IMG/VR virus record: IMGVR_UViG_3300042731_005566
Length of the DNA stretch: 64,000 nucleotides
Source: an uncultured virus (IMG/VR IMGVR_UViG_3300042731_005566)
Lineage: Duplodnaviria > Heunggongvirae > Uroviricota > Caudoviricetes
Reading direction: 5' to 3' (one strand)
Below, in pieces: positions 1-64,000 of this stretch. The translations under genes and the position numbers were made by a program. Every line of letters starts with the position of its first letter. Positions within the stretch are counted from its first letter, which is position 1. The notes under the pieces are model-generated. The model did not search any database. It was given only the letters and a program-made list of their open reading frames with translations, and was not told the DNA's origin.

Positions 1-1
1 T

Positions 2-199
2 GAAGTTGCGGGGTCTGCGGCAGCAGCGCTCAAGGCTGTACAGTCGATCGTTCAGTCCATTCAGGACACCTACGATGGCAAGCTCACATTCGATCAGGTA
101 CGTACAGAGTTCGCGGAGCTACTAGCCAACCTCGAAACCAACGACGCTGCCGCAGACGAGGCACTGCGCCAAAGGTTCGACACAGACAAGGAGAACTAG
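2..199 (+). CDS. 3' end of hypothetical protein (runs off window start)
   Basis: Open frame from position 2 (EVAGSAAAALKAVQ...DKEN) to TAG at 197-199; contains the AAGGAG RBS of the next gene. Confidence 0.6.
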   Translation, partial: EVAGSAAAALKAVQSIVQSIQDTYDGKLTFDQVRTEFAELLANLETNDAAADEALRQRFDTDKEN

Positions 200-202
200 A
201 AC

Positions 203-646
203 ATGGCTATCAACTTTACCCTTGCCGAAGTCACGCCGCACCGTCTGCGGTACCTCTGCCTCGACGATGGGGATGCGACAGTCACCCCTTCGACCGGGCA
301 GATCGGAAACACCGGGGCAGGCACGCCAGATCTGCGTGCTGACGCGGCCGCGATTCACGATTCGCCGATCCACAAGCTGGTGTCCACTGCGGTGACCAGT
401 CAGGCGGACGCGCGCAAGCTGCTTGCGGGCGAGGGACTGACCACCGATGCGGACATCGATACGCCGCGCGCGCATCTGAAGCTCACGCCCAAGAACACGC
501 AGGCAACACAGATTCCGTGGGCGGTCGATGCCGATCTTGGCGTCGGTGGATCCGCTGGCTACGCCGTCATCAACGTCTATGGTTCGACGCTCGCGGGAGC
601 ACTCTGTTTCCTCGATGTCGAGTTCGAGCACACCATCACGAGGTAG
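203..646 (+). CDS. Putative virion structural protein, paralog family member A
   Basis: AAGGAG RBS; shares MAIxFTLAExTPHRLRYLC...D(V/I)EFEHTITR with 665..1075, and is related to 6083..6553 and 7313..7810; lies next to the fibre gene. Confidence 0.6.
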   Translation: MAINFTLAEVTPHRLRYLCLDDGDATVTPSTGQIGNTGAGTPDLRADAAAIHDSPIHKLVSTAVTSQADARKLLAGEGLTTDADIDTPRAHLKLTPKNTQATQIPWAVDADLGVGGSAGYAVINVYGSTLAGALCFLDVEFEHTITR

Positions 647-664
647 TCCTCACAGGAGAAGAAC

Positions 665-1075
665 ATGGCCATCACTTTCACACTCGCTGAATCCACGCCG
701 CATCGCCTTCGCTACCTCTGCACCAACGCGGGCGATACGCTTTTCCCATCCACTGGCACACTCGACAACGCGACGTTGCAGACCGACGCAATCGACGGCA
801 CGCCGATGGCGGACATCATGGCAACGGCGACAGCTGACCAAGCTGCGGCGCGTGAGCTACTGCTCGGGGAGGGCCTGACCACCCAGGCGGACATCAACAC
901 GCCGCGCTGTCACTGCAAGCTCACTCCACGCAACCTGGTCGCCGATCAGGAACCGTGGGCAGTGGATGCGGATGCGGCGGCGAACCATCCGGTGCTAGTC
1001 GTCTACGCCTGCGATGCCAGCGGTCCGACGTACGCGTACCTCGACATCGAATTCGAGCACACGATCACGCGGTAG
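665..1075 (+). CDS. Putative virion structural protein, paralog family member B
   Basis: AGGAG RBS; clear paralog of 203..646. Confidence 0.6.
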   Translation: MAITFTLAESTPHRLRYLCTNAGDTLFPSTGTLDNATLQTDAIDGTPMADIMATATADQAAARELLLGEGLTTQADINTPRCHCKLTPRNLVADQEPWAVDADAAANHPVLVVYACDASGPTYAYLDIEFEHTITR

Positions 1076-1660
1076 CTGCGTCCAGCCAGCGAAGCAGTGA
1101 CTGGTACGGTGTCGAGCATGCCGTACCATCACATAGTGCGGGCGGCCATCTAACCACTCGATCAGCTTCCGTGGTCGCGCTCGGATGAACGCGCTGTCCG
1201 CGCCAATATCCCGGTTGGGGTACGCTCCGTAGCCGTGGAATCGCCGTGTAAATGCCAGCGTGCCGGGCGCGAGCCATCGATCGGTGGGCGTCTCCCAGAA
1301 CGTGTCTGTAGCCTCTTCGTAGCTCCGAATCCCCCCAAACACGGACGCTTCTTTTCCGTCTCGGATAGCAGCTACCTGCACCGACACGCGAGCCGGCCCG
1401 TGCCAGTCATCGTCATCCCAGGTAACCAGGATGTCACCTTGCGCTAGCTGGACTAGCGCTTCGCGTTTCCAACCAAGAATCTTGCGCTCTTCCTGACGAA
1501 CTAGCCGAATACGTGAGTCTTTTGGAACCGTAATGGCTGGATCGCCGTCGTCCAGGACAACGAGTTCACGCTCTGTGTAGTCCTGTGCGAGGAAGTCTAC
1601 GATAGCCTGCTGGGCGCGTTGTGGACGGTCAGCAGTCGGCATCAAACAGGACACGAGCAT
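995..1660 (-). CDS. Glycosyltransferase family 2
   Basis: VSCLMPTADR, AQDYTERELVVLDDG and WDDDDW (DxD) GT-A motifs; its 3' end overlaps the convergent gene by about 80 nt. Confidence 0.85.
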   Translation of the reverse strand: MLVSCLMPTADRPQRAQQAIVDFLAQDYTERELVVLDDGDPAITVPKDSRIRLVRQEERKILGWKREALVQLAQGDILVTWDDDDWHGPARVSVQVAAIRDGKEASVFGGIRSYEEATDTFWETPTDRWLAPGTLAFTRRFHGYGAYPNRDIGADSAFIRARPRKLIEWLDGRPHYVMVRHARHRTSHCFAGWTQLPRDRVLEFDVEVRVRRTAGIAGVDD

Positions 1661-1673
1661 GCTACCTATCGTA

Positions 1674-1689
1674 GATCGCGGACGCGATC
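1674..1689. promoter_or_regulatory. Palindromic operator-like site GATCGCG-GA-CGCGATC (copy 1)
   Basis: Perfect 7-bp inverted repeat in the divergent gap between the GT2 and fibre genes; identical copy at 5991-6006 with the same ATTGAT 3' flank. Confidence 0.6.
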
Positions 1690-1726
1690 ATTGATAGGCT
1701 AATCAAAGTACGCGAATGGAGCATGC

Positions 1727-4700
1727 ATGGCCACGCAACTGAAGAACATCATCGCGTTTACGGCAGTCGGAGCCGGCGCACAGCAAACTGTCGCTCATGG
1801 TCTCAACATTGACGGTCGAGGGGTCACCCCCGACAAGCTGGAGTTCGACAACGGCGACTTCAGTTTTATCGCAGCCGACGCGACGAATGTGACAGTGCAA
1901 AACGATGGCGCAGGCGTTGCGAACTGCAATGTCATGTGTGAGCACTGGCTTACGGTCGAACGCACGTTCGGACCTGTTAGCATCACGTCACTTACACCAC
2001 AACCGTTCATCGTTGCAGGGTCTGGCGGCGGCGGCAGCAACGTAGCTGACTGGCTCGGTACAACGGGTGCGGATGTCAACGTTGGCAACGCAGCACCGCC
2101 CGTCGCTGGCCAGGTGCTCAAGGCGACAAATCCAACAACCGCAACCTGGCAAGCCGATAGCGGTGTGTCGAACCCGCTCATCCTCCAGACCGGCAACGGC
2201 ACGGTCACAGCGCCCAATGCTTACGCGTCAGGCGCAATCGGACATGGCATCGACGGCGACGTGGGCACTGCCGATGTCCAGGTTGATCCTACCGCAGCCG
2301 GGCTCGCGATTGGTTGGACGGACTCTTATACGGGCGGGACGGCGAGAGTCAAAGCTGGTGGTTTCGGTGGTGGTGGTGGTGGTGCATTCGCTCATGGATT
2401 CGCGACGCTTGGCGGGGCGTTCACTGCACTGATTGAAGCCGGGCATTCCGGATCGACTGCCTTCGGTTACGCGGATGGCAGTGGCGCAAACGCGTCGATT
2501 CGATCACGGGGGCGAGGTTCACAGGCTTTTGGTTGGGTGAGTGGAGGAACCGATGCTGCATACATCTACGCCGATGGCAGCGGATCATTCGCGGGCGGCT
2601 TTGCTTACGGCGCGTACGGTGCGCTGACACGCATTCGTGCGCAAGTCAGCGGATCGATGGCCTTCGGCAAAGTGTTCGGAGGTTCTGTTCGCACGAGTCT
2701 CAATGGCGCTCTCGCTGTGGGCTGCGGCAACAACCAGGGTGACGTACATGCGAGCGGTCTCGGTGCTGTTGCGCTCGGCTACGGCACTTACGGAGGTCTT
2801 GTCGAGGCATCTGCCAGCGGATCTGGGGCGGCTGGTCACGCATATGGCGCGACTGGTACTGTGCAGGCGTCTGGCGCAGGTGGTTGGGCATTCGGATACG
2901 CCTATGAAGGCGGTGTCTATGCGCTGGGTAGCGGATCATTCGCAGGTGGCTACGCCAAAGGTGTGGGCAGTGCCGTTCTTGCTACTCTTCGCGGCTCGGC
3001 TGCGTTCGGCGGTGCGTACGGTGGAGGAACCGTTGAATCGATCGATGCCGGTACGCTGGCCTCTGGCTACGCCTACTCCGGCGGTCTGATTCAGGCGGAT
3101 GGGCGTGGATCCCAGGCAATGGGTCTGGCTCAGAACAACGGTGACATCCTCACGAACGCCTACGGCGCGATGGCACGTGGTTTCTGTGACGGCAACAACT
3201 CACAGATCACGGCGGCGGATCGTGGTGCGTTCGCGTCGGGTACCGCGTTGACGGATGGAGATCTTCTGGTTTTCGGCTACGGCTCACACGGTGTCGGCGA
3301 TGTTCGTGACGGAGCCAAGATCGGTACAGCCGCTGCTAGCCATGGCTGCTTCGCTGGTGGCTATGCGAGCGATGGAGCATCGCTCATCTACTCGCGAGAA
3401 GGTGGCTGTTTCGCCTTCGGTCGAGCGCAGTTCGAGGGCGACATCACTGCACGTGGTGTAGGTGGCTTCGCGCTTGGGGCTGCGAACGGTACTGCGACTT
3501 ACGGCCACGCCAAGATCTACACGAACGCAACAGGCGGTCTCGCGCAAGGCTACGTACGCGACACCCAGCCTCTAGGCGTGCAGTTTTCACAGATCCTTTG
3601 CTACGGCAAGGGAGCGTTCTCCGCTGGTTACGTTAACCAGCGTGGTACGATCTCAGCGAGTGGTGGTGGAGCGCATGCAGGTGGCTACGCGTCATCAGCT
3701 GCTATCTATGCAGGCGGTGAAGTACCTGCAAGCATCGAAGCCAGCGCACTTGGCGCGTTTGCGCATGGATTTTCCAAGCGTCCAGTGACTGCTGGTGTAA
3801 CTTCTTACATGCGTGCGAGTGCAGCGGGAGCCTGGGCCGGTGGTTACGCGATAGGATATCTTTCCACGAGTGCTATTGAAGCTCAGAGTAAAGGGTCCCT
3901 TGCGCATGGTTACGCCCTCTCAGGTACTATCTACGCTAGCGCGCAAGGCGCTTTCGCGTCCGGGTTCAGCTCACTCAACGGAAGTATCGACGCAAGTGGT
4001 TATGGCGCGCTCGCCGGTGGGAGCGCGTTAGCAGCGGGGATCAACAACGCCAACATACAGGCGCAAGGCGTTGGCGCGTTTGCATTCGGCACTGCTGCTA
4101 CTGGATACCCTACTGTCGGTTACGAGAGCCGCCTTCGTGCCTACGGAAACGGATCTTGGGCGGGTGGCGATGCGATTGCTACCACCTATGGAATAGCAAC
4201 CTCGCGAATTCAGGCGCTTGATCACGGTGCTCTCGCACATGGCTACAACGTAGATAGCTACATCGAGGCGCAGTCGAAAGGTTCACAAGCGTTCGGCTTC
4301 GCGGACAGTGCTGGCTACATCTATTCGTCAGCGTATGGTGCGTTTGCGTCTGGCCACGCAAAAGACTCTGCATACATTTATGCGTCTGGCAAGGGCGCAC
4401 GTGCTCACGGGTACGGAAAGGGCGGGCTTGCTACAGCACGGATTGGAGCGAGTGGGGGAGGTGCATTCGCGTTCGGATACGTGACTGCTCTCGAAAGCGC
4501 GGCAGGAATTTTTGCAACTAGTCGCGGCACATTCGCTGGCGGTAGCGTGCAAGGAACCTACAACATCACCGCATCCTCATCCGGGGCGTTCGCGTTTGGT
4601 CGGGCCGACACAGGCAACATTCAAGCAACGGCTTCTAACGCTGTGCAGTTCGGTGTCGGTGTCAACAGTGCCTCGAACACGATGCAGATTGGCAGTGCGG

Positions 4701-4825
4701 GTCTGCGTTTCTGGGGCGCTGGTTATCCGGTAGCACCACAAGATGGTGACATCTGGGTCAACAACAACTACGTGTATATCAGATCGAATGGCGTCAGCTG
4801 CAAGTGCGTGAACGCCGCTATGTAG
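1727..4825 (+). CDS. Long Gly/Ala-rich repeat fibre/adhesin (YadA-head-like beta-roll repeats), probable tail fibre
   Basis: 1032 aa with dozens of I-x-A-S-G-x-G-A-F-A-x-G-Y-A repeats, an AGQVLKAT linker and a C-terminal GDIWVNNNYVYIR motif typical of fibre ends. Confidence 0.65.
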   Translation: MATQLKNIIAFTAVGAGAQQTVAHGLNIDGRGVTPDKLEFDNGDFSFIAADATNVTVQNDGAGVANCNVMCEHWLTVERTFGPVSITSLTPQPFIVAGSGGGGSNVADWLGTTGADVNVGNAAPPVAGQVLKATNPTTATWQADSGVSNPLILQTGNGTVTAPNAYASGAIGHGIDGDVGTADVQVDPTAAGLAIGWTDSYTGGTARVKAGGFGGGGGGAFAHGFATLGGAFTALIEAGHSGSTAFGYADGSGANASIRSRGRGSQAFGWVSGGTDAAYIYADGSGSFAGGFAYGAYGALTRIRAQVSGSMAFGKVFGGSVRTSLNGALAVGCGNNQGDVHASGLGAVALGYGTYGGLVEASASGSGAAGHAYGATGTVQASGAGGWAFGYAYEGGVYALGSGSFAGGYAKGVGSAVLATLRGSAAFGGAYGGGTVESIDAGTLASGYAYSGGLIQADGRGSQAMGLAQNNGDILTNAYGAMARGFCDGNNSQITAADRGAFASGTALTDGDLLVFGYGSHGVGDVRDGAKIGTAAASHGCFAGGYASDGASLIYSREGGCFAFGRAQFEGDITARGVGGFALGAANGTATYGHAKIYTNATGGLAQGYVRDTQPLGVQFSQILCYGKGAFSAGYVNQRGTISASGGGAHAGGYASSAAIYAGGEVPASIEASALGAFAHGFSKRPVTAGVTSYMRASAAGAWAGGYAIGYLSTSAIEAQSKGSLAHGYALSGTIYASAQGAFASGFSSLNGSIDASGYGALAGGSALAAGINNANIQAQGVGAFAFGTAATGYPTVGYESRLRAYGNGSWAGGDAIATTYGIATSRIQALDHGALAHGYNVDSYIEAQSKGSQAFGFADSAGYIYSSAYGAFASGHAKDSAYIYASGKGARAHGYGKGGLATARIGASGGGAFAFGYVTALESAAGIFATSRGTFAGGSVQGTYNITASSSGAFAFGRADTGNIQATASNAVQFGVGVNSASNTMQIGSAGLRFWGAGYPVAPQDGDIWVNNNYVYIRSNGVSCKCVNAAM

Positions 4826-4839
4826 AAAGGTGAGACGAG

Positions 4840-5070
4840 ATGCCCAAGCAGAAATGGGAGTTGCGCGGAAACAAGCTGGCGGTAGTGACGCCGGCTGTGA
4901 AAGAGCAAGTTGAAGAGGTCGGAGTCGAGAGGCTCGACCGTGAAATCCAGCGTGTTCAACGACGCAAAGGAGTCACCGAGCAACGGCTTGCTGCTGTACA
5001 GGCAGAGCTGGACAAGTGGACCACGAAAGAAGCTGAGCTTCTCGCCCTGCGTGCCCAACTCGGGGATTGA
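4840..5070 (+). CDS. Small coiled-coil protein
   Basis: AAAGGTGAG RBS; 76 aa with heptad-like charged helix; directly follows the fibre gene. Confidence 0.6.
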   Translation: MPKQKWELRGNKLAVVTPAVKEQVEEVGVERLDREIQRVQRRKGVTEQRLAAVQAELDKWTTKEAELLALRAQLGD

Positions 5071-5137
5071 TGTCACAGTGACGTGCTAGAGTTCCGGCGC
5101 GAACGTGAAACACAAACGTCGGTCCAGGAAGCGCGTC

Positions 5138-5968
5138 ATGAAATTCAACGTCATCGCCGGGATGCCCCGCGCGGGGTCTACCCTCCTCTGCAATATTCTC
5201 AACCAGAACCCACGCTTCTACGCGTCGAGTACGAGCTGCATTGCGCAGACCGTACGGTCGATCAGCGGGTTCTGGTCGCGGTCTCCTGAAGTCAAATCCG
5301 AGCTGATCAACGACAAGGAGAAAACAGAAGCACGCATGATCGGAGCTGTACGTGCGTTGGTCGAGGGTTGGTACAAAGACCTCGACGCCGAGGTTGTGTT
5401 CGACAAGGGACGTTTCTGGAACCTGGGCGCACCACTCTTACGTCAGCTCTTCCCCGACGCGCACATGTTCGTCTGTGTTCGCGATTTGCGAATGATCTTC
5501 GCCAGCGTCGAGAAGCAGCACGAGAAGAACCCAATGATCGACGAGGCAGATAACGCCGCTGAGCTGACGAAGTACAACCGTGCGGATCGCATGTTCGGAC
5601 CGCAAGGGATACTAGGTCAGCAAATCATGGGCATCGAGGACCTGATGCGGCGTAATCTGCACGATGCGGACGGCAAGCCCTACGTGCACACGATCCAGTA
5701 CGAGACGTTTGCGCAGAATCCCCAACTTGTCCTCGACCGAATCTACACAGTGCTGGGTGAAAAACCGTTCGAGCACGATTTCGAGAACGTGAAGCCTAGT
5801 GCCGGGTCCACTGACGTTGATGGCCTCTACAACTACAAATATCCCCACGAGGGCATCGGTAAGGTCGAGGCTCGGCCTGAAGACTGGCGTGAATACGTGC
5901 CGCCAGACATCGCGAGCCTAATCATGCAGAAATTCGCGGCCTACAACCGCGCTTTCGGTTACCAGTAG
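5138..5968 (+). CDS. Sulfotransferase (PAPS-dependent, Sulfotransfer_3-like)
   Basis: IAGMPRAGSTLL 5'-PSB loop, FDK, VRDLRMIFAS 3'-PB motif and IQYETF; start placed at ATG 5138 after AGGAAG. Confidence 0.85.
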   Translation: MKFNVIAGMPRAGSTLLCNILNQNPRFYASSTSCIAQTVRSISGFWSRSPEVKSELINDKEKTEARMIGAVRALVEGWYKDLDAEVVFDKGRFWNLGAPLLRQLFPDAHMFVCVRDLRMIFASVEKQHEKNPMIDEADNAAELTKYNRADRMFGPQGILGQQIMGIEDLMRRNLHDADGKPYVHTIQYETFAQNPQLVLDRIYTVLGEKPFEHDFENVKPSAGSTDVDGLYNYKYPHEGIGKVEARPEDWREYVPPDIASLIMQKFAAYNRAFGYQ

Positions 5969-5990
5969 CATCTAGTCGCGGTAATCATTT

Positions 5991-6036
5991 GATCGCGGAC
6001 GCGATCATTGATTCTGGACAATGCCTCGTATATCCT
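5991..6036 (+). promoter_or_regulatory. Operator-like palindrome (copy 2) abutting a sigma70-like promoter
   Basis: GATCGCGGACGCGATC at 5991-6006, then TTGATT-17 nt-TATCCT (6008-6036) upstream of 6083. Confidence 0.55.
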
Positions 6037-6082
6037 GGCAACAACGGGGGCGGAGCCTCCGACTGACACCAAGGAGAGAAGC

Positions 6083-6553
6083 ATGGCCCTCACCGCGACC
6101 CTGGTCGAATCAACTGCGAATCGCCTCCGGTATCTTCTGGAGAACACATCTCCGCCAGGCACGACTGTCACCATCGCAAATGATGGTGGTGCCTCGCCAG
6201 ACCTTCAAACGGACCTTGCAACCGACCCCTCGGGGCCACTTCGCAAGATCATTCGGGCGCGTCTCGATGGAATCGGCACAATCGCTGCTGGTACGCCACT
6301 TACGCAAGCACAAGCTCGTGACATCCTCAACAGTGATGGCGGCGGCGCCAGCGTCGGCAACAATGCGGTCCCCCGTGCTATCTGCAAGGTGACGCCGCGT
6401 GCGGCAGGCACAACGGGCGTGGCCAACTGGGCAGTAGACGTGGACGTAGATGGCGACGGCGATCCGGTCGTGGTCATCACCACCCAGGACGCCGGCTTCG
6501 GCGACGGCGACGCCTATCTCGATATCCACGTTCGGCACAGTTACGATCTGTAG
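6083..6553 (+). CDS. Putative virion structural protein, paralog family member C
   Basis: AAGGAG RBS; MALTATLVESTANRLRYLL...WAVDVD...AYLDIHVRHSYDL. Confidence 0.6.
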   Translation: MALTATLVESTANRLRYLLENTSPPGTTVTIANDGGASPDLQTDLATDPSGPLRKIIRARLDGIGTIAAGTPLTQAQARDILNSDGGGASVGNNAVPRAICKVTPRAAGTTGVANWAVDVDVDGDGDPVVVITTQDAGFGDGDAYLDIHVRHSYDL

Positions 6554-6559
6554 GAGTCG

Positions 6560-7300
6560 ATGACCGCGCCGCGCATCTGGTGGGACAGGCTCTGGGACCT
6601 TGTGCGAGGCTGCACGAAGGTTGGCGCGGGATGTGCGAACTGTTGCTCCCTTGATCGCTTCGTGAACTACTATGGCCCCGGACGGCCTTACACAGGCGGT
6701 GACATCCTCGACGTCGAGAAGGGTGTCTGGTCTGGGAACGTCGAGCTTCGTGAGGACTGTTGGGATCAGCCTGCGCTGCTTCCACGATCCATGCGTGTGT
6801 TTGTCGCTGGGATGGGCGACCTGTTCCACGCGAACGTACCAGACGCGTACATCGATCAGGTGTTTCGCATCATGGAAACGGTTACACAGCATCAGTATCT
6901 CGTGCTGACCAAACGAGTTACGCGAATGCGTGACTACGTGCAGAAGCGCTCTACGGTACCCGATCACATCCTGCTCGGTGCGTCAGTCGAAAACCAGGAA
7001 TGTGCAGACGAACGCTTGCCGGTACTCACCGACATTTCGCACGCCCATCTCTGGGTAAACTGCGAGCCCTTGTTGAGCCCTGTTGACCTTTGGCCTTATC
7101 TGCCCAAGCTCGTGTGGCTGACAGCAGGGCCAGAGGAAGCTCGTCCTGGGGCACGTCCTATGAAACCGGAGTGGATACGTTCACTACGCGACCAATGCGC
7201 TGACGTGGACATTCCGTTCTTCTCGAAGGATTACTTGATCGACGGCGTTGCCTACGTCGATTTTTTCACGCCGCGGCAGAGGCAACGCGCGGCCTCGTAA
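6560..7300 (+). CDS. Phage Gp37Gp68 / DUF5131 family protein (radical-SAM-like)
   Basis: GCTKVGAGCANC (CX6CX2C), FVAGMGDLFH, LTKR, GASVENQ, EPLL, WIRSLRDQC and PFF motifs. Confidence 0.85.
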   Translation: MTAPRIWWDRLWDLVRGCTKVGAGCANCCSLDRFVNYYGPGRPYTGGDILDVEKGVWSGNVELREDCWDQPALLPRSMRVFVAGMGDLFHANVPDAYIDQVFRIMETVTQHQYLVLTKRVTRMRDYVQKRSTVPDHILLGASVENQECADERLPVLTDISHAHLWVNCEPLLSPVDLWPYLPKLVWLTAGPEEARPGARPMKPEWIRSLRDQCADVDIPFFSKDYLIDGVAYVDFFTPRQRQRAAS

Positions 7301-7312
7301 AGGAGCACCCCG

Positions 7313-7810
7313 ATGGGTCTTGTCTACTCTGTCAATCTCACGCTCGTACATGCCACGCCATACACGCTTCGGTACCTCTGTGAGGATACGGGCCAGCCAG
7401 GCTCGACGACCATCGTGAACGCCGATACAGCCCCGGTCCTTCCTGACACAGCTGACCTGCGTTACGACGCCCTCAGCGCGGCAGGGCATGGCGCAGGGGG
7501 ACTGCCTCTACGTGCACTGCTTGGTGTAGCCGTGACCAGTCAAGCAGAAGCTCGGCATCTCCTGATGGCAGACGCCGCTGCGGGGGTCACGCCGGGAATC
7601 GCGAACCTGCACCGCGCGAAGGCTGAGGTGATGGCACGCAACGTTGCTGCCAGCGGTATGGGTTGGGCCATCGACGCAGACCTCGGAGTGGGTGCCAGTG
7701 CAGGTTATGCCGTCCTGGTGATCACGCCGCCTGGGGGCGGCGACGGCTTCGCCTACCTGACGTTGCACCTCGATCACAGCTACGACGACGGGCCGTACTA
7801 CAACATCTAG
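7313..7810 (+). CDS. Putative virion structural protein, paralog family member D
   Basis: AAGGAG RBS; LTLVHATPYTLRYLC...WAIDADLGVGASAGYAV...HSYD. Confidence 0.6.
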   Translation: MGLVYSVNLTLVHATPYTLRYLCEDTGQPGSTTIVNADTAPVLPDTADLRYDALSAAGHGAGGLPLRALLGVAVTSQAEARHLLMADAAAGVTPGIANLHRAKAEVMARNVAASGMGWAIDADLGVGASAGYAVLVITPPGGGDGFAYLTLHLDHSYDDGPYYNI

Positions 7811-8050
7811 TGTGTTGTGGTCCGCGTTTTGCGGGGTAGTGCCAAAAGGAGAACGAGTACATGGCTCGATACTGCATAAAGTGCCATAGGCGTGCGCCAG
7901 AAGTGAAGGAGTGCCCTAGCGGCTGGCGTGAAGTCCGGTCCCATGGGCGCCTGTAAGAAGAAACTTACTTGGGCCGCAGCCTGGAAGAGGCGTGAATCCC
8001 GTATGGGATTGCATGAGTAGATGGCACGAATACGAAGTGTGAGTAGGTAG

Positions 8051-8296
8051 GTGGCACGAATACGGAGATCGATATTGGAGTCGCGTTCGCGGGGTCCGAT
8101 TGGTGCTGAGACGAGCGTCGATGTACTCGTGTCAGAGCGTACATCTGGCCAGGAACCGACATACCGGATCATTTGCGGTGTTTCGCCGGAGAGTACGCGA
8201 ACACAGCTTATTGGCGGCACGGTCTATCTGGAGACGCAAGACGTCGCCAAGGCACGCGCCGCTTGGCCGCGGAGCTGCAAGCGAAGAAAGGCATGA
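8051..8296 (+). CDS. Hypothetical protein
   Basis: ORF ending in an ATGA overlap with the next gene; weak support. Confidence 0.4.
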   Translation: MARIRRSILESRSRGPIGAETSVDVLVSERTSGQEPTYRIICGVSPESTRTQLIGGTVYLETQDVAKARAAWPRSCKRRKA

Positions 8297-8634
8297 CAAT
8301 GAAACGCCGTGGGCTTGGCGGAGATGATGTGGATCATCTAGCACGTGCTGCTAACTACGTGCAGAAAGCGTGGCTCGACTTGGAGAGGATGCCACCGACG
8401 TGCGAAGGCGGTATTCGTATCGCCAGCCGAGCGTTTAGTTATGCTGAGCGTGCACAAGCGGAGCTGAGTGCCGTTGAGGATCGGCAACTTCGCGCGCGGC
8501 ATTCAGAGACGTTCAGGCAGGCAAATAGCGCCTCAAACGCTGCCTGGGAGACAATCAACTTCTACGCCGGTATCTGTCGAGCGCCCTACAACCAGACTCG
8601 CAAGGTACCGATGTTCTCACGTCGAAGAAAGTGA
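8293..8634 (+). CDS. Hypothetical protein
   Basis: AAAGG RBS; GTGA overlap with the next gene. Confidence 0.55.
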   Translation: MTMKRRGLGGDDVDHLARAANYVQKAWLDLERMPPTCEGGIRIASRAFSYAERAQAELSAVEDRQLRARHSETFRQANSASNAAWETINFYAGICRAPYNQTRKVPMFSRRRK

Positions 8635-8897
8635 CGATGGCTAGAACACGCACATTGCGCTACGGAGACTTCTACACGAACAAAGAGTTAATGGCGGAAG
8701 CGCGTCGTCAATGCAAGCTACACAAAGTGGGACGTGCTCGCCAGTGGGCGATCGGCATCGGCAAGGAGGTCTACTTCAACGTGTCGTGCGCTCGCGGAAA
8801 GCTCGATTTCGTGCTTCCCAAACGGCGTGACCTTCACGACCCAATAAACCGCCCGTTCACACCGCGGCTGGTCTCCAAGATCCGCAGCGGTTCTTAG
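8631..8897 (+). CDS. Small basic hypothetical protein
   Basis: Coupled ORF convergent with the GT2 gene. Confidence 0.5.
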   Translation: MTMARTRTLRYGDFYTNKELMAEARRQCKLHKVGRARQWAIGIGKEVYFNVSCARGKLDFVLPKRRDLHDPINRPFTPRLVSKIRSGS

Positions 8898-9688
8898 CCC
8901 ACATCACCACGAAGCAAGTAGGCGGCTTCGTACTTCGCGAGGTCGTCACCCATCAGCTCACTGAGATCTCCGTCCCACTGTCGCCACACAGGATCACGTT
9001 CAGCGTCCCGACTACAGATTCGATTCGAGACGTTTTGTCCGTGGGCAAAGGCCACGTAGAGATACGGCGGCTGACGAAGCCGCGCAAGCCGCGCACCGTA
9101 TTGCGTAAGAAGCTTGTAGACAAATAGGTCGTCGCTGCCGCGAGCTTTCGCGGGGAAGCCGATCATCAGGCCGAGCTTTCGTCGAAAGCACATCGTACCC
9201 GATATCAAGTAGGAGGGCGGATCGGTGACACAGCGAAGCTGGTATTGGCCCGTGAAGCGTTCCTTGTCGCTCAGGATGTGCAACAGGAAGGTCCAATCAC
9301 CGACAACGTCAACGTCGTCCGTAATCAACGCGGCGGTCGCTTCGAGGCGCGTCGGTGCATGCCAGTCGTCGTCAGCCCAGAGTGCTACCCACTCGGAGCG
9401 TGCCGCTTCAATGCACGCGTTGTATTTCTCGCCGAGCGTTCGAGTGCCTTCCAAACAGAGGTATCGGACCCGGCCGTTGGCATCGAAAGGGATCAGGTTG
9501 GAGACGTGTTCTTGCTCGCCGTCAGGACGCGTTGGATCTCGTGGGATCAGTAGAGGACCGTCTACCACCACTACCAGCTCAGAGTCAGCGTAGGTCTGGC
9601 GTTGCCAGCACTCGATGGCCAGCGGCAGGCACCACCAGCGTGACGCGGTGGTAGGACAGACGCACGATATTTGGGGTCGGCGCCTCAA
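8894..9688 (-). CDS. Glycosyltransferase family 2 (paralog of 995..1660)
   Basis: ISCVCPT, RQTYADSELVVVVDG, LGEKYN, WADDDWH and GTMCFRR; start overlaps the stop of the upstream RHH gene. Confidence 0.85.
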   Translation of the reverse strand: MRRRPQISCVCPTTASRWWCLPLAIECWQRQTYADSELVVVVDGPLLIPRDPTRPDGEQEHVSNLIPFDANGRVRYLCLEGTRTLGEKYNACIEAARSEWVALWADDDWHAPTRLEATAALITDDVDVVGDWTFLLHILSDKERFTGQYQLRCVTDPPSYLISGTMCFRRKLGLMIGFPAKARGSDDLFVYKLLTQYGARLARLRQPPYLYVAFAHGQNVSNRICSRDAERDPVWRQWDGDLSELMGDDLAKYEAAYLLRGDVG

Positions 9689-9936
9689 CGGCCAAAGTCC
9701 GGTGGGGGCTGTCTGGGCAGCAGTGCTAACGCCGCCCGGAAATGCCCGCGGAGGTGCTCACACGCCGCCGTGTAGGCCTCTCGCCAGGCCCGGTCCCCGA
9801 CGTCGGCGACCTGGTAATAGGCCCTCAGCGCGTCCCTGACGGCCGCTGACGCGCCGATCCCGCGGAGCCGGGCATCCTCGCGGACCAGCGCGGCCAGCTC
9901 TTCGTCGAGTACGACATGGACCTTCACTGCGGACAT
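9685..9936 (-). CDS. Ribbon-helix-helix (CopG/Arc-like) regulator, copy 1
   Basis: VKVHVVLDEELAALVREDARLRGIGASAAVRDALR RHH pattern; paralog of 38603..38860; TG-TATGAT lies 7 nt before the ATG on the minus strand. Confidence 0.65.
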   Translation of the reverse strand: MSAVKVHVVLDEELAALVREDARLRGIGASAAVRDALRAYYQVADVGDRAWREAYTAACEHLRGHFRAALALLPRQPPPDFGR

Positions 9937-10023
9937 TCGCGCTATCATACAGTAATTACAGGCACTTTGCAGCATGGCGTTGTGTTGAATATCCAGGCCT
10001 CGTAGAGTGTCTTACAACGTGAG

Positions 10024-10035
10024 GCCCCGAGGGGC
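10024..10035 (+). promoter_or_regulatory. GCCCC-GA-GGGGC hairpin element (first of 15 copies)
   Basis: Copies at 10024, 10656, 13014, 13937, 38976, 40782, 41059, 42982, 45254, 49074, 49138, 51260, 51953 and variants at 54386 and 55855; all on the + strand, 13 of them 7-19 nt before a start codon. Confidence 0.75.
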
Positions 10036-10050
10036 GACGAGGAGTGGCAG

Positions 10051-10260
10051 ATGAGCAAAGCCGAGCCGAAGACCTGGAAGGAGCTGAAGGCGCAGGGCGT
10101 ACAGCGTTGCTGCGCAACGTTTACGGGAGGCAGGCAGTGTCGGCGTAGGGCTGTCGCCAACGGTTTCTGCCGGAAGCACCAGTGGGTCCACAAGACCGCG
10201 CACGACCTGAACAAGGCGGCGCTCGACTCCCTTGCGCTCGACGATGAAGAGGACAAGTGA
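10051..10260 (+). CDS. Small Cys/His protein (DUF5763-like zinc-binding pattern)
   Basis: RCCATFTGGRQCRRRAVANGFCRKH; GAGGAG RBS. Confidence 0.6.
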   Translation: MSKAEPKTWKELKAQGVQRCCATFTGGRQCRRRAVANGFCRKHQWVHKTAHDLNKAALDSLALDDEEDK

Positions 10261-10427
10261 TGAAGACCAGGAACAGGATCGAGCTGGAGGCACTGTCCAC
10301 GGCCCTCACTCAGTACATCGAGAACACCGCAGAGGACGAACTCGGTCACAACGACCAAGAGGAGCTACAGGCAATCAGATCCATGCTCGAACGGGTCAAC
10401 CTCGAACTCGTGAGAGTTTGGTGCTGA
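10260..10427 (+). CDS. Small hypothetical protein (55 aa; not in supplied ORF track)
   Basis: TGATG overlap with the previous gene; MKTRNRIELEALSTALTQYIE...VWC. Confidence 0.5.
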   Translation: MKTRNRIELEALSTALTQYIENTAEDELGHNDQEELQAIRSMLERVNLELVRVWC

Positions 10428-10442
10428 AGAAGATAATAAACG

Positions 10443-10649
10443 ATGCCACGGCAACACTGCGATAGCACCTGCTGGCACTGCGCAAGGCACTTCTTCGCCT
10501 GGCTGCGTGACCGCAATCGGCGCCCCAAGGACGGCCGGAGCGGCCCAGGCGACTTCTACGTCGAGGCTATCGCGAGCCGGCGCATCGCCGAGCTGGCTGA
10601 TGAGGCGGCTGCACTGGAGATTTTCGAGCGTCAGAGCAGTGTGCGATAA
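10443..10649 (+). CDS. Hypothetical protein
   Basis: 68-aa ORF in the co-oriented block. Confidence 0.5.
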   Translation: MPRQHCDSTCWHCARHFFAWLRDRNRRPKDGRSGPGDFYVEAIASRRIAELADEAAALEIFERQSSVR

Positions 10650-10679
10650 CAAGCGGCCCCGAGGGGCGATGGAGGAAAC

Positions 10680-11780
10680 TTGTCCAAGTATCTCATTCCC
10701 GTGTTGAACTACACACAAGCAGCCGCCGCGGTGGCCGCTGCCCTTCGCGCGAGGCGAACCGCACTGCTGCTAGGTTCGCCAGGCGTTGGCAAAACGGCCC
10801 TCGTGCGTGATGCTGCGGCCGCCATTGGGTTGCCTTGCCACGATCTGATCGCGTCCAACATGGACCCGACAGACGTCGCGGGGCTGCCATACCGCGATCT
10901 ACAGTCGGGTCGGGTGCTGCGCGAGCTGTTTCCCGAGATTCGGGCCGTCGTGGACGCTGCGGGTGTCTTATTCATCGACGAGGCGACCGCGATGCCGAAA
11001 TCGGTCGAGGGCCCGATGCTACGTGTTGCGATGGAACGCAACGCAGGCGGCACGCCGTTGCACCCGGGCAGCCCCGTAGTACTCGCGTGCAACCCGCCGG
11101 AACAGGCACCGGGCGGCATCGAGCTGTCGGCGGCATTCATCAACCGGATCGTGCTGCTTCGCTATCAGCCCTCATTCGCGGAAGTGCAGTCCTACTTCAA
11201 CGGTGAGGCGGTTCACGCTTCTCCCGTAGTGCTCGACGAGGACGCCTTCCAGGCCGCATGCGTTGCGGAGTTCGCTGACTTCGCCGCGACGCTTTCCCAC
11301 GCTACTGATCTGCTCGTTTATGATCCGCCGCGTGCAAGCGTTGATCAGGGCGAGCCGTGGGCATCCCCTCGCGGCTGGGAGATCGGCCTCTCCTGCCTGG
11401 CAGCGCATGGCGGTAAAGAGGATGACGTTGGCTACGCGCTCCTGACAGGTGCCGTAGGACCGTCCGCTGCTGGCGCGTACCTGGCAATTCGCAAGCTCCG
11501 TCTGCACCTGCCATCCATCGATGAGATCGCGGCCAACCCAACCAAGGCACGGCTGCCCGAATCGCTCGATCAGCAGATCGCTGCCCTGGGTCTCCTGGCC
11601 CGAGTCGCGCAGACCGATGTCTGGGCCGCGTGGACCTACGCGGGCCGGCTGCGGAAAGAGATTGGAGCTGCCTGCGGACGGTTCCTAATGAACAAGGTGC
11701 CGCAGGCCTCTAAGTTCGCCACCGTCGGGCGCAAAGCCCAAATCCAACTGCTGGCAAGAGTGCAGCGTGGGGCAGCATGA
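10680..11780 (+). CDS. MoxR-like AAA+ ATPase
   Basis: Walker A GSPGVGKT, DPTDVAGLP, Walker B LFIDE, ACN sensor and SPRGWE; GGAGG RBS with TTG start. Confidence 0.85.
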   Translation: MSKYLIPVLNYTQAAAAVAAALRARRTALLLGSPGVGKTALVRDAAAAIGLPCHDLIASNMDPTDVAGLPYRDLQSGRVLRELFPEIRAVVDAAGVLFIDEATAMPKSVEGPMLRVAMERNAGGTPLHPGSPVVLACNPPEQAPGGIELSAAFINRIVLLRYQPSFAEVQSYFNGEAVHASPVVLDEDAFQAACVAEFADFAATLSHATDLLVYDPPRASVDQGEPWASPRGWEIGLSCLAAHGGKEDDVGYALLTGAVGPSAAGAYLAIRKLRLHLPSIDEIAANPTKARLPESLDQQIAALGLLARVAQTDVWAAWTYAGRLRKEIGAACGRFLMNKVPQASKFATVGRKAQIQLLARVQRGAA

Positions 11781-13009
11781 CATCAGCGACCAGACAGCTC
11801 ATCCAGCGTGCCCGAGGGCTTTTGTTGGGCCTTGGTTGGCGACACCCATTCTTTGCTCTACCCGGTGCGAAGATCTACCTGCGTGTGTCCATCCACATCC
11901 AGACTGCTTGTGCTGACGTACGTGGATGCGTGTACCTCAATCCGAGTTTCTGCGATCAGCTCTCGGACAAGCAGCTTACCTTCGTTCTGGCGCACGAGAT
12001 CATGCATCTGCTGCTGTTTCACTTTGGGCGGCGAATGAACCGCAAGCCGTTCCGCTGGAATCGTGCCGCGGATCGCGCAATCAACTTCGGTCTCGTGCAA
12101 ATAGGGCTGGAAATGCCGCCCATGGGGTTACTTCCCACCGACCCGGCGCATAACGAGTACACAACAGAAGAACTCTACGAGGTCGAGGAAGAACAGCCAG
12201 GCGATGACGGTCAAGCCTCGCTGGGCAAGATGCCCGGAGCAACCGGTGGTTGTGGCGTGCTTCCACCTCAGGGTGGTGATGGCGATGGTGATGACGATGG
12301 CGCCGAGGGTGAAGCACCAGAAGACGGCGCGGCGTTTCCCTCCACAGCTGAGTCAGCACGGACCTGGCGGCAGCTTGCTCACAGCGCTGAGCAGAACGCG
12401 CGCTCGGCAGGCGACTGCTCTGGAGATCTGCTTGCACGCGTGCTCCGCGTTCCACCATCCAAAGTGGCGTGGACTGCGGTGCTACGCAACGCATGTGCAC
12501 GTGCAATCGCTGAACGCGGCAACGACGACGTTAGTTGGCAGCGACGCAACCGGCGGTCGTTCGCGGGCGACTTCATTCTCCCAGGTGGAATCACGTCCAA
12601 GGCACTCGTCGCTGTGGCGGTAGACACCAGCGGTTCTGTCTCTGACGAAGACCTCGAACAAGCACTCAGCGAGGTGGAAGCAATCAGCCGTGCGACGGGT
12701 GTGGCCATATTTCTGGTCACACACGACGCGGAGGTGCACTTCGCCGACTGGATCCGTCCCGGCACACGACGAGCTGCTCTCGCCAAGACTCTGATCGGTC
12801 GCGGCGGAACGCTATACACGCCTGCGTACGCGGCCATCGAGAGCGCCAGCAAGAAGTTCGACTACGCGATCCATCTGACAGACGGTATGCCGTGTGAGAC
12901 GTGGCCTGAACGGCCGCGCAACTGCCGTAAGCTGACCGTCGCCTTGATCGGTTACGCGAGCAGAAAAGAAATTCCTGAGTTCGCTGATGTCATCGAGATA
13001 GAAATCTGA
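11777..13009 (+). CDS. DUF2201-type metallopeptidase plus VWA domain protein
   Basis: HEIMH zincin motif, WNRAADRAIN, MIDAS DTSGS, GRGGT and TDG; typical partner of phage MoxR ATPases. Confidence 0.85.
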   Translation: MTSATRQLIQRARGLLLGLGWRHPFFALPGAKIYLRVSIHIQTACADVRGCVYLNPSFCDQLSDKQLTFVLAHEIMHLLLFHFGRRMNRKPFRWNRAADRAINFGLVQIGLEMPPMGLLPTDPAHNEYTTEELYEVEEEQPGDDGQASLGKMPGATGGCGVLPPQGGDGDGDDDGAEGEAPEDGAAFPSTAESARTWRQLAHSAEQNARSAGDCSGDLLARVLRVPPSKVAWTAVLRNACARAIAERGNDDVSWQRRNRRSFAGDFILPGGITSKALVAVAVDTSGSVSDEDLEQALSEVEAISRATGVAIFLVTHDAEVHFADWIRPGTRRAALAKTLIGRGGTLYTPAYAAIESASKKFDYAIHLTDGMPCETWPERPRNCRKLTVALIGYASRKEIPEFADVIEIEI

Positions 13010-13033
13010 AACGTCCCCGAGGGGAGAATAGAC

Positions 13034-13933
13034 ATGGGTTACAAAGCACGCACCAACAAGAAGGGCAACAAAGCAGGCAAAGCCAACAAGGCCAAGAAGC
13101 TACAACACGTAGAGCGCGCACCTTCGCGGGGCGCGCCACCGATCAAGATCCAGCCCGGGTATCTCGTGGTCTCGACGAGCAAAGTGACTGGCGGAATCAG
13201 TTACGACCGCGAGTACGGTGAGGAGCTGAGAATCAACGAGAACCAGGGTGTGCAGATCTCGCTGCATACAGTCAAGACCGTGGATCATGTCGAGATCGCG
13301 GCCGCGCTCGACGCGCTGAAAAAGAAGGCGGACTACGCTTTCAAAAAGCACTGTGCACACAGCGCATTCAACTGGTGGTACGCGGACGACGTCTCACTCA
13401 AAGCTCTGGAAAAGGAGATCGCCGAGCTACAACGCGAGGAACGTGTGCTCAATGCCGCAGCAAAGGCTGTAGGTTCGGCACGCCGCGCCCATATCGGGAT
13501 CATCGCCGGAAAGATCGATGTGGCGACACCGCTTGTCGCGGCTGAGATAGCGCGTACGATTTGTGACGTGCTTTCGGACGTGATTGCAGCGTTTCGTACA
13601 GGGCAAGTCAAACGCGTCCTCGATGACGACGGCAAGGTGATTCAACAGAACGCGCTACACGCGCCGTTGCTACGTTGCAAGAACCTAGACCGCCTTGCAG
13701 TCGGGACCGCCGGAGAAGCCGTGAAGATCGCGTTGCAGCACGTGCCGCATGTCCGAGCTGAGATCATCGAAGCCATCGAGAAAGATGGTATGGAGCCTGC
13801 TGAAGCAGGTGCACGCGTCGATCTCGAACCGTTCGAGAACGCTATCACATGGTTTGAGGAGGGCAGTATCGGCACCGATCTGGTAAGCCCTGATGAGGTT
13901 GCCGCCGCGTTGCAAGATGCGATGAAAGGTTAG
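13034..13933 (+). CDS. Hypothetical protein following the AAA/VWA pair
   Basis: 299 aa with Lys-rich N-terminus; preceded by the hairpin element. Confidence 0.6.
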   Translation: MGYKARTNKKGNKAGKANKAKKLQHVERAPSRGAPPIKIQPGYLVVSTSKVTGGISYDREYGEELRINENQGVQISLHTVKTVDHVEIAAALDALKKKADYAFKKHCAHSAFNWWYADDVSLKALEKEIAELQREERVLNAAAKAVGSARRAHIGIIAGKIDVATPLVAAEIARTICDVLSDVIAAFRTGQVKRVLDDDGKVIQQNALHAPLLRCKNLDRLAVGTAGEAVKIALQHVPHVRAEIIEAIEKDGMEPAEAGARVDLEPFENAITWFEEGSIGTDLVSPDEVAAALQDAMKG

Positions 13934-13955
13934 TCGTCCCCGAGGGGAGCGTGCC

Positions 13956-14681
13956 ATGAAGCCATTTGAGGAAGTTGAAGTCCGTGTTCGATGCCAGCAC
14001 AAGGTGCACTACATTCGGTTGCAGAAATCTGGTCGGTTGACGTTGTGTGATCACGAGGAGTCTGTAGCTACCCTGATCGACGCAGCGAAGGCTGCCAGAA
14101 CGATTGGTAGCAACCTGGTTCGTTGCGGTGAGGTAGCTGCTGCCTGGCGTGTAGGAGATTATCGTCGGCTGCCTGACCCATTGCGCCAACCGTGTCAGCA
14201 GGCGTTTCAGCGTGCTCTGGATCGGCAAGCTATCGCGTATATGCCCGCACCGCGGACTCTCCACGAACGGTTGGTTGGTCGAACACGCGCTGCTGCGATG
14301 TATGTTCTCCAACACCGCGCGGAGTACAGGCGAGCGCAGAGTAGCTGGGTCGGCGGTGAACACGCCATAGACGTGACTGTAGGCCCGACCGTGAGCGCGG
14401 AAGGGGGCAGTGAAAAGGTCTGGCACGCCAAGCATACGTGGTCAGGCACGAACAGCCACCTACGAGTCTGTGTCCGCCGTGATTGGCTGTTCCAGGTCTT
14501 CGATAGAGGCTTGGCGAACATCGACGGGGTTTTTGTCCTCGACGTGTTGGACGCCGAACAGCCGAACGCAATCGAGGTCGTAGCCGTACGACAAAGTCGC
14601 GGATTCTCGGTGCGAGCTGCGAACGCTGTGATCCGTACGCAGCCAGACGGTCAACGGAAGCTGCATTGGAGGCGTGCATGA
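13956..14681 (+). CDS. Hypothetical protein
   Basis: 241 aa; preceded by the hairpin element. Confidence 0.6.
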   Translation: MKPFEEVEVRVRCQHKVHYIRLQKSGRLTLCDHEESVATLIDAAKAARTIGSNLVRCGEVAAAWRVGDYRRLPDPLRQPCQQAFQRALDRQAIAYMPAPRTLHERLVGRTRAAAMYVLQHRAEYRRAQSSWVGGEHAIDVTVGPTVSAEGGSEKVWHAKHTWSGTNSHLRVCVRRDWLFQVFDRGLANIDGVFVLDVLDAEQPNAIEVVAVRQSRGFSVRAANAVIRTQPDGQRKLHWRRA

Positions 14682-15040
14682 CTGATCGCAAGTTGGTAAT
14701 CGCTGCGTTGGCTACCACAATTGCCATCGCATCAGTAAGCGCGGTCGGGGTGGTCCTCGTGTATCAACAAAACGTCCAGCTCCAACAGAAGCTGCGTAGT
14801 GAGGCACATGAACGCGCTGACGCGAACGCTGTCTATGAGTTGGCGTGGCGTCAGCTGCTAGGGGTGCAGTTCCTGCTGATGGACTTGAAGGGAGACGTGG
14901 AGAGGGTGTGCAAACAGCACGACCCGGACGAGGTCGAGATACTCCTGCGTGCGCTCAAAGTGGCCGCGTTTCACACACAGAACTGTGACTTCGCCGAACT
15001 GGCTACAAGACAACAAGCCGTGGACGGGAGCACACCATGA
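14678..15040 (+). CDS. Membrane-anchored coiled-coil protein
   Basis: GGAGG RBS; N-terminal hydrophobic helix LVIAALATTIAIASVSAVGVVLVY. Confidence 0.6.
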   Translation: MTDRKLVIAALATTIAIASVSAVGVVLVYQQNVQLQQKLRSEAHERADANAVYELAWRQLLGVQFLLMDLKGDVERVCKQHDPDEVEILLRALKVAAFHTQNCDFAELATRQQAVDGSTP

Positions 15041-16329
15041 GCCGCGAACGAGACCGCCGCGCGCCAGGGGCACTACCCCATGCGACACCGCAACGTGGTG
15101 GCGGATCACCCGGCAAGCGTACGCGCGTGCAGGCGCGTTACGGCAACGTTCCACCACCAATGCTGCCGCGACCTGAGATCGCGCAAGCAACCGTTCGAGC
15201 GCAATCCTGGGACGGCGAGCCCAAAGACATCTCGAATCTTCGCGAGGGGGACCTCGTGGACGTCACACTGCAACTCGATAGCCCTGACTGGCGTGATATG
15301 TACGTGACGCCTTACGTTGTCGGTGCGAGTCCCGTACTCGAATCCATCGAGCACATGGCTCCCTGGGAGGGAACGCGTGACACGTACCACTTCGCGTTGC
15401 GCGCCACAGGAAAGCTGGGCACGGTTACCCCAAAAGCCGTGCTTGCGTTCAGCGGCACCGACGAAGACACCGAGTACGAGTTCATGGCCAGCTGCACGAT
15501 GGACCTAGCTCAGTTCGAGGATCAATGCCATGTCGCCTCAGAACACGCTATGCTGGCGTTCCATCGCATGGCTGAAATTCTGACCGCCGAGGGCGCAGCG
15601 TATTTCAAGGCGTACAAGCAATTCGAGACTGTGTTGGAGACGCCGCCTGATGACTCTCTGGCGGAAACGCTGCTGCTTGCCGCGCTCACACTGCTAGCCG
15701 GTGCTGGCGGTAGCACGGTTGGAAGTCTCCTCAAAGGTGGCAGCAAAGAGATTGGCCGCGTGGCGTTCGCGGACAGCATGAAGGACCTGGTGAAGTTCAG
15801 CATCAAGAAAGGCGCGGGCGATCTTGGTAGTGAGCCGCCGTCGCTAGAAGGGGGTCCCGCAGAGCCCTTCCAGTGGTATATGCACATGTCCGGTCAGCTG
15901 CACGGTCAAATGCAGTTCGTGCAGGAGGTCATCGACAGTTGGCGGCGTTCGGTTCGAGCGCATCGAATGCTCGCGGACTTCGATCCCGCGGTCGTCATTC
16001 AAACGCATTTGCAGTTTGACGGCGCACCTATGACTACTCGTCCGATGCCGGACGTGGCGCAGCTTGAACGCAGTTTCGAGCTTGCGATCTGGCAAGCGTG
16101 GTTGACTGACTATGGGTATGTCCTCGCGCGCTCTCCAGTATACGTTCCGCAGACCGGTCGTGGGGCGCTCACAGTGCAACAGAACTTCAACGACGCTGTC
16201 ATCGAGCGCTTGGACGCCCTGGGTGTTGATGGCGCTGCTTGGGTCGTACGCTTCAGTGGCCACGCGAAGGCTGCCGTAGAAAAGACGTTGAAGAAACGCA
16301 GCCTGGAAGAATACGAAAACAACCGTTGA
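15037..16329 (+). CDS. Hypothetical protein with disordered PGKRT N-terminus and a central hydrophobic helix (effector-like)
   Basis: 430 aa; SPGKRTRVQARYG near the N-terminus; LLLAALTLLAGAGGSTVGSLL helix. Confidence 0.55.
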   Translation: MSRERDRRAPGALPHATPQRGGGSPGKRTRVQARYGNVPPPMLPRPEIAQATVRAQSWDGEPKDISNLREGDLVDVTLQLDSPDWRDMYVTPYVVGASPVLESIEHMAPWEGTRDTYHFALRATGKLGTVTPKAVLAFSGTDEDTEYEFMASCTMDLAQFEDQCHVASEHAMLAFHRMAEILTAEGAAYFKAYKQFETVLETPPDDSLAETLLLAALTLLAGAGGSTVGSLLKGGSKEIGRVAFADSMKDLVKFSIKKGAGDLGSEPPSLEGGPAEPFQWYMHMSGQLHGQMQFVQEVIDSWRRSVRAHRMLADFDPAVVIQTHLQFDGAPMTTRPMPDVAQLERSFELAIWQAWLTDYGYVLARSPVYVPQTGRGALTVQQNFNDAVIERLDALGVDGAAWVVRFSGHAKAAVEKTLKKRSLEEYENNR

Positions 16330-16338
16330 GAGGTTGAC

Positions 16339-16659
16339 ATGTTCGAGAAAGACTTCGACGCGCTGAACTGGAATGACAACGACTGGCCAACGATCTTCTA
16401 CGAGATCGCTGAGGCTGTCGATGACGTCACAGCCAAAGACGTCCGTGATGCTGTTCTCGCGGCGTTCACTGCTTGTCCAGACAACGTATCACCGGAACAG
16501 CGGCGCCAGGCTTATCGAAGCCTGCTACGCTACATCGTCGAAGACTACGCAAAGGTTGCCGGCGTAGATGCGGACCTGGCGTGTGATGCCCTCGTAGGTG
16601 CTGCACAGGCCAGCGAACCAATCAAACAAGAAGTGATTCGGCGACGAGTCATTACGTAA
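16339..16659 (+). CDS. Small acidic hypothetical protein
   Basis: GAGG RBS; immediately follows the effector-like gene. Confidence 0.6.
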   Translation: MFEKDFDALNWNDNDWPTIFYEIAEAVDDVTAKDVRDAVLAAFTACPDNVSPEQRRQAYRSLLRYIVEDYAKVAGVDADLACDALVGAAQASEPIKQEVIRRRVIT

Positions 16660-16749
16660 ATCGACATGTCAAAGGAATCTAGTATGATGGCCGCGCACAC
16701 ACAAAACCTCTGGGCGTTGACTAACGCCTACAAATCTCGGGGAGAGCCG

Positions 16750-17274
16750 ATGAACAAACAGATCACTCTTGAGGAGCTTTTGGACGAGATCGCGGCAGCG
16801 ACACGCAGCGCTGAGCACTCACAAGACAGCGCTGATGATGTCATCCGAGCGATACGCGCTCTTGAACGAGCACTGCAAGAAAAGCTCGACGGCAACACGT
16901 TGCGTGGACTGAAGAACCTCGGGCACAGCCGAGATCCTCTCTACGGGGCCCGTATCCGAGGTCAGTCAGACGCCCGCGTGAAATGGCCTGACCGAGAAAA
17001 CGCGATGAGCGAAGCGCTCTTCCTGTCTCCTCAAGGGATACTTCGGGTCGCAGCTTGCCGCACTGACGAACATGGTGACATGTTCGACCTCGAAGTACGT
17101 GATGCGGTAGACGACGACTTCGTCATCGAAGACCTGGCCGACTTCCTCAAGACGCTGATCGACGTAGGCCCTCGGACGGTTACCTACGCGACCAAGGCCC
17201 GTGAGCGGTACGCGGGCATTCGTGAGCTGGCCATCAACGCGATGCGACTTCTCACTGGCGGCACCCATGAATGA
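16750..17274 (+). CDS. Hypothetical protein
   Basis: GGGGAG RBS before ATG 16750; TCGACA-16 nt-TATGAT promoter-like site at about 16661-16688. Confidence 0.6.
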   Translation: MNKQITLEELLDEIAAATRSAEHSQDSADDVIRAIRALERALQEKLDGNTLRGLKNLGHSRDPLYGARIRGQSDARVKWPDRENAMSEALFLSPQGILRVAACRTDEHGDMFDLEVRDAVDDDFVIEDLADFLKTLIDVGPRTVTYATKARERYAGIRELAINAMRLLTGGTHE

Positions 17275-17569
17275 TACACGTGAGAAGGCACGGGTAGCAC
17301 ACGCAGAAGCGCTGGATGCACTTCAGAAGTGGTCTACTGCGAACGAAAAGCGTATGCAGCTAGCAGCTCAAGTAGCGCAAGCGGAGACGTTGAATACCAG
17401 TAACGCGAACATCGCCACGATCTATCAGCAGCTGTGTGATGAGGAGATGTTATGCGCGGGATGGGCTATCGTCGCCATGGCCAAAGCACAGCAGCTAACG
17501 ATGCAAGCCTACGATGAGTTGGCCCCCGAACCGCTTTTGTCAGTCTCGCATGGTACTACCGAGGAATGA
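17267..17569 (+). CDS. Hypothetical helical protein
   Basis: Coupled overlaps with neighbours. Confidence 0.55.
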   Translation: MNDTREKARVAHAEALDALQKWSTANEKRMQLAAQVAQAETLNTSNANIATIYQQLCDEEMLCAGWAIVAMAKAQQLTMQAYDELAPEPLLSVSHGTTEE

Positions 17570-18555
17570 CTGATTCACCAAAGCTGGCTGCGGACTCCGG
17601 TGACGTAGACTCCAACGACCCCGAAGTCGTGCTTGTCGATGGACGTAAACTCACGTTCGAGAACCTGACACCACGTCAGTCTTGGGCAGCTTTGGCACGG
17701 GTTCATCTACAACAAGCCAATTTCCAGCGACGTAACTACGCTGGCTTCGAGCTAGCGGGACTCGACTTACGACACTCAAACTTGGCCGCGTGCGACTTCG
17801 CAGGTGCGAATCTTAGTGCCGTGAATCTAGACAACGCAAATCTCGACAGCGCGCTTTTCGTCAGCGCGAAAATGCAGGCCGCTGAGTTGGGTACGACGAA
17901 TCTCCCTGACACCGACTTCAGCAGCGCGGATCTACGTGGTGCAACATTCATTAACTGCAACGCGTTCGGTGCAATATTCGACAAGGCCAAGCTACGCAAG
18001 GCGAAATTCACGCATAAGTCACGTTTCGCCTTCACGTCGTTTGAGTATGCGGATCTGCGTTACGCGGAGCTGAACGAAGTCGATTTCTCCGGTGCGTGCT
18101 TGGACAACGCAGACCTGAGTCATGCAGTAATCAAGGAAGCAGACTTCACCGGCGCCTCACTGTGTGGCGCCAAGCTGCACCACACAGTACTGGGGAATGC
18201 AATCTTCGCGAATGCAGACCTCTCCAACGTAGACTTCGACTTTCTTTCACGCCTGTCGGTTGGTGCGTACTCCGACTTCACTGGGATGAAACTCAACGGC
18301 GCGCGAAACGTCCCCGAGGATTTTCATCAATGGGGGGTGCTGAACGAGTTGCAGCCGCTACTTCGACGTGTACCCCAGCCGCTACTTCGCACTAGCGAGG
18401 TTGGTCTCGATCACGTAACGACAGGCTTACGCAAGCTGTGGCTCGACCGTGCTGTCAGCGGCGTGGATTTCTTGCTCGAACCCTTAGATGAGCTGATGGA
18501 CGCAGCTTACGCGATAGCGATTGCAATCGCGCCGAAGAATAAATCCAGGTTCTAA
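17566..18555 (+). CDS. Pentapeptide-repeat protein
   Basis: Long run of A(D/N)LxxAxF/L five-residue repeats (e.g. AGANLSAVNLDNANLDSALF). Confidence 0.9.
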   Translation: MTDSPKLAADSGDVDSNDPEVVLVDGRKLTFENLTPRQSWAALARVHLQQANFQRRNYAGFELAGLDLRHSNLAACDFAGANLSAVNLDNANLDSALFVSAKMQAAELGTTNLPDTDFSSADLRGATFINCNAFGAIFDKAKLRKAKFTHKSRFAFTSFEYADLRYAELNEVDFSGACLDNADLSHAVIKEADFTGASLCGAKLHHTVLGNAIFANADLSNVDFDFLSRLSVGAYSDFTGMKLNGARNVPEDFHQWGVLNELQPLLRRVPQPLLRTSEVGLDHVTTGLRKLWLDRAVSGVDFLLEPLDELMDAAYAIAIAIAPKNKSRF

Positions 18556-18557
18556 GT

Positions 18558-19226
18558 ATGAAGAAACCAAGCAACAACCGCGCGCATCCGTCCTACGGAA
18601 TGATCTCGTGCGCTCGCTGTAACGGGCGTAGTGGCCGGCTGTTCGGCAGCTCGATCAAAGACCACCATGCGACCGTTCGGCTGACGATCAGCGAGGGCGA
18701 GGTCCACTTCGATCTGAGCAAGGAGTGGTACCACTCGACTGACCAGTACATCGAGGTCGAGATGTCAGCAGTTCAGTTTGCTGAGATGCTCACGTCACTG
18801 AACTACGGCAACGGCGTGCCGTGCACGATTCGGTTCGTGCGCGGTACGGACCGTATCGAGGATCCTCCCGATGACGAGACGGAGGTCGAGCGCGTCCACA
18901 ACGGTTTCGAGGAGTACACCCAGGAGATCAGCGACCGCTACAAGAAGCTGACTGACGTTGTCGCGAAGGCCCTCAAACGTAGCTCGAAGAAGACCTGCGA
19001 AGAGGTCGAGAAGGCGGTCCAACTCCTTCACCAGGCCATCGTGGCCGACATGCCGTTCGCGGTTACGCAGTTTCAGCGGGCGACCGACAAGGTGGTTGCA
19101 GCCGCAAAAGCTGAGGTCGAGGCGTTCATCCAGAACGCGATCAACAAGACCGGCCTTCACGCACTGAACCACCCCGAGGCCCGCGCGATGCTCGAAGGCC
19201 ACGAGGAGAAAAACATCGAGGAATAG
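18558..19226 (+). CDS. Conserved phage hypothetical protein
   Basis: HPSYGMI..R...LFGSSI, IEVEMSAVQFAEMLTSLNYGNGVPCTI; strong coding bias. Confidence 0.7.
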   Translation: MKKPSNNRAHPSYGMISCARCNGRSGRLFGSSIKDHHATVRLTISEGEVHFDLSKEWYHSTDQYIEVEMSAVQFAEMLTSLNYGNGVPCTIRFVRGTDRIEDPPDDETEVERVHNGFEEYTQEISDRYKKLTDVVAKALKRSSKKTCEEVEKAVQLLHQAIVADMPFAVTQFQRATDKVVAAAKAEVEAFIQNAINKTGLHALNHPEARAMLEGHEEKNIEE

Positions 19227-19230
19227 CCTG

Positions 19231-19938
19231 ATGAGAGAGGACATCGCACACGAAGACCTGAAACGTGCTGTGCTCGAAGCGGGCATTGAACACGCGGACG
19301 TTGCGTTGCGCGTGCTCTCGCGGATAGATGGCGATCCTGACTTCCGAGACGCTGTAGCGGCCGCGGTGATGACCAAGGACTCGCAAGCCATCGTGACGCT
19401 TGCCTACGCGCACTTTAATCCCATCCCGGAGAGGCGAAATCCTCACGGCCAGAAACTGGAGCCGGAGTTGCCCAAGCTGGTCCCGTCCGTAAGCGTGGGC
19501 CAACTTGTACAGATGCTCAACGACCGAGCAGTGCTGGTTGCCTCGAAGTTGCTGAGCGATGGTGCTATCGACGCGACGGTCATGGGCTGCGTCAAAAATC
19601 GCCTCTCAGCTATCATCGATTTGGTGCTCGGTATCCAGGACGATGGCTTCAACCGTGTCCGGTTGGAGAGCTGCAATCGGAACAACACTGTCATGATGGC
19701 GATCCGGGCGCGCATCGAGAAGGTTGCCGCACCCGTAGTGGATAAGGCACTTGCTACAATAGACTTCTCAGACCTTACCGAACGGATCGCTGTGAAGGCC
19801 CGGGCGGAAATCCGGGATGCCTACGACCGCACCGCCCGTGACTACATCAGGGAGCGTGTGAAATTGTGGGCTGAGACAAAAGCGCGGCTCGATATCGATA
19901 AGCTGTTCGCGCAAACTGAGGCCGAACTGGAAGCATAG
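19231..19938 (+). CDS. Hypothetical protein (carries shared helical module near N-terminus)
   Basis: GAGG RBS; ALRVLSRIDGDPDFRDAVAAA. Confidence 0.6.
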   Translation: MREDIAHEDLKRAVLEAGIEHADVALRVLSRIDGDPDFRDAVAAAVMTKDSQAIVTLAYAHFNPIPERRNPHGQKLEPELPKLVPSVSVGQLVQMLNDRAVLVASKLLSDGAIDATVMGCVKNRLSAIIDLVLGIQDDGFNRVRLESCNRNNTVMMAIRARIEKVAAPVVDKALATIDFSDLTERIAVKARAEIRDAYDRTARDYIRERVKLWAETKARLDIDKLFAQTEAELEA

Positions 19939-20000
19939 CCGAATTCCTGCGGCTAGCGCATGATCAACGGACCGCTAAACTTTTTTTTGAGAGGGTAGCT

Positions 20001-20336
20001 ATGAGTAAACAGATAACCAACCTGACCGACGACACGTTCGACGCCTTCCTCGATTCAGAGCTGCCCACACTCGTGGACTTCACTGCGCGATGGTGTGGTC
20101 CGTGCAAGCAGATCAAACCCATCATCGAGAAGCTGGCGCGCGAGTACGAAGGGCGAGCCCAGGTCGCAGCTGTCGATGTGGATCAGTGCGAGAAGATCAC
20201 TGACCGCTACAGAATCCAGGCAGTCCCAACGTTGTTGATCTTCCGCAAAAAGGAAGTGGTCGCGCATCTCGTAGGCCTACTGCCGAAGCAAGAGATCACC
20301 GACGAGCTGAACAAGTTTCTACCTTCTGAAGACTGA
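20001..20336 (+). CDS. trxA: Thioredoxin
   Basis: VDFTARWCGPCKQI active site, VDVD, IQAVPTLLIF. Confidence 0.95.
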   Translation: MSKQITNLTDDTFDAFLDSELPTLVDFTARWCGPCKQIKPIIEKLAREYEGRAQVAAVDVDQCEKITDRYRIQAVPTLLIFRKKEVVAHLVGLLPKQEITDELNKFLPSED

Positions 20337-20408
20337 CCGTGTAGAGTGGTATGACCCACAGGCAGGCACTGTGACTGCTTGTGGGCTATGGGAACAAAGG
20401 AGCACAAG

Positions 20409-21278
20409 ATGAGTCATCGAACCTTTGGATTGGTATTGGTAGCGACCTCGGCCTGTGGAACAGTATCAACGAATTATGATGCTGACCCTGTGGATGCACG
20501 ACACGCCGACGCAACGATCGAAGCGGACGCACTTCCCGCCGTGGACAGTTCGCCGGCAGATGCAGACAACATCGACAGCACCGTGGCAGATGCTGCGGAC
20601 CTGACTGCCATGGTGGCTGTTCCCGCAGGCGTTTTCTGGATGGGCTGCAACGTCACCAGCGACCCGTGTGCGGACCCGAACGAGTTGCCTATACACGAGG
20701 TCACACTGGGGGATTTTCTGATCGATGCTACTGAAGTCACCGAGGCCGCGTATGGAGAGTGTGCAGCGGCCAGTGTTTGTGCGATACCGTTGATCTCGGA
20801 TGGGCCAGAGAATCCAGTCCGGGGCGTTACGTGGGCGCAAGCGCAGACATACTGTGAATGGCGCGGTAAACGTTTACCCACAGAAGCAGAGTGGGAGAAG
20901 GCAGCGAGAGGAACAGACGCACGACGCTATCCTTGGGATTCAGGGGCAATCAGCTGTGACTTCGCCAACTACACCTCCTGTCAATCGCCGGTAGATCACG
21001 CTGTCGCTGTCGGTCAGTACCCAGATGGTGTGAGTCCGTACGGCGCGTACGACATGGCGGGGAATGCCGCTGAGTGGGTCCACGATTGGTACTCAGCGAC
21101 CTACTACGAAGAATCCCCGGATGCCGATCCGAAGGGCCCCGTGACCGGTACAGAGCGCGTCGTGCGCGGCGGCTCGGCGACCTCCTCCTCTCCGTATCTA
21201 CGGACTGCGGCACGCACGTCACGTGAGCCCGGCGTAGCCAGCAACGACGTCGGATTTCGTTGCGCGAAGGATGACTGA
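20409..21278 (+). CDS. Lipoprotein-like FGE-sulfatase (SUMF1/EgtB/PvdO) domain protein
   Basis: Signal-like LVLVATSAC, Asp/Ala-rich linker, FWMGC, TEVT, GKRLPTEAEWEKAARG, YPW, DMAGNAAEWVHDWY, RVVRGG and GFRCA. Confidence 0.9.
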   Translation: MSHRTFGLVLVATSACGTVSTNYDADPVDARHADATIEADALPAVDSSPADADNIDSTVADAADLTAMVAVPAGVFWMGCNVTSDPCADPNELPIHEVTLGDFLIDATEVTEAAYGECAAASVCAIPLISDGPENPVRGVTWAQAQTYCEWRGKRLPTEAEWEKAARGTDARRYPWDSGAISCDFANYTSCQSPVDHAVAVGQYPDGVSPYGAYDMAGNAAEWVHDWYSATYYEESPDADPKGPVTGTERVVRGGSATSSSPYLRTAARTSREPGVASNDVGFRCAKDD

Positions 21279-21708
21279 CTGGCACTCCGGCCGATCAAGG
21301 AAGAATCGTATGAAGTTCGCTTTCGATATCGGAGGGGTCATTTCCAAGTACCCTGACGTTTTCTACGAATTGATGCTGGCCCTGCTGGTAGCTGGTCACG
21401 AGGTTCACGTCATCACTGACATGCACGACAAAGTCCACTCATTGGACATGTTGAGCAAGAACGGGTTCAGTTTCATCCCTTCACGTATGGTCCACAACGC
21501 CAACTACACAGAGCATGGTGAACTGTGCAAAGCGGTGCTCTTGAAGGAGTTGGAGATCGATATGTTCTTCGACGACTTCCCTGGGTACTTGACGGAGGGC
21601 TGCCCTGTGCGTTGCCAAGTTCTCCCAGATCCAAGACGCCCTTACTACGCACCCTCCTGGAAAACGGACGGGTCGGAGGGGAATTTCGGTAGGAGAACTC
21701 CGAAATGA
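21271..21708 (+). CDS. HAD-superfamily-like protein
   Basis: FAFDIGGVI motif I variant, ITD, K and FFDD motifs. Confidence 0.6.
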   Translation: MTDWHSGRSRKNRMKFAFDIGGVISKYPDVFYELMLALLVAGHEVHVITDMHDKVHSLDMLSKNGFSFIPSRMVHNANYTEHGELCKAVLLKELEIDMFFDDFPGYLTEGCPVRCQVLPDPRRPYYAPSWKTDGSEGNFGRRTPK

Positions 21709-21888
21709 TCGAGGTCATTATCGCTCTCGCAACGCTTGGTGTTGCCTTCGCAGTCGCGGCCTTCAACGTGCTTCGTCAGAAGAAACCGCAACAGAAGCCC
21801 GTGTCGAAGAAGGTCCCGCAGGTAGTTCATCAAAGCAACGAAGAGCTACTACGATGATTCGCTCCCACGTGAAAGGTTGGAAACACTG

Positions 21889-22122
21889 ATGGCTTACTTC
21901 ATTCTCCACAGCAGCGAAGATGGCTTCCACACCGAGGAGGTATCGAAAGAGGAGTTGTTGGAGCGGGTATCGGACCCGGACTACTACGGGCGTGTAGAGA
22001 TTTGCACCGAAATGCCGGAGAAGTCAGATCCCAACTACTGGGGCAGCAAGCTCGTCATCATCAAGGGTAAAGTGGTCGTACCGCATGCCAAGAAAGTCGT
22101 GACCGAGTACGAGGTGGACTGA
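21889..22122 (+). CDS. Hypothetical protein
   Basis: Acidic 77-aa ORF with phage-like codon use. Confidence 0.55.
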   Translation: MAYFILHSSEDGFHTEEVSKEELLERVSDPDYYGRVEICTEMPEKSDPNYWGSKLVIIKGKVVVPHAKKVVTEYEVD

Positions 22123-22158
22123 TCACTGGGCTGTGTCACGGTCGGAGACAAGCACGCA

Positions 22159-22551
22159 GTGGGGAGGTATGTGATGGTCAATGACCCGGAAGACCAACGT
22201 GTCCGTAAAGAAATGCGCCGACGCGTAGCGTCGATGCGCATCCCCTCACTGGAACAGCGTGTACGAGAACTCGAAGAGTTCGTCGCCCGTTGGCTTTCGA
22301 CGACGGAACCTCGGGGGGAAGTGGTGAGTTTCTGCGTGGCAAGAGGAGACATAATGGAAGACGCACGCATGTCAGATCGAAACTGGGAAGCCTTGTTGCT
22401 TGCGACGCTGGAGCGTGCCCGAAGGCACTTTCCGTCCGGCCCTTTCGAGAAGGAGGACCTGGAGAAGATGTCTACCACCGAGCGCAGGCAAGCCGCACTT
22501 GGGGCGGACATCGACAACATCCTATCAATAGCCGATGAGCGCGCCGCGTAA
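22159..22551 (+). CDS. Hypothetical protein
   Basis: ORF in the co-oriented block; start uncertain. Confidence 0.45.
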   Translation: MGRYVMVNDPEDQRVRKEMRRRVASMRIPSLEQRVRELEEFVARWLSTTEPRGEVVSFCVARGDIMEDARMSDRNWEALLLATLERARRHFPSGPFEKEDLEKMSTTERRQAALGADIDNILSIADERAA

Positions 22552-22750
22552 AATCACGGTCACGATGACCTCCAAGGTGAGGCGCGGGCTCAAAATGCTG
22601 CTTCACCCGTTGGTCGTTGACGGTCTCGATTGTGCTGTCAGCCGCGACGAATTGCTCGACTTTGGCATTACCCAACGCATGCTCGACGACGCACGATCAG
22701 CAGCAGCATGGATTCGCGCACTGCCCACCGCCGAGGTAGCCGATGACTGA
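22535..22750 (+). CDS. Hypothetical protein
   Basis: Overlapping coupled ORF. Confidence 0.5.
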   Translation: MSAPRKITVTMTSKVRRGLKMLLHPLVVDGLDCAVSRDELLDFGITQRMLDDARSAAAWIRALPTAEVADD

Positions 22751-22757
22751 TGTGAAG

Positions 22758-22804
22758 AAGCTGGCGGAAGCCACCGTTACCAAGCTGGCGGAAGCCACCG
22801 TTAC
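22758..22804 (+). repeat. Tandem duplication, 24-nt period (AAGCTGGCGGAAGCCACCGTTAC x2)
   Basis: Read directly from the sequence. Confidence 0.9.
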
Positions 22805-22908
22805 GTGAGGCGGCTTCGCGCCCGCGTCGAGGAGTTGGAGAGGACGCTTAGGATCGAGGAGGAGCGAGAAGAAGCCACTCCCTGAGCGAGATTAGAGCAG
22901 TACACAGG

Positions 22909-22959
22909 TTATCCACAGGGACAATAGTGGTTGTGGTGCGGCGCCTAGATCAGTATAAC
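22909..22959 (+). promoter_or_regulatory. Single DnaA-box-like 9-mer upstream of a sigma70-like promoter
   Basis: TTATCCACA at 22909-22917; TTGTGG-17 nt-TATAAC at 22931-22959. Confidence 0.35.
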
Positions 22960-23009
22960 CCTAGGGCGCGCTACAGAAGACCGAGGTCGTAGAGCGCGAG
23001 AGACACAAA

Positions 23010-23402
23010 ATGAAAACTACGGCACTAGCTGCGTTGCTCGACGAATTCCATCGATTCGGAACGCCCTCGCACCCGGATCAACAGATTTGCTGCTGCAACG
23101 AACGTGACATCGAGCTAGCGCGTGCAGAACTCGACGAAATCCAGGCCTATGCCGATCTGCCGTGCTACCTGTGTGCCGTTCCCGGAAAGGACGAACGCTG
23201 TCGGACATCTGTGTGCGCGAACTGCGGGCACAAGCTACTGGTCGAGCGCGATCAGCTGCGGGCCGAGAACAGAAAGCTCAAGCTGGAACGAGCCATCGCG
23301 ATAGCCGAGCTACATTACGCCAACGCAGTTACTGGCGATGAGGAGGATCGATGGCTCGCCGAGTGCGACCGTTTGCATGATTGCTTGAGGGAAGAAACGT
23401 AA
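23010..23402 (+). CDS. Hypothetical Cys-containing protein
   Basis: CxxC pairs with a coiled-coil tail. Confidence 0.55.
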   Translation: MKTTALAALLDEFHRFGTPSHPDQQICCCNERDIELARAELDEIQAYADLPCYLCAVPGKDERCRTSVCANCGHKLLVERDQLRAENRKLKLERAIAIAELHYANAVTGDEEDRWLAECDRLHDCLREET

Positions 23403-23590
23403 TGAACCCGATGACGGTAAAAGAGCTAATCAAAGCACTCGAAAACGCGGCTGAAGACATGACTGTGTGGACTACGTGCATTAGCTACTCTGGCAAAGTA
23501 GCTGATAGTCCAGTGCTGAAGGTCGAAGCCGTGGAAGACGGATTGCGTCGCGTCTACTTGCGCATCGAGGACTGGTAGAAAGGAACGGCC

Positions 23591-23887
23591 ATGAGTGGAG
23601 GAGACGACTTCCGAACGCAGTACCGCGATCTAGGTATGGGCGAACCCCGCGAACGTGAGGCTCCTGAGGAAGCCCCCAAGCACACTATCCTGCGGCTCAC
23701 TCAGCAGTACGGAGTTCGCAAGGTCGAGGTGTGGGTGAAGCAAGCGGCCAAGAAGGTAGAAGCGGAGGCGCGCAGTCAAAAGGAGCAGCATCGCCGCGAG
23801 GAAATCAGGCGCCTTCAGGCTGTGGCAGATCAGGGTGAGAAGGCCAAGAAGCGCATCCGCGAATTGGAGAGAGAGAGTGATGCCTGA
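23591..23887 (+). CDS. Coiled-coil hypothetical protein
   Basis: AAAGGA RBS. Confidence 0.6.
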   Translation: MSGGDDFRTQYRDLGMGEPREREAPEEAPKHTILRLTQQYGVRKVEVWVKQAAKKVEAEARSQKEQHRREEIRRLQAVADQGEKAKKRIRELERESDA

Positions 23888-24539
23888 TAGAGAGTGGAGA
23901 GTGGATCTCAATCATCCACCGCACAGCATCAGGAAGCCCGATCCAACACCGCATGATGCAGTTTGTTTGTTCGATCTCGACGGCACGCTCGCGGACTACG
24001 ATGCAGCGATGGGTCAACAGATGCAGCGTTTGTGCTCGGAGGCCGAGGTTGCAGTACTCAGAAGCGGCGAGCTGAAGGATTCCTGGTGGCACGCTACTAC
24101 ACCGTGGATGAGCGCGCGGCGAAAGCTCATCAAGGCCCAGCCGGGGTTCTGGCGCAACCTTCAACCTGTCAAACGTGGCTTCGACGTCCTGGAAGTCGCT
24201 CGCGAGCTGAGCTTCGAGAACCACGCGCTGACCAAGGGGCCCACCAACGCGGCCGCGTGGATGGAGAAGGTAGAGTGGTGCCAAGAGCACACGCCCGATC
24301 TACACATCACCATCGGGCAGAAAAAGTCACTGGTCTACGGCAAGGTGCTCGTCGATGACTGGCCGGCGTACTTCCTGCCCTGGCTCGAAGTGCGACCGCG
24401 TGGACTGGTCGTCGCGATCAAGCAACCGTGGAACGCCGACGTCAAGCATCCGAACCTGGTTATCTACGACGGTACCAACCTCGACCAGGTTCGTGAGCGC
24501 ATGTTCAAGGCTCGCGCCTCAGCGCAGAGAAAAGATTAG
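23880..24539 (+). CDS. 5'(3')-deoxyribonucleotidase-like HAD phosphatase (NT5C family)
   Basis: LFDLDGTLADY, GFWRNLQP, AWMEKVEWC, KSLVYGKVLVDD and QPWN. Confidence 0.85.
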   Translation: MPDREWRVDLNHPPHSIRKPDPTPHDAVCLFDLDGTLADYDAAMGQQMQRLCSEAEVAVLRSGELKDSWWHATTPWMSARRKLIKAQPGFWRNLQPVKRGFDVLEVARELSFENHALTKGPTNAAAWMEKVEWCQEHTPDLHITIGQKKSLVYGKVLVDDWPAYFLPWLEVRPRGLVVAIKQPWNADVKHPNLVIYDGTNLDQVRERMFKARASAQRKD

Positions 24540-24560
24540 AAGGCGGAAAGGACGGAGAAA

Positions 24561-24884
24561 ATGAAGAAGCTAGCGTTTTGGGTGATTACGTTCACCCTGG
24601 TGATGTCTTGCAAGATGGGCAGTGGAGATGCTCCTGGCCATGCCCGAGAATGGGCTCAGAAACACTACGCTGGTGAGTTCAGCGACGTGGAGTGTCAGTC
24701 GTCAGACAGTGATGACGATGGTTACGTGTCCTGCACCGTCTTCTTCAAGAAGCAGGAAGCCTCGGCTAGCCGTTCACCGGATCCAATCGCCATCGAGTGC
24801 GCCCACGGTCATGGCAACTTTTTCAAGTGCAACAAGCAGACAGGCTGTCGGATGGCGACTGGCAAAGGTGTTCGGAGGAAGTGA
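24561..24884 (+). CDS. Cys-rich lipoprotein
   Basis: MKK-hydrophobic-LVMSC lipobox; SDSDDDGYVSC. Confidence 0.65.
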   Translation: MKKLAFWVITFTLVMSCKMGSGDAPGHAREWAQKHYAGEFSDVECQSSDSDDDGYVSCTVFFKKQEASASRSPDPIAIECAHGHGNFFKCNKQTGCRMATGKGVRRK

Positions 24885-25022
24885 TGGGGTTCAAGAGTCG
24901 AAAGCATGGACCTAGGAGATCCCCTCCGTATGTCTTGTGGGCTCGCTTGCGATCACGTCGAAGGCGGGACCGGAAGCGAAGTTGCGCATCCGTAGGGACG
25001 ATGGGAGCGCCTTACGCCTCCC

Positions 25023-25919
25023 TTGAGTTGGAGGAGGCGTGAGCAGCGAACATGCCGTGACGGAGCTACAGTGATTCGCCGTATCGACATACCACCCGAC
25101 GCCGTCGTGTTCATTCACAGCGCATCCAAGAGCCAACTCCCACGGGATCACTGGTTCTGTATAGAGTGCCGCAAGCCGCCGAACATTATGGAGCTACGCA
25201 CGTCGGGGGTAATCTATGACAGGGAAGCGGTCGATAAGATCGCCGCAGCCGCAGACGCTCGTGACTGGAAGACTGTATTCGCTGTCGCGGCGACTCGATC
25301 GCAGATCTACAACCTCAATCAATGGCCTAAGTCGGGGCTGAATCTAACGGCCGCGTTTCACAACACACATATCGAGGACGGTATTCTTTACTATCGTCCG
25401 GTTCGCCCGGTTCCTGACCCTACGCCACGCCCTCCGCGTCGTCCACGAATTGGCGCGTGGACGTCCTTTAGTGAAGCGGTACGGAGAATCCGCGAGATTA
25501 TGGGCGTCGAGCTGACGGTCGAGCTGACGGTCGCGCGGCACCGTGCTGCACTGGAAGATGCTGGGGTCCTCAAAGTGATGTGGCGTGGCAAGGCGCGCCG
25601 GTGTCGTATCATCTCAACAGACAAAACGAAGATTCAGGCAGCGATTGACAGTGCGCCAGCCCTCCCAGACCCTGAGCTTCAAAAGGCAGCTCTTCGTCGC
25701 ATCGAAAAGTCGATCGCGGGCATCCGCGCTGACCCGCAAGGCGACTTGGCGTGCGCTACAGCCGAGATACTGTCGAGTAGACCGTCTGTGTGCGATCCAG
25801 TTTTTCACCCGCCCGTCGATGTGCCCTCACTTGACAGATACGAAGCGGCTCACTGGCCGGAGATACGTCCTGGCACTGCTCACTGGTTTCTCGACGGAGA
25901 ACCACAAAGGGGCTACTGA
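25023..25919 (+). CDS. Hypothetical protein
   Basis: Long ORF; start uncertain. Confidence 0.55.
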   Translation: MSWRRREQRTCRDGATVIRRIDIPPDAVVFIHSASKSQLPRDHWFCIECRKPPNIMELRTSGVIYDREAVDKIAAAADARDWKTVFAVAATRSQIYNLNQWPKSGLNLTAAFHNTHIEDGILYYRPVRPVPDPTPRPPRRPRIGAWTSFSEAVRRIREIMGVELTVELTVARHRAALEDAGVLKVMWRGKARRCRIISTDKTKIQAAIDSAPALPDPELQKAALRRIEKSIAGIRADPQGDLACATAEILSSRPSVCDPVFHPPVDVPSLDRYEAAHWPEIRPGTAHWFLDGEPQRGY

Positions 25920-26149
25920 CTACAACAAGGAGACAATGTGGCGATGACAGCGTTTTGCAAGTGTGCCGTTTGCGGCGATACGTGGGATGACGCTAAGGGT
26001 GAACACATCTGTTGTGGAAGGAAGAAGCCATCCGCCTGCAAGGACTGCGCACTGACAACAGTGTGTGTGATTCTGCAAGCCGTTCCTCGCGCAGCTACTG
26101 TAGAGATCACGGAGTGTAGCGCGCGCATTCCGTGGTCAGCGGTGCGATA

Positions 26150-26395
26150 ATGGAACGCAACACAGCTGCGACAAACGTCGATGGGTTGCCAGTAATTCAG
26201 AGCCCGGTCGTGCGCGAGTTTCTCGACGCGCTCGAAGCGATCTATCGACCGAACCTGAACTACCTGGCGCTCGAACCCGATACGGCGCTCAACAAAGACG
26301 GGTTGCGGCTCAAGCGTGCCTATTTGGCGCTGCGTGAGTGTCGTGTGTGTCACGACCTACGCGATGTTGTTCCTGAAGCGCGGGTGGAGAAGTAA
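26150..26395 (+). CDS. Hypothetical protein
   Basis: TAATG overlaps with neighbours. Confidence 0.5.
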   Translation: MERNTAATNVDGLPVIQSPVVREFLDALEAIYRPNLNYLALEPDTALNKDGLRLKRAYLALRECRVCHDLRDVVPEARVEK

Positions 26396-26787
26396 TGGGT
26401 AGCAAGCCGAGACAGGAACGCGTTCTGGTCAGGTCCGCGATCCCGCCATGTCATGGCCACAACTACCACGTGTTTGGACTCGGTGAGTCCAAATGCAGTG
26501 TGTGTGGTTGGAATCGCGATACGTACTACGAGCTGCTTCTCAATCAGCATAAGACCTGCCCGCACTGTGGCGAGACGTGGAACGACTGCCTGACCGATCA
26601 CTACTGTCAATCGCTACTCGGCGTTGTTCACCGCGTTGTCGAAAACAAAGAGTGGGATCCGGCTGGCCAAACGTTACGTCTCGCAGAGGCGCTTTTGCGT
26701 ATCGAACAGCTTGCGCGCGAGCACGATCCGTTCAGTGCTGATGGTGAGCTGGCTCGCAACATTCTTGACGTCTTGGAGGCACGGTGA
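26395..26787 (+). CDS. Zn-binding hypothetical protein
   Basis: CSVC and CPHC motifs. Confidence 0.55.
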   Translation: MGSKPRQERVLVRSAIPPCHGHNYHVFGLGESKCSVCGWNRDTYYELLLNQHKTCPHCGETWNDCLTDHYCQSLLGVVHRVVENKEWDPAGQTLRLAEALLRIEQLAREHDPFSADGELARNILDVLEAR

Positions 26788-27047
26788 GACTGAGCACGCC
26801 GAATATGTCGGACGGTGATTACGTTCTTCGTATCCACCCCATGGACGATAATCTTCGGGGCTACTGCGAGTGTTGCGGGACATGGGTAAGGCAAAATGAC
26901 TCGGAGATCTCGGCGTGTCCTATGCGCTGGCTGAGCGAGCATGGCATGGAATGGCGGTGCAAGTGCCGTGAGGAGATTAGAAAAAACCGCCCGCGCACGG
27001 AAGCGGAACTTCGTGCCATCCACACCAGATTGCGGAGCCAACCGTAG
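26784..27047 (+). CDS. Hypothetical protein
   Basis: GGAGG RBS; GTGA overlap. Confidence 0.5.
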   Translation: MRLSTPNMSDGDYVLRIHPMDDNLRGYCECCGTWVRQNDSEISACPMRWLSEHGMEWRCKCREEIRKNRPRTEAELRAIHTRLRSQP

Positions 27048-27067
27048 ACGGCAGGAGACGGCCAGCG

Positions 27068-27373
27068 ATGAGACCTACCCGTGACTGGCGCGAGATCGAC
27101 AAAGCCACAGCTCGTTTTCTGCACCGTCACGGCGTTCGCACGAAGAAGGTCTTGTCAGAGGATCAAACACGTGTAGTTCACCTCGTGGCACCCTGGGCAG
27201 ACGATGTCTGGCGACGTTTGCGCCGTCACCGTCACGGCGATTACCTACCAGGAGTTTTTCGCCGTGCGTTACGACGCGCAGTGCACGACAGCGAATTCCG
27301 TCAGGCGCTGCATGCAGCTTGTGACATCTACATGGAACGCAAGTTCCTCAGGGATCAGGAATTCAATGGCTGA
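27068..27373 (+). CDS. Hypothetical protein (shared helical module at C-terminus)
   Basis: AGGAG RBS; RRALRRAVHDSEFRQALHAA. Confidence 0.6.
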   Translation: MRPTRDWREIDKATARFLHRHGVRTKKVLSEDQTRVVHLVAPWADDVWRRLRRHRHGDYLPGVFRRALRRAVHDSEFRQALHAACDIYMERKFLRDQEFNG

Positions 27374-27632
27374 AGTCGATCGTGGGCTAGCGATGAGACA
27401 AAACATCTACACAGTAGAAGTTCAAGATAGTAGCGGCAAGTGGCATCCAGGTCCCACATTCAACGGTCTGGATTGCCTTACTGGCTATGTCGGTGGTCAT
27501 TTTACTGGCAGCTACGAGCGCGCTAAACAGCACGCGGTCAACATAGCTAGGCTAAGAAAACCTGACACCACGCGTATCTGCCACTACCGGCAAAAGCGGG
27601 TAGAGAAAATATAAACCACCAAGGAGAACGAC

Positions 27633-27824
27633 ATGCCCAACAAGCTGCTGCTATTCGAGCTGGATGGCGACGACGAAACCCAGATTCCCTACCTCGTGCC
27701 GGCTGAGAACTGGCGAGAAGCCTGTGAGCAGCTCTCTGGCATAGGTGCACACACCCGGCTCGTGAACGCGCTCGAAGCACTCGGCATCGAGGTGTTTACT
27801 CAGGACAAGCCAGATGAAAACTGA
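27633..27824 (+). CDS. Small acidic hypothetical protein
   Basis: AAGGAG RBS. Confidence 0.6.
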   Translation: MPNKLLLFELDGDDETQIPYLVPAENWREACEQLSGIGAHTRLVNALEALGIEVFTQDKPDEN

Positions 27825-28509
27825 GCTGATTGACAACATCCTCGACGGCTACGCTGAGATCATTCGCGACCTGCTCGACAGCCCTGATCGACTGCGATTC
27901 GAGCGCATCACGCGCATTGCCAAGCTCGCGCATGCGCTGCATCAGCAAACCGCAATGCGCGTCGGCGAAATGGCAATTGACTACGAGGCTGGTGTGGTTC
28001 ACTACGCTGAAGACGGCGCCAACTACGTGCTTGGTGGTGGTGACCACACAACAAACCAGGCTGACGTAATCCGTGAAGTCGTTGGTGCGTTTCATCCGGT
28101 CATCCGCCTCTACATGGAGCGTGAGCAGGAGACGCGGCTACGTAAGCTCTTCGACCTGCGTGCACTGATGGAAGAGGCTGATCAAGACATCTCAGTTATT
28201 GACGAGCGGATCGCCAAGCTAACAGCCGATCTACAGAAGGAGAACAGTCATGCACATTCCGGTGTGGTACATCCCGAGCTTCTACGGGGACATCCGAGTG
28301 GAGCCGACGGGCCCGGAGAGCTGCAAGGTGATCGCAGAGAATCTGAGCGTCCAGGAAATGGCAGCGCTGGACCGGCTGCGGAAGACAGCTACGAAGAAGG
28401 GTTGGCTTGCTGCGACGGAGAGGCTGGACTGGACGGGCACGACGATGGTGGGAGCACCCATCGACAAGGTTGCCGGCGTCATTGCACGTTTCCTGAAACC
28501 GGAGCGTAA
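27814..28509 (+). CDS. Hypothetical protein (tail overlaps next gene by 260 nt)
   Basis: Helical N-terminal ~145 aa; the C-terminal part reads like out-of-frame sequence. Confidence 0.55.
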   Translation: MKTELIDNILDGYAEIIRDLLDSPDRLRFERITRIAKLAHALHQQTAMRVGEMAIDYEAGVVHYAEDGANYVLGGGDHTTNQADVIREVVGAFHPVIRLYMEREQETRLRKLFDLRALMEEADQDISVIDERIAKLTADLQKENSHAHSGVVHPELLRGHPSGADGPGELQGDRRESERPGNGSAGPAAEDSYEEGLACCDGEAGLDGHDDGGSTHRQGCRRHCTFPETGA

Positions 28510-29173
28510 GGTCATCTCTGCGGTCAAGTTCTCCGACGGCACCATCGAAGAGATTCGCACCGCAGACTTCGAGGACGAGTCACCCAAGGACGAGGCCAAT
28601 AGCGGTCCGTACCGCGAGCCGGTAACACCAGACAAGATCATCCCGGCGAGGAAACCGGAGGCTGCGACCAGCATTGCCGCACCGACGCGTGGTTGTCCAT
28701 TTCCTGACTTCGAGAACGCTGAAATTCAGGCCCGCCGCGTGTTGACCGCGTTCCTCGACGCGGGCCAGCTCGAAGACTTCCGGCGCTACCAACGCTTCCT
28801 CAGTGTCGGCCAGACGACAGGACATCGCTACCTCATCACGAGCCGTCATGCGAACGACGAGTTGGCCCTGCGACGTACCGTACTCTACGACGTGGATGAC
28901 TCGCGGTCGGTCTGCACCCACGATTGGGATATCCCAGCCGCGGAGGAGATGCTCGCGCTACACATCTACCTCCAAATTCCCGGCGGCGAGCGGTTCCTGC
29001 GTTCGTTCCCAGGCGACGTTTTGTGGGACGGCGAAATCTACGACATCGACGGCGCGGTCATTTACCAGGACCCCGGAGTACGCGTCACCTACTACGAAGA
29101 TGAGCCTGCTGAGACCGTGTCAGTTGCAGTCCGGCGCGCTGTCAACCAAATCCTGCACAAGAGTGAGAAGTGA
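28250..29173 (+). CDS. Hypothetical protein
   Basis: AAGGAG RBS; strong GC3 coding frame; VCTHDWDIPAAEEMLAL. Confidence 0.65.
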   Translation: MHIPVWYIPSFYGDIRVEPTGPESCKVIAENLSVQEMAALDRLRKTATKKGWLAATERLDWTGTTMVGAPIDKVAGVIARFLKPERKVISAVKFSDGTIEEIRTADFEDESPKDEANSGPYREPVTPDKIIPARKPEAATSIAAPTRGCPFPDFENAEIQARRVLTAFLDAGQLEDFRRYQRFLSVGQTTGHRYLITSRHANDELALRRTVLYDVDDSRSVCTHDWDIPAAEEMLALHIYLQIPGGERFLRSFPGDVLWDGEIYDIDGAVIYQDPGVRVTYYEDEPAETVSVAVRRAVNQILHKSEK

Positions 29174-29174
29174 A

Positions 29175-29516
29175 ATGCAGTACACAAAAGAAGATGTAGC
29201 CAAATGGCTCGCCGATCATATCGAGCGTCGTGAGAATCCCCCGCTCGCTGAGACGCTCCAGCAGATCCACGAGCGGACCAAGGACAACACACCGCTTCAG
29301 AGCCGCGTGAAGATCTTCCTGCACCGCGTGGACAACTTCGCGGTCCCGCTCACTGAAGCATTCGAGGGCTACAGCCACACTGACAGGCTGTACGCCTACC
29401 ATCTCGTCAAGGGCTGGTGCTCGACCTTGGTTGGCTGGGACGCGCCATCGAGTGAGTACGTCGAGGGTGGATTCGACGTCCTCATGGACTGGGTCATCGA
29501 CCGCTTGGGTGTTTGA
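29175..29516 (+). CDS. Hypothetical protein
   Basis: Start at MQYTK, 1 nt after the previous stop. Confidence 0.55.
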   Translation: MQYTKEDVAKWLADHIERRENPPLAETLQQIHERTKDNTPLQSRVKIFLHRVDNFAVPLTEAFEGYSHTDRLYAYHLVKGWCSTLVGWDAPSSEYVEGGFDVLMDWVIDRLGV

Positions 29517-29517
29517 G

Positions 29518-29712
29518 ATGGGCCGTCGCCGAATACCGTTGCACAACATTCCGGTCCGTACGGAGCTGGGCCATAAGATCCGTGAAGCGTTCCGTGAAGC
29601 GTTTTGTGATTCCGCGTTGCTGACGATCGACTATTCAAGCATCGAGCCACGCATCCTAGAGCACCTCGAACGCCAAGGCGTACGGGCAGTGTGGCCAAAA
29701 GAACGCCTGTGA
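29518..29712 (+). CDS. 64-aa mini-ORF with DNA polymerase A palm segment (motif A)
   Basis: LHNIPVRTELGHKIREAF...LLTIDYSSIEPRILEHL matches PolA NLQNIPxR..GxxIRxAF...DYSQIELRILAHL. Confidence 0.7.
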   Translation: MGRRRIPLHNIPVRTELGHKIREAFREAFCDSALLTIDYSSIEPRILEHLERQGVRAVWPKERL

Positions 29713-30000
29713 ACACCTCTGACCATTACTCGAAGGAGGCCATCGGCCTACGTGTGTTCGGCCGCAGCTCGATGTTCGGCGACAACGTTGAGCCTCACTC
29801 CTACCACACCGTTGAGGATTACGTCTACGAGATCCGCGCGGCCGGTGACACAGGCGATATGGACTTCTTGCAGCGAGTCGCGCACTGCCTCATCCGTCGC
29901 GTGAGGGAGCGGTACTACAACAAGGGCATCGAGGACACCAAGAACGACATCCGCAACAAGTTAGGACTCTGACAGTTAGCAGGGCGGAAAGCGAAACACT

Positions 30001-30246
30001 ATGGCAGGACCGACAAACGCCGATCTACGCAAACAGATCACGAGCCTGGCAACTGAGAAAGCCAACCTGATAAGTGAGGTTTCCCGGCTAAACGGAGAGG
30101 TCACCCAACTGAAAAACCAGTTGGAGCACGAACGCAGACTCCACAAAGGTTACTCGCTGCAACACGAAAAACTGTGTCGAGCCTTCGACGGTTCACTCGC
30201 GTTGCTGCACTTCTTCACAACCCCAGATACGGCGCACCCTCGATGA
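30001..30246 (+). CDS. Coiled-coil hypothetical protein
   Basis: Heptad repeat. Confidence 0.55.
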   Translation: MAGPTNADLRKQITSLATEKANLISEVSRLNGEVTQLKNQLEHERRLHKGYSLQHEKLCRAFDGSLALLHFFTTPDTAHPR

Positions 30247-30530
30247 TGAGGCCGAGTAGCATCTCGATGGAGCGCCTGTTTGTGGTTGACCTACCTGTAT
30301 CCGTCGTCTACATCCCGGCTGCTGTGATGACGAAGACGGATGAGGAGGCGTTCGTCGTAATCCTCAAGATGGGTGAGCATACAGTCGGGTCCCTCGTCGC
30401 GAAAAAGACGCGGACGGAGATTCGTCTGCATCGAGAGGTCTTCACAGAAGAGGAGACCGAAAACGGTGATTGATCGAGGAGAAGCACCTCGATGAACCTG
30501 CCCCACAGCTTGTCACAGCCAGGGTGTATC

Positions 30531-31271
30531 ATGCGCGACGTGAGTATAGAAACCGTCACCAACAAGAGTAGTGTTGTCTGGACCGGAGAACTTCGCGGCG
30601 AAGCTCTCAGACTCGTCGAGGACGCAGAAGGTACGACCGTTGTTGAACGGCTGACTGGACACGATGCATTGGGCAACGAGCGATGGGATCCTGTCATGAC
30701 CAAACAGGCGCTCGATGACGTCCGCGCGATTCTGCCCGCAGGGCTGGAGATCGGGGAGCGTCGGGCAGCGCAGCAAAAAAAGCTCCCCTACGGGTTGGTT
30801 GTGCTTCCCAAAGGGCTTACGTTCCGCGACCTGACCCGTGTCAACGAAGCTGGCGAGCGTGCACTTCTCCTCATGTTCCCCGCAGGTTTCAGCGACGAAG
30901 CGGACAACACAGACGCTGTTGAGCACGCGTTGTGTGGTCAGCATGTCAAGCTGATTTTGGAGGGCAACTACGAGCGTGGATCGTTCTACGTGCGTACGGC
31001 TTCCTACTATCCAGCGGAAGCACAACCTGTCGTCGAAGAGCGCGGCTGCGCGATGGTGACTGCGGCGCTGCGCAACTATCTACGGCGCGGCGATCCAGAA
31101 GAACGGTTCGGACTCGCGAACGCAGCGCACAGCGTGACAGCAACGAGACTTTTGGAGCTGCTAGAAAACGGCGACAAGCGCGCGCTCAGCTTCGTCCAGG
31201 ATATGCACAACGCAGCACTGCGTGCTATTCGTCAGCGTACACGCAAGCCGCCCAAGAGCCCGCGGTGGTAG
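30531..31271 (+). CDS. Hypothetical protein
   Basis: Long ORF. Confidence 0.55.
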   Translation: MRDVSIETVTNKSSVVWTGELRGEALRLVEDAEGTTVVERLTGHDALGNERWDPVMTKQALDDVRAILPAGLEIGERRAAQQKKLPYGLVVLPKGLTFRDLTRVNEAGERALLLMFPAGFSDEADNTDAVEHALCGQHVKLILEGNYERGSFYVRTASYYPAEAQPVVEERGCAMVTAALRNYLRRGDPEERFGLANAAHSVTATRLLELLENGDKRALSFVQDMHNAALRAIRQRTRKPPKSPRW

Positions 31272-31658
31272 TCTGTGTCGTCATAATCGCAGCCGCGATT
31301 TTCTGGTACGCACTCATTCTGTGGTGTTGGTCGTATTGGGTCGGCGCGGGTCAGCGTGATGGTCGCGGGCTTACACCGACGAGTTGGTGGGCTGTGTTCA
31401 CGATGCCCTGGTGGACCGGACGTCTGTGGCTCGAAGTCCAGTGGACGTACTTCGTGGAGCGTCAAAGGGCACGACGGCACCTACGCAAGTTGGAGGCAAT
31501 GGAGCGTGACGCGCCGCCCGGCGTACCACCTGAGTTGATGCAGCGGCTACAAAGTGAAATTGATCGGCTACGCTGCCAATTCGATCCCGACTACCAGCGT
31601 GCTCAGTTGGCTACCAGACAATCTGAGCACCGTCAGGCCAATGTAATAGGATTTCGAC

Positions 31659-32282
31659 ATGGACATTCCCGCGATCGACATCGCGAAGATTGAACAAACA
31701 CTCACGGCCGGCCGTCAGGCAGTAATGCTCGAAAGAGCCCGCCACGCAGCTTTCGTACGCGCTAAAGCCGTGTTGGAGCAACTGTTGCGTAGCATTGCAG
31801 GCGCAGCAGGAGGCATCCGTGGAACGTCGGCTACACGTGTCGGAGGTGTTTTGGTGATCTACCCCGACGAGCACAACCAGGACCTGCAAATTGTAGCCAA
31901 TACAGGAGAGTTGAAAGGCTGCGCACAGATGAGTCATTTGCAGGCGGTTTGGCTTGCGCTTCCCATCATACTTGATGAACACATTGCAGCTTGTGAGTTT
32001 GCTTCTGCTGCGGCTGCTGCTCAATGCGACAATGCGAATGCGTTGAGTAACGGTATCGAAGCCGTTAGCGCGCTACTGCAAGTAGCCGCACCGCTGACAC
32101 GCAAGCGCGCCTTGGTCAAGCGCGTATTCGAGGACGCTGAAATGCAGGCCGCACTCGGTGCTGCAATAAGCACGGAAGACCCGCATGCGATTGCGAAACT
32201 GATGCATGATCAGGTGGACGACAGCGGCGACGGCGCTGCCAGCGACTTCGAGCGAGAGACGCAAGAATGCAGTCTCACATAG
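31659..32282 (+). CDS. Hypothetical protein, tandem paralog 1 (shared helical module)
   Basis: GIRG..GG..IY.D..TG...C...L..W.ALP.IL..HIAAC shared with 32291..32938. Confidence 0.65.
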   Translation: MDIPAIDIAKIEQTLTAGRQAVMLERARHAAFVRAKAVLEQLLRSIAGAAGGIRGTSATRVGGVLVIYPDEHNQDLQIVANTGELKGCAQMSHLQAVWLALPIILDEHIAACEFASAAAAAQCDNANALSNGIEAVSALLQVAAPLTRKRALVKRVFEDAEMQAALGAAISTEDPHAIAKLMHDQVDDSGDGAASDFERETQECSLT

Positions 32283-32290
32283 TGGTAGAA

Positions 32291-32938
32291 ATGGCCAGTG
32301 ATAACACTTGGGATTGGGGCGCAGACGAGGGGGCAGGCCACGACTTGGACTTTGATGTGCTCTGCCTTTGCGATGAAGCGTTGGAAGTTTCTCGCAAGGT
32401 GACAAAGCGGGAGCATGAAGTAGAACTAGAATTTCTCCGTGCGAAGGACGCGCTAGAGGTCGTACTCCAAGCGATCGTCAAGTGCTCGAAGGATGGAATT
32501 CGGGGCCACGCCACATGCGACGCGTCTGGGTACGGTGGGAAGACTCGTCTAATCTATGCTACCGACCCCAACGAGAGAGCACATATAGAAGGCCTTACGG
32601 GCGCGGTCCACTGTGGCAATGCGCACGAACTCATCTTGCTCTGGCGCGCTTTGCCCGGAATTCTTGCACGGCATATTGCGGCGTGTAGAGCTGATATCAA
32701 AGCGGCTGAGATGCAGAAAAACGCGCTCGCGAGGATATGGCACGGCAGCCAAACACTCCAAGCATTCGTGCAGGAAGTAATGCCGACGAAGTGGAAGCGC
32801 GCACTCATGCGCCGTGCGCTTACTGACGCTGACTTGCAGGACGCGCTCGCAGCGGCTGCCGCAACCGGTGATCCCAAAGCGTCCACAAAGTTACTCTGTG
32901 AGCAAATCGATCAAGCCGAAGAGGCGAGTAAGGAATGA
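32291..32938 (+). CDS. Hypothetical protein, tandem paralog 2 (shared helical module)
   Basis: See 31659..32282; KRALMRRALTDADLQDALAAA. Confidence 0.65.
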   Translation: MASDNTWDWGADEGAGHDLDFDVLCLCDEALEVSRKVTKREHEVELEFLRAKDALEVVLQAIVKCSKDGIRGHATCDASGYGGKTRLIYATDPNERAHIEGLTGAVHCGNAHELILLWRALPGILARHIAACRADIKAAEMQKNALARIWHGSQTLQAFVQEVMPTKWKRALMRRALTDADLQDALAAAAATGDPKASTKLLCEQIDQAEEASKE

Positions 32939-33132
32939 CCAGAGACTGGCAGGGACTAGGCCGTAAAATTGAACTCCCCGACTACTGTCATCCTATGACT
33001 GGCCGCAGTTCGGGTGGCCGCAACGATTGCGATCATGACTATCCACCAGAATCCAAAGAAGAGCACGCGGAGTACGTCATCTGGAGGTGCTCTCGATGCG
33101 GGATGCGGCGAAGCTACGAGGTATTCGACTGA
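32935..33132 (+). CDS. Small Zn-ribbon-like protein
   Basis: CDHDY...CSRCG. Confidence 0.55.
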   Translation: MTRDWQGLGRKIELPDYCHPMTGRSSGGRNDCDHDYPPESKEEHAEYVIWRCSRCGMRRSYEVFD

Positions 33133-33167
33133 ACATGGGCCCTGTCTTACGGCTCAAGGAGACAACA

Positions 33168-33473
33168 ATGCTTCACGGAATCAAAGCTATCATTACAGTC
33201 GGCGTCATTGCTGTTCTGTTGACTGCCATCGGTTTGGGCACGCGGTACTTCGGGCTTTGGGGTGAGACGCGTATCGAGCGGAAGGTCTTCGAGGAGAGCT
33301 ATCAGCGCTCAGAGGGCTTGAAGGCGCAGATCGCGAATGACGAGGCGGTGCTTGCTGAGATCAACGCCCAGCTCGAAAACCCCGAGCTGGATACGACAAC
33401 CCGCGCCAACCTGGAAGCTCAGGCGCGGGCAACTCGAATTCGCCTTCGCACTGCGAGGGCTCAACAGAACTGA
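33168..33473 (+). CDS. Membrane-anchored coiled-coil protein
   Basis: AAGGAG RBS; N-terminal TM helix followed by ERKVFEESYQRSEG. Confidence 0.65.
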   Translation: MLHGIKAIITVGVIAVLLTAIGLGTRYFGLWGETRIERKVFEESYQRSEGLKAQIANDEAVLAEINAQLENPELDTTTRANLEAQARATRIRLRTARAQQN

Positions 33474-33483
33474 GGAGAAGACG

Positions 33484-34089
33484 ATGAGGATGATGCGACA
33501 GGACTGGATAGCTGCGTTGGCCGTGCTGGTGCTCTTCGGCTGCAAGAGCGATGGCGGTTGTGAGGACGAGGGCGGATGTGGTGATGACACAGCATCGTCT
33601 GAAGACACAAAAGTGGTCGCGCGACAACAGGCGCAGTACGCCAAAGCGCAGCCCATCCCTGTTTTCAACTGGTCGTTGGAACGTCAGCTCGTGATCGAGC
33701 TGTACAAGGTACGCAACCAGAAGGCCAACACTCACTCGGTCTGGCGCTCAGACTACGGTATGGTTGAGGGCGATTGCCCGTCCTACGGTTATGGTATTCC
33801 CTACGACACGAGCTTGACCAATCCGCTGGTTGCCACTGACATCGACGACGAAGGCGAGGAGAATGGTAGTGGCGCACTTACGTCCATCGAACAGCCAGAA
33901 CCCAACGGCATCTTCGCCTCGAAGAACACGGCCGCAACCTGGGTACTCTGCCTCGGTGAGTCTGGCCAGCTCGAACCCGTCTATGTCGAGACCAAGGTTA
34001 CGGTCTACCCGGGACCGGTGGTAGTAGACTACGCAACCAACCGCGTGACCCGGTCTGGTGCCTCCAACGTCTTGATCCCGAAGAGATGA
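33484..34089 (+). CDS. Phage lipoprotein
   Basis: GAGGAG RBS; lipobox VLFGC; QPIP..WSLER, GYGIPY, EPNGIF and ATWVLC motifs. Confidence 0.7.
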   Translation: MRMMRQDWIAALAVLVLFGCKSDGGCEDEGGCGDDTASSEDTKVVARQQAQYAKAQPIPVFNWSLERQLVIELYKVRNQKANTHSVWRSDYGMVEGDCPSYGYGIPYDTSLTNPLVATDIDDEGEENGSGALTSIEQPEPNGIFASKNTAATWVLCLGESGQLEPVYVETKVTVYPGPVVVDYATNRVTRSGASNVLIPKR

Positions 34090-34289
34090 CCAAGAAGCTG
34101 ACAAGCCGCTACTGTTGCTGGGACTGCAACCACAAGTGGCGAGCGCGAAGTACGGATCGCGGTGAACTCTACTGGGAACAGCACGTCGAGAAGTGTCCGA
34201 AGTGCGGTAGCTGCCAGTTCGAGGAGCACTTCCCGGACGGCTGCGTGATGCAGCCCTACGTGCCGAAGAGCCAGCGCGGCGCAGCGTAA
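34086..34289 (+). CDS. Zn-ribbon protein
   Basis: CWDC...CPKCGS. Confidence 0.6.
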   Translation: MTKKLTSRYCCWDCNHKWRARSTDRGELYWEQHVEKCPKCGSCQFEEHFPDGCVMQPYVPKSQRGAA

Positions 34290-34864
34290 TGTCTAACGAG
34301 ACTACAAAGCTGGTGCAGCTCGCTGCTGAGAAGCTTGGCTTCGATCCGTCGATGACACGTCCACGCAAACTTATCGCGGCGTATATCGCTTGGGAAGCCT
34401 TGACGATGACGGCCAACGCGAAATCGCATAGCGCCTTCCGGCCTGGCAGCTGGGCTCGGGATATCCGTGCCGAGGCAAAACGGTTAGCGCGTCGAACTAT
34501 TGCCTACCTAGAAAAGCAAGGCTACTCACCTGAAGCGTTGTACGCGACGCCTGATAGCCTTGATGCGATCTCAGCCGTTGTCATTGCGTTGGGTGCGCAG
34601 CCGAATGACGTGTTGGAACCCCCAAAGTACCTTGCCGACGACGAAACCGTCCCGCTGGTATACCGGGTGACTACACTACCGTGGAAGTGGACTACGCTGA
34701 TCACTATCAATCTGATCCTCAAGGCCGTGCTAACGGTCCGTGCCGATCACCGTACTGTGGTTGCAAACTGGGGCTCCGACTCCATCGACTGGTCGCGCGA
34801 AACCGCTGATGAGCTGGAACAGATAACCACTGCTGAGCTGGCACAGATGGGGCCGGTGCGATGA
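34289..34864 (+). CDS. Hypothetical protein
   Basis: TAATG coupled ORF. Confidence 0.55.
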   Translation: MSNETTKLVQLAAEKLGFDPSMTRPRKLIAAYIAWEALTMTANAKSHSAFRPGSWARDIRAEAKRLARRTIAYLEKQGYSPEALYATPDSLDAISAVVIALGAQPNDVLEPPKYLADDETVPLVYRVTTLPWKWTTLITINLILKAVLTVRADHRTVVANWGSDSIDWSRETADELEQITTAELAQMGPVR

Positions 34865-34937
34865 GCTGATCCCGTGATGACTCGACAACTCCTGTGAGTT
34901 GCCCAGTGACTGCGAAATGGAAAGTTGAAGGAGAGAA

Positions 34938-35195
34938 ATGGCTGAGTATGAGGATGTAGAGATCGTCTGTGCGGATTGCAAGAAGGCCTTCCTGTTCACT
35001 GCTGGCGAACAGCAGTTTTTCGCCGAACGCGGTTTCACACCACCAAAGCGGTGTAAACCATGCCGTGACCAACGCAAGGCACGACGGAACGCAGCACAAC
35101 ACTCAACGGAACGCCCCCAACAACATGCAGCACTCGGCGACTGGCACGACGTGTGGGAAGAGGATCACAAGCCCCGACGGAGGCGTCGTCGATAA
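34938..35195 (+). CDS. Zinc-ribbon domain protein (zf-trcl-like)
   Basis: CADCKKAFLFTAGEQQFFAERGFTPPKRCKPCR; AAGGAG RBS. Confidence 0.85.
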   Translation: MAEYEDVEIVCADCKKAFLFTAGEQQFFAERGFTPPKRCKPCRDQRKARRNAAQHSTERPQQHAALGDWHDVWEEDHKPRRRRRR

Positions 35196-35695
35196 TGCCC
35201 GATTGGATCAGCGAGGAAGGCGTTGAAGCCGCGCCGCACGCGGTACGTGAAGTCATGCGTAAACTCATCGAAGACAGTGGCCCGACACGTCGGCGTCAGA
35301 TCGGCGAGCGCAGAGAGAAGCTGTTCATCGTGGCTCCCGGTTTTTATCCTCCGGTGGAACGAGACAGCAAAGCGGAACTGATTGAGGTTGCGGACAACGC
35401 TGCGCCACTTGTTCGCGTTGATGTCCTCAACTACAGGAACCCATTCACGCGCAGCGATCCGGGTTGGCTACTTATAGGTTGGCGAGAACCGACAGAGGAG
35501 GAGCTAGCTGAGCATTACCAGACAGTGGCCACCAGGATTGCCTACCACCCGGAAGTGGGTACGAAGCAAGCACCGCAGAGAACGTGGCTGCGCCGACTCT
35601 GGTGGCGTATGTGGCTGCGCCAACTTTGGTGGCGTATCCGTCATCCTCACTACAGTGTTCTGCCGGTAGCAAGAATCATTCAAAGGGATCAGTGA
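35195..35695 (+). CDS. Hypothetical protein
   Basis: TAATG coupled ORF. Confidence 0.5.
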   Translation: MPDWISEEGVEAAPHAVREVMRKLIEDSGPTRRRQIGERREKLFIVAPGFYPPVERDSKAELIEVADNAAPLVRVDVLNYRNPFTRSDPGWLLIGWREPTEEELAEHYQTVATRIAYHPEVGTKQAPQRTWLRRLWWRMWLRQLWWRIRHPHYSVLPVARIIQRDQ

Positions 35696-35879
35696 CATGG
35701 TGGAGAAGAACCGCCTCATCACCTTTGGGGTCTGGTTCGTATCGATCCAGGTTGCCCTGGTTAGCGGCTTCCTGTCGGGGGTCGGGGCCTTCCTGGTCTC
35801 GACAGCCGGAGCCTCTCTCCTCCATCGACTGATCAAAGGCAAAGGGCTGTACGAGTAACCTACATAGGGAGTTCATGAC

Positions 35880-36479
35880 ATGAGTGGAGGCAGCTTCGAC
35901 TATCTGTATCGGAAGGAACCGGGTGAGGTACTCGCGTGCTCTTACGGAGTGCGCGAGATGCGCGATGTGTGCATACGCGAAGGACTGCACACGGCAGCAG
36001 AGTTGCTGGCCGCATACGTGACCGTTCTCGACACCTGCCGAATAGAAATTGAGGCATGGCACAAGCGGCTTCAGCCGTTGTTGCAGGCCGTCGAGTGGTG
36101 GCGGTCGGGCGACTGGGGAAGAGAAAGCGTGGAGGAGGCCTTGGTGCAGATGCATGGCTCCCCTGCCGGTGGCGAAAGGGATCAACCAGTCGGTGGCGAA
36201 AGGAATCGGCCAGGTAGCAGAAGCGCACCTGACTGTGGGTTGAACGACGACTGTCGGCGATTGGAAGAGGCAGCTGCCGAAGCCAACGCTTTGGTGCTTT
36301 TTCATGAGAAGCGCATCACGAAGTTGGAAGCAGCTCTCGACGCGATGGCGCACTACTTCTTGCCTGAGGTTCACCGAGGCCCGGACGACGATGGTTGGCT
36401 AGAAGCTGTCGGGCTATTCCTCGCTGTGCGGCCGCAACACGAGCTGAGTGAGGACCTACACTTCTACGTTGATGGCTAA
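35880..36479 (+). CDS. Hypothetical protein (MSGGSFDY-type phage N-terminus)
   Basis: GGGAG RBS; AVEWWRSGDWG motif; internal 24-nt duplication. Confidence 0.55.
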   Translation: MSGGSFDYLYRKEPGEVLACSYGVREMRDVCIREGLHTAAELLAAYVTVLDTCRIEIEAWHKRLQPLLQAVEWWRSGDWGRESVEEALVQMHGSPAGGERDQPVGGERNRPGSRSAPDCGLNDDCRRLEEAAAEANALVLFHEKRITKLEAALDAMAHYFLPEVHRGPDDDGWLEAVGLFLAVRPQHELSEDLHFYVDG

Positions 36480-37380
36480 GTGGCGAACGTGGCGAGGGAG
36501 GTGGCGAGTGGCGTGCCCTGAAGGACCGCCTGAGACGTGGGGCCGCGGAAAACGGCGCTATCCTACGCGTGATGAGAAGCGTGCTCGAACGAAGGCTGCG
36601 TCCAACACATTCCGCCGGAGTTGCCCGTTCTGTGGTAACCGGACGATGGACGCTGACATCGATGACGACACACTCGCACGTATCGTCTGGCGTTGCCCGT
36701 TCGGCTGCGGCCTTGAGTACCCGCTCTGCCACACGTGTTTTCCGCATGTGCACCATCAGCCGCAGGACCAGGAGCTGATACGTTGGGACGCGCTGCATTT
36801 GCATGACGGTTGCTGGAGCGCGACGCATTTATACGACGGTAGTGAGGAGGATGGCGGAGCGACTCATGCAGCGTTGCAGACCAACAAAGATCTGCGTCGC
36901 TACACGGCGTTGTTGGCTGCTGAAGTTTGGCCACAGGACGCGCAGGAGCCTGGCTACGACCTCCATTGTTGGATTCGTGTAGCCGCTCGCGGACAGTTCG
37001 TGCAGGCAGTAGAGTGGCGCCATGCCTTGACCAAAATCGCAGAGCCGGGTAGGCAAAGTGCATTCTCCTGTGCTGTCAGCGCAGCCGCAGTACATGTCCT
37101 CACGCAAGTTAAGATCCACGGTAGGCGTCACACGAATCAAGCAAGCCGCTATGCGACCGCCGTCGAGGCCGCTGCAACAGCCTCTGGCGTGTCCGACGCA
37201 CGCCGGGCGCAGCTGGTGGCCACTGTCCTGACCGACCGGTGGAGCCGCGGAGAACGCGTCTCGCAGGACGTCCGGGACGCAGCCGCGGCCGCGATCTCGA
37301 TAGGCCGGCGCGAGTTCGCGCAAAATCTGGTCGAGATGTGGGTAAATGACCAGCGAAAACGGCGATCTACCGGAGCATAG
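36472..37380 (+). CDS. Hypothetical protein with CxxC motifs
   Basis: CPFC, CPFGC and CHTC. Confidence 0.5.
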   Translation: MAKWRTWRGRWRVACPEGPPETWGRGKRRYPTRDEKRARTKAASNTFRRSCPFCGNRTMDADIDDDTLARIVWRCPFGCGLEYPLCHTCFPHVHHQPQDQELIRWDALHLHDGCWSATHLYDGSEEDGGATHAALQTNKDLRRYTALLAAEVWPQDAQEPGYDLHCWIRVAARGQFVQAVEWRHALTKIAEPGRQSAFSCAVSAAAVHVLTQVKIHGRRHTNQASRYATAVEAAATASGVSDARRAQLVATVLTDRWSRGERVSQDVRDAAAAAISIGRREFAQNLVEMWVNDQRKRRSTGA

Positions 37381-37471
37381 GCGTCAGCACCGGATTTGAG
37401 GCCTGGTGGCTGGGCTCGGGGTCAGATCCAGCCAGATCTGAGCCCTTGAGGCGCCCAGAGCGAGATATGCG

Positions 37472-37530
37472 CTAAGTACTTGATAATATTAAGATATTAT
37501 AGGTAAATTTGCCAGTTGACGATAATACCG
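37472..37530. other. AT-rich putative recombinase core/binding site
   Basis: TAAGTACTTGATAATATTAAGATATTATAGGTAAATTT, very AT-rich against the GC background; ATAAT-8 nt-ATTAT dyad directly upstream of the recombinase. Confidence 0.4.
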
Positions 37531-37553
37531 GTTGTCGGGCAAGCTCTCAGATC

Positions 37554-38612
37554 ATGTCCGAGGGAACCGACCTGATCCCGCGCCCACCCTGGCAAATTAG
37601 GCCCTCAGACGCTGCTCTGAGCCCCGATCTGCAAGACCGCCTAGAGGAGGCACTCCTGGCGTTCCGGCGCACCCTGGACTCCCCAGAGAGCGTACGCGGC
37701 TACCGTGACGACTGGCGCCGCTGGGTGGCTTGGCTCTCCGCCGAAGGGGTCCATCCACTGCACGCGCTGCCCCTGCACGTTCTGCGCTATCTCGTGAGCA
37801 TGCAGGACGCTGGCAGGGCGAAGACGACGCGCTCACGCGCACTGGCCGTGATCCGTTCGACCTACGCCGCGCTGGTAGTTGCGTTCTCGGAGGTGCCTGG
37901 GGTGCTAGACGCAAACCCCGCGCGCGAGGTCCGAAACATCAAAGTGGATCACGAGCCGAAGACGCCCTGGCTCGCAGAAGACGAAATGCGCCGTCTCCTA
38001 ATACGGCCGCCGTCAACCGCGCCGTGGGTAGAACGTCGCGATTGGGTTATCTGCGCCACGCTAGCAGGTACGGGTTGGCGTCGAGCGGAGATCGCACGCC
38101 TTCGTCGTGATGCGCTCCTCGACACCCCTGGTGGCTTCGCTGCGCAAGTGCACGCGAAAGGTGGCAAGGATGCCATCGTGCCACTTCCAGTTTGGTTGTC
38201 GCACGAGCTGGCGGAATGGTGCCAAGCCAATCGTATCGACGCAGGGCCAATATTCCCGCGACGCGAAGGCGCCGACGTGGCCGTTGGCCCCACGACAGTC
38301 AGGAACGCCGTGAAGCGATCAGCGGAACGCGCAGGGCTCGACCTGACACGCGCAACACCTCATGCGATTCGGCGTTCGTTCGCGACGATTACAGGTCAGC
38401 GTGGCGTCTCAATCGAAGATCGTCAGGCGGCGATGCTACATGCCTCAAAGGCGACAACAGAGCGCTACGACAAAGCGAGCAAACTGCCAGCACAAGCACC
38501 CGGCGAAGTGCTTCGCGATCTTGTCGAGCCATCGAATGGCGAAGCAAACGCCGCCGCATCAAATGACACGCAGCCAAAAACTTGGCCGCCGCGTCGAGCT
38601 GATTACGAGTGA
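37554..38612 (+). CDS. Tyrosine recombinase/integrase (XerC/D-like)
   Basis: N-terminal SAM-like domain; catalytic R (TGWRRAEI), K (AKGGK), HxxR (TPHAIRRSFAT), H and Y (MLHASKATTERYD). Confidence 0.9.
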   Translation: MSEGTDLIPRPPWQIRPSDAALSPDLQDRLEEALLAFRRTLDSPESVRGYRDDWRRWVAWLSAEGVHPLHALPLHVLRYLVSMQDAGRAKTTRSRALAVIRSTYAALVVAFSEVPGVLDANPAREVRNIKVDHEPKTPWLAEDEMRRLLIRPPSTAPWVERRDWVICATLAGTGWRRAEIARLRRDALLDTPGGFAAQVHAKGGKDAIVPLPVWLSHELAEWCQANRIDAGPIFPRREGADVAVGPTTVRNAVKRSAERAGLDLTRATPHAIRRSFATITGQRGVSIEDRQAAMLHASKATTERYDKASKLPAQAPGEVLRDLVEPSNGEANAAASNDTQPKTWPPRRADYE

Positions 38613-38860
38613 AATGTATCGTCAGGATAGACGGGTGAGACTTGCTCAACGGCGTCCAGCGCAGCGCGGCGAACCGCTGCCCACGCCGCGGTGTAGCCCT
38701 CTCGCCATCCTGCGTCCTCGCCTGACGCGACGATGCCGAGACCGTGGCGTAGTAGATCGCGGAGCGCAGCAGACAGGGATATGCCGCGGGTCTGCGCATG
38801 CTGTACCAGGTACGTGTGTAGCTCGTCGTCAAGAAGCACGTTGATGTGGTGTGACGCCAT
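38603..38860 (-). CDS. Ribbon-helix-helix regulator, copy 2
   Basis: HINVLLDDELHTYLVQHAQTRGISLSAALRDLLR; WREGYTAA matches WREAYTAA of 9685..9936; TTTACA-17 nt-TAGCAT promoter 6 nt before the ATG on the minus strand. Confidence 0.7.
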   Translation of the reverse strand: MASHHINVLLDDELHTYLVQHAQTRGISLSAALRDLLRHGLGIVASGEDAGWREGYTAAWAAVRRAALDAVEQVSPVYPDDTFHS

Positions 38861-38898
38861 GAAAATATGCTAGCAATGTTCAAGGGTTATGTAAAATT

Positions 38899-38914
38899 GA
38901 TCGCGGATGCGATT
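38899..38914. promoter_or_regulatory. Operator-like palindrome (copy 3) GATCGCGGATGCGATT
   Basis: 14/16 match to copies 1 and 2; lies in the divergent gap next to the RHH promoter. Confidence 0.5.
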
Positions 38915-39001
38915 TTCTTGAAGATTCGGAGGGTGCCAGCGTCCAAGTTGTGGAGGCGCTAAGAGCGCCACTACGGACCCCGAGGGGTCGAATGGGATAG
39001 G

Positions 39002-39253
39002 ATGATGAAGCTCAGCAAGCCGCAAGAGAGATTCCTGTTAGTGCTGGAGGCGTGCTCGACAAGCGTACCTCCGGCGGACGGACAGCGGGACGCTGGGCGG
39101 CGCTGTAGCGCCTGGCACCGGACGGCTGAGAGCCTCCGAGACCGTGGCCTGGTGCACGTACGCCGTAAAGGCAACGGGTACGTGGCTACCCTCACGCCGC
39201 TCGGTCAGCAGTGGCTGAAGAGCCGCTGGAACCGTGCGGAGGATCTCGCATGA
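39002..39253 (+). CDS. Small winged-helix-like protein
   Basis: TAESLRDRGLV...ATLTPLG pattern; follows the hairpin element. Confidence 0.55.
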   Translation: MMKLSKPQERFLLVLEACSTSVPPADGQRDAGRRCSAWHRTAESLRDRGLVHVRRKGNGYVATLTPLGQQWLKSRWNRAEDLA

Positions 39254-40377
39254 AGCCAAAGACAAAACGAGTGCGGTGGGAGTGCCCGAACGGCGAGCAC
39301 CCGGGTGTGCTCGGCTCGACTCGTCCACCCAAGGATTCCATCGTGCGCTACTGCCTTCCCTGCTCTGAGGCGAGCGGTCGCCTGGTCGAGCGCGTGGCGC
39401 CGGCTCTGGAACGCAAGCGCGCTGCGAAGACCGCAGCTCGGAAGACCAAGGCGCAGAAGCAGCAGGAGCGCGAGGCCGCGAGGATGCGCGAGTGGCCAAA
39501 CGCGCTCCACTTGATCTTCGAGCACGCGAAGCGGCTCAAGTGCTGGCGCAAAGAGGTCAAGCACGCGAAGCTAGAGCTGCGCCACTCGAAGACGCGCTCC
39601 TTCAGTCCAGGACATGCGCACTACCTCAGCGGCCGCATCACGATGACTGCCGGCAGCGACGTCGGTGGCGCCATCGAGACGCTGGTCCACGAGCTGGCAC
39701 ACATCGCTCACTTCGAGCGCTACGAGCGCAAGACCTATTTCAACTACGACCTGGAAAGCAGCAAGCGCAAGCCGCACGGGTCGCGCTTCTACGGCGTCCT
39801 GTTCGAGGCCAGCGCTGAGCTGCTCGGCGAGCAGTACATGGGAGGCATCCGCGCTGCGGCCCGCGAGCGCAACCAGCGCGAAAGCGGCGGTAGCCGAGCA
39901 ACAGCACCACACATCGACGCCGAGCTGAGCCGACGCTACAACCGGGCTGTCGCCGACGGCGTGTTTGCTGACTTCGGTCTGACCGAGACACGCATCAAGG
40001 CCGCGCCGTCGAAGTCGCGTGCCAAGGAGACCACGCCGGGCCGCGTGACCTTCACGATCCCGTCGCCCATCGAAGCTCCCCTCGGACTCGACGACACAGC
40101 CCGTGAATGGCGTCAGCGCTTCCCCGAGCTGCGCGAGGCCTACGACAACGGGAAGCGGGGCCGTGCCGGCCGTGGCTACTACACGCGCGTCGAGGGCCCA
40201 TTCATCATCCTCGATCAACTGGCCGCCCTGATACGTGACACTGTTGACGCATACGGTTGCCGCGCAGCGGATTGTCTCTATGAGCGGTTGAAGACCCACA
40301 AGCGTGCAGCTGATCGAGAAGCCTCAGCCGTCGTACAGCTCTTCGTCACGCTCGGCAAACTAAAGGATGCGCGATGA
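39250..40377 (+). CDS. SprT-like zinc metalloprotease domain protein
   Basis: TLVHELAHIAH...PHGSRF. Confidence 0.7.
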   Translation: MKPKTKRVRWECPNGEHPGVLGSTRPPKDSIVRYCLPCSEASGRLVERVAPALERKRAAKTAARKTKAQKQQEREAARMREWPNALHLIFEHAKRLKCWRKEVKHAKLELRHSKTRSFSPGHAHYLSGRITMTAGSDVGGAIETLVHELAHIAHFERYERKTYFNYDLESSKRKPHGSRFYGVLFEASAELLGEQYMGGIRAAARERNQRESGGSRATAPHIDAELSRRYNRAVADGVFADFGLTETRIKAAPSKSRAKETTPGRVTFTIPSPIEAPLGLDDTAREWRQRFPELREAYDNGKRGRAGRGYYTRVEGPFIILDQLAALIRDTVDAYGCRAADCLYERLKTHKRAADREASAVVQLFVTLGKLKDAR

Positions 40378-40534
40378 AACAGCAAATCCCCACCATCAAC
40401 TGGACCCACACAAAGCTGGAGCGCTTCGCCAAGCTCGTGGAGGCCACCAAGGGCGATACCCTGGTGTTCGAGGGCCACACGTTTGACAAGCGCTACGCGG
40501 AGTACCTGATCGAGTTTCTGCGAGCCCAACTGCT

Positions 40535-40774
40535 ATGAACGACGCCACAACCAAGCTCAAAGTACGTGTGCACAAAGCACTCGATACCCTCCTGCATGAC
40601 GTGCTCAAGAACGTGTCCGTGAGTGACGAGCTACAGGTGCGTCTCGTTGTGACACTCGCGATCCGTGAGTGGACGCTCACACAAGTAGACTACCTGACCA
40701 AATCCCAGACGCTGATCGACGCGTACAAAGAGAAGCGTGACCGCGAAGTAGCAGATAACTGTCCACCGAAGTGA
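40535..40774 (+). CDS. Hypothetical protein
   Basis: ORF ends inside the 57-bp direct repeat. Confidence 0.5.
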   Translation: MNDATTKLKVRVHKALDTLLHDVLKNVSVSDELQVRLVVTLAIREWTLTQVDYLTKSQTLIDAYKEKRDREVADNCPPK

Positions 40775-41090
40775 TCGAACGGCCCCGAGGGGTGAAAAGG
40801 ATCAACGATGAAACATAACATCCTGTACGTCGTCACCTACCGCACGCCGCACCTACCAGGCGTTGCTATCGTGTACGCAGCGTCGCCCGCTGAAGCGGTT
40901 GCGCTGGCACGCAGCGCGCCCGATCCAAACGACCCGAACTGCAAGCTGGAGCGTGAAGACCTCGACGTTGAGCCGCTCACCAAATCAGATAGCTCGGCTG
41001 TCCTCTACGACTTCTGCCACGAGGAGTAGTACAAACTGTCCACCGAAGTGATCGAACGGCCCCGAGGGGCAAAAAGGATCAACGATGAAA
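40757..41090 (+). repeat. 57-bp direct repeat (40757-40813 and 41034-41090) flanking a small gene
   Basis: 55/57 identical; each copy holds the hairpin, an AAAAGGA RBS and ATGAAA. Confidence 0.9.
40808..41029 (+). CDS. Small hypothetical protein between direct repeats
   Basis: RBS and start supplied by repeat copy 1. Confidence 0.6.
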   Translation: MKHNILYVVTYRTPHLPGVAIVYAASPAEAVALARSAPDPNDPNCKLEREDLDVEPLTKSDSSAVLYDFCHEE

Positions 41091-41249
41091 TCCGTAGCAT
41101 TGGACCTCGATATTCACGAAGCGAACGCGCTAATCGCGCTGCTTTCTGTGGCCGCGGACGATGACCTGGAGACTCTTGCGCGACTGCTCGCAGTACGCAA
41201 CCGGCTTCGACAGCTCACTAGGTGGGCGCAACGCTAGGGAGCCTAATCG

Positions 41250-41471
41250 ATGAGCGAGAACTACTGGGACAAGCAGCAGGTCAAGATGTTCGTGGGAGAC
41301 GTGCGCAAGCAGGTGGGTAACGGTTGGAGCTACCTCGGCCGGCCGGTACAGGAAGCCCTCATCGCCGCCAGGGCTTTCCAAGTGTGCCGTAGCCAGGCAA
41401 GCGAGACGGTCCCGGTGGAAGCGATGGACGAACTCTACGATCGCATGATGACTGAAGCAGGACTCAGCTAA
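41250..41471 (+). CDS. Hypothetical protein
   Basis: GGGAG RBS. Confidence 0.6.
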   Translation: MSENYWDKQQVKMFVGDVRKQVGNGWSYLGRPVQEALIAARAFQVCRSQASETVPVEAMDELYDRMMTEAGLS

Positions 41472-41648
41472 TGTTTCTTGTGATCTGTATAAACGACGGC
41501 GCGTACCACCTTGCTACCCACACGGTGTTCCGTAGTCGGCGTTTGGCCAATTGGTACAGGTCCACCATCTCCCCCGACCGCCGGGCCATCGTCGTGCACT
41601 ACGATGGCAGGTTTCTTCGCGACGACGCAGAGGAACGCTTCGGCAAAC

Positions 41649-42731
41649 ATGGCTAAGCTACCACCAGATTGGCACCGCCGAAGTTTCGCGCAGAAGCTCT
41701 CGTTCGTCGCGTGTGCCATGCGGCATGGTCCGCGACCGTCAGCGAGCCACCGCGAGTGGCTCTACGATCTCGCCAAGGATCAAGCGAAGCTTCGCCTCAT
41801 CTTGGATGCTGGTAAACGGTTCCAGAACGGCCCGCTGCTCGCCACTGTCAAAGGCAGCGAGATGGACAGTTGGGACGTGGCTGTCAGCGAGGCAGCTGTG
41901 CGCTACCACGCGCACGAGCGTTGGGCAGACTACGGCTGCCAGACGTTTCAGGTCGGCGAGTCCCTTGCTGCACTGCTCGCGCTCACGGACGCGACCGTGG
42001 GCTACGACGCCATTGAGTGGCCGTTTCCGGCGTTCCTACTAGAAGTGCCCGCAGGCTATCTACCGGTGCTCGATCTGCCAGCATATCGTGAGCGCCCCGT
42101 ACGCATCCTCGTGCACGACCACCTGCGAGCACAAGGTTACGGACCTGATCATGACGTACCCGAGGAGCGGTGGCTTCACATCGAGGCGTTCTTTGGGGAC
42201 CACACACTTGCTAGTTGCGCCATCAACAAACGGGTAGAAGACCTGGCCGACGGCATCGCCAAAGATCTGCTCAAGACCTACGGCGACGGCTACTCACCAG
42301 AGTTGGTCGAGGTGCGTAACGGTGGCAAATCGCAGCAAGTCATGGAAGCGATCCTCAGCTTCGTATGTGGCTTCGCGCTCTGGTTCACTAGTACGGGAGG
42401 CACTGAGCATCGAACGCCAACCTCCAAGCTGAACAAGCGCAAGGTGAAGAAAACCAAGATTGGTTGGCCCACAGTATGGATCGTCGGACGCTCTGTGAAG
42501 CTCGACCGCGCGTTGCGAGAGGCTGCAAAAGAAGCAGCGTTGACTGCGCGTACCCGTAGTGGGTGGCGCTTGAAAAAGCAACAGTTGGTCAGCGGGCACT
42601 GGAAGCAACAGCCCCACGGTCCCGGCCGCAAACTGCGAAAACTGATCCACGTCGCGCCCTATCTACGGGGTCCTGACGGCGATGAAGCGTGGACTCGCGT
42701 CTACAAAGCAACGAAGGAAGACGAATCATGA
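41649..42731 (+). CDS. Phage protein with conserved C-terminal GHW motif
   Basis: VSGHWKQQPHGPGRKLRKLIHVAPYLRGP, a motif recurrent in phage hypotheticals. Confidence 0.7.
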   Translation: MAKLPPDWHRRSFAQKLSFVACAMRHGPRPSASHREWLYDLAKDQAKLRLILDAGKRFQNGPLLATVKGSEMDSWDVAVSEAAVRYHAHERWADYGCQTFQVGESLAALLALTDATVGYDAIEWPFPAFLLEVPAGYLPVLDLPAYRERPVRILVHDHLRAQGYGPDHDVPEERWLHIEAFFGDHTLASCAINKRVEDLADGIAKDLLKTYGDGYSPELVEVRNGGKSQQVMEAILSFVCGFALWFTSTGGTEHRTPTSKLNKRKVKKTKIGWPTVWIVGRSVKLDRALREAAKEAALTARTRSGWRLKKQQLVSGHWKQQPHGPGRKLRKLIHVAPYLRGPDGDEAWTRVYKATKEDES

Positions 42732-43005
42732 AACGCTGCGGCGTCTGCAAGAACTGCGTAGAGCTGGCGAAGGTGCAACGGTCGGTGCTGCGTGTTGTGA
42801 ACCCGCCCTTCTCACACGCCGACGATGACGCTGTGAGGCTCTGGAACGCCGAGCTGGAGAAGCTGCCGTGCCTCAAGGAGACTGAGCGATTCGAGCACTC
42901 CGGGCGAGCCCATTAAGCGGTAAGTATTCAACGGGTTACGCTGGTGAATAACACAGCAGCACACCGCGTCGAACACGAAAGGCCCCGAGGGGCACTGGGA
43001 AAGCT

Positions 43006-43239
43006 ATGAAAACGGTCATCGACTACACCACCTGCTGCGATGACTGTCTGTGCAGCTACCTGCGTATCCACACTCCCGAGCAGCGGTTCACGCATCCGAA
43101 ACCCTTCTACTGCCTCCACCCGAAGTTCGAGCACGAGAACAAGAAGGTGACCCAAGAGGACAAGCCATTCTCCCAGCGACCCGACTGGTGCCCTCTTGCT
43201 GAAGAATCAGTACTCATTACAGTGAAGCCGAAAGACTAA
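43006..43239 (+). CDS. Small Cys-rich protein
   Basis: CCDDC...C...RPDWCPL; follows the hairpin element. Confidence 0.6.
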   Translation: MKTVIDYTTCCDDCLCSYLRIHTPEQRFTHPKPFYCLHPKFEHENKKVTQEDKPFSQRPDWCPLAEESVLITVKPKD

Positions 43240-43251
43240 CGATGCGGAACG

Positions 43252-44145
43252 ATGCGGAGGTTTGATATGCGGTTTGCTATCTGTAGTACGATTTGCACTG
43301 TCTGTGCGTGCAGTACGGACACACTTGCTACGGATGTGGACGCGGCATTTGTAGACGCTGGCACAGACGACGCGGACAGTACAGACGACGCGGATGTTGA
43401 CGCGACCGCGGATGTTGACGCGACTATCGTATTGTCAGACGCACTATTCATCGTAGACGCAGCAGTGGATGCTGTGTTGTCGCCGGATGCCGACGTGCCG
43501 CCGGATGCAGTACTGCCACCGGATGCTGCTCCACTACCGGATGCGTATGCTTCACCGGATGCGTATGCTTCACCGGATGCATATGCTTCACCAGATGCGT
43601 ATGTTCCTCCGGCGGACGCTATTGCGCTTCCAGATGCAGTACCGCCGTCAGACGCGTACGTACCGCTGCCAGACGCGTACGTACCGCCGCCAGAGCCCTG
43701 GAATCCACTCCCCGAGCACTTCGACGTGGTCTGGACTTACACTGGCAACTGCGCGGGAGACCCGATTCCGGCGAACGGAATTTTCGACTTCCGTGACTAT
43801 ACGGAGCTGACCGTTATCGACCACGGTTACGAGAATATCGATATGGTCTTCTCGAAGCCAGGTAGTAGCAGCAGCAAGTACTTCGACGCGGAGCTATTTG
43901 TTGGATGGGAGTTCGAGTGGGACGTCGAGGAAGCGTACCTTCGGCCGTTTTCCAATGGCGCGTGTCCGTGGCTTCCATCCACGATCCGATTTGCTGCACA
44001 CACAGCCGAACAAGTCTCGGACACACAGCTCGTAGGAGAGTCCCGTGTGATCGGCTGGACGATTTGTTTTCCCGCAGGGCAGCCGCCCGGCACGCCACCT
44101 GGGTGCCGCAACGACTGGCAGTACGTTGCTACTGTAGCTCCGTGA
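43252..44145 (+). CDS. Secreted/lipoprotein-like protein with PDA low-complexity repeats
   Basis: VCAC lipobox-like signal; (P)PDA(Y/V) repeats including an 18-nt unit x3. Confidence 0.65.
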   Translation: MRRFDMRFAICSTICTVCACSTDTLATDVDAAFVDAGTDDADSTDDADVDATADVDATIVLSDALFIVDAAVDAVLSPDADVPPDAVLPPDAAPLPDAYASPDAYASPDAYASPDAYVPPADAIALPDAVPPSDAYVPLPDAYVPPPEPWNPLPEHFDVVWTYTGNCAGDPIPANGIFDFRDYTELTVIDHGYENIDMVFSKPGSSSSKYFDAELFVGWEFEWDVEEAYLRPFSNGACPWLPSTIRFAAHTAEQVSDTQLVGESRVIGWTICFPAGQPPGTPPGCRNDWQYVATVAP

Positions 44146-44152
44146 GGCAACA

Positions 44153-44593
44153 ATGACGAACGCGCAACGTATCAGCTCAGCGATCTCCTCGCGCGCCATA
44201 GGCGTCGTCGAGGCACTCTGGAGCACGGACCTCCCCGAGGAAGTGCTCGCTGACGCCATCACGGACGCGCTCTACGAGTCTGCACGCGTCGTAGTTGGTT
44301 GGAGTGATTTCGGCATCGGCAGCTACGAATGCCGCGGAGCACGTGGCACGGACATCAATTGGCAGCCTGAGGTCGATGACGAGGAGAGCTATGCGGTCGT
44401 CGCGATCCGTGCTCCCGCAGGCCTGACGTTGCCGTCGCTGCGCCTAACAATGCATGGCGGCGGCTGCACGGGAGATCATCCCGGACCGTGCCACTTAGGG
44501 TGCCGGTCGTGGGACACCGATGTCCGATGGCGCCCGATCTACACTGAGAAACGCGATGACGGATGGCTTTACGCCATCTACCAAGGAAGCTAG
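44153..44593 (+). CDS. Hypothetical protein
   Basis: DFGIGSYECRGARG.D motif of small phage proteins. Confidence 0.55.
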   Translation: MTNAQRISSAISSRAIGVVEALWSTDLPEEVLADAITDALYESARVVVGWSDFGIGSYECRGARGTDINWQPEVDDEESYAVVAIRAPAGLTLPSLRLTMHGGGCTGDHPGPCHLGCRSWDTDVRWRPIYTEKRDDGWLYAIYQGS

Positions 44594-44628
44594 TCCGTTA
44601 GTCCGTAACCTACAACACAGGAGCAGAA

Positions 44629-45219
44629 ATGAGACACGCAATCGCAATCACAATCGTACTCGGAATCACAGGTCTGGAAGGAATCGCGTCCGCGGATTAC
44701 GGCGCGAAGGGGGTCATCGAGGTCGGCGGCTCGATCAGCACGTCGCATATGACGACCACGATGGAGTTCGACGCCACAGGTCAGGAGGCAGAGATCACAA
44801 AGACCTCGATCGAGGTCGCGCCGATGGTTGCGTACTTCGTGGCACCCGGCGTGTATGTCGGCGTCGCGCCTTTCATATCGCATGACATCACAGACTCCGA
44901 CGGCGATACCTCAACAGAGACGACTCTCGGTGTGCGTGTTGCCGGTGCGTACCTGATCAACGGCGGCAAAGTCTACTACGGCCCGATTCTCGCAGTTGGT
45001 GTTGAGAACCTCGGCGTGGACGAGAGCGAGTCCATGACCATGTCTGGATTCGACGTCGGTGGTGGCCTGCTGCTGCGTGTTCCAGTCGGCAAACACGGCC
45101 TCGTGGGTGGTGGCGTCACGTACAACTTCATGTCACTGTCCGGCGAGTACGCCGACATGGACCTGTCCTCGTCCGTCTCGGGCCTGGACGTGTCGCTAGA
45201 ATTCGGGCTATTCTTCTAA
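44629..45219 (+). CDS. Outer-membrane beta-barrel protein
   Basis: Signal peptide ending ASA; alternating amphipathic strands; C-terminal LEFGLFF. Confidence 0.75.
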   Translation: MRHAIAITIVLGITGLEGIASADYGAKGVIEVGGSISTSHMTTTMEFDATGQEAEITKTSIEVAPMVAYFVAPGVYVGVAPFISHDITDSDGDTSTETTLGVRVAGAYLINGGKVYYGPILAVGVENLGVDESESMTMSGFDVGGGLLLRVPVGKHGLVGGGVTYNFMSLSGEYADMDLSSSVSGLDVSLEFGLFF

Positions 45220-45278
45220 GAGAAGGCCCAAGACCAAGAACCGACGACCGACGGCCCCGAGGGGCGAGGAGAACATCG

Positions 45279-46013
45279 ATGCAGCCATTCACCAGGACCG
45301 TAGAGGAATTTCTCAAAGGCGAGGCGCGCACGTACAAGAGCGCGAAAGGTCGCTACTCGACCGACGGTCAATACTTCTACAGCTACCAAATGGCCATCGC
45401 ATGGCGACGAGGCCATGCGCACGTCGAAGTTCTCCACGACGACCGCCTACCCTCGCTCACCACACTGCGCCACGCGGAACAGCTGTGCCAGCTAATAGGT
45501 GGTTATGGAACGGCTCAGCTTACTGTCGTGTACGACTTCGACGCGACACGGTGTGAGACGTGTGGTGAGTATCATAAAGACCACGCTTACCCCTCCTACG
45601 GCTATGGTACGCGCGACACGTTTCGTAGCGGCCAAGACGTGTGCGCGTACCATCAGGCTCTCCGCGAGGAGGATGCGTTGGAGGCTCGCGGTCTCGTACA
45701 AGCGTCTCACCTCCAACAGCTCGCTGCCGTACGAGATGCAGCGCTCGACTACAACGTCGTCACCATCCCATGCAAGAGTGAATGCAAACGTACATTGTGG
45801 ATCGAGCCGCTGGCCCGGACGATCCTCGAACTGCCCACGTCCGTGCCCTACAAACACAAGCGTGCGCTCCTAAAACGGATCGGCCGCGATTCGGAGTTCC
45901 GCCAGGCAGTAGAAGCGCTAGCTGCCGCGCCGAGGGCGCTGCTAGCATTCGCGAAGAACTACGCGGAGGAACATCTACCGCTACCCCGACAGCTCACCCT
46001 CGATCTAGAGTAG
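45279..46013 (+). CDS. Hypothetical protein (shared helical module at C-terminus)
   Basis: GAGGAG RBS after the hairpin; FYSYQMAIA..SLTTLRH; KRALLKRIGRDSEFRQAVEA. Confidence 0.65.
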   Translation: MQPFTRTVEEFLKGEARTYKSAKGRYSTDGQYFYSYQMAIAWRRGHAHVEVLHDDRLPSLTTLRHAEQLCQLIGGYGTAQLTVVYDFDATRCETCGEYHKDHAYPSYGYGTRDTFRSGQDVCAYHQALREEDALEARGLVQASHLQQLAAVRDAALDYNVVTIPCKSECKRTLWIEPLARTILELPTSVPYKHKRALLKRIGRDSEFRQAVEALAAAPRALLAFAKNYAEEHLPLPRQLTLDLE

Positions 46014-46026
46014 ACTGGGAAGGAAG

Positions 46027-46269
46027 ATGAGACAGTACGTGCGCATCAAGTTTCAGCCTGTGGGTAAACGTCCCCGTTGGTATTGGGCGATCAAGCTAAG
46101 ACAGGGTCGCTACAAGCGCACGACCAAAGAGGGTGATCCATGCATTGCTGAACGGCGACGCCCTGACGGAGTCATCGTCTGTACTGAGGAGCTTCTGATC
46201 GGCGAGCCTATCGAGGAGCGGCCAGCCCGCATGAACCTCCACTACGCGTGGCTTGAGGAGATCAAATGA
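46027..46269 (+). CDS. Hypothetical protein
   Basis: AAGGAAG RBS. Confidence 0.55.
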   Translation: MRQYVRIKFQPVGKRPRWYWAIKLRQGRYKRTTKEGDPCIAERRRPDGVIVCTEELLIGEPIEERPARMNLHYAWLEEIK

Positions 46270-46763
46270 GAATTCCATGTAACCCAGGCCCGCATCACTG
46301 GGCAGGACCCCACGGTGGCTGTTTCCGCCCGGCCGGCCCCATTCACAAGATTGATGACGGCGCCCTCGCGGGCTTCCTCGACGGCTACGCCTGGTCGAGC
46401 AGGAGCACGCTGTCAGCGCGCATCATCGTCGGCTTCAGCGTCGGGGATACGCCGACCTGGGACATCGACGATCTGATCCCCATCGTCCAGGAGATCCGCC
46501 TCGCGCAAGGCGCGGCGCCCAACGCAAGCTTCCTCGCGCAGCGGGGCATCTACCAGCACCGGGATCCGCGAAAGGGGATCGTAGTCGAGGACGGCGCGCA
46601 GATTCTCATCATCAACATGGAGGACCTCTCCGAGGCTGAGTTCGAGCAGCAGATGGCCGACCTCGCCGCGGACCTCGCCGAGCAACTGAAGCAGGAAGAG
46701 GTGATCCTGGAGATCCAGCGCAACGGCGTGACGCTGCAAACCCACGGCATCGTCCCCGACTAG
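46266..46763 (+). CDS. Hypothetical protein
   Basis: GAGGAG RBS; strong GC3 bias; ends LKQEEVILEIQ. Confidence 0.65.
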   Translation: MRIPCNPGPHHWAGPHGGCFRPAGPIHKIDDGALAGFLDGYAWSSRSTLSARIIVGFSVGDTPTWDIDDLIPIVQEIRLAQGAAPNASFLAQRGIYQHRDPRKGIVVEDGAQILIINMEDLSEAEFEQQMADLAADLAEQLKQEEVILEIQRNGVTLQTHGIVPD

Positions 46764-46770
46764 ATGGAGA

Positions 46771-47118
46771 GTGCTGATGCGACCACTCACACCCACTATG
46801 AAGCGCGCGCTCTGCGCGATCAACAACGCCCGCGGACCAGTGATCTCGGCCTACAGTGGGCGCGCAAGTGACCGCACGCCCGCATACGCGGCCGGCGTAG
46901 ACATCACGCACCGAACGCTCAATGCGCTCAAGCGCCGCGGGCTCGTCAAGGTCGTCCGCACTGACCCTGGCCGCCACGTGTTGCAGTATGGACAACGTGG
47001 ACACCGGGTCGTGCACTGGGTGGATCTCTACTGGGAACTGACCGACGCCGGTCGAGCAGCTACAACCTGTACAGAGAGTGCTGAGGCCAAACCGCGCAAG
47101 CGAAAGGCGAGACGATGA
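46771..47118 (+). CDS. Winged-helix-like protein
   Basis: TLNALKRRGLV...WELTDAGR. Confidence 0.55.
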   Translation: MLMRPLTPTMKRALCAINNARGPVISAYSGRASDRTPAYAAGVDITHRTLNALKRRGLVKVVRTDPGRHVLQYGQRGHRVVHWVDLYWELTDAGRAATTCTESAEAKPRKRKARR

Positions 47119-47345
47119 GGATTCTGCGAGAGCGCACCTGGCAAGTCACAAGCAAAGAGCCGTGCGATGACGACACTGAATGAGGATTTGACGGAGCTTG
47201 TCGGTGTGTTCTCTGGTGAGGACGGCGGTGTGACGTTCGTGCTTGTGCGCCAATTTGTCGAGCAGTGCGAGGCGGAGGGACGCGACCTACCGTTTCTTCG
47301 TCAGATGGCGCGTATGTGTCGGATCTTGCGTTTGCGTATGGAGGG

Positions 47346-47699
47346 ATGAGGTTGGACGCAACGGAAAGGCAGGTGACGCTAGACATGGCGAACCTGCGAC
47401 CGAGTGTCACTGGCATAGGCGCATACGTCCACGTCTATCAGAATCTCGATCAGCGAGCCCGACACTGCCCGCGGATCAAGGTGTACCCGGGTAGTCCGGG
47501 CGCAGGCGACGCTACCACAATTGCGATCCCTCACCATGCCGATCCGTACGTGTTGGGCAGCATCACAGTGTCGCAGGCTGTGCTGCGACGGGCTCTGGAG
47601 TTCGCCGAGCTGAATCGTGAGGCACTGACACAGTACTGGGTAGATCCTGACATGGGCACCGACGAGCTGATCGACGAGCTGATGGCTGTGGACGAATAG
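47346..47699 (+). CDS. DUF4160-like protein (MANLRP type), paralog 1
   Basis: MANLRPSVTG...RARHCPRIKVYPG...N.EAL..YW; paralog of 48265..48588. Confidence 0.6.
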   Translation: MRLDATERQVTLDMANLRPSVTGIGAYVHVYQNLDQRARHCPRIKVYPGSPGAGDATTIAIPHHADPYVLGSITVSQAVLRRALEFAELNREALTQYWVDPDMGTDELIDELMAVDE

Positions 47700-47717
47700 G
47701 GGTAAAGTAGGTAGAGG

Positions 47718-47969
47718 ATGCTGGGCTCACCACAGGTATATCGCGAGCGGAACTTCTCGTTCCAAGTGTTCTTCAATGAGGGGAGTGAACCTCCGCACGT
47801 ACACGTCGTTCGAGGTGATGGGGCTGCGAAAGTGTGGCTCGATCCCGTCAGCCTGTGTTGGAACCGGGGGTTCAATCGCAGCGAACTGCGCTGGATTCTC
47901 CAGCGGATTGCCGAGCTGCACACCTTCTTCATGGAGCAATGGAATGCCATCCAAACGCAAGCTCGGTAG
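47718..47969 (+). CDS. DUF4160 family protein
   Basis: FFNEGSEPPHVHVVRGDGAAKVWLDPV...WN. Confidence 0.8.
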   Translation: MLGSPQVYRERNFSFQVFFNEGSEPPHVHVVRGDGAAKVWLDPVSLCWNRGFNRSELRWILQRIAELHTFFMEQWNAIQTQAR

Positions 47970-48222
47970 ACGCAAGCCGCCGCCTTTCGCCCGCAGCGCT
48001 AAGGTCATTGGCACGACGTTGGAGATTTCGCTAGACAACGGAACGACAGCCGTCTGCCCACTCGACCCTTATCCTGGAATCAAGCTCGCGCCGGAGCGTG
48101 CACGCCGCCGGGTGCGTGTAATTCGGCCCGGAATCGGGCTTCGGTGGCCTGACCTTGGCTATGAGCTGGGTATCGAGGGACTCCTGCGAAACTGCACGAT
48201 TACGAGCCGGCGGCGTAGGTGA
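47944..48222 (+). CDS. DUF2442 family protein
   Basis: ISLDNG...PLDPYPGI...GIGLRWPDLGYELGIEGLL; usual partner of DUF4160. Confidence 0.7.
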   Translation: MPSKRKLGRRKPPPFARSAKVIGTTLEISLDNGTTAVCPLDPYPGIKLAPERARRRVRVIRPGIGLRWPDLGYELGIEGLLRNCTITSRRRR

Positions 48223-48264
48223 GCGGAAGGGCGACGCGCAGCGGGCCAAACACGGAGACACGCA

Positions 48265-48588
48265 ATGTTCGGAATGGCAAACCTGCGACCGGAGCACACA
48301 GGAGTCCCGGTCATTCTGCACGCGCTCAAAGACGTCGAGCACCGCGCCAGGCACGCGCCGCGGGTCAAGGCGTTCCCGGGGAGGCCCCACGAGGGACACG
48401 CAACGATTATCGCGATCCCAACTCACGACGAGGACTACGCCAAAGTCGTGGGCAGCGCGACGATCCGCGGCGCCGCACTCCGCCGGGCGCTGGAGTTTGT
48501 CGATCTGAATTGGGAGGCGCTGCTTCTCTACTGGTATGAGCCAGAGTTTGGCGAGGCGGAGCTACGCAATCGACTTGAGGAGGTCTGA
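48265..48588 (+). CDS. DUF4160-like protein (MANLRP type), paralog 2
   Basis: MANLRPEHTG...RARHAPRVKAFPG...LRRALEF..LN.EAL..YW. Confidence 0.6.
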   Translation: MFGMANLRPEHTGVPVILHALKDVEHRARHAPRVKAFPGRPHEGHATIIAIPTHDEDYAKVVGSATIRGAALRRALEFVDLNWEALLLYWYEPEFGEAELRNRLEEV

Positions 48589-48589
48589 G

Positions 48590-49087
48590 ATGCCGATGGG
48601 AGAAGGCTTCTGGATTCATTCGCGGAGCGGGCGCTGGGAGCCCGTCTACGAGCACCTGGACGCGATCCTCGAAGATCCGTCAACGTATGGCTTGTCCGAA
48701 ATCCAGGTCAGGATGAAGCGTGGTGAGAGCGCTGAGGACCGCCGCGAGCGAGTGCTGGTCGCCGCGATGAAGAAAGGCTGGATCCGTGCCCGGAGCCACC
48801 GAGGCTACACGGTGTTCGAGTACTGGACACTCAACCGAAGAATCGCAGACGCGATTTTTGACTTCATCGTTGAGGTGCTCGGTGCGGGGCCTGCGGCAAG
48901 CTACCAGCTCAACGAGATCCGCAGTGGACGTGGTTTCAGCGTCAACGCGCGGGACTTCTACGATCAAGTCGAGGCACAGCTCGCAGGCGCGTGCGCTGAT
49001 CCCGAAGATGCTGGTGGTGAGACGCTCTATCTGCTAGGGTGCGCCATGGGTCAGGGCCGCTGCGCTGACCACCACCCCGAGGGGTAA
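48590..49087 (+). CDS. Hypothetical protein
   Basis: GAGGAGG RBS; AMKKGWIRAR motif. Confidence 0.6.
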   Translation: MPMGEGFWIHSRSGRWEPVYEHLDAILEDPSTYGLSEIQVRMKRGESAEDRRERVLVAAMKKGWIRARSHRGYTVFEYWTLNRRIADAIFDFIVEVLGAGPAASYQLNEIRSGRGFSVNARDFYDQVEAQLAGACADPEDAGGETLYLLGCAMGQGRCADHHPEG

Positions 49088-49165
49088 ATCGCAAAAGGAC
49101 TTGAATACACGTGCAGTCAAGCCGTCTTTACCTGTGTGCCCCGAGGGGCTTTGAGGATTTCTGGA

Positions 49166-49346
49166 GAGGAGCGACCAGTAGTGTTCAACCGCCTGGCGGC
49201 TGCGGGAAGGGAGGAACGGTGCTGACCACACCGGGGTGCCTGGAACGCCACGGATTGGTCATTCGTGAGCCTGTAGCTTGTGAGTTTCCTACAGGCGAGG
49301 ACGGGTTCGATTCCCCGAAACGTTAGTCCGGCGCTGGTCGCTCTTC
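49166..49346 (+). ncRNA. Structured ncRNA with paired ends and T-loop-like arm (Y-RNA/tRNA-like candidate)
   Basis: GAGGAGCGACCAG (49166-49178) pairs with CTGGTCGCTCTTC (49334-49346); internal stems TGACCA/TGGTCA and GCCTGTAG/CTACAGGC; GGGTTCGATTCCC T-arm; intergenic. Confidence 0.55.
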
Positions 49347-49370
49347 TTCACTTTGCTAAAGGAAATGATC

Positions 49371-49529
49371 ATGGCACGCGCACGCATCAAAACCGAAATG
49401 ACCGGAACCGGCGGTAGCCGCCGCACCACCCGCCACAAAGCAAAAACAGGCGCACGCAAGCTCCGCCGCGCAAACGACAAGGCAGCTTGCGCAGACGACA
49501 ACGGCGACGACGACGGATCTGCTGCGTAA
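49371..49529 (+). CDS. Small basic protein (52 aa; not in supplied ORF track)
   Basis: AAAGGA RBS; MARARIKTEMTGTGGSRR...GSAA. Confidence 0.55.
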   Translation: MARARIKTEMTGTGGSRRTTRHKAKTGARKLRRANDKAACADDNGDDDGSAA

Positions 49530-49550
49530 TACCGCGTCAGGGGGGATGCA

Positions 49551-49907
49551 ATGGACGTGCTCGTGAACAGCTTCGTGTACCGCTCTGGGCTCTCCTGGGA
49601 AGAGGCGAACCGAGAAGCGTCTCGCCTACTTCAGCACGCCTGCCGAGCGTTCGTAGTAGTAGTACGACCCACCGACCATTCCCGCCATCCCTACTCTGGC
49701 TATTCCCACCACCCCTACTCCGACGTTGGACACTTCAACCCAGTGTTCGAGAACACGGTTACCGGTGAGCTGGCGGAAGTGTTACTCGTCGATGATCCGC
49801 ACGTGGAGATCCATTTGCTCACAAGCGAACACGAATGCGAGCGCGAGCGCGAGCGCGAGCGTATACCGATCTCGGTCTTCAATCGCACTTATGTGCCGTG
49901 CAAGTAG
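49551..49907 (+). CDS. Hypothetical protein with (GAGCGC)n ER repeat
   Basis: GGGGGA RBS-like element. Confidence 0.45.
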   Translation: MDVLVNSFVYRSGLSWEEANREASRLLQHACRAFVVVVRPTDHSRHPYSGYSHHPYSDVGHFNPVFENTVTGELAEVLLVDDPHVEIHLLTSEHECERERERERIPISVFNRTYVPCK

Positions 49908-50297
49908 ACGATGCAACTCTGCTACTTCTATCGTATGACGAGCTAGGGCTCGTATGGGATGCCTTGATGATACGGTACTCGATGTTGGACGTCGGCGACC
50001 CGGAATACGTAGACGTGAAACGGCTCCTGGAACGCGTCGGCGACCTGCTAGCTGCACGGTTTAGAGCACTATGAAACGCGTCTACAAACAAGGCTACGCG
50101 GTCAAGCGCGACAACTCGCCGATTTGGGTACTCCATCTTCACTCAGGTCAGATCGTCGGAACGTGTCGGCGGGCTGGCAAGAAGTACGGTCATCGCTGGC
50201 GCGTCTCGCCGTACGATCCACAGCCTGCACATCGGCTCTTTGCTGACACGCTGGGCGACGCCATCGAAACAGCCGCGAAGTGGTGGTGTGGTGTAGA

Positions 50298-50564
50298 ATG
50301 AGCCGACGGTTGGCAACCATCGCCCGCGAGATCAACGAGCACTGCTCGGGGATCACAGCCAAGATCGTGCAAGGTTACTGCGACACTGACCGCAAGATCG
50401 GCCGGCTGCGCGTACCGGGAAAAGGGCGCTACGGCAATCGCATTATCATTCACGACGACGCGACCGGCCGCGTGTTGTTTGACCATAACGCGGCGGAGAC
50501 GTACCGCTGCAATGCCGAGGTCGAGTACTGGCTCGCGGACTGGAAGCGCAGGAAAGGCCGATGA
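50298..50564 (+). CDS. Hypothetical protein
   Basis: Strong GC3 frame; FDHNAAETYR. Confidence 0.55.
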   Translation: MSRRLATIAREINEHCSGITAKIVQGYCDTDRKIGRLRVPGKGRYGNRIIIHDDATGRVLFDHNAAETYRCNAEVEYWLADWKRRKGR

Positions 50565-50625
50565 GCTACGGAAGCGCAGGAAAGGCCGATGAGCTACGGA
50601 AGCGCAGGAAAGGCCGATGAGCTAC
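50542..50625 (+). repeat. Perfect 28-nt tandem repeat x3 spanning a stop/RBS/start junction
   Basis: GGAAGCGCAGGAAAGGCCGATGAGCTAC at 50542, 50570 and 50598. Confidence 0.9.
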
Positions 50626-51171
50626 TGTCGCTGGGGAGCGCACTCTGACGTGTACGTGTTCGGCACGCTTGATAACAGGCTCGAATGTTGTAACTGCGGC
50701 CTGGTAGCAGATTTCGATGATTTCTGTGCGGCGACCGCCGCTGAGATGATCACACATCTCGAAGAGCATGTTGCACGCGGCGACAAGGTACTCCATTACG
50801 CGTTCGAGCGTCTACGTATCGAGGCACGTGCTGAGACACTGCTTGCAGCTGGCTACGTTCGGCAGGAGTCTCGCTGGCAGCTACCGCGACAGCTCGGGTT
50901 GGCACGCGTAGCATGCACTCATGCGGTCAGCCGCGGTGTGTACCCGGACGACCCTGACGAGTATCCGGCTGACTATCACTACGTCGGCTGCCCCGAGCAA
51001 TGGGTGCTGGCATGGGCGGAGCGAATCGCACAGCAGCCGGCACCCATCGACGAGCGCCGACGAATGCTGCGGTTGGCCGTCTCGGACCGAGATCGCCAGG
51101 ATGCGTTGCTGGCAGCGCTGCGAATCGGCCACGCCCCAAACCACGTGATCATGAACCTACTTGCAGTCTAA
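50617..51171 (+). CDS. Hypothetical protein (MSYCRW..SDVYV phage family, plus shared helical module)
   Basis: MSYCRWGAHSDVYVF..ECCNC...HLEEH; RRMLRLAVSDRDRQDALLAA. Confidence 0.65.
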   Translation: MSYCRWGAHSDVYVFGTLDNRLECCNCGLVADFDDFCAATAAEMITHLEEHVARGDKVLHYAFERLRIEARAETLLAAGYVRQESRWQLPRQLGLARVACTHAVSRGVYPDDPDEYPADYHYVGCPEQWVLAWAERIAQQPAPIDERRRMLRLAVSDRDRQDALLAALRIGHAPNHVIMNLLAV

Positions 51172-51207
51172 CAGTCTAACTACTCAAAACAGCACGGGTT
51201 TATTTTT

Positions 51208-51223
51208 GATCGCAGCTGCGAAT
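51208..51223. promoter_or_regulatory. Operator-like palindrome (degenerate copy 4) GATCGCAGCTGCGAAT
   Basis: TCGCAG/CTGCGA dyad after an AT-rich tract (GGGTTTATTTTT) resembling the copy 3 context. Confidence 0.4.
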
Positions 51224-51290
51224 ATCTGGCACGTCCACACGTCTGACTTTATGAGGACGGCCCCGAGGGGCAAACGGAGACAAGAAGACA

Positions 51291-51515
51291 ATGACGACTG
51301 AGCGATTCAAGACTGTGGCCGCGAGCGCCCACTTCCAGCACGGCATAACTACCGACAGCTGGGCCGACGCTCTGGCCTACGCCCGCACTCACCAGGGCAC
51401 CTACTGCGTCGTGGTCGAGGACTGCGACTCCAAGCAGGTGCTCTACCTGCGGCACTGTGCGGACTGCGCGTGCTGTAACCCGGCTCCCGAAGTCTGCGCC
51501 GAGCTGGGGCTCTAG
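51291..51515 (+). CDS. Hypothetical protein
   Basis: Follows the hairpin element and GGAG. Confidence 0.55.
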   Translation: MTTERFKTVAASAHFQHGITTDSWADALAYARTHQGTYCVVVEDCDSKQVLYLRHCADCACCNPAPEVCAELGL

Positions 51516-51545
51516 GTTCACGGCTTCGTAGCCGTTAGGTAGACC

Positions 51546-51938
51546 ATGAGCCCCACCAAACCACAACGCGTAGACGACGCTACGACCTACTGGACAGACG
51601 TCTGGGCAATAGTTGCTGGTTTCATGGCGCTTTGCTGCGCCGAGGGGCTAGCGTGTGAGCTGACAAAGAAGAAGCACTCTCACTCTCCCCGGTCTCTCGT
51701 TGCGAGGCGTCTATCTGCGCTTCACCAGCGCGCACTATTGTTGGCTGCGAAGCGTCTGGGGAGCCAGGGGACCCTCCTAAATGGGTATCCCTGCGACCGC
51801 CGCTTGTGTGACTGGTGGGGGCCTGTGAACGGGGCAACAGTAGGTTGTTGTGATGCCTGCTGCAAAAAGTATGTGAGCCCCGTAATCGCCGCGCGCGAGG
51901 CACGGGCACGCAAAGTGCGGATCAATTGGAGTCGCTGA
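51546..51938 (+). CDS. Hypothetical protein
   Basis: ORF in block. Confidence 0.45.
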   Translation: MSPTKPQRVDDATTYWTDVWAIVAGFMALCCAEGLACELTKKKHSHSPRSLVARRLSALHQRALLLAAKRLGSQGTLLNGYPCDRRLCDWWGPVNGATVGCCDACCKKYVSPVIAAREARARKVRINWSR

Positions 51939-51979
51939 CGTCAGTCAGCATGGCCCCGAGGGGCGAACGGAGGACCAAA

Positions 51980-53302
51980 ATGAGGATCGAGACCACTATC
52001 GAGGAGCCGTACGTCGATCATTGGGGCGCCATCGAAGGCATCCGCGAGATCGTCCAGAACGGCAAAGACGCCGAGACCGAATTCGGCGCCAAGCTCGTTG
52101 TGCGTTGGAGAAACAACGTGCTGCGCGTCGAGAACAACGGCGCTACGCTCGACAAGAGCGCTATCCTGATGGGCCGCACCTCGAAGCGCAGCCGCGCCGA
52201 TATGATCGGCAAGTGGGGCGAGGGCCTGCCTGTCGGCTGCCTCGCGCTCGTCCGTGCAGGCTACGAGGTCCGCATCCGCACCGGCGCTGAGGTCTGGATT
52301 CCGCGCGTCGAGGAGTCGAACAAGTTCGATGGCGCCCGCGTACTGGTTTTCGAGATCCTCAAACGCAAGCACCGCGACCGTGTGTGCGTCGAGATCCGCG
52401 GCGTGGACAAAGCGGAGTGGGCGACCATCCGCTCGCGTTTCCTCTTCCTGGCCCGGCCGAGGCCAAACGAGATCATCGAGACGGACTACGGCGACCTGTT
52501 GCTCGCTTCACGCTATCGCGGCGATCTGTTCATCAAGGGCATCTTCGTCCAGCACGACGATACGTTGACTCACGGCTACAACTATCGCAACGCGGACTAT
52601 GACCGCGACCGGCGCATGGTGGAAGATTTCGATAAGCGGAGCAACAACCGCCACATCTGGGAAGAGGCTGTTGCGCGCCGCCCGGACCTATTCCGTACCT
52701 ACTACGATCTTCTTACCGCAGGCGCACGCGACCTCGATGGCGTAACTCAGTACAGCGTCCCGTATATGCAGGACGCTGCCCTCGACGGCGTTGCCGAGGC
52801 GTTCATCGCGCAACACGGCGAGAAAGCCGTCCCCTGCGAAAACCTTGGCGAGTGTCAGGACCTGGAACATCTCGGTCGAATGGGCGTCATCGCGCCCGAA
52901 TCACTGCGCGCAATCGTCGCGCACAAGATCGGATCCGTGGAGACGGTGAAGGCTGCGCTGGCAAAAGAGGTCGTCAGGAAATACTCGTGGCATGAGCTGG
53001 ACGCCACTGAGCGCGCGCACCTGACCGCTGCCATCGAGTTGGTAGCAGCCGCAACTGAGTGCGCCCTCGCGGATGTGGACGTCGTGGACTTCCGCTCTGA
53101 GACCCTGCAAGGTCAATACAAGGACGGTCGCTTCGCTATCGCAAAGCGGGACCTCGCAGACCGTGATCTGACGCTCGAAATCCTCGTGCATGAGGTCGCC
53201 CACCGTGCTGGCAGTGACGGCGAGAAATCACACGTGGCGACCATCGAGAACATCTGGTCCAAGATCGTCGCAGCGCTCCGCAACCAACTGCCGAAGCCAT
53301 GA
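51980..53302 (+). CDS. GHKL (HATPase_c-like) ATP-binding protein with C-terminal HExxH
   Basis: IREIVQNGKD N-box, ENNG, MGRTSK, IGKWGEGL G-box; ILVHEVAH; GGAGG RBS. Confidence 0.75.
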   Translation: MRIETTIEEPYVDHWGAIEGIREIVQNGKDAETEFGAKLVVRWRNNVLRVENNGATLDKSAILMGRTSKRSRADMIGKWGEGLPVGCLALVRAGYEVRIRTGAEVWIPRVEESNKFDGARVLVFEILKRKHRDRVCVEIRGVDKAEWATIRSRFLFLARPRPNEIIETDYGDLLLASRYRGDLFIKGIFVQHDDTLTHGYNYRNADYDRDRRMVEDFDKRSNNRHIWEEAVARRPDLFRTYYDLLTAGARDLDGVTQYSVPYMQDAALDGVAEAFIAQHGEKAVPCENLGECQDLEHLGRMGVIAPESLRAIVAHKIGSVETVKAALAKEVVRKYSWHELDATERAHLTAAIELVAAATECALADVDVVDFRSETLQGQYKDGRFAIAKRDLADRDLTLEILVHEVAHRAGSDGEKSHVATIENIWSKIVAALRNQLPKP

Positions 53303-53610
53303 GCCGACCACCGACCACTGCTTACCTTCTCCATGTAGACGAGCACCCGAGTCATTGGGTCGCGTTCGTACCGTTCTGCACGAACCCCAACAATCGCCGG
53401 CAGTGGCTTTGGATGCGCACCGAGGCTTGCGCGCTGCTCGTTGCGTGCCCGAATTGTGGATCTACGCCAGGCATGTTGTGTCGCAGCGCTCGGGGATCTC
53501 CCTGGGGCTCAACACACAGCGCCCACCGCGACGCTTTCCGTAAGATGGTCAAGGACGACATCACGACCGTGCGAGCGTTGGCCTTCAAATTCAAGGTGGA
53601 AGGCGTCTGA
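53299..53610 (+). CDS. Phage zinc-finger protein
   Basis: ALLVACPNCGSTPGMLC...THSAHR. Confidence 0.6.
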   Translation: MSRPPTTAYLLHVDEHPSHWVAFVPFCTNPNNRRQWLWMRTEACALLVACPNCGSTPGMLCRSARGSPWGSTHSAHRDAFRKMVKDDITTVRALAFKFKVEGV

Positions 53611-53619
53611 GAACCCATG

Positions 53620-53649
53620 TTGGCATCTGTCACACGCGCCTGCTATAGT
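53620..53649 (+). promoter_or_regulatory. Sigma70-like promoter with extended -10
   Basis: TTGGCA-18 nt-TATAGT with TG at the extended -10 position; first obvious promoter upstream of the block that ends in the cas12-like gene. Confidence 0.5.
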
Positions 53650-53705
53650 AGGCGTCCACTCGGGCCGGAGGCCACAGAAACTACCAGCTCGACGAGGCAA
53701 AATCT

Positions 53706-54362
53706 ATGCGCTACAAACGAGGCGAGAGCGAAGAACCAGGGCTGCGTGAACGACGCGTATCGAGGACGACAGGAACGACCGTTTCGATCTACGACGCCGA
53801 CGAGCTGGATGCCCAACAACTAGCCCGCTGGAGGGGACAAGCACCCAAACACCGCTGGATCGTCTGCTGCGAAGATCACTGCACCGTAGGCAGCGTCCCA
53901 ACGCTTGCCGAGGCGCGCGCATTGCTATCCAGCTGCGGTTGGTGCTACGACTGTCGGCTCACCATGTTCGGCGCTGAGCTGCCTTGTGATGCTTGTGGCC
54001 GTCCCGTAGTGTGGTGCACGGAAGACGACATCACGCTCTGTGACGTCTACGATGTACACGATACGGCGTTGCTCGACGACGACGACGCACTGGTTGGCCT
54101 GCGTGTCGGTCACGCAATCTACTGCGATATGTGTGCTCCGCTGGCAATCCATGACCGGTGCCAAAACTGTGCGCGCGGCCCCGAGGCAATCACTCCGCAA
54201 GGTCCCGTACCGGTCCCGGTCCTGACAACGAGGTCTGAGCTTCCTGCGCTGTCCGCAGCAGGCCCCATCGAAGTGATAGACCTCGTACAAGCGCCAGTGC
54301 AGCCCGGAAGCTGGGCTGCGGTACTCCGTGCGGGGCTACAACATCGCAGAGGACGCAACTGA
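53706..54362 (+). CDS. Cys-rich hypothetical protein
   Basis: Multiple CxxC motifs. Confidence 0.55.
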   Translation: MRYKRGESEEPGLRERRVSRTTGTTVSIYDADELDAQQLARWRGQAPKHRWIVCCEDHCTVGSVPTLAEARALLSSCGWCYDCRLTMFGAELPCDACGRPVVWCTEDDITLCDVYDVHDTALLDDDDALVGLRVGHAIYCDMCAPLAIHDRCQNCARGPEAITPQGPVPVPVLTTRSELPALSAAGPIEVIDLVQAPVQPGSWAAVLRAGLQHRRGRN

Positions 54363-54405
54363 ACTGATTTCGATGGATAGCGAAGGCTCCGAGGAGCAGC
54401 GCATT

Positions 54406-54675
54406 ATGAACAACAACAAGCTGAGACCAACTGTCGAGGACGCTCACGCCGCTTCCAGGTGGGGATTTGCTAACACATTCACTGCTCGCTCGGTCGCCTT
54501 AGCGGTAGCGCAACGGCTCGGCCCCGATGACCGTGAAGGCGCTTGGTGGTACGCAAAGGTTCGGGTGTGTGCGCGAAATGCCCTTGAAGAGTGGCTACGT
54601 GAAAAAGTAATCGAGGCGGCCCCCCGATCAGGACAACCGACCGAATATCGATTCGTGAAGAAGGAGAGAACATGA
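54406..54675 (+). CDS. Small winged-helix-like hypothetical protein
   Basis: GAGGAG RBS within the hairpin variant. Confidence 0.5.
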   Translation: MNNNKLRPTVEDAHAASRWGFANTFTARSVALAVAQRLGPDDREGAWWYAKVRVCARNALEEWLREKVIEAAPRSGQPTEYRFVKKERT

Positions 54676-55496
54676 GGGCAATCGTATTGGCTGAGATCAA
54701 CAGTGACGGCACGCAAGGTGAGGTGCACACCTGCCGCGGCAGTGTGATCAAGATTGGAAAAATGAAACGCTCGGGGTTGAAGCTCAACCATCCTTCAGTC
54801 AGTCGGATGCACGCGGTGTTCGAGTGCGAGCCTGGAGGCATTGTCCACCTAGTCGATCTGGGTAGCGTGCAAGGTACGTTCATCAACGAGAAGCAGATCA
54901 ACAAAGCAGCCGTCAAAGTCGGCGACACGGTTCGTTTTGGTGACGTGATGCTCGCGGTTCGTGAGATTACGGACGAGGATGACACAGATGAAGCTGAAGC
55001 TGAAGCTGAAGCTGAAGCTGAAGCTGAAGCTGAAGCTGAAGCTGGTACCGCAGATGCAGCCTCTACAGGGCTCAGCGATCTCGCGGCCCGTATTGATCGG
55101 CTCAAACGTATCCGCAACATATACAGTGCAGGAGCTGCGCAGAGCAGCGCCGAGGTACCGAGCATAGGAAAGCTGGCCAGTACTGCCATCGTCCACAGCG
55201 TACTCGACGCCAACGCGCCAAAACAAATCGCTGACGTGATCAACGATGTCTGTGACAACGTTGCCGAGCTGCGCAAAATCGCGTCCGCTGACCGTGTTAC
55301 GCAAGCGCTGGACGGTCTCATCCAAGACTGGGCGCCTGTGTTGCAGGTCATCGGTAAGTACAGGGAGGCGAACGTCGAACGTACTGCGTTGTTCCGTGCC
55401 GGCTTGATCAAGAAGCTCAAGGACGAATTCGATCTGAGCGAGGCCAACGCAGTGGAGATCGTTCAATCAGCGTCGGAAACGTCCAACCTGACTTGA
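54672..55496 (+). CDS. FHA domain protein
   Basis: IKIGK...HPSVSRMHA...LVDLGSVQGTFIN...VGDTVRFG; (EA)9 linker. Confidence 0.85.
   Translation: MRAIVLAEINSDGTQGEVHTCRGSVIKIGKMKRSGLKLNHPSVSRMHAVFECEPGGIVHLVDLGSVQGTFINEKQINKAAVKVGDTVRFGDVMLAVREITDEDDTDEAEAEAEAEAEAEAEAEAGTADAASTGLSDLAARIDRLKRIRNIYSAGAAQSSAEVPSIGKLASTAIVHSVLDANAPKQIADVINDVCDNVAELRKIASADRVTQALDGLIQDWAPVLQVIGKYREANVERTALFRAGLIKKLKDEFDLSEANAVEIVQSASETSNLT
54990..55043 (+). repeat. (GAAGCT)9 microsatellite
   Basis: Nine perfect hexamer units, in frame. Confidence 0.95.
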
Positions 55497-55541
55497 GGAG
55501 AGATAGCGAAGACGCTATCGATGAGGAGGAGGAAAACGCTG

Positions 55542-55850
55542 ATGACAGATGATCCCGCACACGAATACACGGTTCCTGGCGGTGCTGCGGCAGCCCTCTC
55601 GACAATGCGCCCTGAGATGGCCCGTATCGTGGCCACACAGCTTCGTGAGGGCATCCTGCAACCGCTGTCGCCAGAAGAGCAAGCTGGCCTTCTCGACCTG
55701 GTAGCTGACCTCATTCAGCGTGTCAGCGATGACCAGGATCAACTCCGCGATATTCTACTCACGGTGCGTGGAATCCGCGAATACGGTAAAGGCCTACAAG
55801 GCATGTCGGAGAAGATCATTGCAGCTCTAGCTGCTTGCAACGTTGGTTGA
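55542..55850 (+). CDS. Hypothetical helical protein directly upstream of the cas12-like gene
   Basis: GAGGAGG RBS. Confidence 0.55.
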   Translation: MTDDPAHEYTVPGGAAAALSTMRPEMARIVATQLREGILQPLSPEEQAGLLDLVADLIQRVSDDQDQLRDILLTVRGIREYGKGLQGMSEKIIAALAACNVG

Positions 55851-55884
55851 ATGGGGCTCCGAGGAGCCAAGCAAAGGAGCATGT

Positions 55885-57468
55885 ATGCCAGCACGCGTTT
55901 ACAAGTATGGAGCCCGCCCTAGCCAAGATCCGAACTTGCTCAGGCAGATGAGGCTAGGCCGTCAGTACTACAACGCGCTCGTTGAAGCGGAGAACAAGCG
56001 GCGCCAAATCGGATGGGGCGGCGAATCTCCGCCACCACCACCGCACCGAGGTAGATGTCAGTGCGAGAAGTGCCAAGATGCATGGGCGAAGACGTCGCCT
56101 CCCCACGAGAAGTACGACTGCGACTGCGCTGAGTGCGAAAAGCACCGCGAGGCGCACCCGGCAGAGCACGACAACTGTAAGTGTGCGGCTTGCCGCGCGC
56201 ACTGGAATGCAGTGTGGGCAGCTACCCGTGCTATACCGCTACTCGACGTTCGTCCATTACGAACTACATGGGCGGCGAAAGGACTCTACTGGGGAACCTA
56301 CAACGTGATCGAACAGGCCTTCTCGGCAGCCTGGCAACACACGTCTCTGCTCCGCCCGGTGAAATTCCGGTCGTGGCGCAAAGGAGACGTCGCGGCCGTC
56401 CAAATTCAACCCGGAAGAGATCCTCATCGGTACGTACAGACTCACAAAGCGCCAGACGCACGGACAGGAAGACGTACACGTAACGGACTTGGACGGCACA
56501 CGGTAGAAATTAGGATCGGCAGCAATGGGGCTACACCCATTTTCTGCACCCCGATCCGCATAGAAAAGCACCGCGAGCTGTCTGGACAAATCACACATGT
56601 CCATGTGCGGCGGCGTTACAATGCCGATCAGCAGGTTTGGTCGGTCGCGTTCACTTGCAAGGATGCTGACCCAAGGACGGACGCGGCCGAGGAAGGCGTC
56701 GTTGCGGTAGACGTCAGCTGGCGCAAGATGCCTGACGGCTCCTGGCGATTGGGCTACGCGCGTGATGCGGCCGGTCACGTGAGTGAGCTACGCATGCCAG
56801 TCAGTTGGACGGCACGCGCTGACCGTGCGGAGAAGATCCACTCACACCGTGACAAGCGCCTCAACGAAGTACGGGCGTGCTGGCCTGTAGTCGGTAAGAC
56901 GAAATCCTGCCAAAAGGCTGTACGAAGACTACGTAGTCTAGGAGTACTCACCGCGGATCAAGACGCGTGGGTTGCACGCGAAATGCATCTCTGGCGGTAT
57001 GAGTGCGGTTGCTGGCGGCGTAGCCGAACCGGACGTCGCGCAGCGCTGCGTGAATGGGTGCGTGAGCTACGCTGTCAATACGCGGCTGTCATCGTCAAGA
57101 ATACAGGGCACAAGAAGATCAAGGAGGAACACGGGCTGCCTCAGAAGGCTCAACGGCAAGGACAACATGCGGCACCAGGAGAAACAGTGGAGGTGCTACG
57201 GGAAGTGTTTGGCGCCGATGGAATGCGGATCGTAGAAGCGAAGCACACGAGTGCGCGTTGCCCCGATTGTGGCACAATCACTCCCGTGAACGGACAACGC
57301 ATGCTTCGTTGCGAGGGGTGTGGTACGCAACGAGACTGCGACGACATAAGCACCCGAAACATGTGGGCCCTCTACCAAGCCGGCAAATGGAAAAAACCTA
57401 CCGCTCGAAAAACGACCTCCAGGTTCGCGAAACGGCACAAGAAAAACGAGGTGCCCCCGGAATGCTAG
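55885..57468 (+). CDS. Compact type V CRISPR effector (Cas12m / V-U1-like, TnpB-derived RuvC protein), 527 aa
   Basis: VYKYG...RQMRLGRQYYNALVE N-terminus, GLYWGTYN, RuvC-I VAVDVSWR, AAPGE, TSARCPDCG...CEGCG zinc finger, RuvC-III RDCDDISTRNM; adjacent CRISPR array; AAAGGAG RBS. Confidence 0.8.
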   Translation: MPARVYKYGARPSQDPNLLRQMRLGRQYYNALVEAENKRRQIGWGGESPPPPPHRGRCQCEKCQDAWAKTSPPHEKYDCDCAECEKHREAHPAEHDNCKCAACRAHWNAVWAATRAIPLLDVRPLRTTWAAKGLYWGTYNVIEQAFSAAWQHTSLLRPVKFRSWRKGDVAAVQIQPGRDPHRYVQTHKAPDARTGRRTRNGLGRHTVEIRIGSNGATPIFCTPIRIEKHRELSGQITHVHVRRRYNADQQVWSVAFTCKDADPRTDAAEEGVVAVDVSWRKMPDGSWRLGYARDAAGHVSELRMPVSWTARADRAEKIHSHRDKRLNEVRACWPVVGKTKSCQKAVRRLRSLGVLTADQDAWVAREMHLWRYECGCWRRSRTGRRAALREWVRELRCQYAAVIVKNTGHKKIKEEHGLPQKAQRQGQHAAPGETVEVLREVFGADGMRIVEAKHTSARCPDCGTITPVNGQRMLRCEGCGTQRDCDDISTRNMWALYQAGKWKKPTARKTTSRFAKRHKKNEVPPEC

Positions 57469-57856
57469 CTCGATGGCTACTCAATCGAGACAGTCGGGTG
57501 TGCGTTTCAAACCACTGGCGCAGCCGCCCCGGAATGCCAGCTCGATGACTACTCAATCGAGACAGCTCGCGTGCAATTGCCGCGGCCAAAGCTTTCTGCC
57601 ACCCGAAATGCTAGCTCGATGGCTACTCAATCGAGACGCGTAGCGGAAGCCAGTTCGCTCCTCGGGGTGCTCCCCGGAATGCTAGCTCGATGGCTACTCA
57701 ATCGAGACCGTATCGAGCCGAGCCCGAAGGCGTTCGCGCCCCAGACCCGGAATGCTAGCTCGATGGCTACCCAATCGAGACTACAAAACGGGGCCAGCGG
57801 TGTTTTTCCGTGGCCGGCCCCCCGGAATGCTAGCTCGATGGCTATTCAATCAAGAC
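57456..57856 (+). CRISPR. CRISPR array, regular part: 6 repeats of 36 bp and 5 spacers
   Basis: Consensus CCCGGAATGCTAGCTCGATGGCTACTCAATCGAGAC at 57456, 57528, 57602, 57673, 57746 and 57821; unique spacers of 36, 38, 35, 37 and 39 nt; internal CTCGAT/ATCGAG hairpin. Confidence 0.95.
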
Positions 57857-57888
57857 GCCACGCCAGGATGTAGACACGGAGGACTGAA

Positions 57889-58221
57889 ATGGGAATGAAA
57901 CCGAGACCGAAGAAAAGAACGGATCCACAGGTCCGTGAAACGTTGGTGTCTGCCGCCGACCGATTGATCGAGACTCTGGAAGACCTCCTACAACCATATG
58001 AGCGGGAAAAGGCGGAGGTGGTGATCAATGTGGCTCGGGAGGCTATTTACGAGTTGCAGTACGCCAATCCGAACACCGAGATCGTACTCAAAAGCGTGCT
58101 ACAGGCGTACCTGACGCCGGACGTCGGTATCTACCATTCCGGGTACGAAGCCGCCTTCACGAAGAAGTACGCCAAACTCGAAAAGATCATCAAGAAGGTC
58201 GTCGAGGCGACTGGCATGTAG
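57889..58221 (+). CDS. 110-aa hypothetical protein embedded in the CRISPR array
   Basis: GGAGG RBS; intact ORF with GC3 bias; repeats on both sides. Confidence 0.7.
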   Translation: MGMKPRPKKRTDPQVRETLVSAADRLIETLEDLLQPYEREKAEVVINVAREAIYELQYANPNTEIVLKSVLQAYLTPDVGIYHSGYEAAFTKKYAKLEKIIKKVVEATGM

Positions 58222-58229
58222 CAGCTTGA

Positions 58230-58263
58230 ATGCTTCCTTGTCGGTCAGGGGAGCATCCCTTTT
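58230..58263 (+). terminator. Putative intrinsic terminator after the embedded gene
   Basis: ATGCTTCCTTG-TCGGT-CAGGGGAGCAT stem (with G-U pairs) followed by CCCTTTT. Confidence 0.5.
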
Positions 58264-58823
58264 CAATCGAGACTTGAGCACCAAGGGCGACGACAATCAT
58301 GCTAGCTCGATGGCTATTCAATCGAGACTTGAGCACCAAGGGCGACGACAACCATGCTAGCTCGATGACTATTCAATCGAGACCTCGGCCCCGCAACCAA
58401 CGAAGACCCGGAATGCTAGCTCGATGACTACTCAATCGAGACGTCGGATTTGGGATCGAGGCTACCCAATCGAGACAGCCTAGCTCGTCTTTCGACGCGT
58501 CGAGATCGAACCCAGAATGCTAGCTCGATGGCTACCCAATCGAGACGCGAGCGACAACCTGGCGCGCGGTCTCAAAGTCGCGACCCGGAATGCTAGCTCG
58601 AAGATGATGAATCCGATGCAATTGAATCAGCCATGATCCGTGCTGGACTCATTTGGAAATGTGTCGAGTGCGGCTACAACAACGAACCAGACTACACTGC
58701 GTGCGATAACTGTGACAGAGAACGCGAGGACGGGTGTCCCGGAATGCTAGCTCGATGGCTACCCAATCGAGACGCCGTAGATCAACACCAGGTGGTCCCA
58801 GAATGCTGGCTCGATGGCTAGAC
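58262..58823 (+). CRISPR. CRISPR array, degenerate distal part
   Basis: Half repeat 58262-58273; 5'-truncated repeats 58299-58328 and 58354-58383; full repeats 58407-58442, 58511-58546 and 58738-58773; partial repeats ~58456-58476, 58584-58601 and 58797-58823. Confidence 0.85.
58602..58737 (+). pseudogene. RanBP2-type zinc-finger coding fragment inserted in the array
   Basis: WKCVECGYNNEPDYTACDNC fits W-x-C-x2-C-x3-N-x6-C-x2-C; bounded by a half repeat and a full repeat. Confidence 0.6.
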
Positions 58824-58866
58824 GTGTCCGGGTCCGGCAGAAAACAAGAAAGAGGAGTTTAGTGAC

Positions 58867-59106
58867 GTGGACAGCGACGATCCGATCGTGGTGCGTGTGA
58901 AGAAGGCACGGTGGGAAACACTCGGGCTCGACATGCCTCGGGATACCTACAGTGTCATGGCGATTGAGCTACCGAGCGGTCGCCGCCTTGTAGCTATTGT
59001 TCCTTCTGGCATTGACGAAGCAGACGCCAGGTTTGCTGAACAGGAGCTGCGCAGCCTGGCCGATGTGATCGCTGGATTTTTTGGTCCTGCATCGACGAAT
59101 TCATAG
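58867..59106 (+). CDS. Hypothetical protein
   Basis: GAGGAG RBS after the end of the array. Confidence 0.55.
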   Translation: MDSDDPIVVRVKKARWETLGLDMPRDTYSVMAIELPSGRRLVAIVPSGIDEADARFAEQELRSLADVIAGFFGPASTNS

Positions 59107-59149
59107 CGCGTTTTTTTGGGTACTTCACGATGGTGGTATGGCACGCTAA

Positions 59150-59165
59150 AATCGCGTCCGCGATC
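59150..59165. promoter_or_regulatory. Operator-like palindrome (copy 5, inverted) AATCGCGTCCGCGATC
   Basis: Reverse complement GATCGCGGACGCGATT is 15/16 identical to copies 1 and 2; intergenic, upstream of the HTH gene. Confidence 0.55.
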
Positions 59166-59282
59166 ATCGACGTGAAGCTTGCACGCAGCATCAATTCTAG
59201 GTAAAAACGAGGTAGGACGCGTCCCTGTACTACTGCTCTCAACTCCTCGACGCGTGGGGAGCAAACCGAAAGACGAGAACGA

Positions 59283-59897
59283 ATGCCAGTTCCTCCCGTG
59301 AAGTCCACCGCGGCGTGGCTGTCAGCTCATGATGCTGCAAAGCTGCTCGACGTAACCCCTGACTACATCGCGAAGTTGGGGCGCTCAAAGCGTATCCGCA
59401 GCAAACGGCTCGGGCCGAACCGCAACGCTTACTCCAAAGCTGATGTTGCGAAGTTCGCCGCTCAGCGAAAGCCACGCAAGAAGCCACGCAAGAGGTCACG
59501 CAAGCCTGGATCGAACGGTGCCGCCGGCAAGCCTGGATCGAATGGTGCCATTGACACAGACCGGTGGGTTGACGTGGCTGAAGCTGCGCGGATCACAGGC
59601 CTGACCAAAGGCGGTGTGAACTGGGCTGCTAAGCAGGGGCGCATTCCTACCGTCAACATGGACGGCCACCCGAGGCGTTATCTCTACTCGGCTGACGCCT
59701 GCGAAAACTACAAGCGCACGAACAACGGACCCAAAGCGCAAACGTCGAAGTCAGACCCTGCCACGCGGATGGCACCGAAGCGCGCGCAGACTGCCATCCA
59801 GAAAGCACGCTGGGTGTTCGATGGAATCGCGATGGGTGCTATTACCTCTGAGAGCGAAGCTCTAGAACTTCTTCGCGGCATTCTCTACGAAGACTGA
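59283..59897 (+). CDS. DNA-binding protein with two excisionase/MerR-like HTH domains
   Basis: WLSAHDAAKLLDVTPDYIAKL and WVDVAEAARITGLTKGGVNWAAKQGRIP. Confidence 0.75.
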   Translation: MPVPPVKSTAAWLSAHDAAKLLDVTPDYIAKLGRSKRIRSKRLGPNRNAYSKADVAKFAAQRKPRKKPRKRSRKPGSNGAAGKPGSNGAIDTDRWVDVAEAARITGLTKGGVNWAAKQGRIPTVNMDGHPRRYLYSADACENYKRTNNGPKAQTSKSDPATRMAPKRAQTAIQKARWVFDGIAMGAITSESEALELLRGILYED

Positions 59898-59911
59898 GAA
59901 AGGAGCGTACG

Positions 59912-60481
59912 ATGATCAAACTACGTGGACTGTCCTGGTCTCGTATCGAGAGTGCCTGGCACGGCATGCGAACACGCCGCGATACGGTCGCGTTGGAACG
60001 CGCACTCATTCTACGGCAGCTGCGAGACATGGCGCCGTGGACGGATCGCAAACGGTACGCGTCGCAGGCTGCGTACGACGAGCTGGCTGAGTACAGCTTT
60101 CACGACATACTTCGTCACCGTCTCTACGAGAACCCCAGAGAGGTCCGCAACACGTTGGCTGTGCTGGATACCTTCGGGGAGAAAGCCTTCCGACGCTACG
60201 GCCGCGCGGTGCTCGTCCGCATCCACAATCGCACGAGCAATCAACGCAAGCGGACGCGTGCGCTGCGTGAGCTGGACAAGATCATGCGGAAAGAGGATCG
60301 ACCACCGTGCCCAACGACCGTGTCTCTGGTGCTCAACAAGATCGAGCCCGCCAAACGGCGCCCGAGCCACATCGAGTTGGTTCGCAAACTCAAAGAACGT
60401 ATTCGCGCGTTGGAGACGGAGAACGCGCAGCTCAAGCACAAACTGCGTACAGGACGCGCACGTAAACGCAAGGCGGCCTAG
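59912..60481 (+). CDS. Basic hypothetical protein with coiled-coil tail
   Basis: AAAGGAG RBS. Confidence 0.6.
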   Translation: MIKLRGLSWSRIESAWHGMRTRRDTVALERALILRQLRDMAPWTDRKRYASQAAYDELAEYSFHDILRHRLYENPREVRNTLAVLDTFGEKAFRRYGRAVLVRIHNRTSNQRKRTRALRELDKIMRKEDRPPCPTTVSLVLNKIEPAKRRPSHIELVRKLKERIRALETENAQLKHKLRTGRARKRKAA

Positions 60482-60496
60482 CCAGAAAGTAGTACT

Positions 60497-61039
60497 ATGA
60501 AGAAGCTCATGCAAACACTGGATGCCGAAGTTGATCGTCGCGTCGAGCAGCTGATCGAACGTTTGCGGCCGCAACTCCATCACCTCGTACGCACCGAAGT
60601 CGTCAACGCTCTCGCCTACACGGTCAAAGTAGATGCCGGGCCGATCACGCCGAAGCAAGCTCAGAAGATAGTCACTGACGTCAATGCCACAGCAGCCATC
60701 ACTTCGATACGAGGCATCGTAGAGACACCAAACGGTTGGGCGTGTGTTCACTGCGGCACGACATTCAAGACCCAGCGAGCTGCTTCTATTCACGCACGTG
60801 CGTGCAAGCCCGAAGAGAAGCAGAAACCGCAAGGCTCACGTCGTGGCCCGCGCCGGGGCCCGCGTCGTTGCATCAAGCCAGGATGCAACGCACAAAGCAA
60901 GGGACCTCGTTTTCACCACCTCTGCGCAAAACACATCAACGCACCGAAGAAGCAGTGGCAAGCGTGGCAGAAGCAGGCACGGAAGCAGCCGCGAAAGAAA
61001 ACACGTGCCGCGGCGACCACTGGACGGATAGAGGGATGA
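60497..61039 (+). CDS. Zinc-finger protein (C2HC plus CxxxGC...CxxH)
   Basis: CVHCGTTFKTQRAASIHARAC; CIKPGCNAQSKGPRFHHLCAKH. Confidence 0.65.
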   Translation: MKKLMQTLDAEVDRRVEQLIERLRPQLHHLVRTEVVNALAYTVKVDAGPITPKQAQKIVTDVNATAAITSIRGIVETPNGWACVHCGTTFKTQRAASIHARACKPEEKQKPQGSRRGPRRGPRRCIKPGCNAQSKGPRFHHLCAKHINAPKKQWQAWQKQARKQPRKKTRAAATTGRIEG

Positions 61040-61440
61040 CGATGCCCGAAAGCTTCACTGACCCCATGGTCTACACAGAGGAATGGGCCGTCTGCGGGCG
61101 CCTCGATCAGCCTGTGACCGACTACATGAAGGACCCTAACAACCCCTGGAAGTGGAATCGTGGGCTCCTGGTTCGAGCGGGCGGCGTTGGAAGGCTTTGG
61201 CTCAGGGCGATCCCAGATCCACAGGGACGCCTCGACGGGTCAACTCCTCCAGAGGTCTCAGCCCACACCCGAGCGAAGCTTGCCGCCGCAGCTCCCTGCA
61301 TGTTCCGCCTCCTGATGGACATCTACGAGAACCCTGACAAGGACTGGTCCCAGGAGATCACCAACGTTACGCGCCGTGCTCTCGCAGGCCAAGGTTACTA
61401 TTACTACCGTTGGAAGGAGCCCCGTGACCTCACCGAATGA
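61036..61440 (+). CDS. Hypothetical protein
   Basis: ATGA coupling; AKLAAAAP motif of small phage proteins. Confidence 0.55.
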   Translation: MTMPESFTDPMVYTEEWAVCGRLDQPVTDYMKDPNNPWKWNRGLLVRAGGVGRLWLRAIPDPQGRLDGSTPPEVSAHTRAKLAAAAPCMFRLLMDIYENPDKDWSQEITNVTRRALAGQGYYYYRWKEPRDLTE

Positions 61441-61840
61441 AGACCTGATAGAGCAGATCGCTGAAGTCATCTATCGGCATGCTGGTGGAATCTGCCCTGA
61501 AGAGTTCGAGAACGTCTTCGGCAAGCCGCAGCGACACTGGAAGACCGACGCCCCTCGGGACACTCGCGATGACGAACTGCAAGAGCATGAACGCGATGAG
61601 TATCGGCTCCAGGCCCGCAAGGTTGTTGAGACCGTCGCCTCCTACCTCTTACTCGATGGCAAAGACAAGCTCATGGTGACGTTGCGAACGAAGGCCGAGC
61701 GCGACCGCTACCGCAAGCATGTCGCCAAATTGCGCGGAATGCTCTACCAGTGGTTACTGGTGCCCGAGGATCGTGATGCGCAACTGGAGCAAGAAACAAG
61801 CGCGTTGCTGGCTGAAACTGCCGACAAGGAGGCGCCGTGA
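61376..61840 (+). CDS. Hypothetical protein
   Basis: ORF; true start probably downstream, near the AAGGAG at ~61414. Confidence 0.5.
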   Translation: MLSQAKVTITTVGRSPVTSPNEDLIEQIAEVIYRHAGGICPEEFENVFGKPQRHWKTDAPRDTRDDELQEHERDEYRLQARKVVETVASYLLLDGKDKLMVTLRTKAERDRYRKHVAKLRGMLYQWLLVPEDRDAQLEQETSALLAETADKEAP

Positions 61841-62698
61841 GCGCGATGAGGCAAGAACACGAAGTACGGCAACTGCGCAAACAGCTCGATACCTACAGAA
61901 AACAGCACAATGTGTGACGCTCCGCTCTGCAACCGGCCCGCGCTCAAGTGGGATCTCTGCACTGCACATCTCGTGCTGTTCTGCCATCTCCTCGACCGCC
62001 GAATCGAAATCCCAGAATTTGACCGGCTCATGTCGTTGCCTACTGAAACCATGCTACAGGAACTCAACCGGCGTTTTCAGGTGCCCCAGTAAAAGACCCG
62101 ACCGTCATTACCACTCCAGATGGTTTCAGATTCGCGCGATGAATAGGCACTGGTGCTGCATTTGCGGAGCGGGATTCGAGACGGCGGGCGGACTGCGGCG
62201 CCATCTTCGGAACGTTCACTCCGAGGATACGGTAACCGATCACTCCTTTCGAGCGATTCGCTATTCGCACAACGGGCAACTACGAACAGGGAATTGCGCG
62301 ATCTGCTATCGGCCCGCGCAATTGCACATGCGAGGTGAGCATGGAGACAGTTGAGTGCGCACGATGCCATGGTCGGATCGTGGTGAACAAAGAACTATAC
62401 TGGGCGGACGTCCCGAGCGTCGGCGTGCTTTGCAATGCGTGCCACGAACGATGGCTAGAAGGTGAGCTAGCGGAAACAACCGATCCAGCTGAGGTGAAGA
62501 ACGATGGCTGATCCCGAATTCAAAGACATGACAGGAGAGCCACGTTCGGACGCAGAGCTGCAAGAAGCGGTCGAACGGCATCTGGTTCGCAGCATGAACA
62601 AGCTGATTGATGGAAGTGCCCGATTTGTTCATGGCGCTCACGACGATTCACGATGCGTTGCAAGAGCTGCTCGCGATTCGCGGTGAGGGAATGAAAGG

Positions 62699-63370
62699 AT
62701 GCCGCTAGAGCTACGGCAAGTAAAGCGTAGTGTGTATTGCATGACCTATGTGCCCGCGTACGACGAGCCTCACCTCTGGTTGTGGTTGGGGTGGCGTAAC
62801 ACCCACTACGTGATGCGTTTCGCGTACGAACTCGTAGATCGCGAACTCGCAAAGTTGGACCGATTCGGGCGTAGACCGAGCAAGAGTCGCCGATGGCGCG
62901 GCGTGGGCATACGATCGAGGCATGTAAAAACGATACGTTCTGTGATGAAGTTCCTCCGCAATGCACATGCTCGCGCAGCGGATAACGCTATGCGGTTGTC
63001 CAATATGAGAAATAGTCGTCCCCGACCTGAAAGTGTAGAAATGGTCAGCGAACTGAAAGACGTTTTCTGGGCTCACCTATTAACAGGTCCAGACGCTTAC
63101 GGTGCGCGAATCGCGGACCAACTATATCAACGACTCACGATTCCCGAAAAAGACCTCACCGAGGTCCACCTTCAGTACCGCCTCAACGATCTCACCAACG
63201 GTCGAGGCAGCCAAATACATGATGTTGACGTCGGCTATGCTTGCTTGGCCGCTTGCGAGATAGGACACTGGGATATCGCGCGCGACATCGCCCTATCTGC
63301 TCTGGTGCACGATGATGAACATACGTTGGGTGAGATCCCCGAAACAAAACAGACCCACTCCCGAATATGA
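62699..63370 (+). CDS. Hypothetical protein
   Basis: Long ORF in block; start uncertain. Confidence 0.5.
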   Translation: MPLELRQVKRSVYCMTYVPAYDEPHLWLWLGWRNTHYVMRFAYELVDRELAKLDRFGRRPSKSRRWRGVGIRSRHVKTIRSVMKFLRNAHARAADNAMRLSNMRNSRPRPESVEMVSELKDVFWAHLLTGPDAYGARIADQLYQRLTIPEKDLTEVHLQYRLNDLTNGRGSQIHDVDVGYACLAACEIGHWDIARDIALSALVHDDEHTLGEIPETKQTHSRI

Positions 63371-63550
63371 TCTGACTGTTGTGCAGCAAGCGCTCAGGTC
63401 AGCAATCGACATAGGCCGCTATGACGTCGCCCAACAGATCGTAGAGGAAGCGAAGGCTGATGTGTGCATCATCTGCGGGACCGCGCTTGCCACCTGCTCA
63501 GTGCTTCACGCCGGAACCAATATGCAGCTCTGTGACGAGTGTGCCTCTGA

Positions 63551-63898
63551 GTGGCAGTAGCAATGGCTTGCGGTAGCTACAAACGGCACCGTTTCACCGA
63601 GCACGGATGTAAACGTGCTGCTTGTGTGCGCTGTGGTGCGCCGAACCCGAATTGGGAGATCGTACTTCTCGTCAAGCCCGCACGGCGCCCTTCCTGGTGG
63701 CCCAAGAACGGCAAGAAGGGCGCAGCCTGGGCTACCATCAACTGGGATGGCGAGTGGATACTCGGCTATTCGATAGGTGTGGACTTCAAGAAACAGTTTC
63801 GGCGGTCGCAGGCAAGAGCTGCTCGGAATCTTTGGGAGGAAGAGTACGACTTCCGAAAGTGGGTCTTCAGGGAGGTGCTAGGTCGAACGTCTAGCTAG
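63551..63898 (+). CDS. Hypothetical protein
   Basis: CVRCGAPNP motif; ORF near the window end. Confidence 0.5.
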   Translation: MAVAMACGSYKRHRFTEHGCKRAACVRCGAPNPNWEIVLLVKPARRPSWWPKNGKKGAAWATINWDGEWILGYSIGVDFKKQFRRSQARAARNLWEEEYDFRKWVFREVLGRTSS

Positions 63899-64000
63899 AA
63901 GCCGAGCAGTCAATGCAGTACCATCGTGGGCATGAAACTTACCGACTACCTCAAAGACAACGGGTGGCGCCTAGGCAAAGACGGAAGCTGGGCGAAGCAG

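Follow-up and report, generated by a model that had tools for sequence, protein, structure and literature searches.

A strand-biased family of start-associated hairpins in the genome of an uncultured wetland phage

Why should one short self-complementary sequence recur in front of unrelated genes of a phage, almost always in the same sense? The question is raised by a 64,000-nucleotide stretch (the window) of an uncultured virus (IMGVR_UViG_3300042731_005566), analysed here together with the whole 146,941-bp genome of this uncultured wetland phage. A sequence-only reading had proposed that a base-paired element defines a set of genes including a CRISPR effector, an interpretation that, overall, our analysis partly supports.

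A discrete family of paired elements

The core CCCCGAGGGG matches the window 14 times: 13 times on the + strand, as had been reported, and once on the - strand, at a site absent from the earlier account (Table 1). Its claimed rarity, under one copy by chance, is borne out by 100 shuffles, which gave an expectation of 0.08 matches and a largest value of 1. Over the genome, there are 15 exact copies on the + strand, two of them beyond the window, against one on the - strand, so that the strand-specificity holds, and two compensated variants (CTCC-GA-GGAG), both on the + strand. These 17 gene-sense copies (15 exact and two variants) spread across 106 kb, although 11 fall within 17 kb of one operon, and the window sites form the two clusters originally noted, at 10-14 kb and 39-56 kb. 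The antisense copy lies away from any - strand gene start and is probably non-functional.

The element is base-paired, as claimed. A 4-bp stem (alignment columns 8-19, 9-18, 10-17 and 11-16) is kept in all 17 same-sense copies, with a closing pair 8-19 that is GC in 11, UA in three, AU in two and GU in one, and a pair 10-17 that is CG in 15 and UA in two. The covariation score of this alignment (0.249, compared with 0.101, sd 0.026) was reached by none of 500 shuffles. At all window sites the flanking letters are those given before (G..C at eight sites, T..A at 13014 and 13937, GA..TC at 38976, A..T at 49074 and G..T at 40782, the last able to pair in RNA only), and both stem-swapped variants, GCTCC-GA-GGAGC at 54386 and GGCTCC-GA-GGAGCC at 55855, were found again. 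The 2-nt GA loop initially proposed is not borne out: such a loop cannot close, and the fold is therefore a 4-bp stem with a CGAG tetraloop, which, with its C-G closing pair, we take to belong to the stable YNMG class. As a structure, the 4-bp hairpin is marginal. Folding energies of the 12-mers range from -4.4 to -6.5 kcal/mol, the minimum free energy (MFE) structures of the window sites contain the hairpin in 14 of 15 cases (once as 3 bp, and not in the context of the 54386 variant), and the 71-87-nt contexts show no unusual degree of structure (z -2.3 to +1.2).

The sequence itself is strongly conserved, with eight of the 12 positions invariant in 17/17 copies. The unpaired flanks are biased as well (G at -1 in 14/17, A at -3 in 10/17), while beyond a unit of 12-17 nt the aligned flanks are otherwise unrelated. 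A covariance-model search of the whole genome, on both strands and with filters off, gave scores of 20-31 bits for the members, 17.3 for the antisense copy and no more than 11.5 for everything else; no weaker members were found, and both the orientation bias and the association with gene starts hold across the full genome. The hairpins are thus a discrete family marking 17 genes, and the Cas12f/TnpB-like ORF, the CRISPR effector of the earlier claim, is among them.

Position relative to genes and to a promoter-like module

Fifteen of the 17 copies in the genome end 8-20 nt ahead of a start codon, counting from the final base of the 3' arm and using the ORF list for ATG 54406. In the window this applies to 13 of the 15 sites, the number previously given for copies shortly before a start, and the exceptions are 49074..49085 and 49138..49149. 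The spacing from the preceding stop codon varies between 3 and 88 nt. The hairpin lies 0-8 nt upstream of the Shine-Dalgarno sequence (SD) or, at 13014, 13937 and 54386, overlaps it, the SD being within the 3' arm at these three sites as had been described. According to our own crude gene calls, 16/17 copies are wholly located in the non-coding 15% of the genome, and, of the gene starts preceded by a gap of at least 20 nt, 14/96 on the + strand and 0/37 on the - strand carry a hairpin. None of the 21 such + strand starts called at 14-38.9 kb carries one; the reported absence from this block stands, but Pfam and PHROGs gave no evidence that the block is structural, as it had been labelled.

Six of the 17 hairpins are located 10-16 nt downstream of a promoter-like module, GAATA-N15/16-CGTC, with matches at 8-9 of nine positions (background of 0.2% for at least eight). 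The pattern GAA[TC]-N16/17-CGTC has six matches in non-coding + strand sequence of the genome, and a hairpin follows five of them. At nine or ten of the 17 hairpins, the module score is at background level, and these hairpins are positioned after a stop codon. Set against the six module sites, the post-stop sites favour a role in leader RNA over a role as promoter. The four functions originally offered (translational operator, processing site, antitermination site or promoter element of a phage RNA polymerase) are narrowed, on sequence evidence, toward a leader RNA, the promoter element being disfavoured by the sites that lack a module.

Two paralogous ORFs of the RHH (CopG) type (43% identity over 53 aa) are divergent from hairpin-led operons and represent candidate regulators picked by position alone; no RNA-binding protein was identified. 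Another palindrome of the genome, ATCGCG-NN-CGCGAT, has a central GA or TC and occurs in both orientations relative to the downstream genes, as expected of a double-stranded operator, in contrast to the hairpin, whose orientation relative to the downstream gene is 17:0 in favour of sense.

Table 1. Hairpin copies, promoter-like modules and RHH genes in the window (positions counted from its first letter)
Feature	Position	Strand	Context
Hairpin GCCCCGAGGGGC	10024..10035	+	ends 16 nt before ATG 10051, first gene of + operon divergent from RHH gene; promoter-like module upstream
Hairpin GCCCCGAGGGGC	10656..10667	+	6 nt past stop 10649; 13 nt before TTG 10680 (AAA/MoxR-like ATPase)
Hairpin TCCCCGAGGGGA	13014..13025	+	4 nt past stop 13009; SD GGAG overlaps 3' arm; ATG 13034
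Hairpin TCCCCGAGGGGA	13937..13948	+	3 nt past stop 13933; SD GGAG overlaps 3' arm; ATG 13956
Hairpin GACCCCGAGGGGTC	38976..38989	+	ends 14 nt before ATG 39002, first gene of long + operon divergent from second RHH gene; distal GAAG..CGTC module and palindrome 38900-38913 upstream
Hairpin GCCCCGAGGGGT	40782..40793	+	G-U closing pair; ends 15 nt before ATG 40808; flanks duplicated at 41059..41070
Hairpin GCCCCGAGGGGC	41059..41070	+	ends 15 nt before ATG 41085
Hairpin GCCCCGAGGGGC	42982..42993	+	ends 13 nt before ATG 43006; module 42946-42970 upstream
Hairpin GCCCCGAGGGGC	45254..45265	+	ends 14 nt before ATG 45279
Hairpin ACCCCGAGGGGT	49074..49085	+	overlaps last codons and stop of ORF 48590-49087; no near start
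Hairpin GCCCCGAGGGGC	49138..49149	+	behind module 49103-49126; next starts GTG 49181 (14-codon mini-ORF, 32 nt) and GTG 49219 (70 nt)
Hairpin GCCCCGAGGGGC	51260..51271	+	20 nt before ATG 51291; module 51220-51243 and palindrome 51209-51222 upstream
Hairpin GCCCCGAGGGGC	51953..51964	+	16 nt before ATG 51980; product a 440-aa GHKL/sacsin-like ATPase-domain protein (phrog_6077)
Variant GCTCCGAGGAGC	54386..54397	+	compensated C>T / G>A; 3' arm GAGGAG is sole SD for ATG 54406
Variant GGCTCCGAGGAGCC	55855..55868	+	ends 18 nt before ATG 55885, Cas12f/TnpB-like ORF 55885-57468, followed by CRISPR-like repeat array
Antisense copy	6225..6236 (CCCCGAGGGG 6226-6235)	-	inside + strand ORF 6083-6553; 17.3 bits
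Module GAATA-N16-TGTC	9987..10011	+	ends 12 nt before hairpin 10024
Module GAATA-N16-CGTC	42946..42970	+	ends 11 nt before hairpin 42982
Module GAATA-N15-CGTC	49103..49126	+	ends 11 nt before hairpin 49138
Module GAATA-N15-CGTC	51220..51243	+	ends 16 nt before hairpin 51260
RHH (CopG-type) ORF	9685..9936	-	divergent from hairpin-led operon at 10051
Second RHH ORF	38603..38860	-	divergent from hairpin-led operon at 39002

Relatives and comparable phage systems

The hairpin is conserved in relatives. A 29-kb fragment, G007, is syntenic over x = 93.5-110 kb with 55-80% protein identity, and G007, its 87-95% relative and a third contig hold the identical GCCCCGAGGGGC at six sites, before an SD and the start of unrelated genes, four of them with the module. 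All these copies have the G-C closing pair and add no covariation. More remote relatives, with 22-49% identity in one protein, lack the motif at all fifty loci, and the comparative depth is therefore small, amounting to three lineages. One relative, Ga0208375_1001726, contains a segment of about 977 bp with module, hairpin and a 53-codon ORF that is absent from G007 and whose insertion boundaries are not at hairpins.

The closest known systems are the start-associated sequences (SAS/ESAS) that Pope et al. (2011; PMC3203893) describe in Cluster K mycobacteriophages and the Aca1/Aca2 leader RNA motifs. In that paper, which also mentions stoperators, SAS occurs in 11-19 copies per genome, nearly all of them facing the same way and one stray lying on the other strand, in the non-structural part of the genome only and directly upstream of the starts of unrelated genes; it is retained in different subclusters, and its reader is suspected to act in trans. 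The hairpin shares a copy number in that range, the single orientation with one stray, the place upstream of unrelated starts, the conservation in relatives and the suspected trans-acting reader. In contrast, SAS is a non-palindromic 13-mer, GGGATAGGAGCCC, that includes the SD at a distance of 3-7 bp from the start codon, and Pope et al. obtained no support for pairing in ESAS, whereas the hairpin is base-paired with covariation, usually apart from the SD and 8-20 nt from the start. The SAS consensus has no match in the window at up to two mismatches, and its function was still unknown in 2025 (PMC12699233). A second parallel is provided by the Aca2/Aca1 leader RNA motifs of anti-CRISPR operons, which are likewise found at intergenic positions within operons and come together with a DNA site at the promoter; Aca14 is an RHH regulator (PMC13551039). 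On this basis, the co-regulation of phage accessory genes by a small protein with a DNA-binding fold, which we propose here, would be common to both, while this genome differs in having 17 copies over 106 kb and a promoter-near DNA palindrome, ATCGCG-NN-CGCGAT, whose sequence is unlike that of the hairpin. Neither an aca-type HTH gene nor a known acr gene was recognised in this phage.

A tentative leader-RNA regulon and its alternatives

Our preferred, though tentative, explanation is that the element is a transcribed, start-associated leader hairpin with a CGAG tetraloop, through which a sequence-specific factor would co-regulate the translation or stability of early and accessory genes. Pairing in 17/17 copies, start spacing in 15/17 and independence from the module at nine or ten sites argue for it. 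From the near-invariant loop and its three loop-proximal pairs, the compensating outer pair and the persistence of the 12-mer in a diverged relative, we infer a trans-acting factor specific for the sequence. There is precedent in Aca1 and Aca2, which bind leader hairpins, and in the RHH regulator Aca14 (PMC13551039).

Alternatively, the leader could act through its structure without any reader, protecting the message, from a place at or close to the 5' end of primary or processed transcripts, against 5'-end-dependent decay, insulating the ribosome-binding site from upstream sequence and, at three sites, masking the SD until an upstream ribosome opens the stem, which would couple translation. 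This would suit the covarying stem, a loop of the stable YNMG type, the six sites 10-16 nt after a -10-like CGTC, where the transcript would begin, and the stems at 13014 and 13937, lying 3-4 nt past a stop with GGAG overlapping the 3' arm. The 5' stabiliser hairpins of bacterial and phage mRNAs, such as the ompA leader and SP82 early RNA, are likewise at or near the 5' end and upstream of the SD. Nevertheless, those are single, gene-specific structures, whereas here one sequence forms a 17-copy family, and a purely structural device should tolerate many stems and loops, yet two thirds of its positions (8/12) never vary. The bias of the unpaired flanks, the retention of an identical 12-mer in a relative despite 20-45% protein divergence and a stability of just a few kcal/mol make this reading unlikely. 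Still more doubtful is a double-stranded DNA site, serving as operator at the six modules and as roadblock inside operons for a phage repressor such as an RHH protein, which might bind RNA too, like Aca2. Such a site could explain the 12-14-bp near-palindrome located roughly between +2 and +16 of the putative promoters and the two RHH genes divergent from hairpin-led operons, and the intergenic, multi-copy, one-orientation layout resembles the stoperators of mycobacteriophage L5, many short intergenic sites that run through operons in one orientation relative to transcription. However, stoperators are asymmetric, unpaired 13-mers bound by the repressor as duplex DNA, whereas the hairpin arms covary, and compensatory changes at two pairs would be unexpected if two identical half-sites were read. 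Moreover, the central GA is in gene sense in 17/17 copies, unlike the other palindrome, one copy has a G..T closing pair, and a roadblock needs no tight spacing to start codons.

A promoter or start-site element, working as duplex or extruded single strand for phage-specific transcription in the manner of the N4 virion RNA polymerase, is very unlikely. The succession of module and hairpin at five of six matches and the lack of enrichment of sigma-70-like promoters in 38.5-58 kb (3 found, 4.9 expected) speak for it, but nine or ten hairpins have no module, several lie 3-7 nt after a stop inside tightly packed operons, and a search of all frames found no phage RNA polymerase, sigma factor or sigma domain. 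The hairpin promoters of N4 have their purine loop on the template strand, unlike the present element, which has it on the coding strand. Antitermination of the nut/boxB type, in which RNA polymerase would acquire a factor from a GC-rich hairpin in the nascent early transcript, appears extremely unlikely, even though the sites are in an early-type operon adjoining an integrase and a divergent small regulator, with a hairpin behind every putative promoter. Lambda boxB also has a GC-rich stem of 4-5 bp (GCCC..GGGC), which the present stem resembles, in an early transcript read by a small phage protein. Yet boxB has a 5-nt GNRA-like loop and occurs once per operon, not tied to start codons, while this family has a 4-nt CGAG loop, 17 copies (11 within 17 kb of one operon) and a spacing that is set by the start codons and not by promoters or terminators; the flank alignment contains no boxA-like partner, and no clear terminators were found in the region. 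We attach equally slight probability to a selfish or recombinational repeat, such as a REP/MITE-like miniature or a cassette junction, with no regulatory role. The inserted segment in Ga0208375_1001726 and the duplicated flanks common to sites 40782 and 41059 would be compatible with it, but the boundaries of that segment are not at hairpins, no Y1/RAYT transposase is present, the unit is 12-17 nt with unrelated flanks, and the single orientation and fixed start distance would be left unexplained. T4-type PeSL cassettes, which repeat a promoter and stem-loop between small early genes and travel with gene cassettes, have their stem-loop as a terminator upstream of the promoter, whereas this hairpin is downstream of the promoter-like module, beside the SD.

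The regulated leader hairpin also has points against it: none of the listed runs that contain this DNA is an RNA run, near-identical copies could come from recent copying, two sites (49074 and 49138) misfit the start-codon spacing, DNA operators, too, classically lie between +2 and +16 of a promoter, as this palindrome does at the putative promoters, the 54386 hairpin is outside the MFE structure, the contexts of the hairpins have no unusual degree of structure, and the relatives' copies are all G-C closed and from three lineages only. If this reading is correct, the transcript would fold into a stem made of a variable closing pair and CCC/GGG (CUC/GAG in the variants) under a CGAG cap, with which, at the six module sites, the primary transcript would begin, and which would lie inside operons, directly behind a stop codon, at the nine or ten others. 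The reader would most likely be a phage-encoded RNA-binding regulator, for which the two paralogous RHH proteins are positional candidates, and its binding would block access to the ribosome-binding site or make the leader more stable. The outcome would be the co-regulation of a portable set of early or accessory genes: with the same hairpin before 17 of them, one factor could, most likely, control them jointly.

A discrete hairpin family at gene starts

The window holds CCCCGAGGGG 13 times on the + strand and once on the - strand, against 0.08 copies expected, and the 13 exact copies and the flanking letters of each agree with those listed by the sequence-only reading. In the whole genome the counts are 15 on the + strand and 1 on the - strand, the variant CTCCGAGGAG adds two + strand copies, and 15 other CCCC-NN-GGGG forms and CCCCGGGG each occur 0 or 1 time. 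Among perfect hairpins with a stem of at least 5 and a 2-nt centre, those centred on GA number 39 on the + strand and 15 on the - strand; each other centre is found 5-15 times. The lone - strand copy (6226-6235) lies within a + strand ORF (6083-6553), away from any - strand gene. A genome-wide motif scan with a covariance model, the check proposed in the earlier reading, returned 17 sense copies and 1 antisense copy, the orientation bias holding genome-wide. In this model, built from the 17 sites and searched against both strands of the whole 147 kb with filters off, the antisense copy scores 17.3 bits, versus 20-31 bits (by construction) for the members. All other positions stay at or below 11.5 bits, with no further weaker members, and the family is therefore discrete. 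A look-alike one base shorter, GCCCGAGGGC, inside the DUF2201 ORF (11809-11818), was not scored as a member. None of the differences listed among reads of four DNA runs (short, low-depth contigs) falls in a hairpin, which says little either way.

Sites are named here by the first base of the CCCC or CTCC arm, and x marks coordinates that extend the numbering of the window, in its orientation, past its limits. In ViennaRNA predictions, the hairpin folds into a 4-bp stem, composed of a variable closing pair and CCC/GGG, with a CGAG tetraloop, which would fit the YNMG class. The pairing proposed for CCCC-GA-GGGG stands in 17 of 17 copies, but the proposed 2-nt GA loop cannot close and gives way to the tetraloop. 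The hairpin is present in the minimum free energy structure at 14 of the 15 window sites (with 3 bp at 45255) and is unformed at 54387; folding energies of the 12-mers range from -4.4 to -6.5 kcal/mol. When the 17 sequences are aligned, every copy has standard base pairs at all four positions and the CGAG loop is invariant, while the closing pair is GC in 11 copies, UA in 3, AU in 2 and GU in 1, and the third pair is CG in 15 and UA in 2; the next pair outward is formed in only 3. The covariation that had been claimed is borne out by a score of 0.249 (versus 0.101 +/- 0.026), which was equalled by none of 500 shuffles and exceeded all slid controls. A larger conserved structure around the hairpins was rejected in view of unremarkable context z-scores. 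At two duplicated sites (40753-40823 and 41030-41100), a second helix, of 5 bp, encloses the hairpin, and since this helix pairs an upstream GAUC with the SD-like GGAUC, the SD is predicted to be masked there.

Fifteen of the 17 hairpins end 8-20 nt 5' of a start codon (14 ATG, 1 TTG), while the distance from the upstream + strand stop codon to the stem varies from 3 to 88 nt; the hairpin thus goes with starts rather than with stops. The nearness to start codons described previously fails only at two neighbouring sites: 49075 (hairpin 49074..49085), which overlaps the stop codon of 48590-49087, and 49139, which is followed by a 14-codon mini-ORF 32 nt on or by a GTG 70 nt on. As had also been noticed for three copies, the sole SD-like sequence at 13015, 13938 and 54387 lies within the 3' arm; at the other sites a separate SD follows the hairpin. 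Considering starts with an upstream gap of at least 20 nt, and with gene starts and ORFs taken from our heuristic codon-score calls, a hairpin precedes 14 of 96 + strand starts versus 0 of 37 - strand starts. The clustering reported at 10-14 and 39-56 kb is recovered in the regional counts (Table), but the label "structural block" is not, as no capsid or terminase was recognised.

Table. Regional counts and coordinates of the features discussed (window positions unless marked x)
Feature	Coordinates	Remark
Gapped + strand starts	9.9-14 kb	4/5 hairpin-led
Gapped + strand starts	14-38.9 kb	0/21 hairpin-led
Gapped + strand starts	38.9-57.5 kb	8/21 hairpin-led
Gapped + strand starts	57.5-72 kb	0/16 hairpin-led
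Gapped + strand starts	beyond 72 kb	2/27 hairpin-led
Distal hairpin copy	x = 80360	before UvrD-type helicase (x = 80383)
Distal hairpin copy	x = 116560	before SNF2-type helicase (x = 116585)
Promoter-like module	9987-10011	
Promoter-like module	42946-42970	
Promoter-like module	49103-49126	
Promoter-like module	51220-51243	
Promoter-like module	x = 80322	
Promoter-like module	x = 116522	
ATCGCG-NN-CGCGAT	1675-1688, 5992-6005, 31286-31299, 38900-38913, 48842-48855, 51209-51222, 59151-59164	
ATCGCG-NN-CGCGAT	x = 80307, 96417, 96657, 116500, 127693, 140782	
Tandem repeats	43389-43694	several 18-21-nt arrays within ORF 43267-44145
Tandem repeats	50542-50625	3 perfect 28-nt copies, in gap before GTG 50650
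Tandem repeats	54989-55044	hexamer TGAAGC x9.3, inside FHA-domain ORF 54672-55496
CRISPR-like array (+)	57454-58830	starts at stop codon of Cas12f/TnpB-like ORF
First array group	57454-57863	6 units, period 71-75 nt
ORF between array groups	57889-58221	
Second array group	58280-58820	6 further repeat copies, irregular spacing

Genome setting, promoter-like module and second palindrome

The window corresponds to the minus strand of 82,813-146,812 within one 146,941-bp viral record, and the same DNA is also present on an IMG/VR contig from a wetland metagenome; of the 23 sequencing runs listed as containing it, none is recorded as RNA. According to locus coordinates, the 146,941-bp record and the IMG/VR contig, of 150,001 bp, are circular permutations of each other, which suggests a circular or terminally redundant genome. 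By the codon-score gene caller, nearly all genes of the window lie on the + strand, and non-coding sequence makes up 15% of the genome. Pfam and PHROGs searches recognised an integrase, two RHH (ribbon-helix-helix) ORFs, both on the minus strand, a MoxR-type ATPase with a DUF2201/VWA partner, a Cas12f/TnpB-like ORF (55885-57468) and, outside the window, a PolA-UDG fusion, a ribonucleotide reductase, UvrD-type and SNF2-type helicases, a primase-like protein and DNA methyltransferases. The same searches recognised no capsid, terminase, RNA polymerase or sigma factor, and a tRNA scan of the window found none. Also outside the window, an 868-aa ORF (x = 103168-105774) presents a major-vault-protein shoulder and repeat domains, and a 147-aa ORF (x = 130255-130698) an RF-1/PCRF peptide-release-factor domain. 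The repeat of the CRISPR-like array, of about 36 nt, reads CCCGGAATGCTAGCTCGATGGCTACTCAATCGAGAC; its 18-nt core has 12 + strand copies versus 0 expected.

Alignment of the upstream flanks displayed a second conserved feature, GAATA-N15/16-CGTC, hereafter the module, which ends 10-16 nt 5' of the stem at 42983, 49139, 51261, x80360 and x116560; TGTC replaces CGTC at 10025, and 38978 has a more distal GAAG..CGTC version. Six of the 17 sites match 8-9 of the nine module positions, versus 0.2% of random genome positions reaching 8, site 51954 matches 7, and the other nine or ten are at background. Genome-wide, five of the six non-coding + strand matches to the strict pattern are followed by a hairpin. 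The modules carry CGTC in five of six cases and TGTC in one, the GAAT-to-CGTC spacer is 16-17 nt, and the -35 reads AAT, not AAC. ECF-sigma promoters are characterised by AAC at -35, CGT(C) at -10 and a spacer of 16 +/- 1 (PMC3426412). The CGTC and the spacer would fit this general description, although the label is tentative because of the AAT and because no sigma factor for the module was recognisable by profiles in the phage. Sigma-70-like promoters show no enrichment across 38.5-58 kb (3 versus 4.9 expected). If the module is a promoter, the hairpin would lie within the first few nucleotides of the transcript. Many hairpins without a module sit 3-7 nt after stop codons, which shows that the hairpin is a unit independent of the module.

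Another palindrome, ATCGCG-NN-CGCGAT, is found near several promoter-like regions, including four of the modules; it abuts GAATA at x80360, x116560 and 51261, and lies 6 nt before the GAAG version at 38978. Relative to the downstream gene, its centre varies between GA and TC from site to site, as expected of a symmetric duplex site, and it is probably a duplex operator, perhaps read by the RHH proteins. It serves as an orientation control for the hairpin, whose central dinucleotide reads GA in the sense of the gene in all 17 copies.

The element in relatives

G007, a 29-kb fragment of a relative (53% G+C), is syntenic with x = 93.5-110 kb at 55-80% protein identity. It carries two copies of GCCCCGAGGGGC on the gene strand; an SD and an ATG come after both, and GAATA-N15-CGTC stands before the second. 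The RHH protein was not found in G007, which says little for a fragment that is 14% complete. Scanning viral contigs for the composite of module and CCCCGAGGGG retrieved the five sites of the phage itself and two further contigs, of which one looks like chance and the other is G007. The same scan of metagenome contigs gave 46 matches, about 39 of which, on visual inspection of closing pair, SD and start, were taken as chance matches, coding sequence or terminator-like, and one further match is uncertain. The contig Ga0208375_1001726, 87-95% identical to G007, has three sites; between stretches matching G007 26567 and 26581, it contains about 977 bp that G007 lacks, with the module, the hairpin and a 53-codon ORF. 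In a 3.85-kb metagenome contig, a single composite site precedes a 256-codon ORF. All seven relative copies share an identical 12-mer, and tblastx matched none of the genes behind them (L7/L12-C-like, ParB-HTH-like and unknowns) to this phage; because of both observations, the element is, over a comparative depth of three lineages, conserved as a unit while its cargo changes.

Among more distant relatives, retrieved through the 440-aa protein at 51980-53299, the motif shows no excess in 50 viral loci (22-49% identity; window's own record excluded) or in 8 genome loci. The search with the primase-like alignment retrieved only the phage itself and G007. In a phage database, the DNA of 38-46 kb had four marginal matches of 96 nt and the protein 15037-16329 none, and the 82% relative P0002 (143-kb contig) was not found in the metagenome scan. 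A plain 15-mer scan of viral contigs gave at least 116 single matches, mostly coding (DGPEGL) or long-stem terminators. Five spot-checked records, with 1 to 8 copies, showed no comparable multi-copy one-strand excess, the two with more than one copy having them on both strands.

Known systems and the possible action of the hairpin

The SAS of Cluster K mycobacteriophages made repeated sequences at the starts of phage genes known in 2011; they are described as of open function and located before non-structural genes only (PMC3203893; PMC12699233), in 11-19 copies of one orientation with one stray antisense copy (PMC3203893). The hairpin is likewise multi-copy and of one orientation (17 sense, 1 antisense), with none before - strand genes, a behaviour that, being common to both, does not establish membership. 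In contrast to SAS, which is located 3-7 bp from the start and contains the SD, the hairpin lies 8-20 nt away at 15 of 17 sites and includes the SD in 3 of 17 only; moreover, the SAS 13-mer GGGATAGGAGCCC, allowing two mismatches, has no match on either strand of the window. SAS is the closest in behaviour, but membership fails on sequence, start-relative position and structure, and the element is a phage signal of the start-associated kind that, unlike SAS, has a structural basis. Aca2 and Aca1 are small phage regulators that bind leader hairpins by ribosome-binding sites, including intergenic ones within an operon, and the RHH protein Aca14 can serve as a regulator (PMC13551039). As in the Aca1/Aca2 motifs, the hairpin is located in the 5' UTR or between genes, by the ribosome-binding site. 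Searching the neighbourhood for regulators retrieved RHH and weak wHTH matches only, no Rfam 15 family matched, and searches of the literature for repeated hairpins upstream of the SD in phage genomes yielded nothing closer than SAS and Aca.

Other classes of elements fit poorly. None of the 17 sites appears as a rho-independent terminator (stem of at least 5 bp plus a T run) in the scan of 38.5-58 kb; the stems are followed by cga, aga, caa and similar letters, and long-stem versions with T runs were seen in unrelated viral contigs. A REP/RAYT or IS200/IS605-type repeat would be an imperfect palindrome of at least 20 nt with a conserved head, whereas the unit here is 12-14 nt, and a six-frame search found no match to a Y1 (HUH) transposase (PF01797). 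The loop is CGAG in all copies, rather than the 5-nt GNRA-like loop of a lambda-type nut site with its boxA, and the module apart no second conserved block was found from 90 nt upstream to 40 nt downstream. As for an N4-type hairpin promoter, no RNA polymerase family matched among 186 ORFs (Pfam, PHROGs), the largest of which (1032 aa) has no match.

Taken together, the base pairing, the strand bias, the single G-U pair and the fixed start distance, as well as the fact that some copies lie at putative transcript starts and others within operons, are best explained by a hairpin that would act in the mRNA leader. A duplex-DNA operator or roadblock is quite improbable, being disfavoured by the covariation and by the orientation control; nevertheless, a reader of both DNA and RNA would merge this idea with that of an RNA reader. 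The loop and the three inner pairs are almost invariant over the 17 copies and the diverged relative, and the outer pair varies freely, as would be the case if a protein read the loop and the upper stem. For this reason a sequence-specific reader of the leader hairpin is favoured, albeit tentatively, over a purely structural stabiliser or insulator, which seems unlikely. A promoter element, a nut-like site and a selfish repeat are less likely. By position only, the two RHH proteins are candidate readers: their ORFs are paralogous (43% identity over 53 aa), and each is divergent beside a hairpin-led operon.

A more speculative and rather doubtful extension of the RNA-reader idea is a phage-owned portable cassette of two layers, a dedicated promoter and an RNA-read leader hairpin, with which one regulator would switch a mobile gene set translationally. 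The GAATA-N15/16-CGTC promoter would be read by a sigma-like factor beyond current profiles, and the 12-nt leader hairpin by a sequence-specific RNA-binding protein, possibly RHH acting on RNA. Accessory genes, including the compact phage CRISPR-Cas12 effector, would gain the cassette when moving between genomes.

The hairpin represents a cleaner case than SAS, as its arms pair, its 17 members make up a discrete family, all its letters are kept in a diverged relative and the module is linked to it, and it is therefore a tractable handle on the post-transcriptional regulons of uncultured large phages. Being very small (12 nt), it is moreover a candidate for an operator or stabiliser part, and it could help to locate the early or accessory genes that are co-regulated, among which this phage has a CRISPR effector.

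Follow-up and report, generated by a model that had tools for sequence, protein, structure and literature searches.

A compact D-E-D-clade Cas12m CRISPR locus without adaptation genes in a phage-like metagenomic genome

The phage-like, ~147-kb genome in IMG/VR virus record IMGVR_UViG_3300042731_005566 (whole record 146,941 bp) carries a type V-M CRISPR-Cas12m locus, in which a single compact D-E-D-clade effector is accompanied by an array and by neither adaptation genes nor a tracrRNA. That this is a real Cas12m-type system we hold with high confidence. The locus lies in the window analysed here, a 64,000-nt stretch of the record, and has the order cas12m ORF, regular array, 110-aa ORF and eroded repeat tail, ending at 58820. 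Its features are as follows.

55885..57468, + strand: cas12m gene, 527 aa from the ATG at 55885
57456..57856, + strand: regular CRISPR array, six 36-nt repeats and five spacers
57456-57491, 57528-57563, 57602-57637, + strand: repeats 1-3, 36 nt each
57673-57708, 57746-57781, 57821-57856, + strand: repeats 4-6, 36 nt each
57564..57601, + strand: spacer 2, common to this array and that of the relative L040
57889..58221, + strand: 110-aa ORF separating the regular array from the eroded tail, absent from an earlier note on this DNA
58228..58263, + strand: hairpin followed by TTTT, directly 3' of the 110-aa ORF
58259..58820, + strand: eroded tail of the array, with five repeats (full or 5'-truncated) and four fragments
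58262..58383, + strand: 55-nt tandem unit, 2.2 copies
58633..58821, + strand: 62-aa ORF whose N-terminal part resembles a Zn ribbon (RanBP-type, E 6e-6, slightly short of the Pfam cut-off)

The earlier note, made from the letters of the window, had described a 527-aa Cas12m-like effector with six 36-nt repeats, unique spacers of 35-39 nt and a degenerate tail. All of these were re-measured and are present, and on the family assignment the profile search, Foldseek, the conserved arrays of relatives and the covarying crRNA fold agree. The effector had also been called 'fused' to its own array, which is literally so: the cas12m TAG stop (57466-57468) lies inside repeat 1, and gene and repeat overlap by 13 nt. 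cas1, cas2, cas4 and tnpA had not been recognised, and Pfam models for Cas1, Cas2, Cas4 and Y1 TnpA indeed found no match anywhere in the 146,941-bp record. The record is a virus record rated 94% complete, its phage status being based on IMG/VR and CheckV together with replication-type genes, but of the 118 different ORFs scanned none could be recognised as capsid, portal or terminase; two Pfam models, for capsid and terminase, had no match over the whole genome, and the tail-fibre match of one 590-aa ORF was weak (E 0.0032). The cas12m gene is single-copy in the genome, and its neighbouring genes show no conservation beside cas12m in relatives. A promoter and terminator consensus scan yielded nothing above shuffles.

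The effector and its relatives

The 527-aa form of the effector is entry P0001 of our protein collection; an in-frame TTG upstream at 55843 opens a longer, 541-aa ORF (55843..57468, + strand). Searched singly against the PDB, the effector sequence gave weak Zn-ribbon matches only, and Cas12m was reached only by a family profile, A1, comprising 23 sequences (the effector and 22 relatives) and 492 positions. This profile matched the Cas12m structure 23vw (577 aa) with E 1.7e-37 over profile positions 7-466 of 492, Cas12m2 (8hio/8hhl) with E 2e-21, 8pm4 with E 9e-15 and 23vu with E about 3e-13, as against E 5.6e-4, over the C-terminal third only, for TnpB structures. An AF2 model (pLDDT 81.9) predicts a Cas12m fold (WED/REC/RuvC/TNB). 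The top four Foldseek hits to the model were 8hhl, 8hio, 8hhm and 8pm4 (E 1.8e-20 to 4e-17, TM 0.54-0.56), with TnpB at 2e-12, behind Cas12m2 and GoCas12m. NCBIfam returned nothing useful for the effector, Pfam recognised only a Cas12f1-like TNB domain (E 7e-6), and PHROGs labelled the C-terminus 'transposase' (E 3.6e-6).

Two other identities were tried and rejected: (i) Cas12f (type V-F), whose structures matched the profile in the Zn ribbon only, at E 0.03-0.09, and for which no tracrRNA anti-repeat was found in 52,000-62,000; (ii) Cas12j/Cas12l, for which the CasPhi/Cas-lambda test structure 7odf gave E 0.015 over 59 profile positions and the Foldseek ranks were 35-49.

The RuvC residues D276, E433 and D486, together with D484, are invariant in all 23 sequences, as are the four cysteines of the TNB zinc ribbon (C459/C462/C476/C479, CCCC). 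D276/E433/D486 align with the D/E/D of 23vw, and the triad is among those of the four described Cas12m clades (HEK/HQK, HDD, DED/NED, DED/DND/NED). The effector also bears a Cys/His motif, C98-x-C100-x2-C103-x2-H106, with extra CxCxxC copies at 58-63 and 79-84.

The characterised Cas12m proteins (MmCas12m2, 8hhl/8hio/8hhm; GoCas12m, 8pm4; 23vw) show near-full-length homology and the best fold match to this effector. Their systems likewise have a single effector, an adjacent array, no tracrRNA, no adaptation genes, and a 36-nt repeat with the same pseudoknot layout and GAC end. The present effector is 50-70 residues shorter, with the short Cys/His motif in place of the long REC coiled coil of 23vw, and its triad is D-E-D, as opposed to H-D-D in Cas12m2 and N-D-D in PmCas12m; the stop codon inside repeat 1 and carriage by a virus record are further differences.

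The classification is unchanged. Systems of this kind, whose tested members silence DNA by binding and not by cutting it, are known and have been catalogued before from viral metagenomes. The novelty that the earlier note implied does not hold, since Table S1 of Bigelyte et al. 2024 already has a member of the compact subfamily under Cas12m clade c3. That entry, the IMG/VR protein Ga0073583_115056259 (512 aa, CRISPR+; PMC11013384), has taxon 3300005253 in its row, begins MTKVYKYGALPGG and corresponds to our locus L010. It is 43% identical to this effector and its array begins at the stop codon, but its repeat sequence differs and it has 21 repeats; in the available portion of the paper it is a table entry without characterisation (PMC11013384). 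Phage-borne Cas12m has been claimed in a 2026 preprint (10.64898/2026.09.14.751636), and phage Cas12m was noted in a 2025 virome paper. MvCas12m of myxophage MV-1 (610 aa; bioRxiv 10.64898/2026.09.14.751636) is phage-encoded and, like the present locus, has an adjacent array, no cas1/cas2/cas4, no tracrRNA and a D/E/D triad. Going by its description it is a different member, because the spacing of its D305/E463/D555 does not fit a 527-aa protein. No protospacers were found for MvCas12m, nor for this array's own spacers in the searches made. The stop codon inside repeat 1, the spacer shared with L040 and the L040 spacer matching this phage seem to be new details.

Two other groups show partial likeness. 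CasPhi/Cas12j and Cas-lambda/Cas12l of huge phages are also phage-borne single effectors with an array and no adaptation module, but they are nucleases of 700-800 aa with only weak C-terminal similarity to this effector. TnpB (8h1j, 8bf8) has the same RuvC and zinc-ribbon core and a scaffold overlapping the 3' end of the protein gene; unlike this locus it has no array, a single guide, and TnpA with transposon ends.

The array, its repeat RNA and the eroded tail

The six regular repeats differ by 0-2 mismatches from the 36-nt consensus CCCGGAATGCTAGCTCGATGGCTACTCAATCGAGAC, which ends in GAC, and the five spacers (36, 38, 35, 37 and 39 nt) are all different. The array directly follows the gene and has its orientation, each guide lying 3' of a repeat. 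Periodic repeats follow the gene in 16/17 viral loci and in 52/78 related loci overall. The placement of the stop codon inside repeat 1 is seen in 8/8 close relatives and 0/14 distant ones.

Alignment of 31 distinct repeats from related loci gave a 6-bp stem that is 94.6% paired, with compensatory changes at all six pairs, and a pseudoknot stem that is 76% paired. The covariation score is 0.685, compared with 0.204 in shuffles (0/500 reach 0.685) and 0.09-0.17 when the partners are slid. The repeat RNA is predicted to form a pseudoknot plus stem scaffold like that described for the Cas12m2 crRNA, in which -22..-17 are paired with -8..-3 and G-23 with A-2 (PMC10442227). Repeat 6 has a G-to-A change in the 3' stem strand; the other five regular repeats keep every stem pair. 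A covariance model from the repeats of relatives found 11 copies in the locus and one elsewhere (E 7e-5 to 0.025), the next best matches having E of at least 0.4, which excludes a chance origin of the repeats. The six regular repeats scored E 7e-5 to 8e-3 against a covariance model drawing on other loci as well. A search of 52,000-62,000, reaching about 4-5 kb to either side of the locus, gave no tracrRNA anti-repeat, the longest complement being 9 nt.

The earlier note had the system depend on host adaptation machinery. This is unsupported, the repeat pattern having 0 matches in 185,579 species genomes. Two subfamily-specific peptide patterns found no close effector relatives in those same genomes, a search uninformative on distant Cas12m. 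In IMG/VR the repeat pattern returned only the phage's own contig. A solitary repeat, which the IMG/VR scan did not return, lies 72 kb from the locus, where it overlaps in antisense orientation the 3' end of a release-factor-like (GGQ) gene of the phage.

In the tail, full or 5'-eroded repeat copies lie at 58293, 58348, 58407, 58511 and 58738, and fragments at 58259-74, 58460-76, 58582-602 and 58797-820, with intervals of 17-35 nt. The 55-nt spacer-repeat unit is duplicated, and one of its copies is absent in a contig from one of the four metagenome runs compared. The 110-aa ORF that precedes the tail has no Pfam or PHROG family match, no homologue in related loci and Atlas scores all <0.9. 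The hairpin at its 3' side is possibly its terminator; it appears only in the fold of 58221-58274 and was not returned by the consensus terminator scan. The C-terminal half of the 62-aa ORF is encoded by two repeats; the ORF may thus be a genuine mini-gene whose tail derives from repeats, or spurious.

Spacers and a kin phage

The relative L040 has the same repeat and an effector 62% identical to this one, and the DNA of its effector gene is only 62% identical throughout. Spacer 2 occurs in both arrays: its first 18 nt are identical and followed by a 2-nt indel, and in each array the variant repeat CCCGAAATGC comes after it. Spacer 1 of L040 matches this phage (G000:68863-68898) at 34/36 positions, with a mismatch at guide position 2 and TTG directly 5' of the match; the BLAST E is 3.4e-8, in a comparison that covered 258 spacers. 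A 432-aa ORF of this phage with a MUG113/T5orf172 domain contains the protospacer, and in IMG/VR the protospacer core occurs only in this phage's contig. A T-rich PAM, putatively TTN, would fit this sole protospacer, a single case from a kin array; its TTG flank is in line with the TTN/YTN PAMs of Cas12m.

For the array's own spacers, comparison of spacers and post-repeat sequences with the whole phage gave chance-level matches of 12-16 nt only, repeat parts aside. Exact IMG/VR scans with the 5' 20-24 nt of spacers 1-4 and with the shared 18-mer returned the phage's own contig only, and blastn of the array against 50,697 phage records gave no match. Contigs from four metagenome runs carry one and the same set of spacers and so give no sign of continuing acquisition.

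The L040 match suggests that related phages turn such systems against each other, and we lean slightly towards rival phages as the main target. The targeting of competing mobile elements proposed in the earlier note gains indirect support from the kin phage's spacer that matches this phage; this array's own spacers have no target in the searches made. Because the L040 contig is only 2,863 bp and the rest of that genome is unseen, the match could alternatively reflect self-regulation of a shared gene and not rivalry.

Proposed mechanism, alternatives and implications

The best explanation as a whole, which we regard as likely, is a Cas12m locus whose gene and array are co-transcribed and whose effector binds without cutting, so that related rival phages are silenced or excluded. 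Because repeat 1 starts inside cas12m, the array has no room for a leader of its own, and the array RNA would most likely be transcribed as a 3' extension of the cas12m transcript. From what is described for characterised relatives, Cas12m would cut this precursor close to the 5' end of each repeat, and the mature crRNA would retain ~30 nt of repeat as a pseudoknotted handle, followed by some 17-20 nt of guide; the crRNA of PmCas12m has ~33 nt of repeat and a ~17-nt guide and is cut after repeat nt 2-3 (10.64898/2026.03.26.714355). The complex would bind guide-matching dsDNA beside a T-rich PAM (probably TTN) and block transcription or replication without cutting, with exclusion or silencing of related rival phages as its likely use. 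Binding of dsDNA without its cleavage is rather probable by analogy, every Cas12m assayed in print, D-E-D variants included, having bound dsDNA and left it uncut according to the accessible text of PMC11013384.

It is possible, but unlikely, that the compact D-E-D subclade is an active nuclease that cuts target DNA like Cas12f, CasPhi or TnpB, destroying the rival's DNA. The invariance of D276, E433 and D486 in 23/23 sequences favours this, because binding alone would not need such conservation, and Omura et al. raise possible DNA hydrolysis by D-E-D clades 3 and 4 (PMC10442227). However, the four D-E-D Cas12m variants of Bigelyte et al. showed, in the portion of the paper available, no dsDNA cleavage and no collateral activity (PMC11013384). 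Cas12m2 did not regain cutting with its triad changed to D-E-D, according to the accessible text of PMC10442227, and the closest solved relative, 23vw, also D/E/D, is deposited as 'DNA-binding protein Cas12m'.

An improbable alternative is a hard-wired regulator: at least part of the guides would be invariable and direct the non-cutting effector to a conserved promoter of host or phage, making the locus a programmable repressor and not an immune system. The sharing of spacer 2 with a phage whose effector gene is so diverged, the correspondence of its 18 identical nt to the ~17-nt PmCas12m guide length (10.64898/2026.03.26.714355), the array identity across the four runs, the lack of adaptation genes and the solitary repeat 72 kb away would all suit such a regulator. 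Yet the shared guide has no target in the phage itself or, by exact scan, in IMG/VR; the shared spacer could have come through recombination between arrays; and the remaining spacers of this array and that of L040 differ, so that spacers have turned over.

We think it very improbable that the locus is an inherited, decaying relic that no longer works. The truncated repeats, duplicated unit and intervals down to 17 nt of the tail, the unit varying in copy number between metagenome runs, the own spacers lacking targets in the searches made and the missing adaptation genes are what a relic might show, but the ORF is intact with all family-invariant residues present, five of the six regular repeats keep all stem pairs while all six are recognised by the covariance model, and the same layout recurs in every one of the 8 close relatives. 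The case that the earlier note had named as its own refutation, an ordinary TnpB of the IS200/IS605 type with its omega-RNA, is scarcely credible: it could draw on the Pfam and PHROGs labels and the omega-RNA-like overlap of the guide scaffold with the ORF 3' end, but is refuted by the profile (E 5.6e-4 over the C-terminal third against 1.7e-37 near full length for Cas12m), Foldseek, repeat covariation, the multi-spacer array, the absence of Y1 TnpA and the single genome copy.

On a reading that we offer as doubtful, the stop codon in repeat 1 may have consequences of its own. In 8/8 loci it lies downstream of the PmCas12m cut position (repeat nt 2-3), in one of them at that position; with the stop 3' of the cut site, each repeat-1 processing event would leave the cas12m mRNA without a stop codon. 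If true, repeat-1 processing would hold the effector level in check through a built-in negative feedback. The overlap could also be left over from the layout of TnpB, where the scaffold of the guide lies over the ORF end. The same doubtful reading places gene and array of the compact phage subfamily on one transcript with conflicting maturation steps, and has the locus as a partly hard-wired silencing device between kin phages and not as adaptive immunity; two features would suit this, the 18-nt guide conserved across 62%-identical phages and the solitary repeat antisense to the GGQ gene.

The overlap of stop codon and repeat 1 is a simple, testable candidate for coupling between effector dosage and crRNA processing. 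Cas12m proteins attract interest for base and epigenome editing, where very small programmable DNA binders are wanted, and the phage-borne D-E-D subclade, at about 470-530 aa, is 50-100 residues smaller than characterised Cas12m. Because one phage's leading spacer matches a relative's gene beside a TTN motif, the locus would provide a concrete case for phages turning non-cutting CRISPR effectors on each other.

Layout of the cas12m locus

The window corresponds to G000:C1:82813-146812 read as its reverse complement, G000 being the full IMG/VR virus record (146,941 bp; completeness 94% by CheckV). In window coordinates, the locus comprises:

55843-57468, + strand: cas12m ORF from a TTG start, 541 aa
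55885, ATG start: the 527-aa form, listed as P0001 among public proteins
57456, 57528, 57602, 57673, 57746, 57821 (starts): six 36-nt repeats of the regular array, 0-2 mismatches to consensus
57889-58221: 110-aa ORF between the regular array and the eroded stretch, with a hairpin and T-run (fold) at its end
58259-58820: eroded array stretch, five further repeats (two without the first six bases) and four fragments
within 58259-58820: 62-aa Zn-ribbon-like ORF, its second half encoded by repeats

The regular repeats have the consensus CCCGGAATGCTAGCTCGATGGCTACTCAATCGAGAC and are separated by five spacers, each unique (36, 38, 35, 37 and 39 nt); the eroded stretch includes a duplicated 55-nt unit. 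This confirms an earlier note that placed repeats after the effector gene, followed by a degenerate tail. Absent from that note were the ORF within the array region and the position of the cas12m stop codon (TAG, 57466-57468), which lies inside repeat 1.

Some observations on relatives and neighbors may be recorded here: (i) The array end of L040, a relative's 2,863-bp metagenome contig, is eroded too (2351-2863, with intervals of 6-24 nt and short duplicated units), so distal erosion recurs in the subfamily. (ii) L077, a 2,273-bp metagenome contig, bears part of an effector N-terminus (55% identity to residues 8-60) and repeat-like matches on both strands (~935-1106 and 1536-1559), possibly a rearranged or broken locus. 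(iii) The hexamer CTGAAG, repeated 7.5 times at window 55000-55044, forms an (EA)n run inside ORF 54672-55496, a 274-aa FHA-domain protein two genes upstream of cas12m. (iv) A 23-nt direct repeat with 27-nt spacing (window 59500-59549) gives a duplicated peptide inside ORF 59283-59897, which encodes an HTH_17/excisionase-like protein of 204 aa and follows closely on the CRISPR region.

The effector and its family

The sole Pfam match of the effector is the Cas12f1-like TNB domain (E 7e-6), and an NCBIfam search gave no match. A word-index search yielded 22 relatives (471-531 aa, 36-76% identity), all unnamed and from metagenomic sources. The profile of the 23 aligned sequences (A1) aligns with solved Cas12m structures along nearly its entire length: 23vw (577 aa) at E 1.7e-37, Cas12m2 (8hio/8hhl) at 2e-21, 8pm4 at 9e-15 and 23vu at 3e-13. 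Its matches to TnpB (5.6e-4), Cas12f (0.03-0.09) and CasPhi (0.015) take in the C-terminal RuvC/zinc-ribbon part only. For an AlphaFold2 model built on the same alignment (mean pLDDT 81.9), the top four Foldseek hits are Cas12m2 (8hhl, 8hio, 8hhm) and GoCas12m (8pm4), at E 1.8e-20 to 4e-17, with TnpB behind them at 2e-12. The near-full-length profile matches and the top structural hits support the assignment as a Cas12m-like effector made from sequence alone, and GLYWGTY, xDxxWR and AAPGE, then recognized as Cas12m motifs, occupy positions that align with Cas12m.

Cas12m is an already described family, to which this locus adds one member. Bigelyte et al. 2024 searched IMG/VR too; their Table S1 has an IMG/VR entry of 512 aa ('c3, CRISPR+', taxon 3300005253) beginning MTKVYKYGALPGG, and Table S2 has the IMG/VR-derived UnCas12m, which they tested (PMC11013384). 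The 512-aa entry is our L010, a member of the subfamily of the window effector. Viral effectors from a landfill virome cluster with Cas12m/V-U1 (PMC12607003), and MvCas12m, a 610-aa protein from a myxophage, is claimed as the first phage Cas12m in a preprint of September 2026 (10.64898/2026.09.14.751636). Searched against 1.84 billion cluster representatives, the A1 profile retrieves 1,383 at E <= 1e-30; a set of ~13 clusters that are full-length, 470-530 aa long and at E <= 1e-142 is separate from the 550-650-aa bulk.

Relative to 23vw the effector is shorter chiefly in the REC lobe, and in place of the long helical insertion of 23vw the subfamily has PPPPH...CxCxxCxxHW. C100 and C103 of this Cys/His motif are invariant in A1, with C98, H54 and H106 nearly so; the window effector has two extra CxCxxC copies, in a poorly modelled region. 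A small additional metal site could plausibly be formed here.

D276, E433, D484/D486 and C459/C462/C476/C479 are invariant in 23/23 sequences; in the alignment to 23vw they fall on its D, E and D residues and on its zinc-ribbon positions. All Cas12m tested in published work bind PAM-flanked dsDNA and leave it uncut, thereby blocking transcription or replication, and these non-cutting proteins include four D-E-D variants (PMC11013384). By analogy, the window effector probably binds dsDNA without cutting it; the main reason for doubt is the invariant D-E-D triad, which would favor a nuclease, a reading we consider rather unlikely. An ordinary TnpB with omega-RNA, the case in which the first assignment was to fall, is excluded by the multi-spacer array, the lack of Y1 TnpA and the presence of just one copy in the genome.

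Repeat RNA and the stop codon inside repeat 1

Downstream of the gene, periodic repeats occur in 16/17 related IMG/VR loci (the contig of the exception stops 324 nt past the match) and in 52/78 viral and metagenome loci overall, many of the remainder being short contigs. For alignment A2, each of 31 distinct arrays contributed a single representative 36-nt repeat; same-contig duplicates and arrays whose ends could not be placed were left out. Two interleaved helices fit these repeats well: a 6-bp helix near the 3' end (94.6% of cells paired, compensatory changes at 6/6 pairs) and a second that closes a pseudoknot (76% paired). Covariation scores 0.685, compared with 0.204 for shuffled alignments (0/500 reach 0.685) and 0.09-0.17 with partners slid, a comparison somewhat flattered because the structure was derived from these same sequences. 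The layout corresponds to that of the Cas12m2 crRNA, with a helix at about -23..-18 / -8..-3, a closing G/A pair, and AC as the last two bases ahead of the guide (Omura et al., PMC10442227). No anti-repeat was found in 52,000-62,000, where the longest complement is 9 nt.

The distance between stop codon and repeat was examined in 25 loci and was measurable in 22; L046 (too short), L014 (no array frame) and L022 (match end not the ORF end) were left out. The stop lies inside repeat 1 in 8/8 close-subfamily loci (37-100% identity), with overlaps of 4-28 nt, and in the 14 measurable distant relatives stop and repeat are separated by 9-205 nt. The variable C-termini of the homologues (PPEC, DNASPAA, ECQRSGL...) are the repeat translated in different frames.

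Because repeat 1 begins within the ORF, there is no separate leader for the array; the simplest route would be transcription by read-through from the cas12m promoter, on which a promoter scan was uninformative. As in characterized relatives, the effector itself may cut the precursor within the repeat; PmCas12m cuts after repeat nt 2-3, leaving a mature crRNA of ~33 nt of repeat and ~17 nt of guide (10.64898/2026.03.26.714355). Such a cut at repeat 1 would leave the cas12m mRNA with no stop codon, and in the one locus with a 4-nt overlap would hit the stop codon itself. By this analogy the layout suggests a possible feedback on effector level; it resembles that of TnpB, whose omega-RNA scaffold overlaps the ORF end.

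Cas1, Cas2, Cas4 and Y1 TnpA were not found anywhere in the 146,941-bp record, extending to it the earlier note's statement on cas1, cas2, cas4 and tnpA. V-U1/V-M loci typically have no adaptation genes (PMC11013384), and the dependence on host adaptation machinery proposed in that note is unsupported.

Carrier genome, solitary repeat and guides

The carrier is a phage according to IMG/VR and CheckV. PHROGs and Pfam matches include DNA polymerase, primase, helicases and ribonucleotide reductase, and G000 also encodes DNA methyltransferases, several HNH endonucleases and a Sak4-like annealing protein. In PHROGs scans covering 118 different ORFs (36 + 72 + 11 entries, one ORF twice) no capsid, portal or terminase was recognized, the sole structural-category match being a weak tail-fibre one (590-aa ORF, E 0.0032); Pfam Terminase_6N and Phage_capsid had no match across the whole genome, and large ORFs of 1032, 867 and 808 aa had no matches. 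The element may be temperate or integrative, since it bears a tyrosine recombinase. Other features discussed in this section are:

window 37509-38612: tyrosine recombinase/integrase, Phage_integrase E 8e-16
G000:C1:16513-16548 (L026 16513-16548), minus, same strand as the locus: solitary repeat copy, 1 mismatch
G000:C1:67977-69278 (L029 7977-9278), minus: 432-aa ORF with C-terminal MUG113/T5orf172 domain, containing the L040 protospacer

Phage-atypical accessory genes in the window are a sulfotransferase (5105-5968), an FGE-sulfatase-like enzyme (20379-21278), a pentapeptide-repeat protein (17566-18555) and an AAA ATPase + DUF2201 metallopeptidase/VWA pair (10680-13009). A second record, IMGVR_UViG_3300035152_000026 (150,001 bp), is identical to G000 over the locus and differs in length and extent, perhaps through assembly differences, trimming or permutation.

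Thirteen wetland-metagenome runs contain at least a quarter of the locus's sampled words (RNA runs, 0/13). Contigs from four runs are identical to window 55500-59300, save for a single contig in which one of the 55-nt units is missing and 58261 runs directly into 58317. These contigs, which break at repeats, showed no new spacers. The repeat covariance model (R1) found the 11 locus copies and exactly one other in the whole genome, the next matches having E >= 0.4. This solitary copy lies outside the window, 72 kb from the locus (downstream in window orientation), antisense to the final 14 codons of a 147-aa RF-1/GGQ-domain (PCRF + RF-1) ORF, and is preceded by a 110-aa ORF. We consider it real because its flanks appear as loose contig ends in 3/4 runs. 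No second repeat was found near it, the sequence downstream had no significant genome match, and the copy was not among the results of an IMG/VR repeat scan.

The spacers gave nothing past 12-16-nt chance matches in the phage's own genome; exact matching of the first 20-24 nt of spacers 1-4 in IMG/VR returned the phage's own contig only, and the array had no match among 50,697 phage records. Spacer 2 recurs in L040, whose effector is 62% identical in protein and whose repeat agrees at 34/36: the first 18 nt of the spacer are identical, a 2-nt indel follows, 34/38 positions agree overall, and the same variant repeat comes next in both arrays. DNA identity of the flanking gene is just 62% along its whole length. 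Either the guide is under selection, its conserved part having about the length of the ~17-nt guide used by PmCas12m (10.64898/2026.03.26.714355), or array segments are exchanged between phages by recombination; turnover has occurred, as the other spacers differ. Searches of the phage itself and, by exact matching, of IMG/VR gave no target for the shared 18-mer.

The first spacer of L040 matches G000:68863-68898 at 34/36 (BLAST E 3.4e-8, one of 258 spacer queries), with mismatches at guide positions 2 and 21, the former a possible escape change. Directly 5' of the match is TTG, which fits the known TTN/YTN PAMs of Cas12m, and in IMG/VR the protospacer core occurs in this phage's contig only. 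The L040 phage is known from its 2,863-bp contig only, so the spacer could alternatively target a gene common to both phages. A literature search aimed elsewhere turned up no earlier account of the 8/8 stop-in-repeat layout, the conserved guide or the kin-phage protospacer with its TTG; these seem new, and the last is direct evidence for guides against kin phages in the arrays of this subfamily.

Follow-up and report, generated by a model that had tools for sequence, protein, structure and literature searches.

A complete small phage gene in a spacer slot of a virus-borne CRISPR array beside a Cas12m-like effector gene

The CRISPR array of an uncultured virus of the Caudoviricetes contains, in place of a spacer, a small protein-coding gene, referred to here as ORF110. 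The window, that is, the whole stretch of 64,000 nucleotides that was analysed, is part of a 147-kb virus record, and the feature lies in its 57,857-58,273 region. The initial annotation had proposed that a complete gene sits inside the repeat field downstream of a Cas12m-like gene, and this was confirmed, with the open reading frame, its ribosome-binding site and the flanking repeats all located. Judged by its sequence, ORF110 is a genuine, complete, coding-type small phage gene that is conserved in one relative, and its position is best read as a spacer slot between the regular array and an older, rearranged part. The explanation somewhat favoured here is that ORF110 would be an ordinary phage gene, set among the repeats by recombination and co-transcribed with the array. 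The features of the locus are as follows.

55885..57468, + strand: Cas12m-like effector gene, 527 aa from ATG (Pfam, profile, PADLOC)
57456..57856, + strand: CRISPR array, regular part, repeats 1-6 of 36 nt (direct repeat detection)
57821..57856, + strand: repeat 6, immediately 5' of ORF110, the sole copy in which a stem pair is broken (G to A, CAATCAAGAC)
57857..57888, + strand: ORF110 leader, 32 nt (read directly)
57889..58221, + strand: ORF110, 110-aa orphan protein (open reading frame, homologue, codon-position GC)
58131..58143, + strand: 13-nt stretch in ORF110, complementary at 12/13 positions to repeat positions 1-13 (CCCGGAATGCTAG; inverted repeat I1)
58230..58263, + strand: hairpin, 11-bp stem and 5-nt loop, then CCC and TTTT, 9 nt past the ORF110 stop
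58262..58273, + strand: 3' repeat remnant TTCAATCGAGAC, the last 12 nt of the repeat, without the 5' arm of the stem

Logan contigs from four public runs were compared with the locus, and in two of these single contigs bridge both junctions: a 540-nt contig over 57752-58291, with 0 differences, is present in run X1 and likewise in X2. A contig from X3 spans 57819-58241, those from X5 span 57774-58072 and 58045-58268, and no joints or variant letters were reported in the contigs of the four runs. Because the single contigs from X1 and X2 bridge both junctions without differences, misassembly is excluded. A second IMG/VR record also matches over 12 kb at 100% identity.

ORF110 is preceded by the Shine-Dalgarno sequence GGAGGA at 57878-57883, 5 nt 5' of the ATG at 57889, and its GC content at the three codon positions (0.57/0.33/0.71) resembles that of the neighbour genes. 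The homologue search suggested with the initial annotation returned one relative of the same length, which supports a real gene: P0002, on a 1,241-bp contig, is likewise 110 aa long and aligns without gaps at 88/107 identical (82%) and 97/107 similar positions, with mostly conservative changes. Were ORF110 a chance open frame in an insert, or the locus an assembly chimera, a single homologue and a low-confidence fold would be expected company, and both are found: the AlphaFold2 model, with helices at 13-33, 39-58, 63-75 and 85-107, has a poor pLDDT of 58.6, and the Atlas's own model a pLDDT of 0.50. Such an origin is nevertheless already largely refuted and hardly credible in view of the gapless relative, the strong Shine-Dalgarno sequence at the right distance, the coding-type third-position GC, the bridging contigs and the identical second record.

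The protein has a pI of 7.9 and a basic N-terminal tail, with 6 Lys or Arg among its first 20 residues. No family of Pfam, PHROGs, NCBIfam or PADLOC matches it, and the phage encodes no paralogue of it; its profile found no match below E 0.04 in the PDB, and the best result in the protein Atlas was not above 0.83. Sequences P0003-P0006, considered as further relatives, were rejected as repeat proteins (LRR/InlB-type, TPR, low complexity), their scores being sums of many short matches. Scans of viral contigs with ORF110, the effector and the exact repeat returned the identical twin record only, and a metagenome scan with an over-degenerate repeat pattern returned 81 loci of one match each, none of which encodes ORF110 or the effector. 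The 13-nt stretch within ORF110 that resembles an anti-repeat was spotted post hoc, and its 12/13 complementarity was reached by 4 of 1000 codon-shuffled frames; it is a feature that the ordinary-gene explanation does not account for.

The effector, which an alternative TTG start at 55843 would extend to 541 aa, matched Pfam Cas12f1-like_TNB (7.2e-06) and PADLOC Cas12u1 (1.1e-35). As a single sequence it matched only the zinc-ribbon end of Cas12f/TnpB; the family profile (A1), searched against the PDB, matched Cas12m 23vw (E 1.7e-37, profile positions 7-466 of 492) and the further Cas12m entries 8hio (Cas12m2, 2.1e-21) and 8pm4 (9.3e-15). A relative of the effector, P0008, is 76% identical and lies on an 8,702-bp contig. 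Among 185,579 species genomes scanned with the effector profile, none yielded a relative. RuvC-I D276 and RuvC-III D486 are invariant in the family, the position of the RuvC-II Glu is an invariant Lys (K405), and the residue after K405 is Asn in the window and Asp, Asn, Lys, Thr or Ala across the family. Cas12m RuvC triads are given as HEK/HQK, HDD, DED/NED and DND in one account of type V-M (PMC10442227), and the triad of the present family, with Lys at RuvC-II, is non-canonical and absent from that list. The predicted product is of the Cas12m kind, with a non-canonical RuvC site. In keeping with type V-M membership, the similarity extends over most of its length, and the adjacent array carries a 3' stem beside the spacer. 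As in MmCas12m2 and its relatives (PDB 23vw, 8hio, 8hhl, 8pm4), the effector is compact, derived from TnpB and non-canonical at its RuvC site, the 36-nt repeats place a 3' hairpin beside the spacer, and the element lacks adaptation genes. The family of the window differs in being shorter (471-531 aa against 577-614), in being found solely on viral or metagenomic contigs, in its invariant RuvC-II Lys, in a repeat 1 that overlaps the stop codon of the effector gene, and in an array that contains a whole gene.

The regular array has five spacers of 36, 38, 35, 37 and 39 nt, and a 405-nt stretch (57857-58261) separates repeat 6 from the 3' remnant. Across 12 related phage repeats, 6/6 pairs of the 3' hairpin show compensatory changes, which supports this structure by covariation. 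Repeat 6 retains 5/6 of these pairs and its lowest-energy fold switches to a different structure, whereas the remaining 10 full-length or 5'-truncated copies retain 6/6. Repeat 1 covers the TAG stop codon of the effector gene, and the array therefore has no leader of its own; effector-family C-termini such as ..PPEC and ..DNASSMA are the repeat translated in two frames. Searches of the phage for Cas1 and Cas2 each returned 0/1 with working positive controls, and thus no adaptation genes. No Rfam family was found in 55500-59400, and a sigma-70 scan near the locus gave no promoter, by a consensus that may not be that of the host. A promoter within the repeat, as in the type II-C model, was considered and is unlikely, since RNA begun inside the repeat would be missing its 5' handle, and the promoter scan found none.

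From 51.9 to 61 kb, every larger open reading frame is on the + strand. Cas12m, array, ORF110 and the downstream genes would then be read as a single rightward transcript, and expression of ORF110 from the array transcript is plausible because the gene shares its strand with effector and array; of the 15 runs containing the stretch, none is recorded as RNA. Cas12m2 cuts pre-crRNA upstream of the repeat scaffold, according to its description (PMC10442227). On that model, the window's effector would cut the transcript at the intact repeats 1-5, and the RNA 3' of the cut would carry ORF110 with its own Shine-Dalgarno sequence. The broken stem of repeat 6 means that the effector probably does not hold the ORF110 leader, so that ribosomes could load there.

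At the 3' end of the gene, the initial annotation had described a terminator built from a remodelled repeat. The hairpin itself is real, with arms at 58230-58240 and 58246-58256, two G-U pairs and an energy of -15.7 kcal/mol (z -3.04; 1 of 200 shuffles folds as well), but the T-run that follows is short, being only TTTT at 58260-58263 preceded by CCC, and the structure fails as an intrinsic terminator on this count while having the requisite G+C-rich stem-loop. A terminator scan of 55500-59400, which called at least 5 T within 8 nt beginning 0-2 nt past a stem, returned 4 sites against 3.7 expected and none at this hairpin, which went uncalled because it has only four T. The hairpin is possibly a weak terminator or a 3'-end stabiliser: it may shield the 3' end or dampen read-through, and dampening rather than ending is suggested by the repeats further on, which still seem to be under selection. 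The heptamer GAATGCT was found at 58228-58234 as described, but its local similarity to the repeat is no greater than chance gives (equalled by 143 of 500 shuffles), and a repeat remodelled into a terminator is for that reason unsupported. A further candidate, in which the remnant is a whole diverged repeat with an enlarged loop (GGCATGTAGCAGCTTGA...ATCGAGAC), was rejected, its alignment being no better than those of shuffles. This arrangement would set the ORF110 stop on the TAG of a repeat, like that of the effector, and the predicted outer helix fits it.

Beyond the remnant, the repeat field continues in an irregular form, the parts of which are listed here with the first gene past it.

58259..58368, + strand: tandem duplication of a 55-nt unit, namely a 25-nt spacer and a 30-nt 5'-truncated repeat (95% identity, family D8)
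58299..58821, + strand: irregular distal repeat field (repeat detection)
58299-58328, 58354-58383, 58407-58442, 58511-58546 and 58738-58773, + strand: full or near-full repeats
58460-58476, + strand: partial repeat, 3' half
58584-58601 and 58797-58821, + strand: partial repeats, 5' parts
58602..58737, + strand: second non-repeat insert, 136 nt, running from a 5' half repeat to a full repeat
58633..58821, + strand: 62-aa open reading frame, with a zinc ribbon (CxxC...CxxC) from the second insert and its C-terminal 27 aa from repeat and spacer
58867..59106, + strand: first gene past the repeat field, 79 aa, GTG start with GAGGAG upstream, no family

The distal spacers measure 25, 23, 17, 34, 37 and 23 nt. 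The second insert has no other copy in the phage genome, and the 62-aa frame matches Pfam Zn_ribbon_RanBP at 6.2e-06 and 25.8 bits, under the cut-off of 27. The initial annotation had taken this part of the array to be silenced by the terminator and decaying. Irregularity is indeed evident in the short spacers, half repeats and 55-nt duplication, but all five full or near-full repeats retain 6/6 crRNA stem pairs, and silencing is argued against because the repeats past the hairpin keep that stem intact. Recombination at repeats, proceeding without adaptation genes, would have brought ORF110 among them, and the same process would yield the half repeats, the 55-nt duplication, a lone repeat 72 kb away and the bracketed genes of the related phage described below.

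A role specific to CRISPR, which the initial annotation had proposed, was also considered for ORF110. The protein could be an accessory factor, could act against the phage's own Cas12m or regulate it (an anti-CRISPR or self-regulator), or could be a toxin that the effector restrains, as in the CreTA/CrePA addiction systems. The gene does lie among repeats beside an effector, and it is small and orphan, as are many anti-CRISPRs. The degenerate short-spacer units right past it also resemble the placement of creA by creP/creT in two reports (10.1101/2024.01.05.574328; 10.1101/2023.03.03.530964), and like CreTA/CrePA this is a small gene by degenerate repeats in a CRISPR-cas locus for which repression by binding is possible (10.1101/2024.01.05.574328). 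The spacers speak against it. When 13-15 of them were compared with the ORF110 leader, the 54.0-60.5 kb region and the rest of the phage genome, no seed of at least 12 nt was found, the longest 5' prefixes (9-11 nt) were no longer than chance would give, and even with up to one mismatch in six allowed no spacer matched the phage's own genome in full length; nor did 50,697 phage records yield a target. The spacer-promoter match that defines CreTA/CrePA, a spacer partly complementary to the promoter of the gene, was thus looked for and not found, and ORF110 belongs to a phage instead of neighbouring the effector operon of a host. As to linkage with an aca-type HTH regulator, one mark of anti-CRISPRs, the closest HTH gene (59283-59897; HTH_17, 8.1e-11) is about 1 kb downstream of ORF110, past the repeat field and the 79-aa gene. 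As ORF110 likewise lacks a family or defence-library match, there is no evidence of a tie between its protein function and CRISPR, and a role of this kind is improbable.

Further weight against such a role comes from a related phage record, G001, whose effector is 39% identical to that of the window and which has the same order of repeat, Shine-Dalgarno sequence, gene and repeat; this recurrence of the layout supports the initial annotation in part. In G001, a 160-aa VRR-NUC-like gene starts 2 nt past one repeat and stops 13 nt short of the next, and a 120-aa ASCH-like gene in a 404-nt slot starts 20 nt past a repeat, with a Shine-Dalgarno sequence, and ends 21 nt before the next. These genes are unrelated to ORF110, so no single function is selected by the slot. 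Two more genes follow repeats at +20 and +48, giving four same-strand, repeat-led genes (starts at 2, 20, 20 and 48 nt), with a Shine-Dalgarno sequence between repeat and start in 3/4 and repeats on both sides in 2/4. A 785-nt gap in another array (L020) was considered as a gene slot and rejected, as it holds degenerate repeats and repeat-derived frames only, with no gene.

The tight fit of complete genes in repeat-bounded slots in two phages may indicate that the repeats do something beyond passive capture. The repeat of Cas12m phages could serve as an mRNA leader or operon punctuation, ORF110 being one of several repeat-led genes: Cas12m would cut polycistronic RNA at the repeats, bind the handle and thereby determine the 5' end, stability or translation of the next gene, and repeat-bracketed genes may move as cassettes via recombination between repeats. 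Such coupling is offered tentatively, as a possibility that falls well short of probable. Besides the four G001 genes, it draws on three G001 repeat copies outside the main array, which have 0 mismatches to it, and this perfect conservation at three far sites may mean that the repeats serve those genes. Lone repeats occur in 3/5 of the phage records searched whole. Of the 4 sites examined in record G004, two hold full-length lone repeats, and both precede starts of open reading frames, one at +41 (175 aa, with a Shine-Dalgarno sequence and a terminator-like hairpin just upstream) and one at +27 (62 aa). The intact stems of the distal repeats in the window point the same way. On the other side, repeat 6 is the one copy with a broken stem and stands ahead of ORF110, which makes this gene the weakest case for effector binding. 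The phage of the window has one full lone repeat, the copy 72 kb from the array, and it overlaps a convergent gene with an RF-1 domain at that gene's 3' end and leads no same-strand gene. Record G002, complete at 81.5 kb, carries an array of 21 repeats but no lone one, a single weak match of 33 nt at 79% (E 0.014) being all that was found. The counts are small, and in gene-dense phage genomes something follows any repeat.

A broader proposal, taken as a whole rather unlikely, is that in phages with a Cas12m-type effector the repeat has become a portable RNA element placed before ordinary genes. Here, too, Cas12m would cut operon transcripts at repeats and hold the handle. This would govern where the message of the following gene begins, how stable it is or how well it is translated; alternatively, the first ~20 nt of that gene would serve as a guide that targets its counterpart in competing relatives, while the phage's gene would be spared because a repeat stands in place of the PAM. 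ORF110 and the VRR-NUC-like and ASCH-like genes would be cassettes moving between repeat sites by recombination, and the CRISPR array would double as an integron-like landing pad.

Several known arrangements resemble the locus in part. Viral solitary repeat units, or RNA anti-CRISPRs (Racrs), are likewise single repeats or mini-arrays that stand apart from a regular array in a viral genome, and they mimic host repeats and are not associated with cas genes (PMC10651486). The lone repeats described here instead match the array of the phage's own effector and lie on the coding strand, directly ahead of protein genes or between them. Formation of standalone repeat-like elements is favoured by recombinogenic repeats, according to one report (10.1101/2023.03.03.530964), and compared with these elements and with Racrs, no partial complementarity to a promoter was found here.

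Mobile elements also break arrays: IS elements insert into CRISPR arrays, and Tn7-like transposons reportedly target CRISPR repeats. In these cases, as here, foreign DNA interrupts an array at a repeat, but the 405-nt insert holds ORF110 only, with no transposase and no duplicated target site. Terminal inverted repeats were sought in the insert and not found, the sole inverted pairs being one of repeat 6 and an internal site and one formed by two sites inside the insert. In T4-type phages, promoter-early stem-loop repeats flank gene cassettes and mediate modular shuffling, and the likeness lies in small orphan genes bracketed by short conserved structured repeats. The T4 repeats, however, are promoter and stem-loop units without an RNA-guided protein partner, and mobility of the slot genes is hypothetical here.

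CRISPR arrays are usually thought to contain short spacers only. Searching the full text of openly available papers gave no account of a single protein gene in a spacer slot, although absence is not proven by this. The present locus places a whole, apparently functional gene in such a slot of a virus-borne array with an effector predicted to be of a binding, non-cutting type, and the related phage G001 repeats the layout with other genes and scatters the same repeat ahead of further genes. If the effector acts on the repeat-led messages, this would be a natural Cas protein punctuating or regulating mRNAs, which is so far known only from engineered systems, and it would give phages a simple route to shuffle small genes. 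The plainer, favoured reading of ORF110 as an ordinary gene also carries meaning, in that arrays without adaptation genes would evolve by recombination while retaining the structured part of the repeat.

The virus record that contains the window measures 146,941 bp, with a completeness estimate of 94%, and over 12 kb around the finding the window phage shows 100% identity to a second record, of 150,001 bp. All of the larger ORFs between 51.9 and 61 kb lie on the plus strand. A GAAGCT-based tandem repeat (54974-55051) encodes an (EA)n run in the gene of an FHA-domain protein (54672-55496). The features of the locus are as follows:

55885-57468, plus strand: Cas12m-like effector gene, 527 aa counted from ATG
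57094-57102: RuvC-II Lys site, K405-N406 of the effector
57456-57856: regular repeats 1-6, 36 nt each, spacers of 35-39 nt
32 nt preceding ORF110: leader, GGAGGA 5 nt ahead of the ATG
57889-58221, plus strand: ORF110, 110 aa
58230-58256: hairpin 3' of ORF110, 11 bp, -15.7 kcal/mol, z -3.04, with CCC and TTTT next
58262-58273: repeat remnant, the final 12 nt of a repeat
58259-58368: tandem duplication of a 55-nt unit (25-nt spacer and 30-nt 5'-truncated repeat), 95% identity

As a single sequence, the effector yields only a TnpB/Cas12f-type zinc-ribbon domain. The profile of its 23-member family matches solved Cas12m structures (23vw, E 1.7e-37; Cas12m2 8hio, 2.1e-21) and PADLOC assigns the protein to Cas12u1 (1.1e-35); thus, the label "Cas12m-like" stands. 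The RuvC-I and RuvC-III aspartates are invariant across the family, while the RuvC-II Glu is replaced by an invariant Lys in 23/23 members, followed by D, N, K, T or A. No such D..K..D combination appears among the Cas12m triad types listed in PMC10442227. The family members come from viral and metagenomic contigs, and scanning 185,579 species genomes yielded none; a 2026 preprint claims the first phage Cas12m (10.64898/2026.09.14.751636). Neither Cas1 nor Cas2 was found in the window phage. The effector stop codon lies inside repeat 1 (57456-57468), and many C-termini in the family (..PPEC, ..DNASSMA, ..NASATA, ..ECQLNGL) correspond to the repeat translated in one of its frames; throughout the family, therefore, the array begins inside the effector gene. 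This arrangement is comparable to that of tnpB, whose guide RNA overlaps the 3' end of the gene.

Repeat 6 is followed by 405 nt of non-repeat DNA, and this insert is not an assembly error. Fifteen public runs contain the stretch, and the contigs of four were compared with the window; these runs are not fully independent, as they possibly belong to one campaign and possibly include the source sample. In two of the four, a single 540-nt contig spans 57752-58291 with 0 differences, taking in repeat 5, spacer 5, repeat 6, the entire insert, the remnant and 18 nt further, so that both junctions are bridged and misassembly is ruled out. Contigs of the remaining two cross the left junction and cover the greater part of the insert, and no alternative joints or variant letters occurred in the contigs of these four runs.

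ORF110 is probably a gene, as the initial annotation had proposed of an intact ORF with its ribosome-binding site inside the array. Its Shine-Dalgarno sequence is strong and well positioned, and its GC content by codon position (0.57/0.33/0.71) resembles that of neighbouring genes. Searches across 5.8 billion clustered proteins, plus 1.84 billion cluster representatives (of about 15 billion), returned one true homologue (P0002), also of 110 aa, with 88/107 residues identical, 97/107 similar and 0 gaps. Four further matches were rejected as repeat proteins in which many weak matches sum up. No family was found in Pfam, PHROGs, NCBIfam, PADLOC or PDB, nor a second copy of the insert in the window phage genome. 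The AlphaFold2 model predicts four helices (pLDDT 58.6), and the N-terminal tail is rich in lysine/arginine. Positions 58131-58143 are complementary at 12/13 nt to the 5'-terminal 13 nt of the repeat, a match reached by only 4/1000 codon-shuffled ORFs; it was noticed after the fact and could be due to chance.

A dedicated CRISPR role for the protein, whether accessory, anti-CRISPR or toxin, finds no support. Toxin-antitoxin or self-regulation circuits require a spacer matching a promoter. The spacers have no above-chance match to the locus or anywhere in the window phage genome, which leaves the proposed toxin/addiction module without one of its defining features, and none among 50,697 phage records.

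The hairpin behind ORF110 had been called a terminator, possibly built from a remodelled repeat, that would silence a decaying distal array. The hairpin itself is present, but the terminator call is not supported, with only four T and a terminator scan that made no call. The GAATGCT match to the repeat is at chance level, equalled in 143/500 shuffles, and does not sustain an origin from a repeat. Beyond the remnant the field is irregular: it has five repeats, full or 5'-truncated, whose spacers measure 17-37 nt, together with one repeat reduced to its 3' half and two reduced to 5' parts. The 55-nt duplication records slippage or unequal recombination in an array that lacks adaptation genes. 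Within 58602-58821, a second insert, 136 nt long, has a 5' half repeat on one side and a full repeat on the other. It begins a 62-aa ORF, of which the first 35 aa are a complete RanBP-type zinc ribbon (E 6.2e-06, slightly below the Pfam cut-off), the tail being encoded by repeat and spacer sequence; the ORF may represent a gene stump or a mini-protein. The crRNA stem, all 6/6 pairs of which covary among 12 related phage repeats, is kept at 6/6 pairs in 10/11 full-length or 5'-truncated repeats, including all five past ORF110; the sole broken stem is that of repeat 6, immediately ahead of ORF110. Silencing and decay thus fit poorly: because the spacing is scrambled yet the structured scaffold is intact, the distal field is either still in use or only recently rearranged.

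Searching with the effector profile added 16 viral loci, 13 with an array in the fetched stretch and three (L009, L010 and L015) without. Eleven arrays were analysed, L008 and L014 being omitted as having the same repeat and layout as L007 and L013. A gene inside the array is absent from 10/11. A 785-nt gap in the L020 array was rejected as a gene slot, as it consists of degenerate repeats. The exception is L007, in the 43-kb phage record G001, whose effector is 39% identical to that of the window and whose repeat is found at several sites, on either strand. The two contig ends of G001 share about 160 nt; the record is thus probably circular or has terminal redundancy. Five records were searched whole for lone repeats, which occur in three: the window phage (one), G001 and the 245-kb G004, which holds L013 (four), the last with a distant Cas12m-like gene (25% identity) and its lone repeats far from the array. 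None occurs in the complete 81.5-kb G002 or the 13-kb fragment G003. The sites are:

G001 C1 42585-43135 (minus), 10241-11172 (plus), 2635-2670 (minus), 18356-18391 (plus): repeat sites
G004 C1 241870-241911 (plus), 118668-118703, 122821-122854 and 84036-84067 (minus): lone repeats
G000 (window phage, whole record) C1 about 16513-16548, outside the window; L103 3013-3048, minus strand: lone repeat

A less likely alternative is that these repeats are recognised by Cas12m and serve as leaders or punctuation, with a possible further use as landing sites for gene cassettes. Complete genes are fitted tightly into repeat-bounded slots in two phages: besides ORF110, G001 carries a 160-aa VRR-NUC-like gene that begins 2 nt past one repeat and stops 13 nt short of the next, in a 498-nt slot within a decayed field of repeats upstream of the effector, and a 120-aa ASCH-like gene that fills the 404-nt slot of a second mini-array, starting 20 nt after a repeat, with a Shine-Dalgarno sequence between, and ending 21 nt before the next. 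Repeats also recur just ahead of start codons, as two additional G001 genes begin 20 and 48 nt after repeats, and in G004 ORFs start at +41 and +27 behind the two lone repeats matched full-length; the one with the ORF at +41, a 175-aa gene with a Shine-Dalgarno sequence, sits just past a terminator-like hairpin. Outlying repeats are perfectly conserved, three G001 copies being identical to the array repeat. However, the numbers are small, the stem is broken at ORF110 itself, and the window phage lone repeat precedes no gene. This copy, which first surfaced as loose ends of Logan contigs, lies 72 kb downstream of the array and on the same strand, is full-length with 1 mismatch to the consensus, and is identical to the array copy at 58738. 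A 56-aa ORF ends 41 nt ahead of it, and it overlaps a convergent RF-1-domain (peptide release factor/peptidyl-tRNA hydrolase) gene at that gene's 3' end, the final 12 or so residues of the product being encoded by the opposite strand of the repeat.

Effector, array and ORF110 would share one rightward transcript. Since Cas12m2 cleaves pre-crRNA upstream of the repeat scaffold (PMC10442227), ORF110 would lie on the RNA that remains 3' of the last intact repeat, with a leader that the broken repeat 6 stem would keep accessible to ribosomes. The safest reading is that ORF110 is an ordinary small phage gene, which recombination at the repeats, in a phage without adaptation genes, would have left stranded between a working and a rearranged array.
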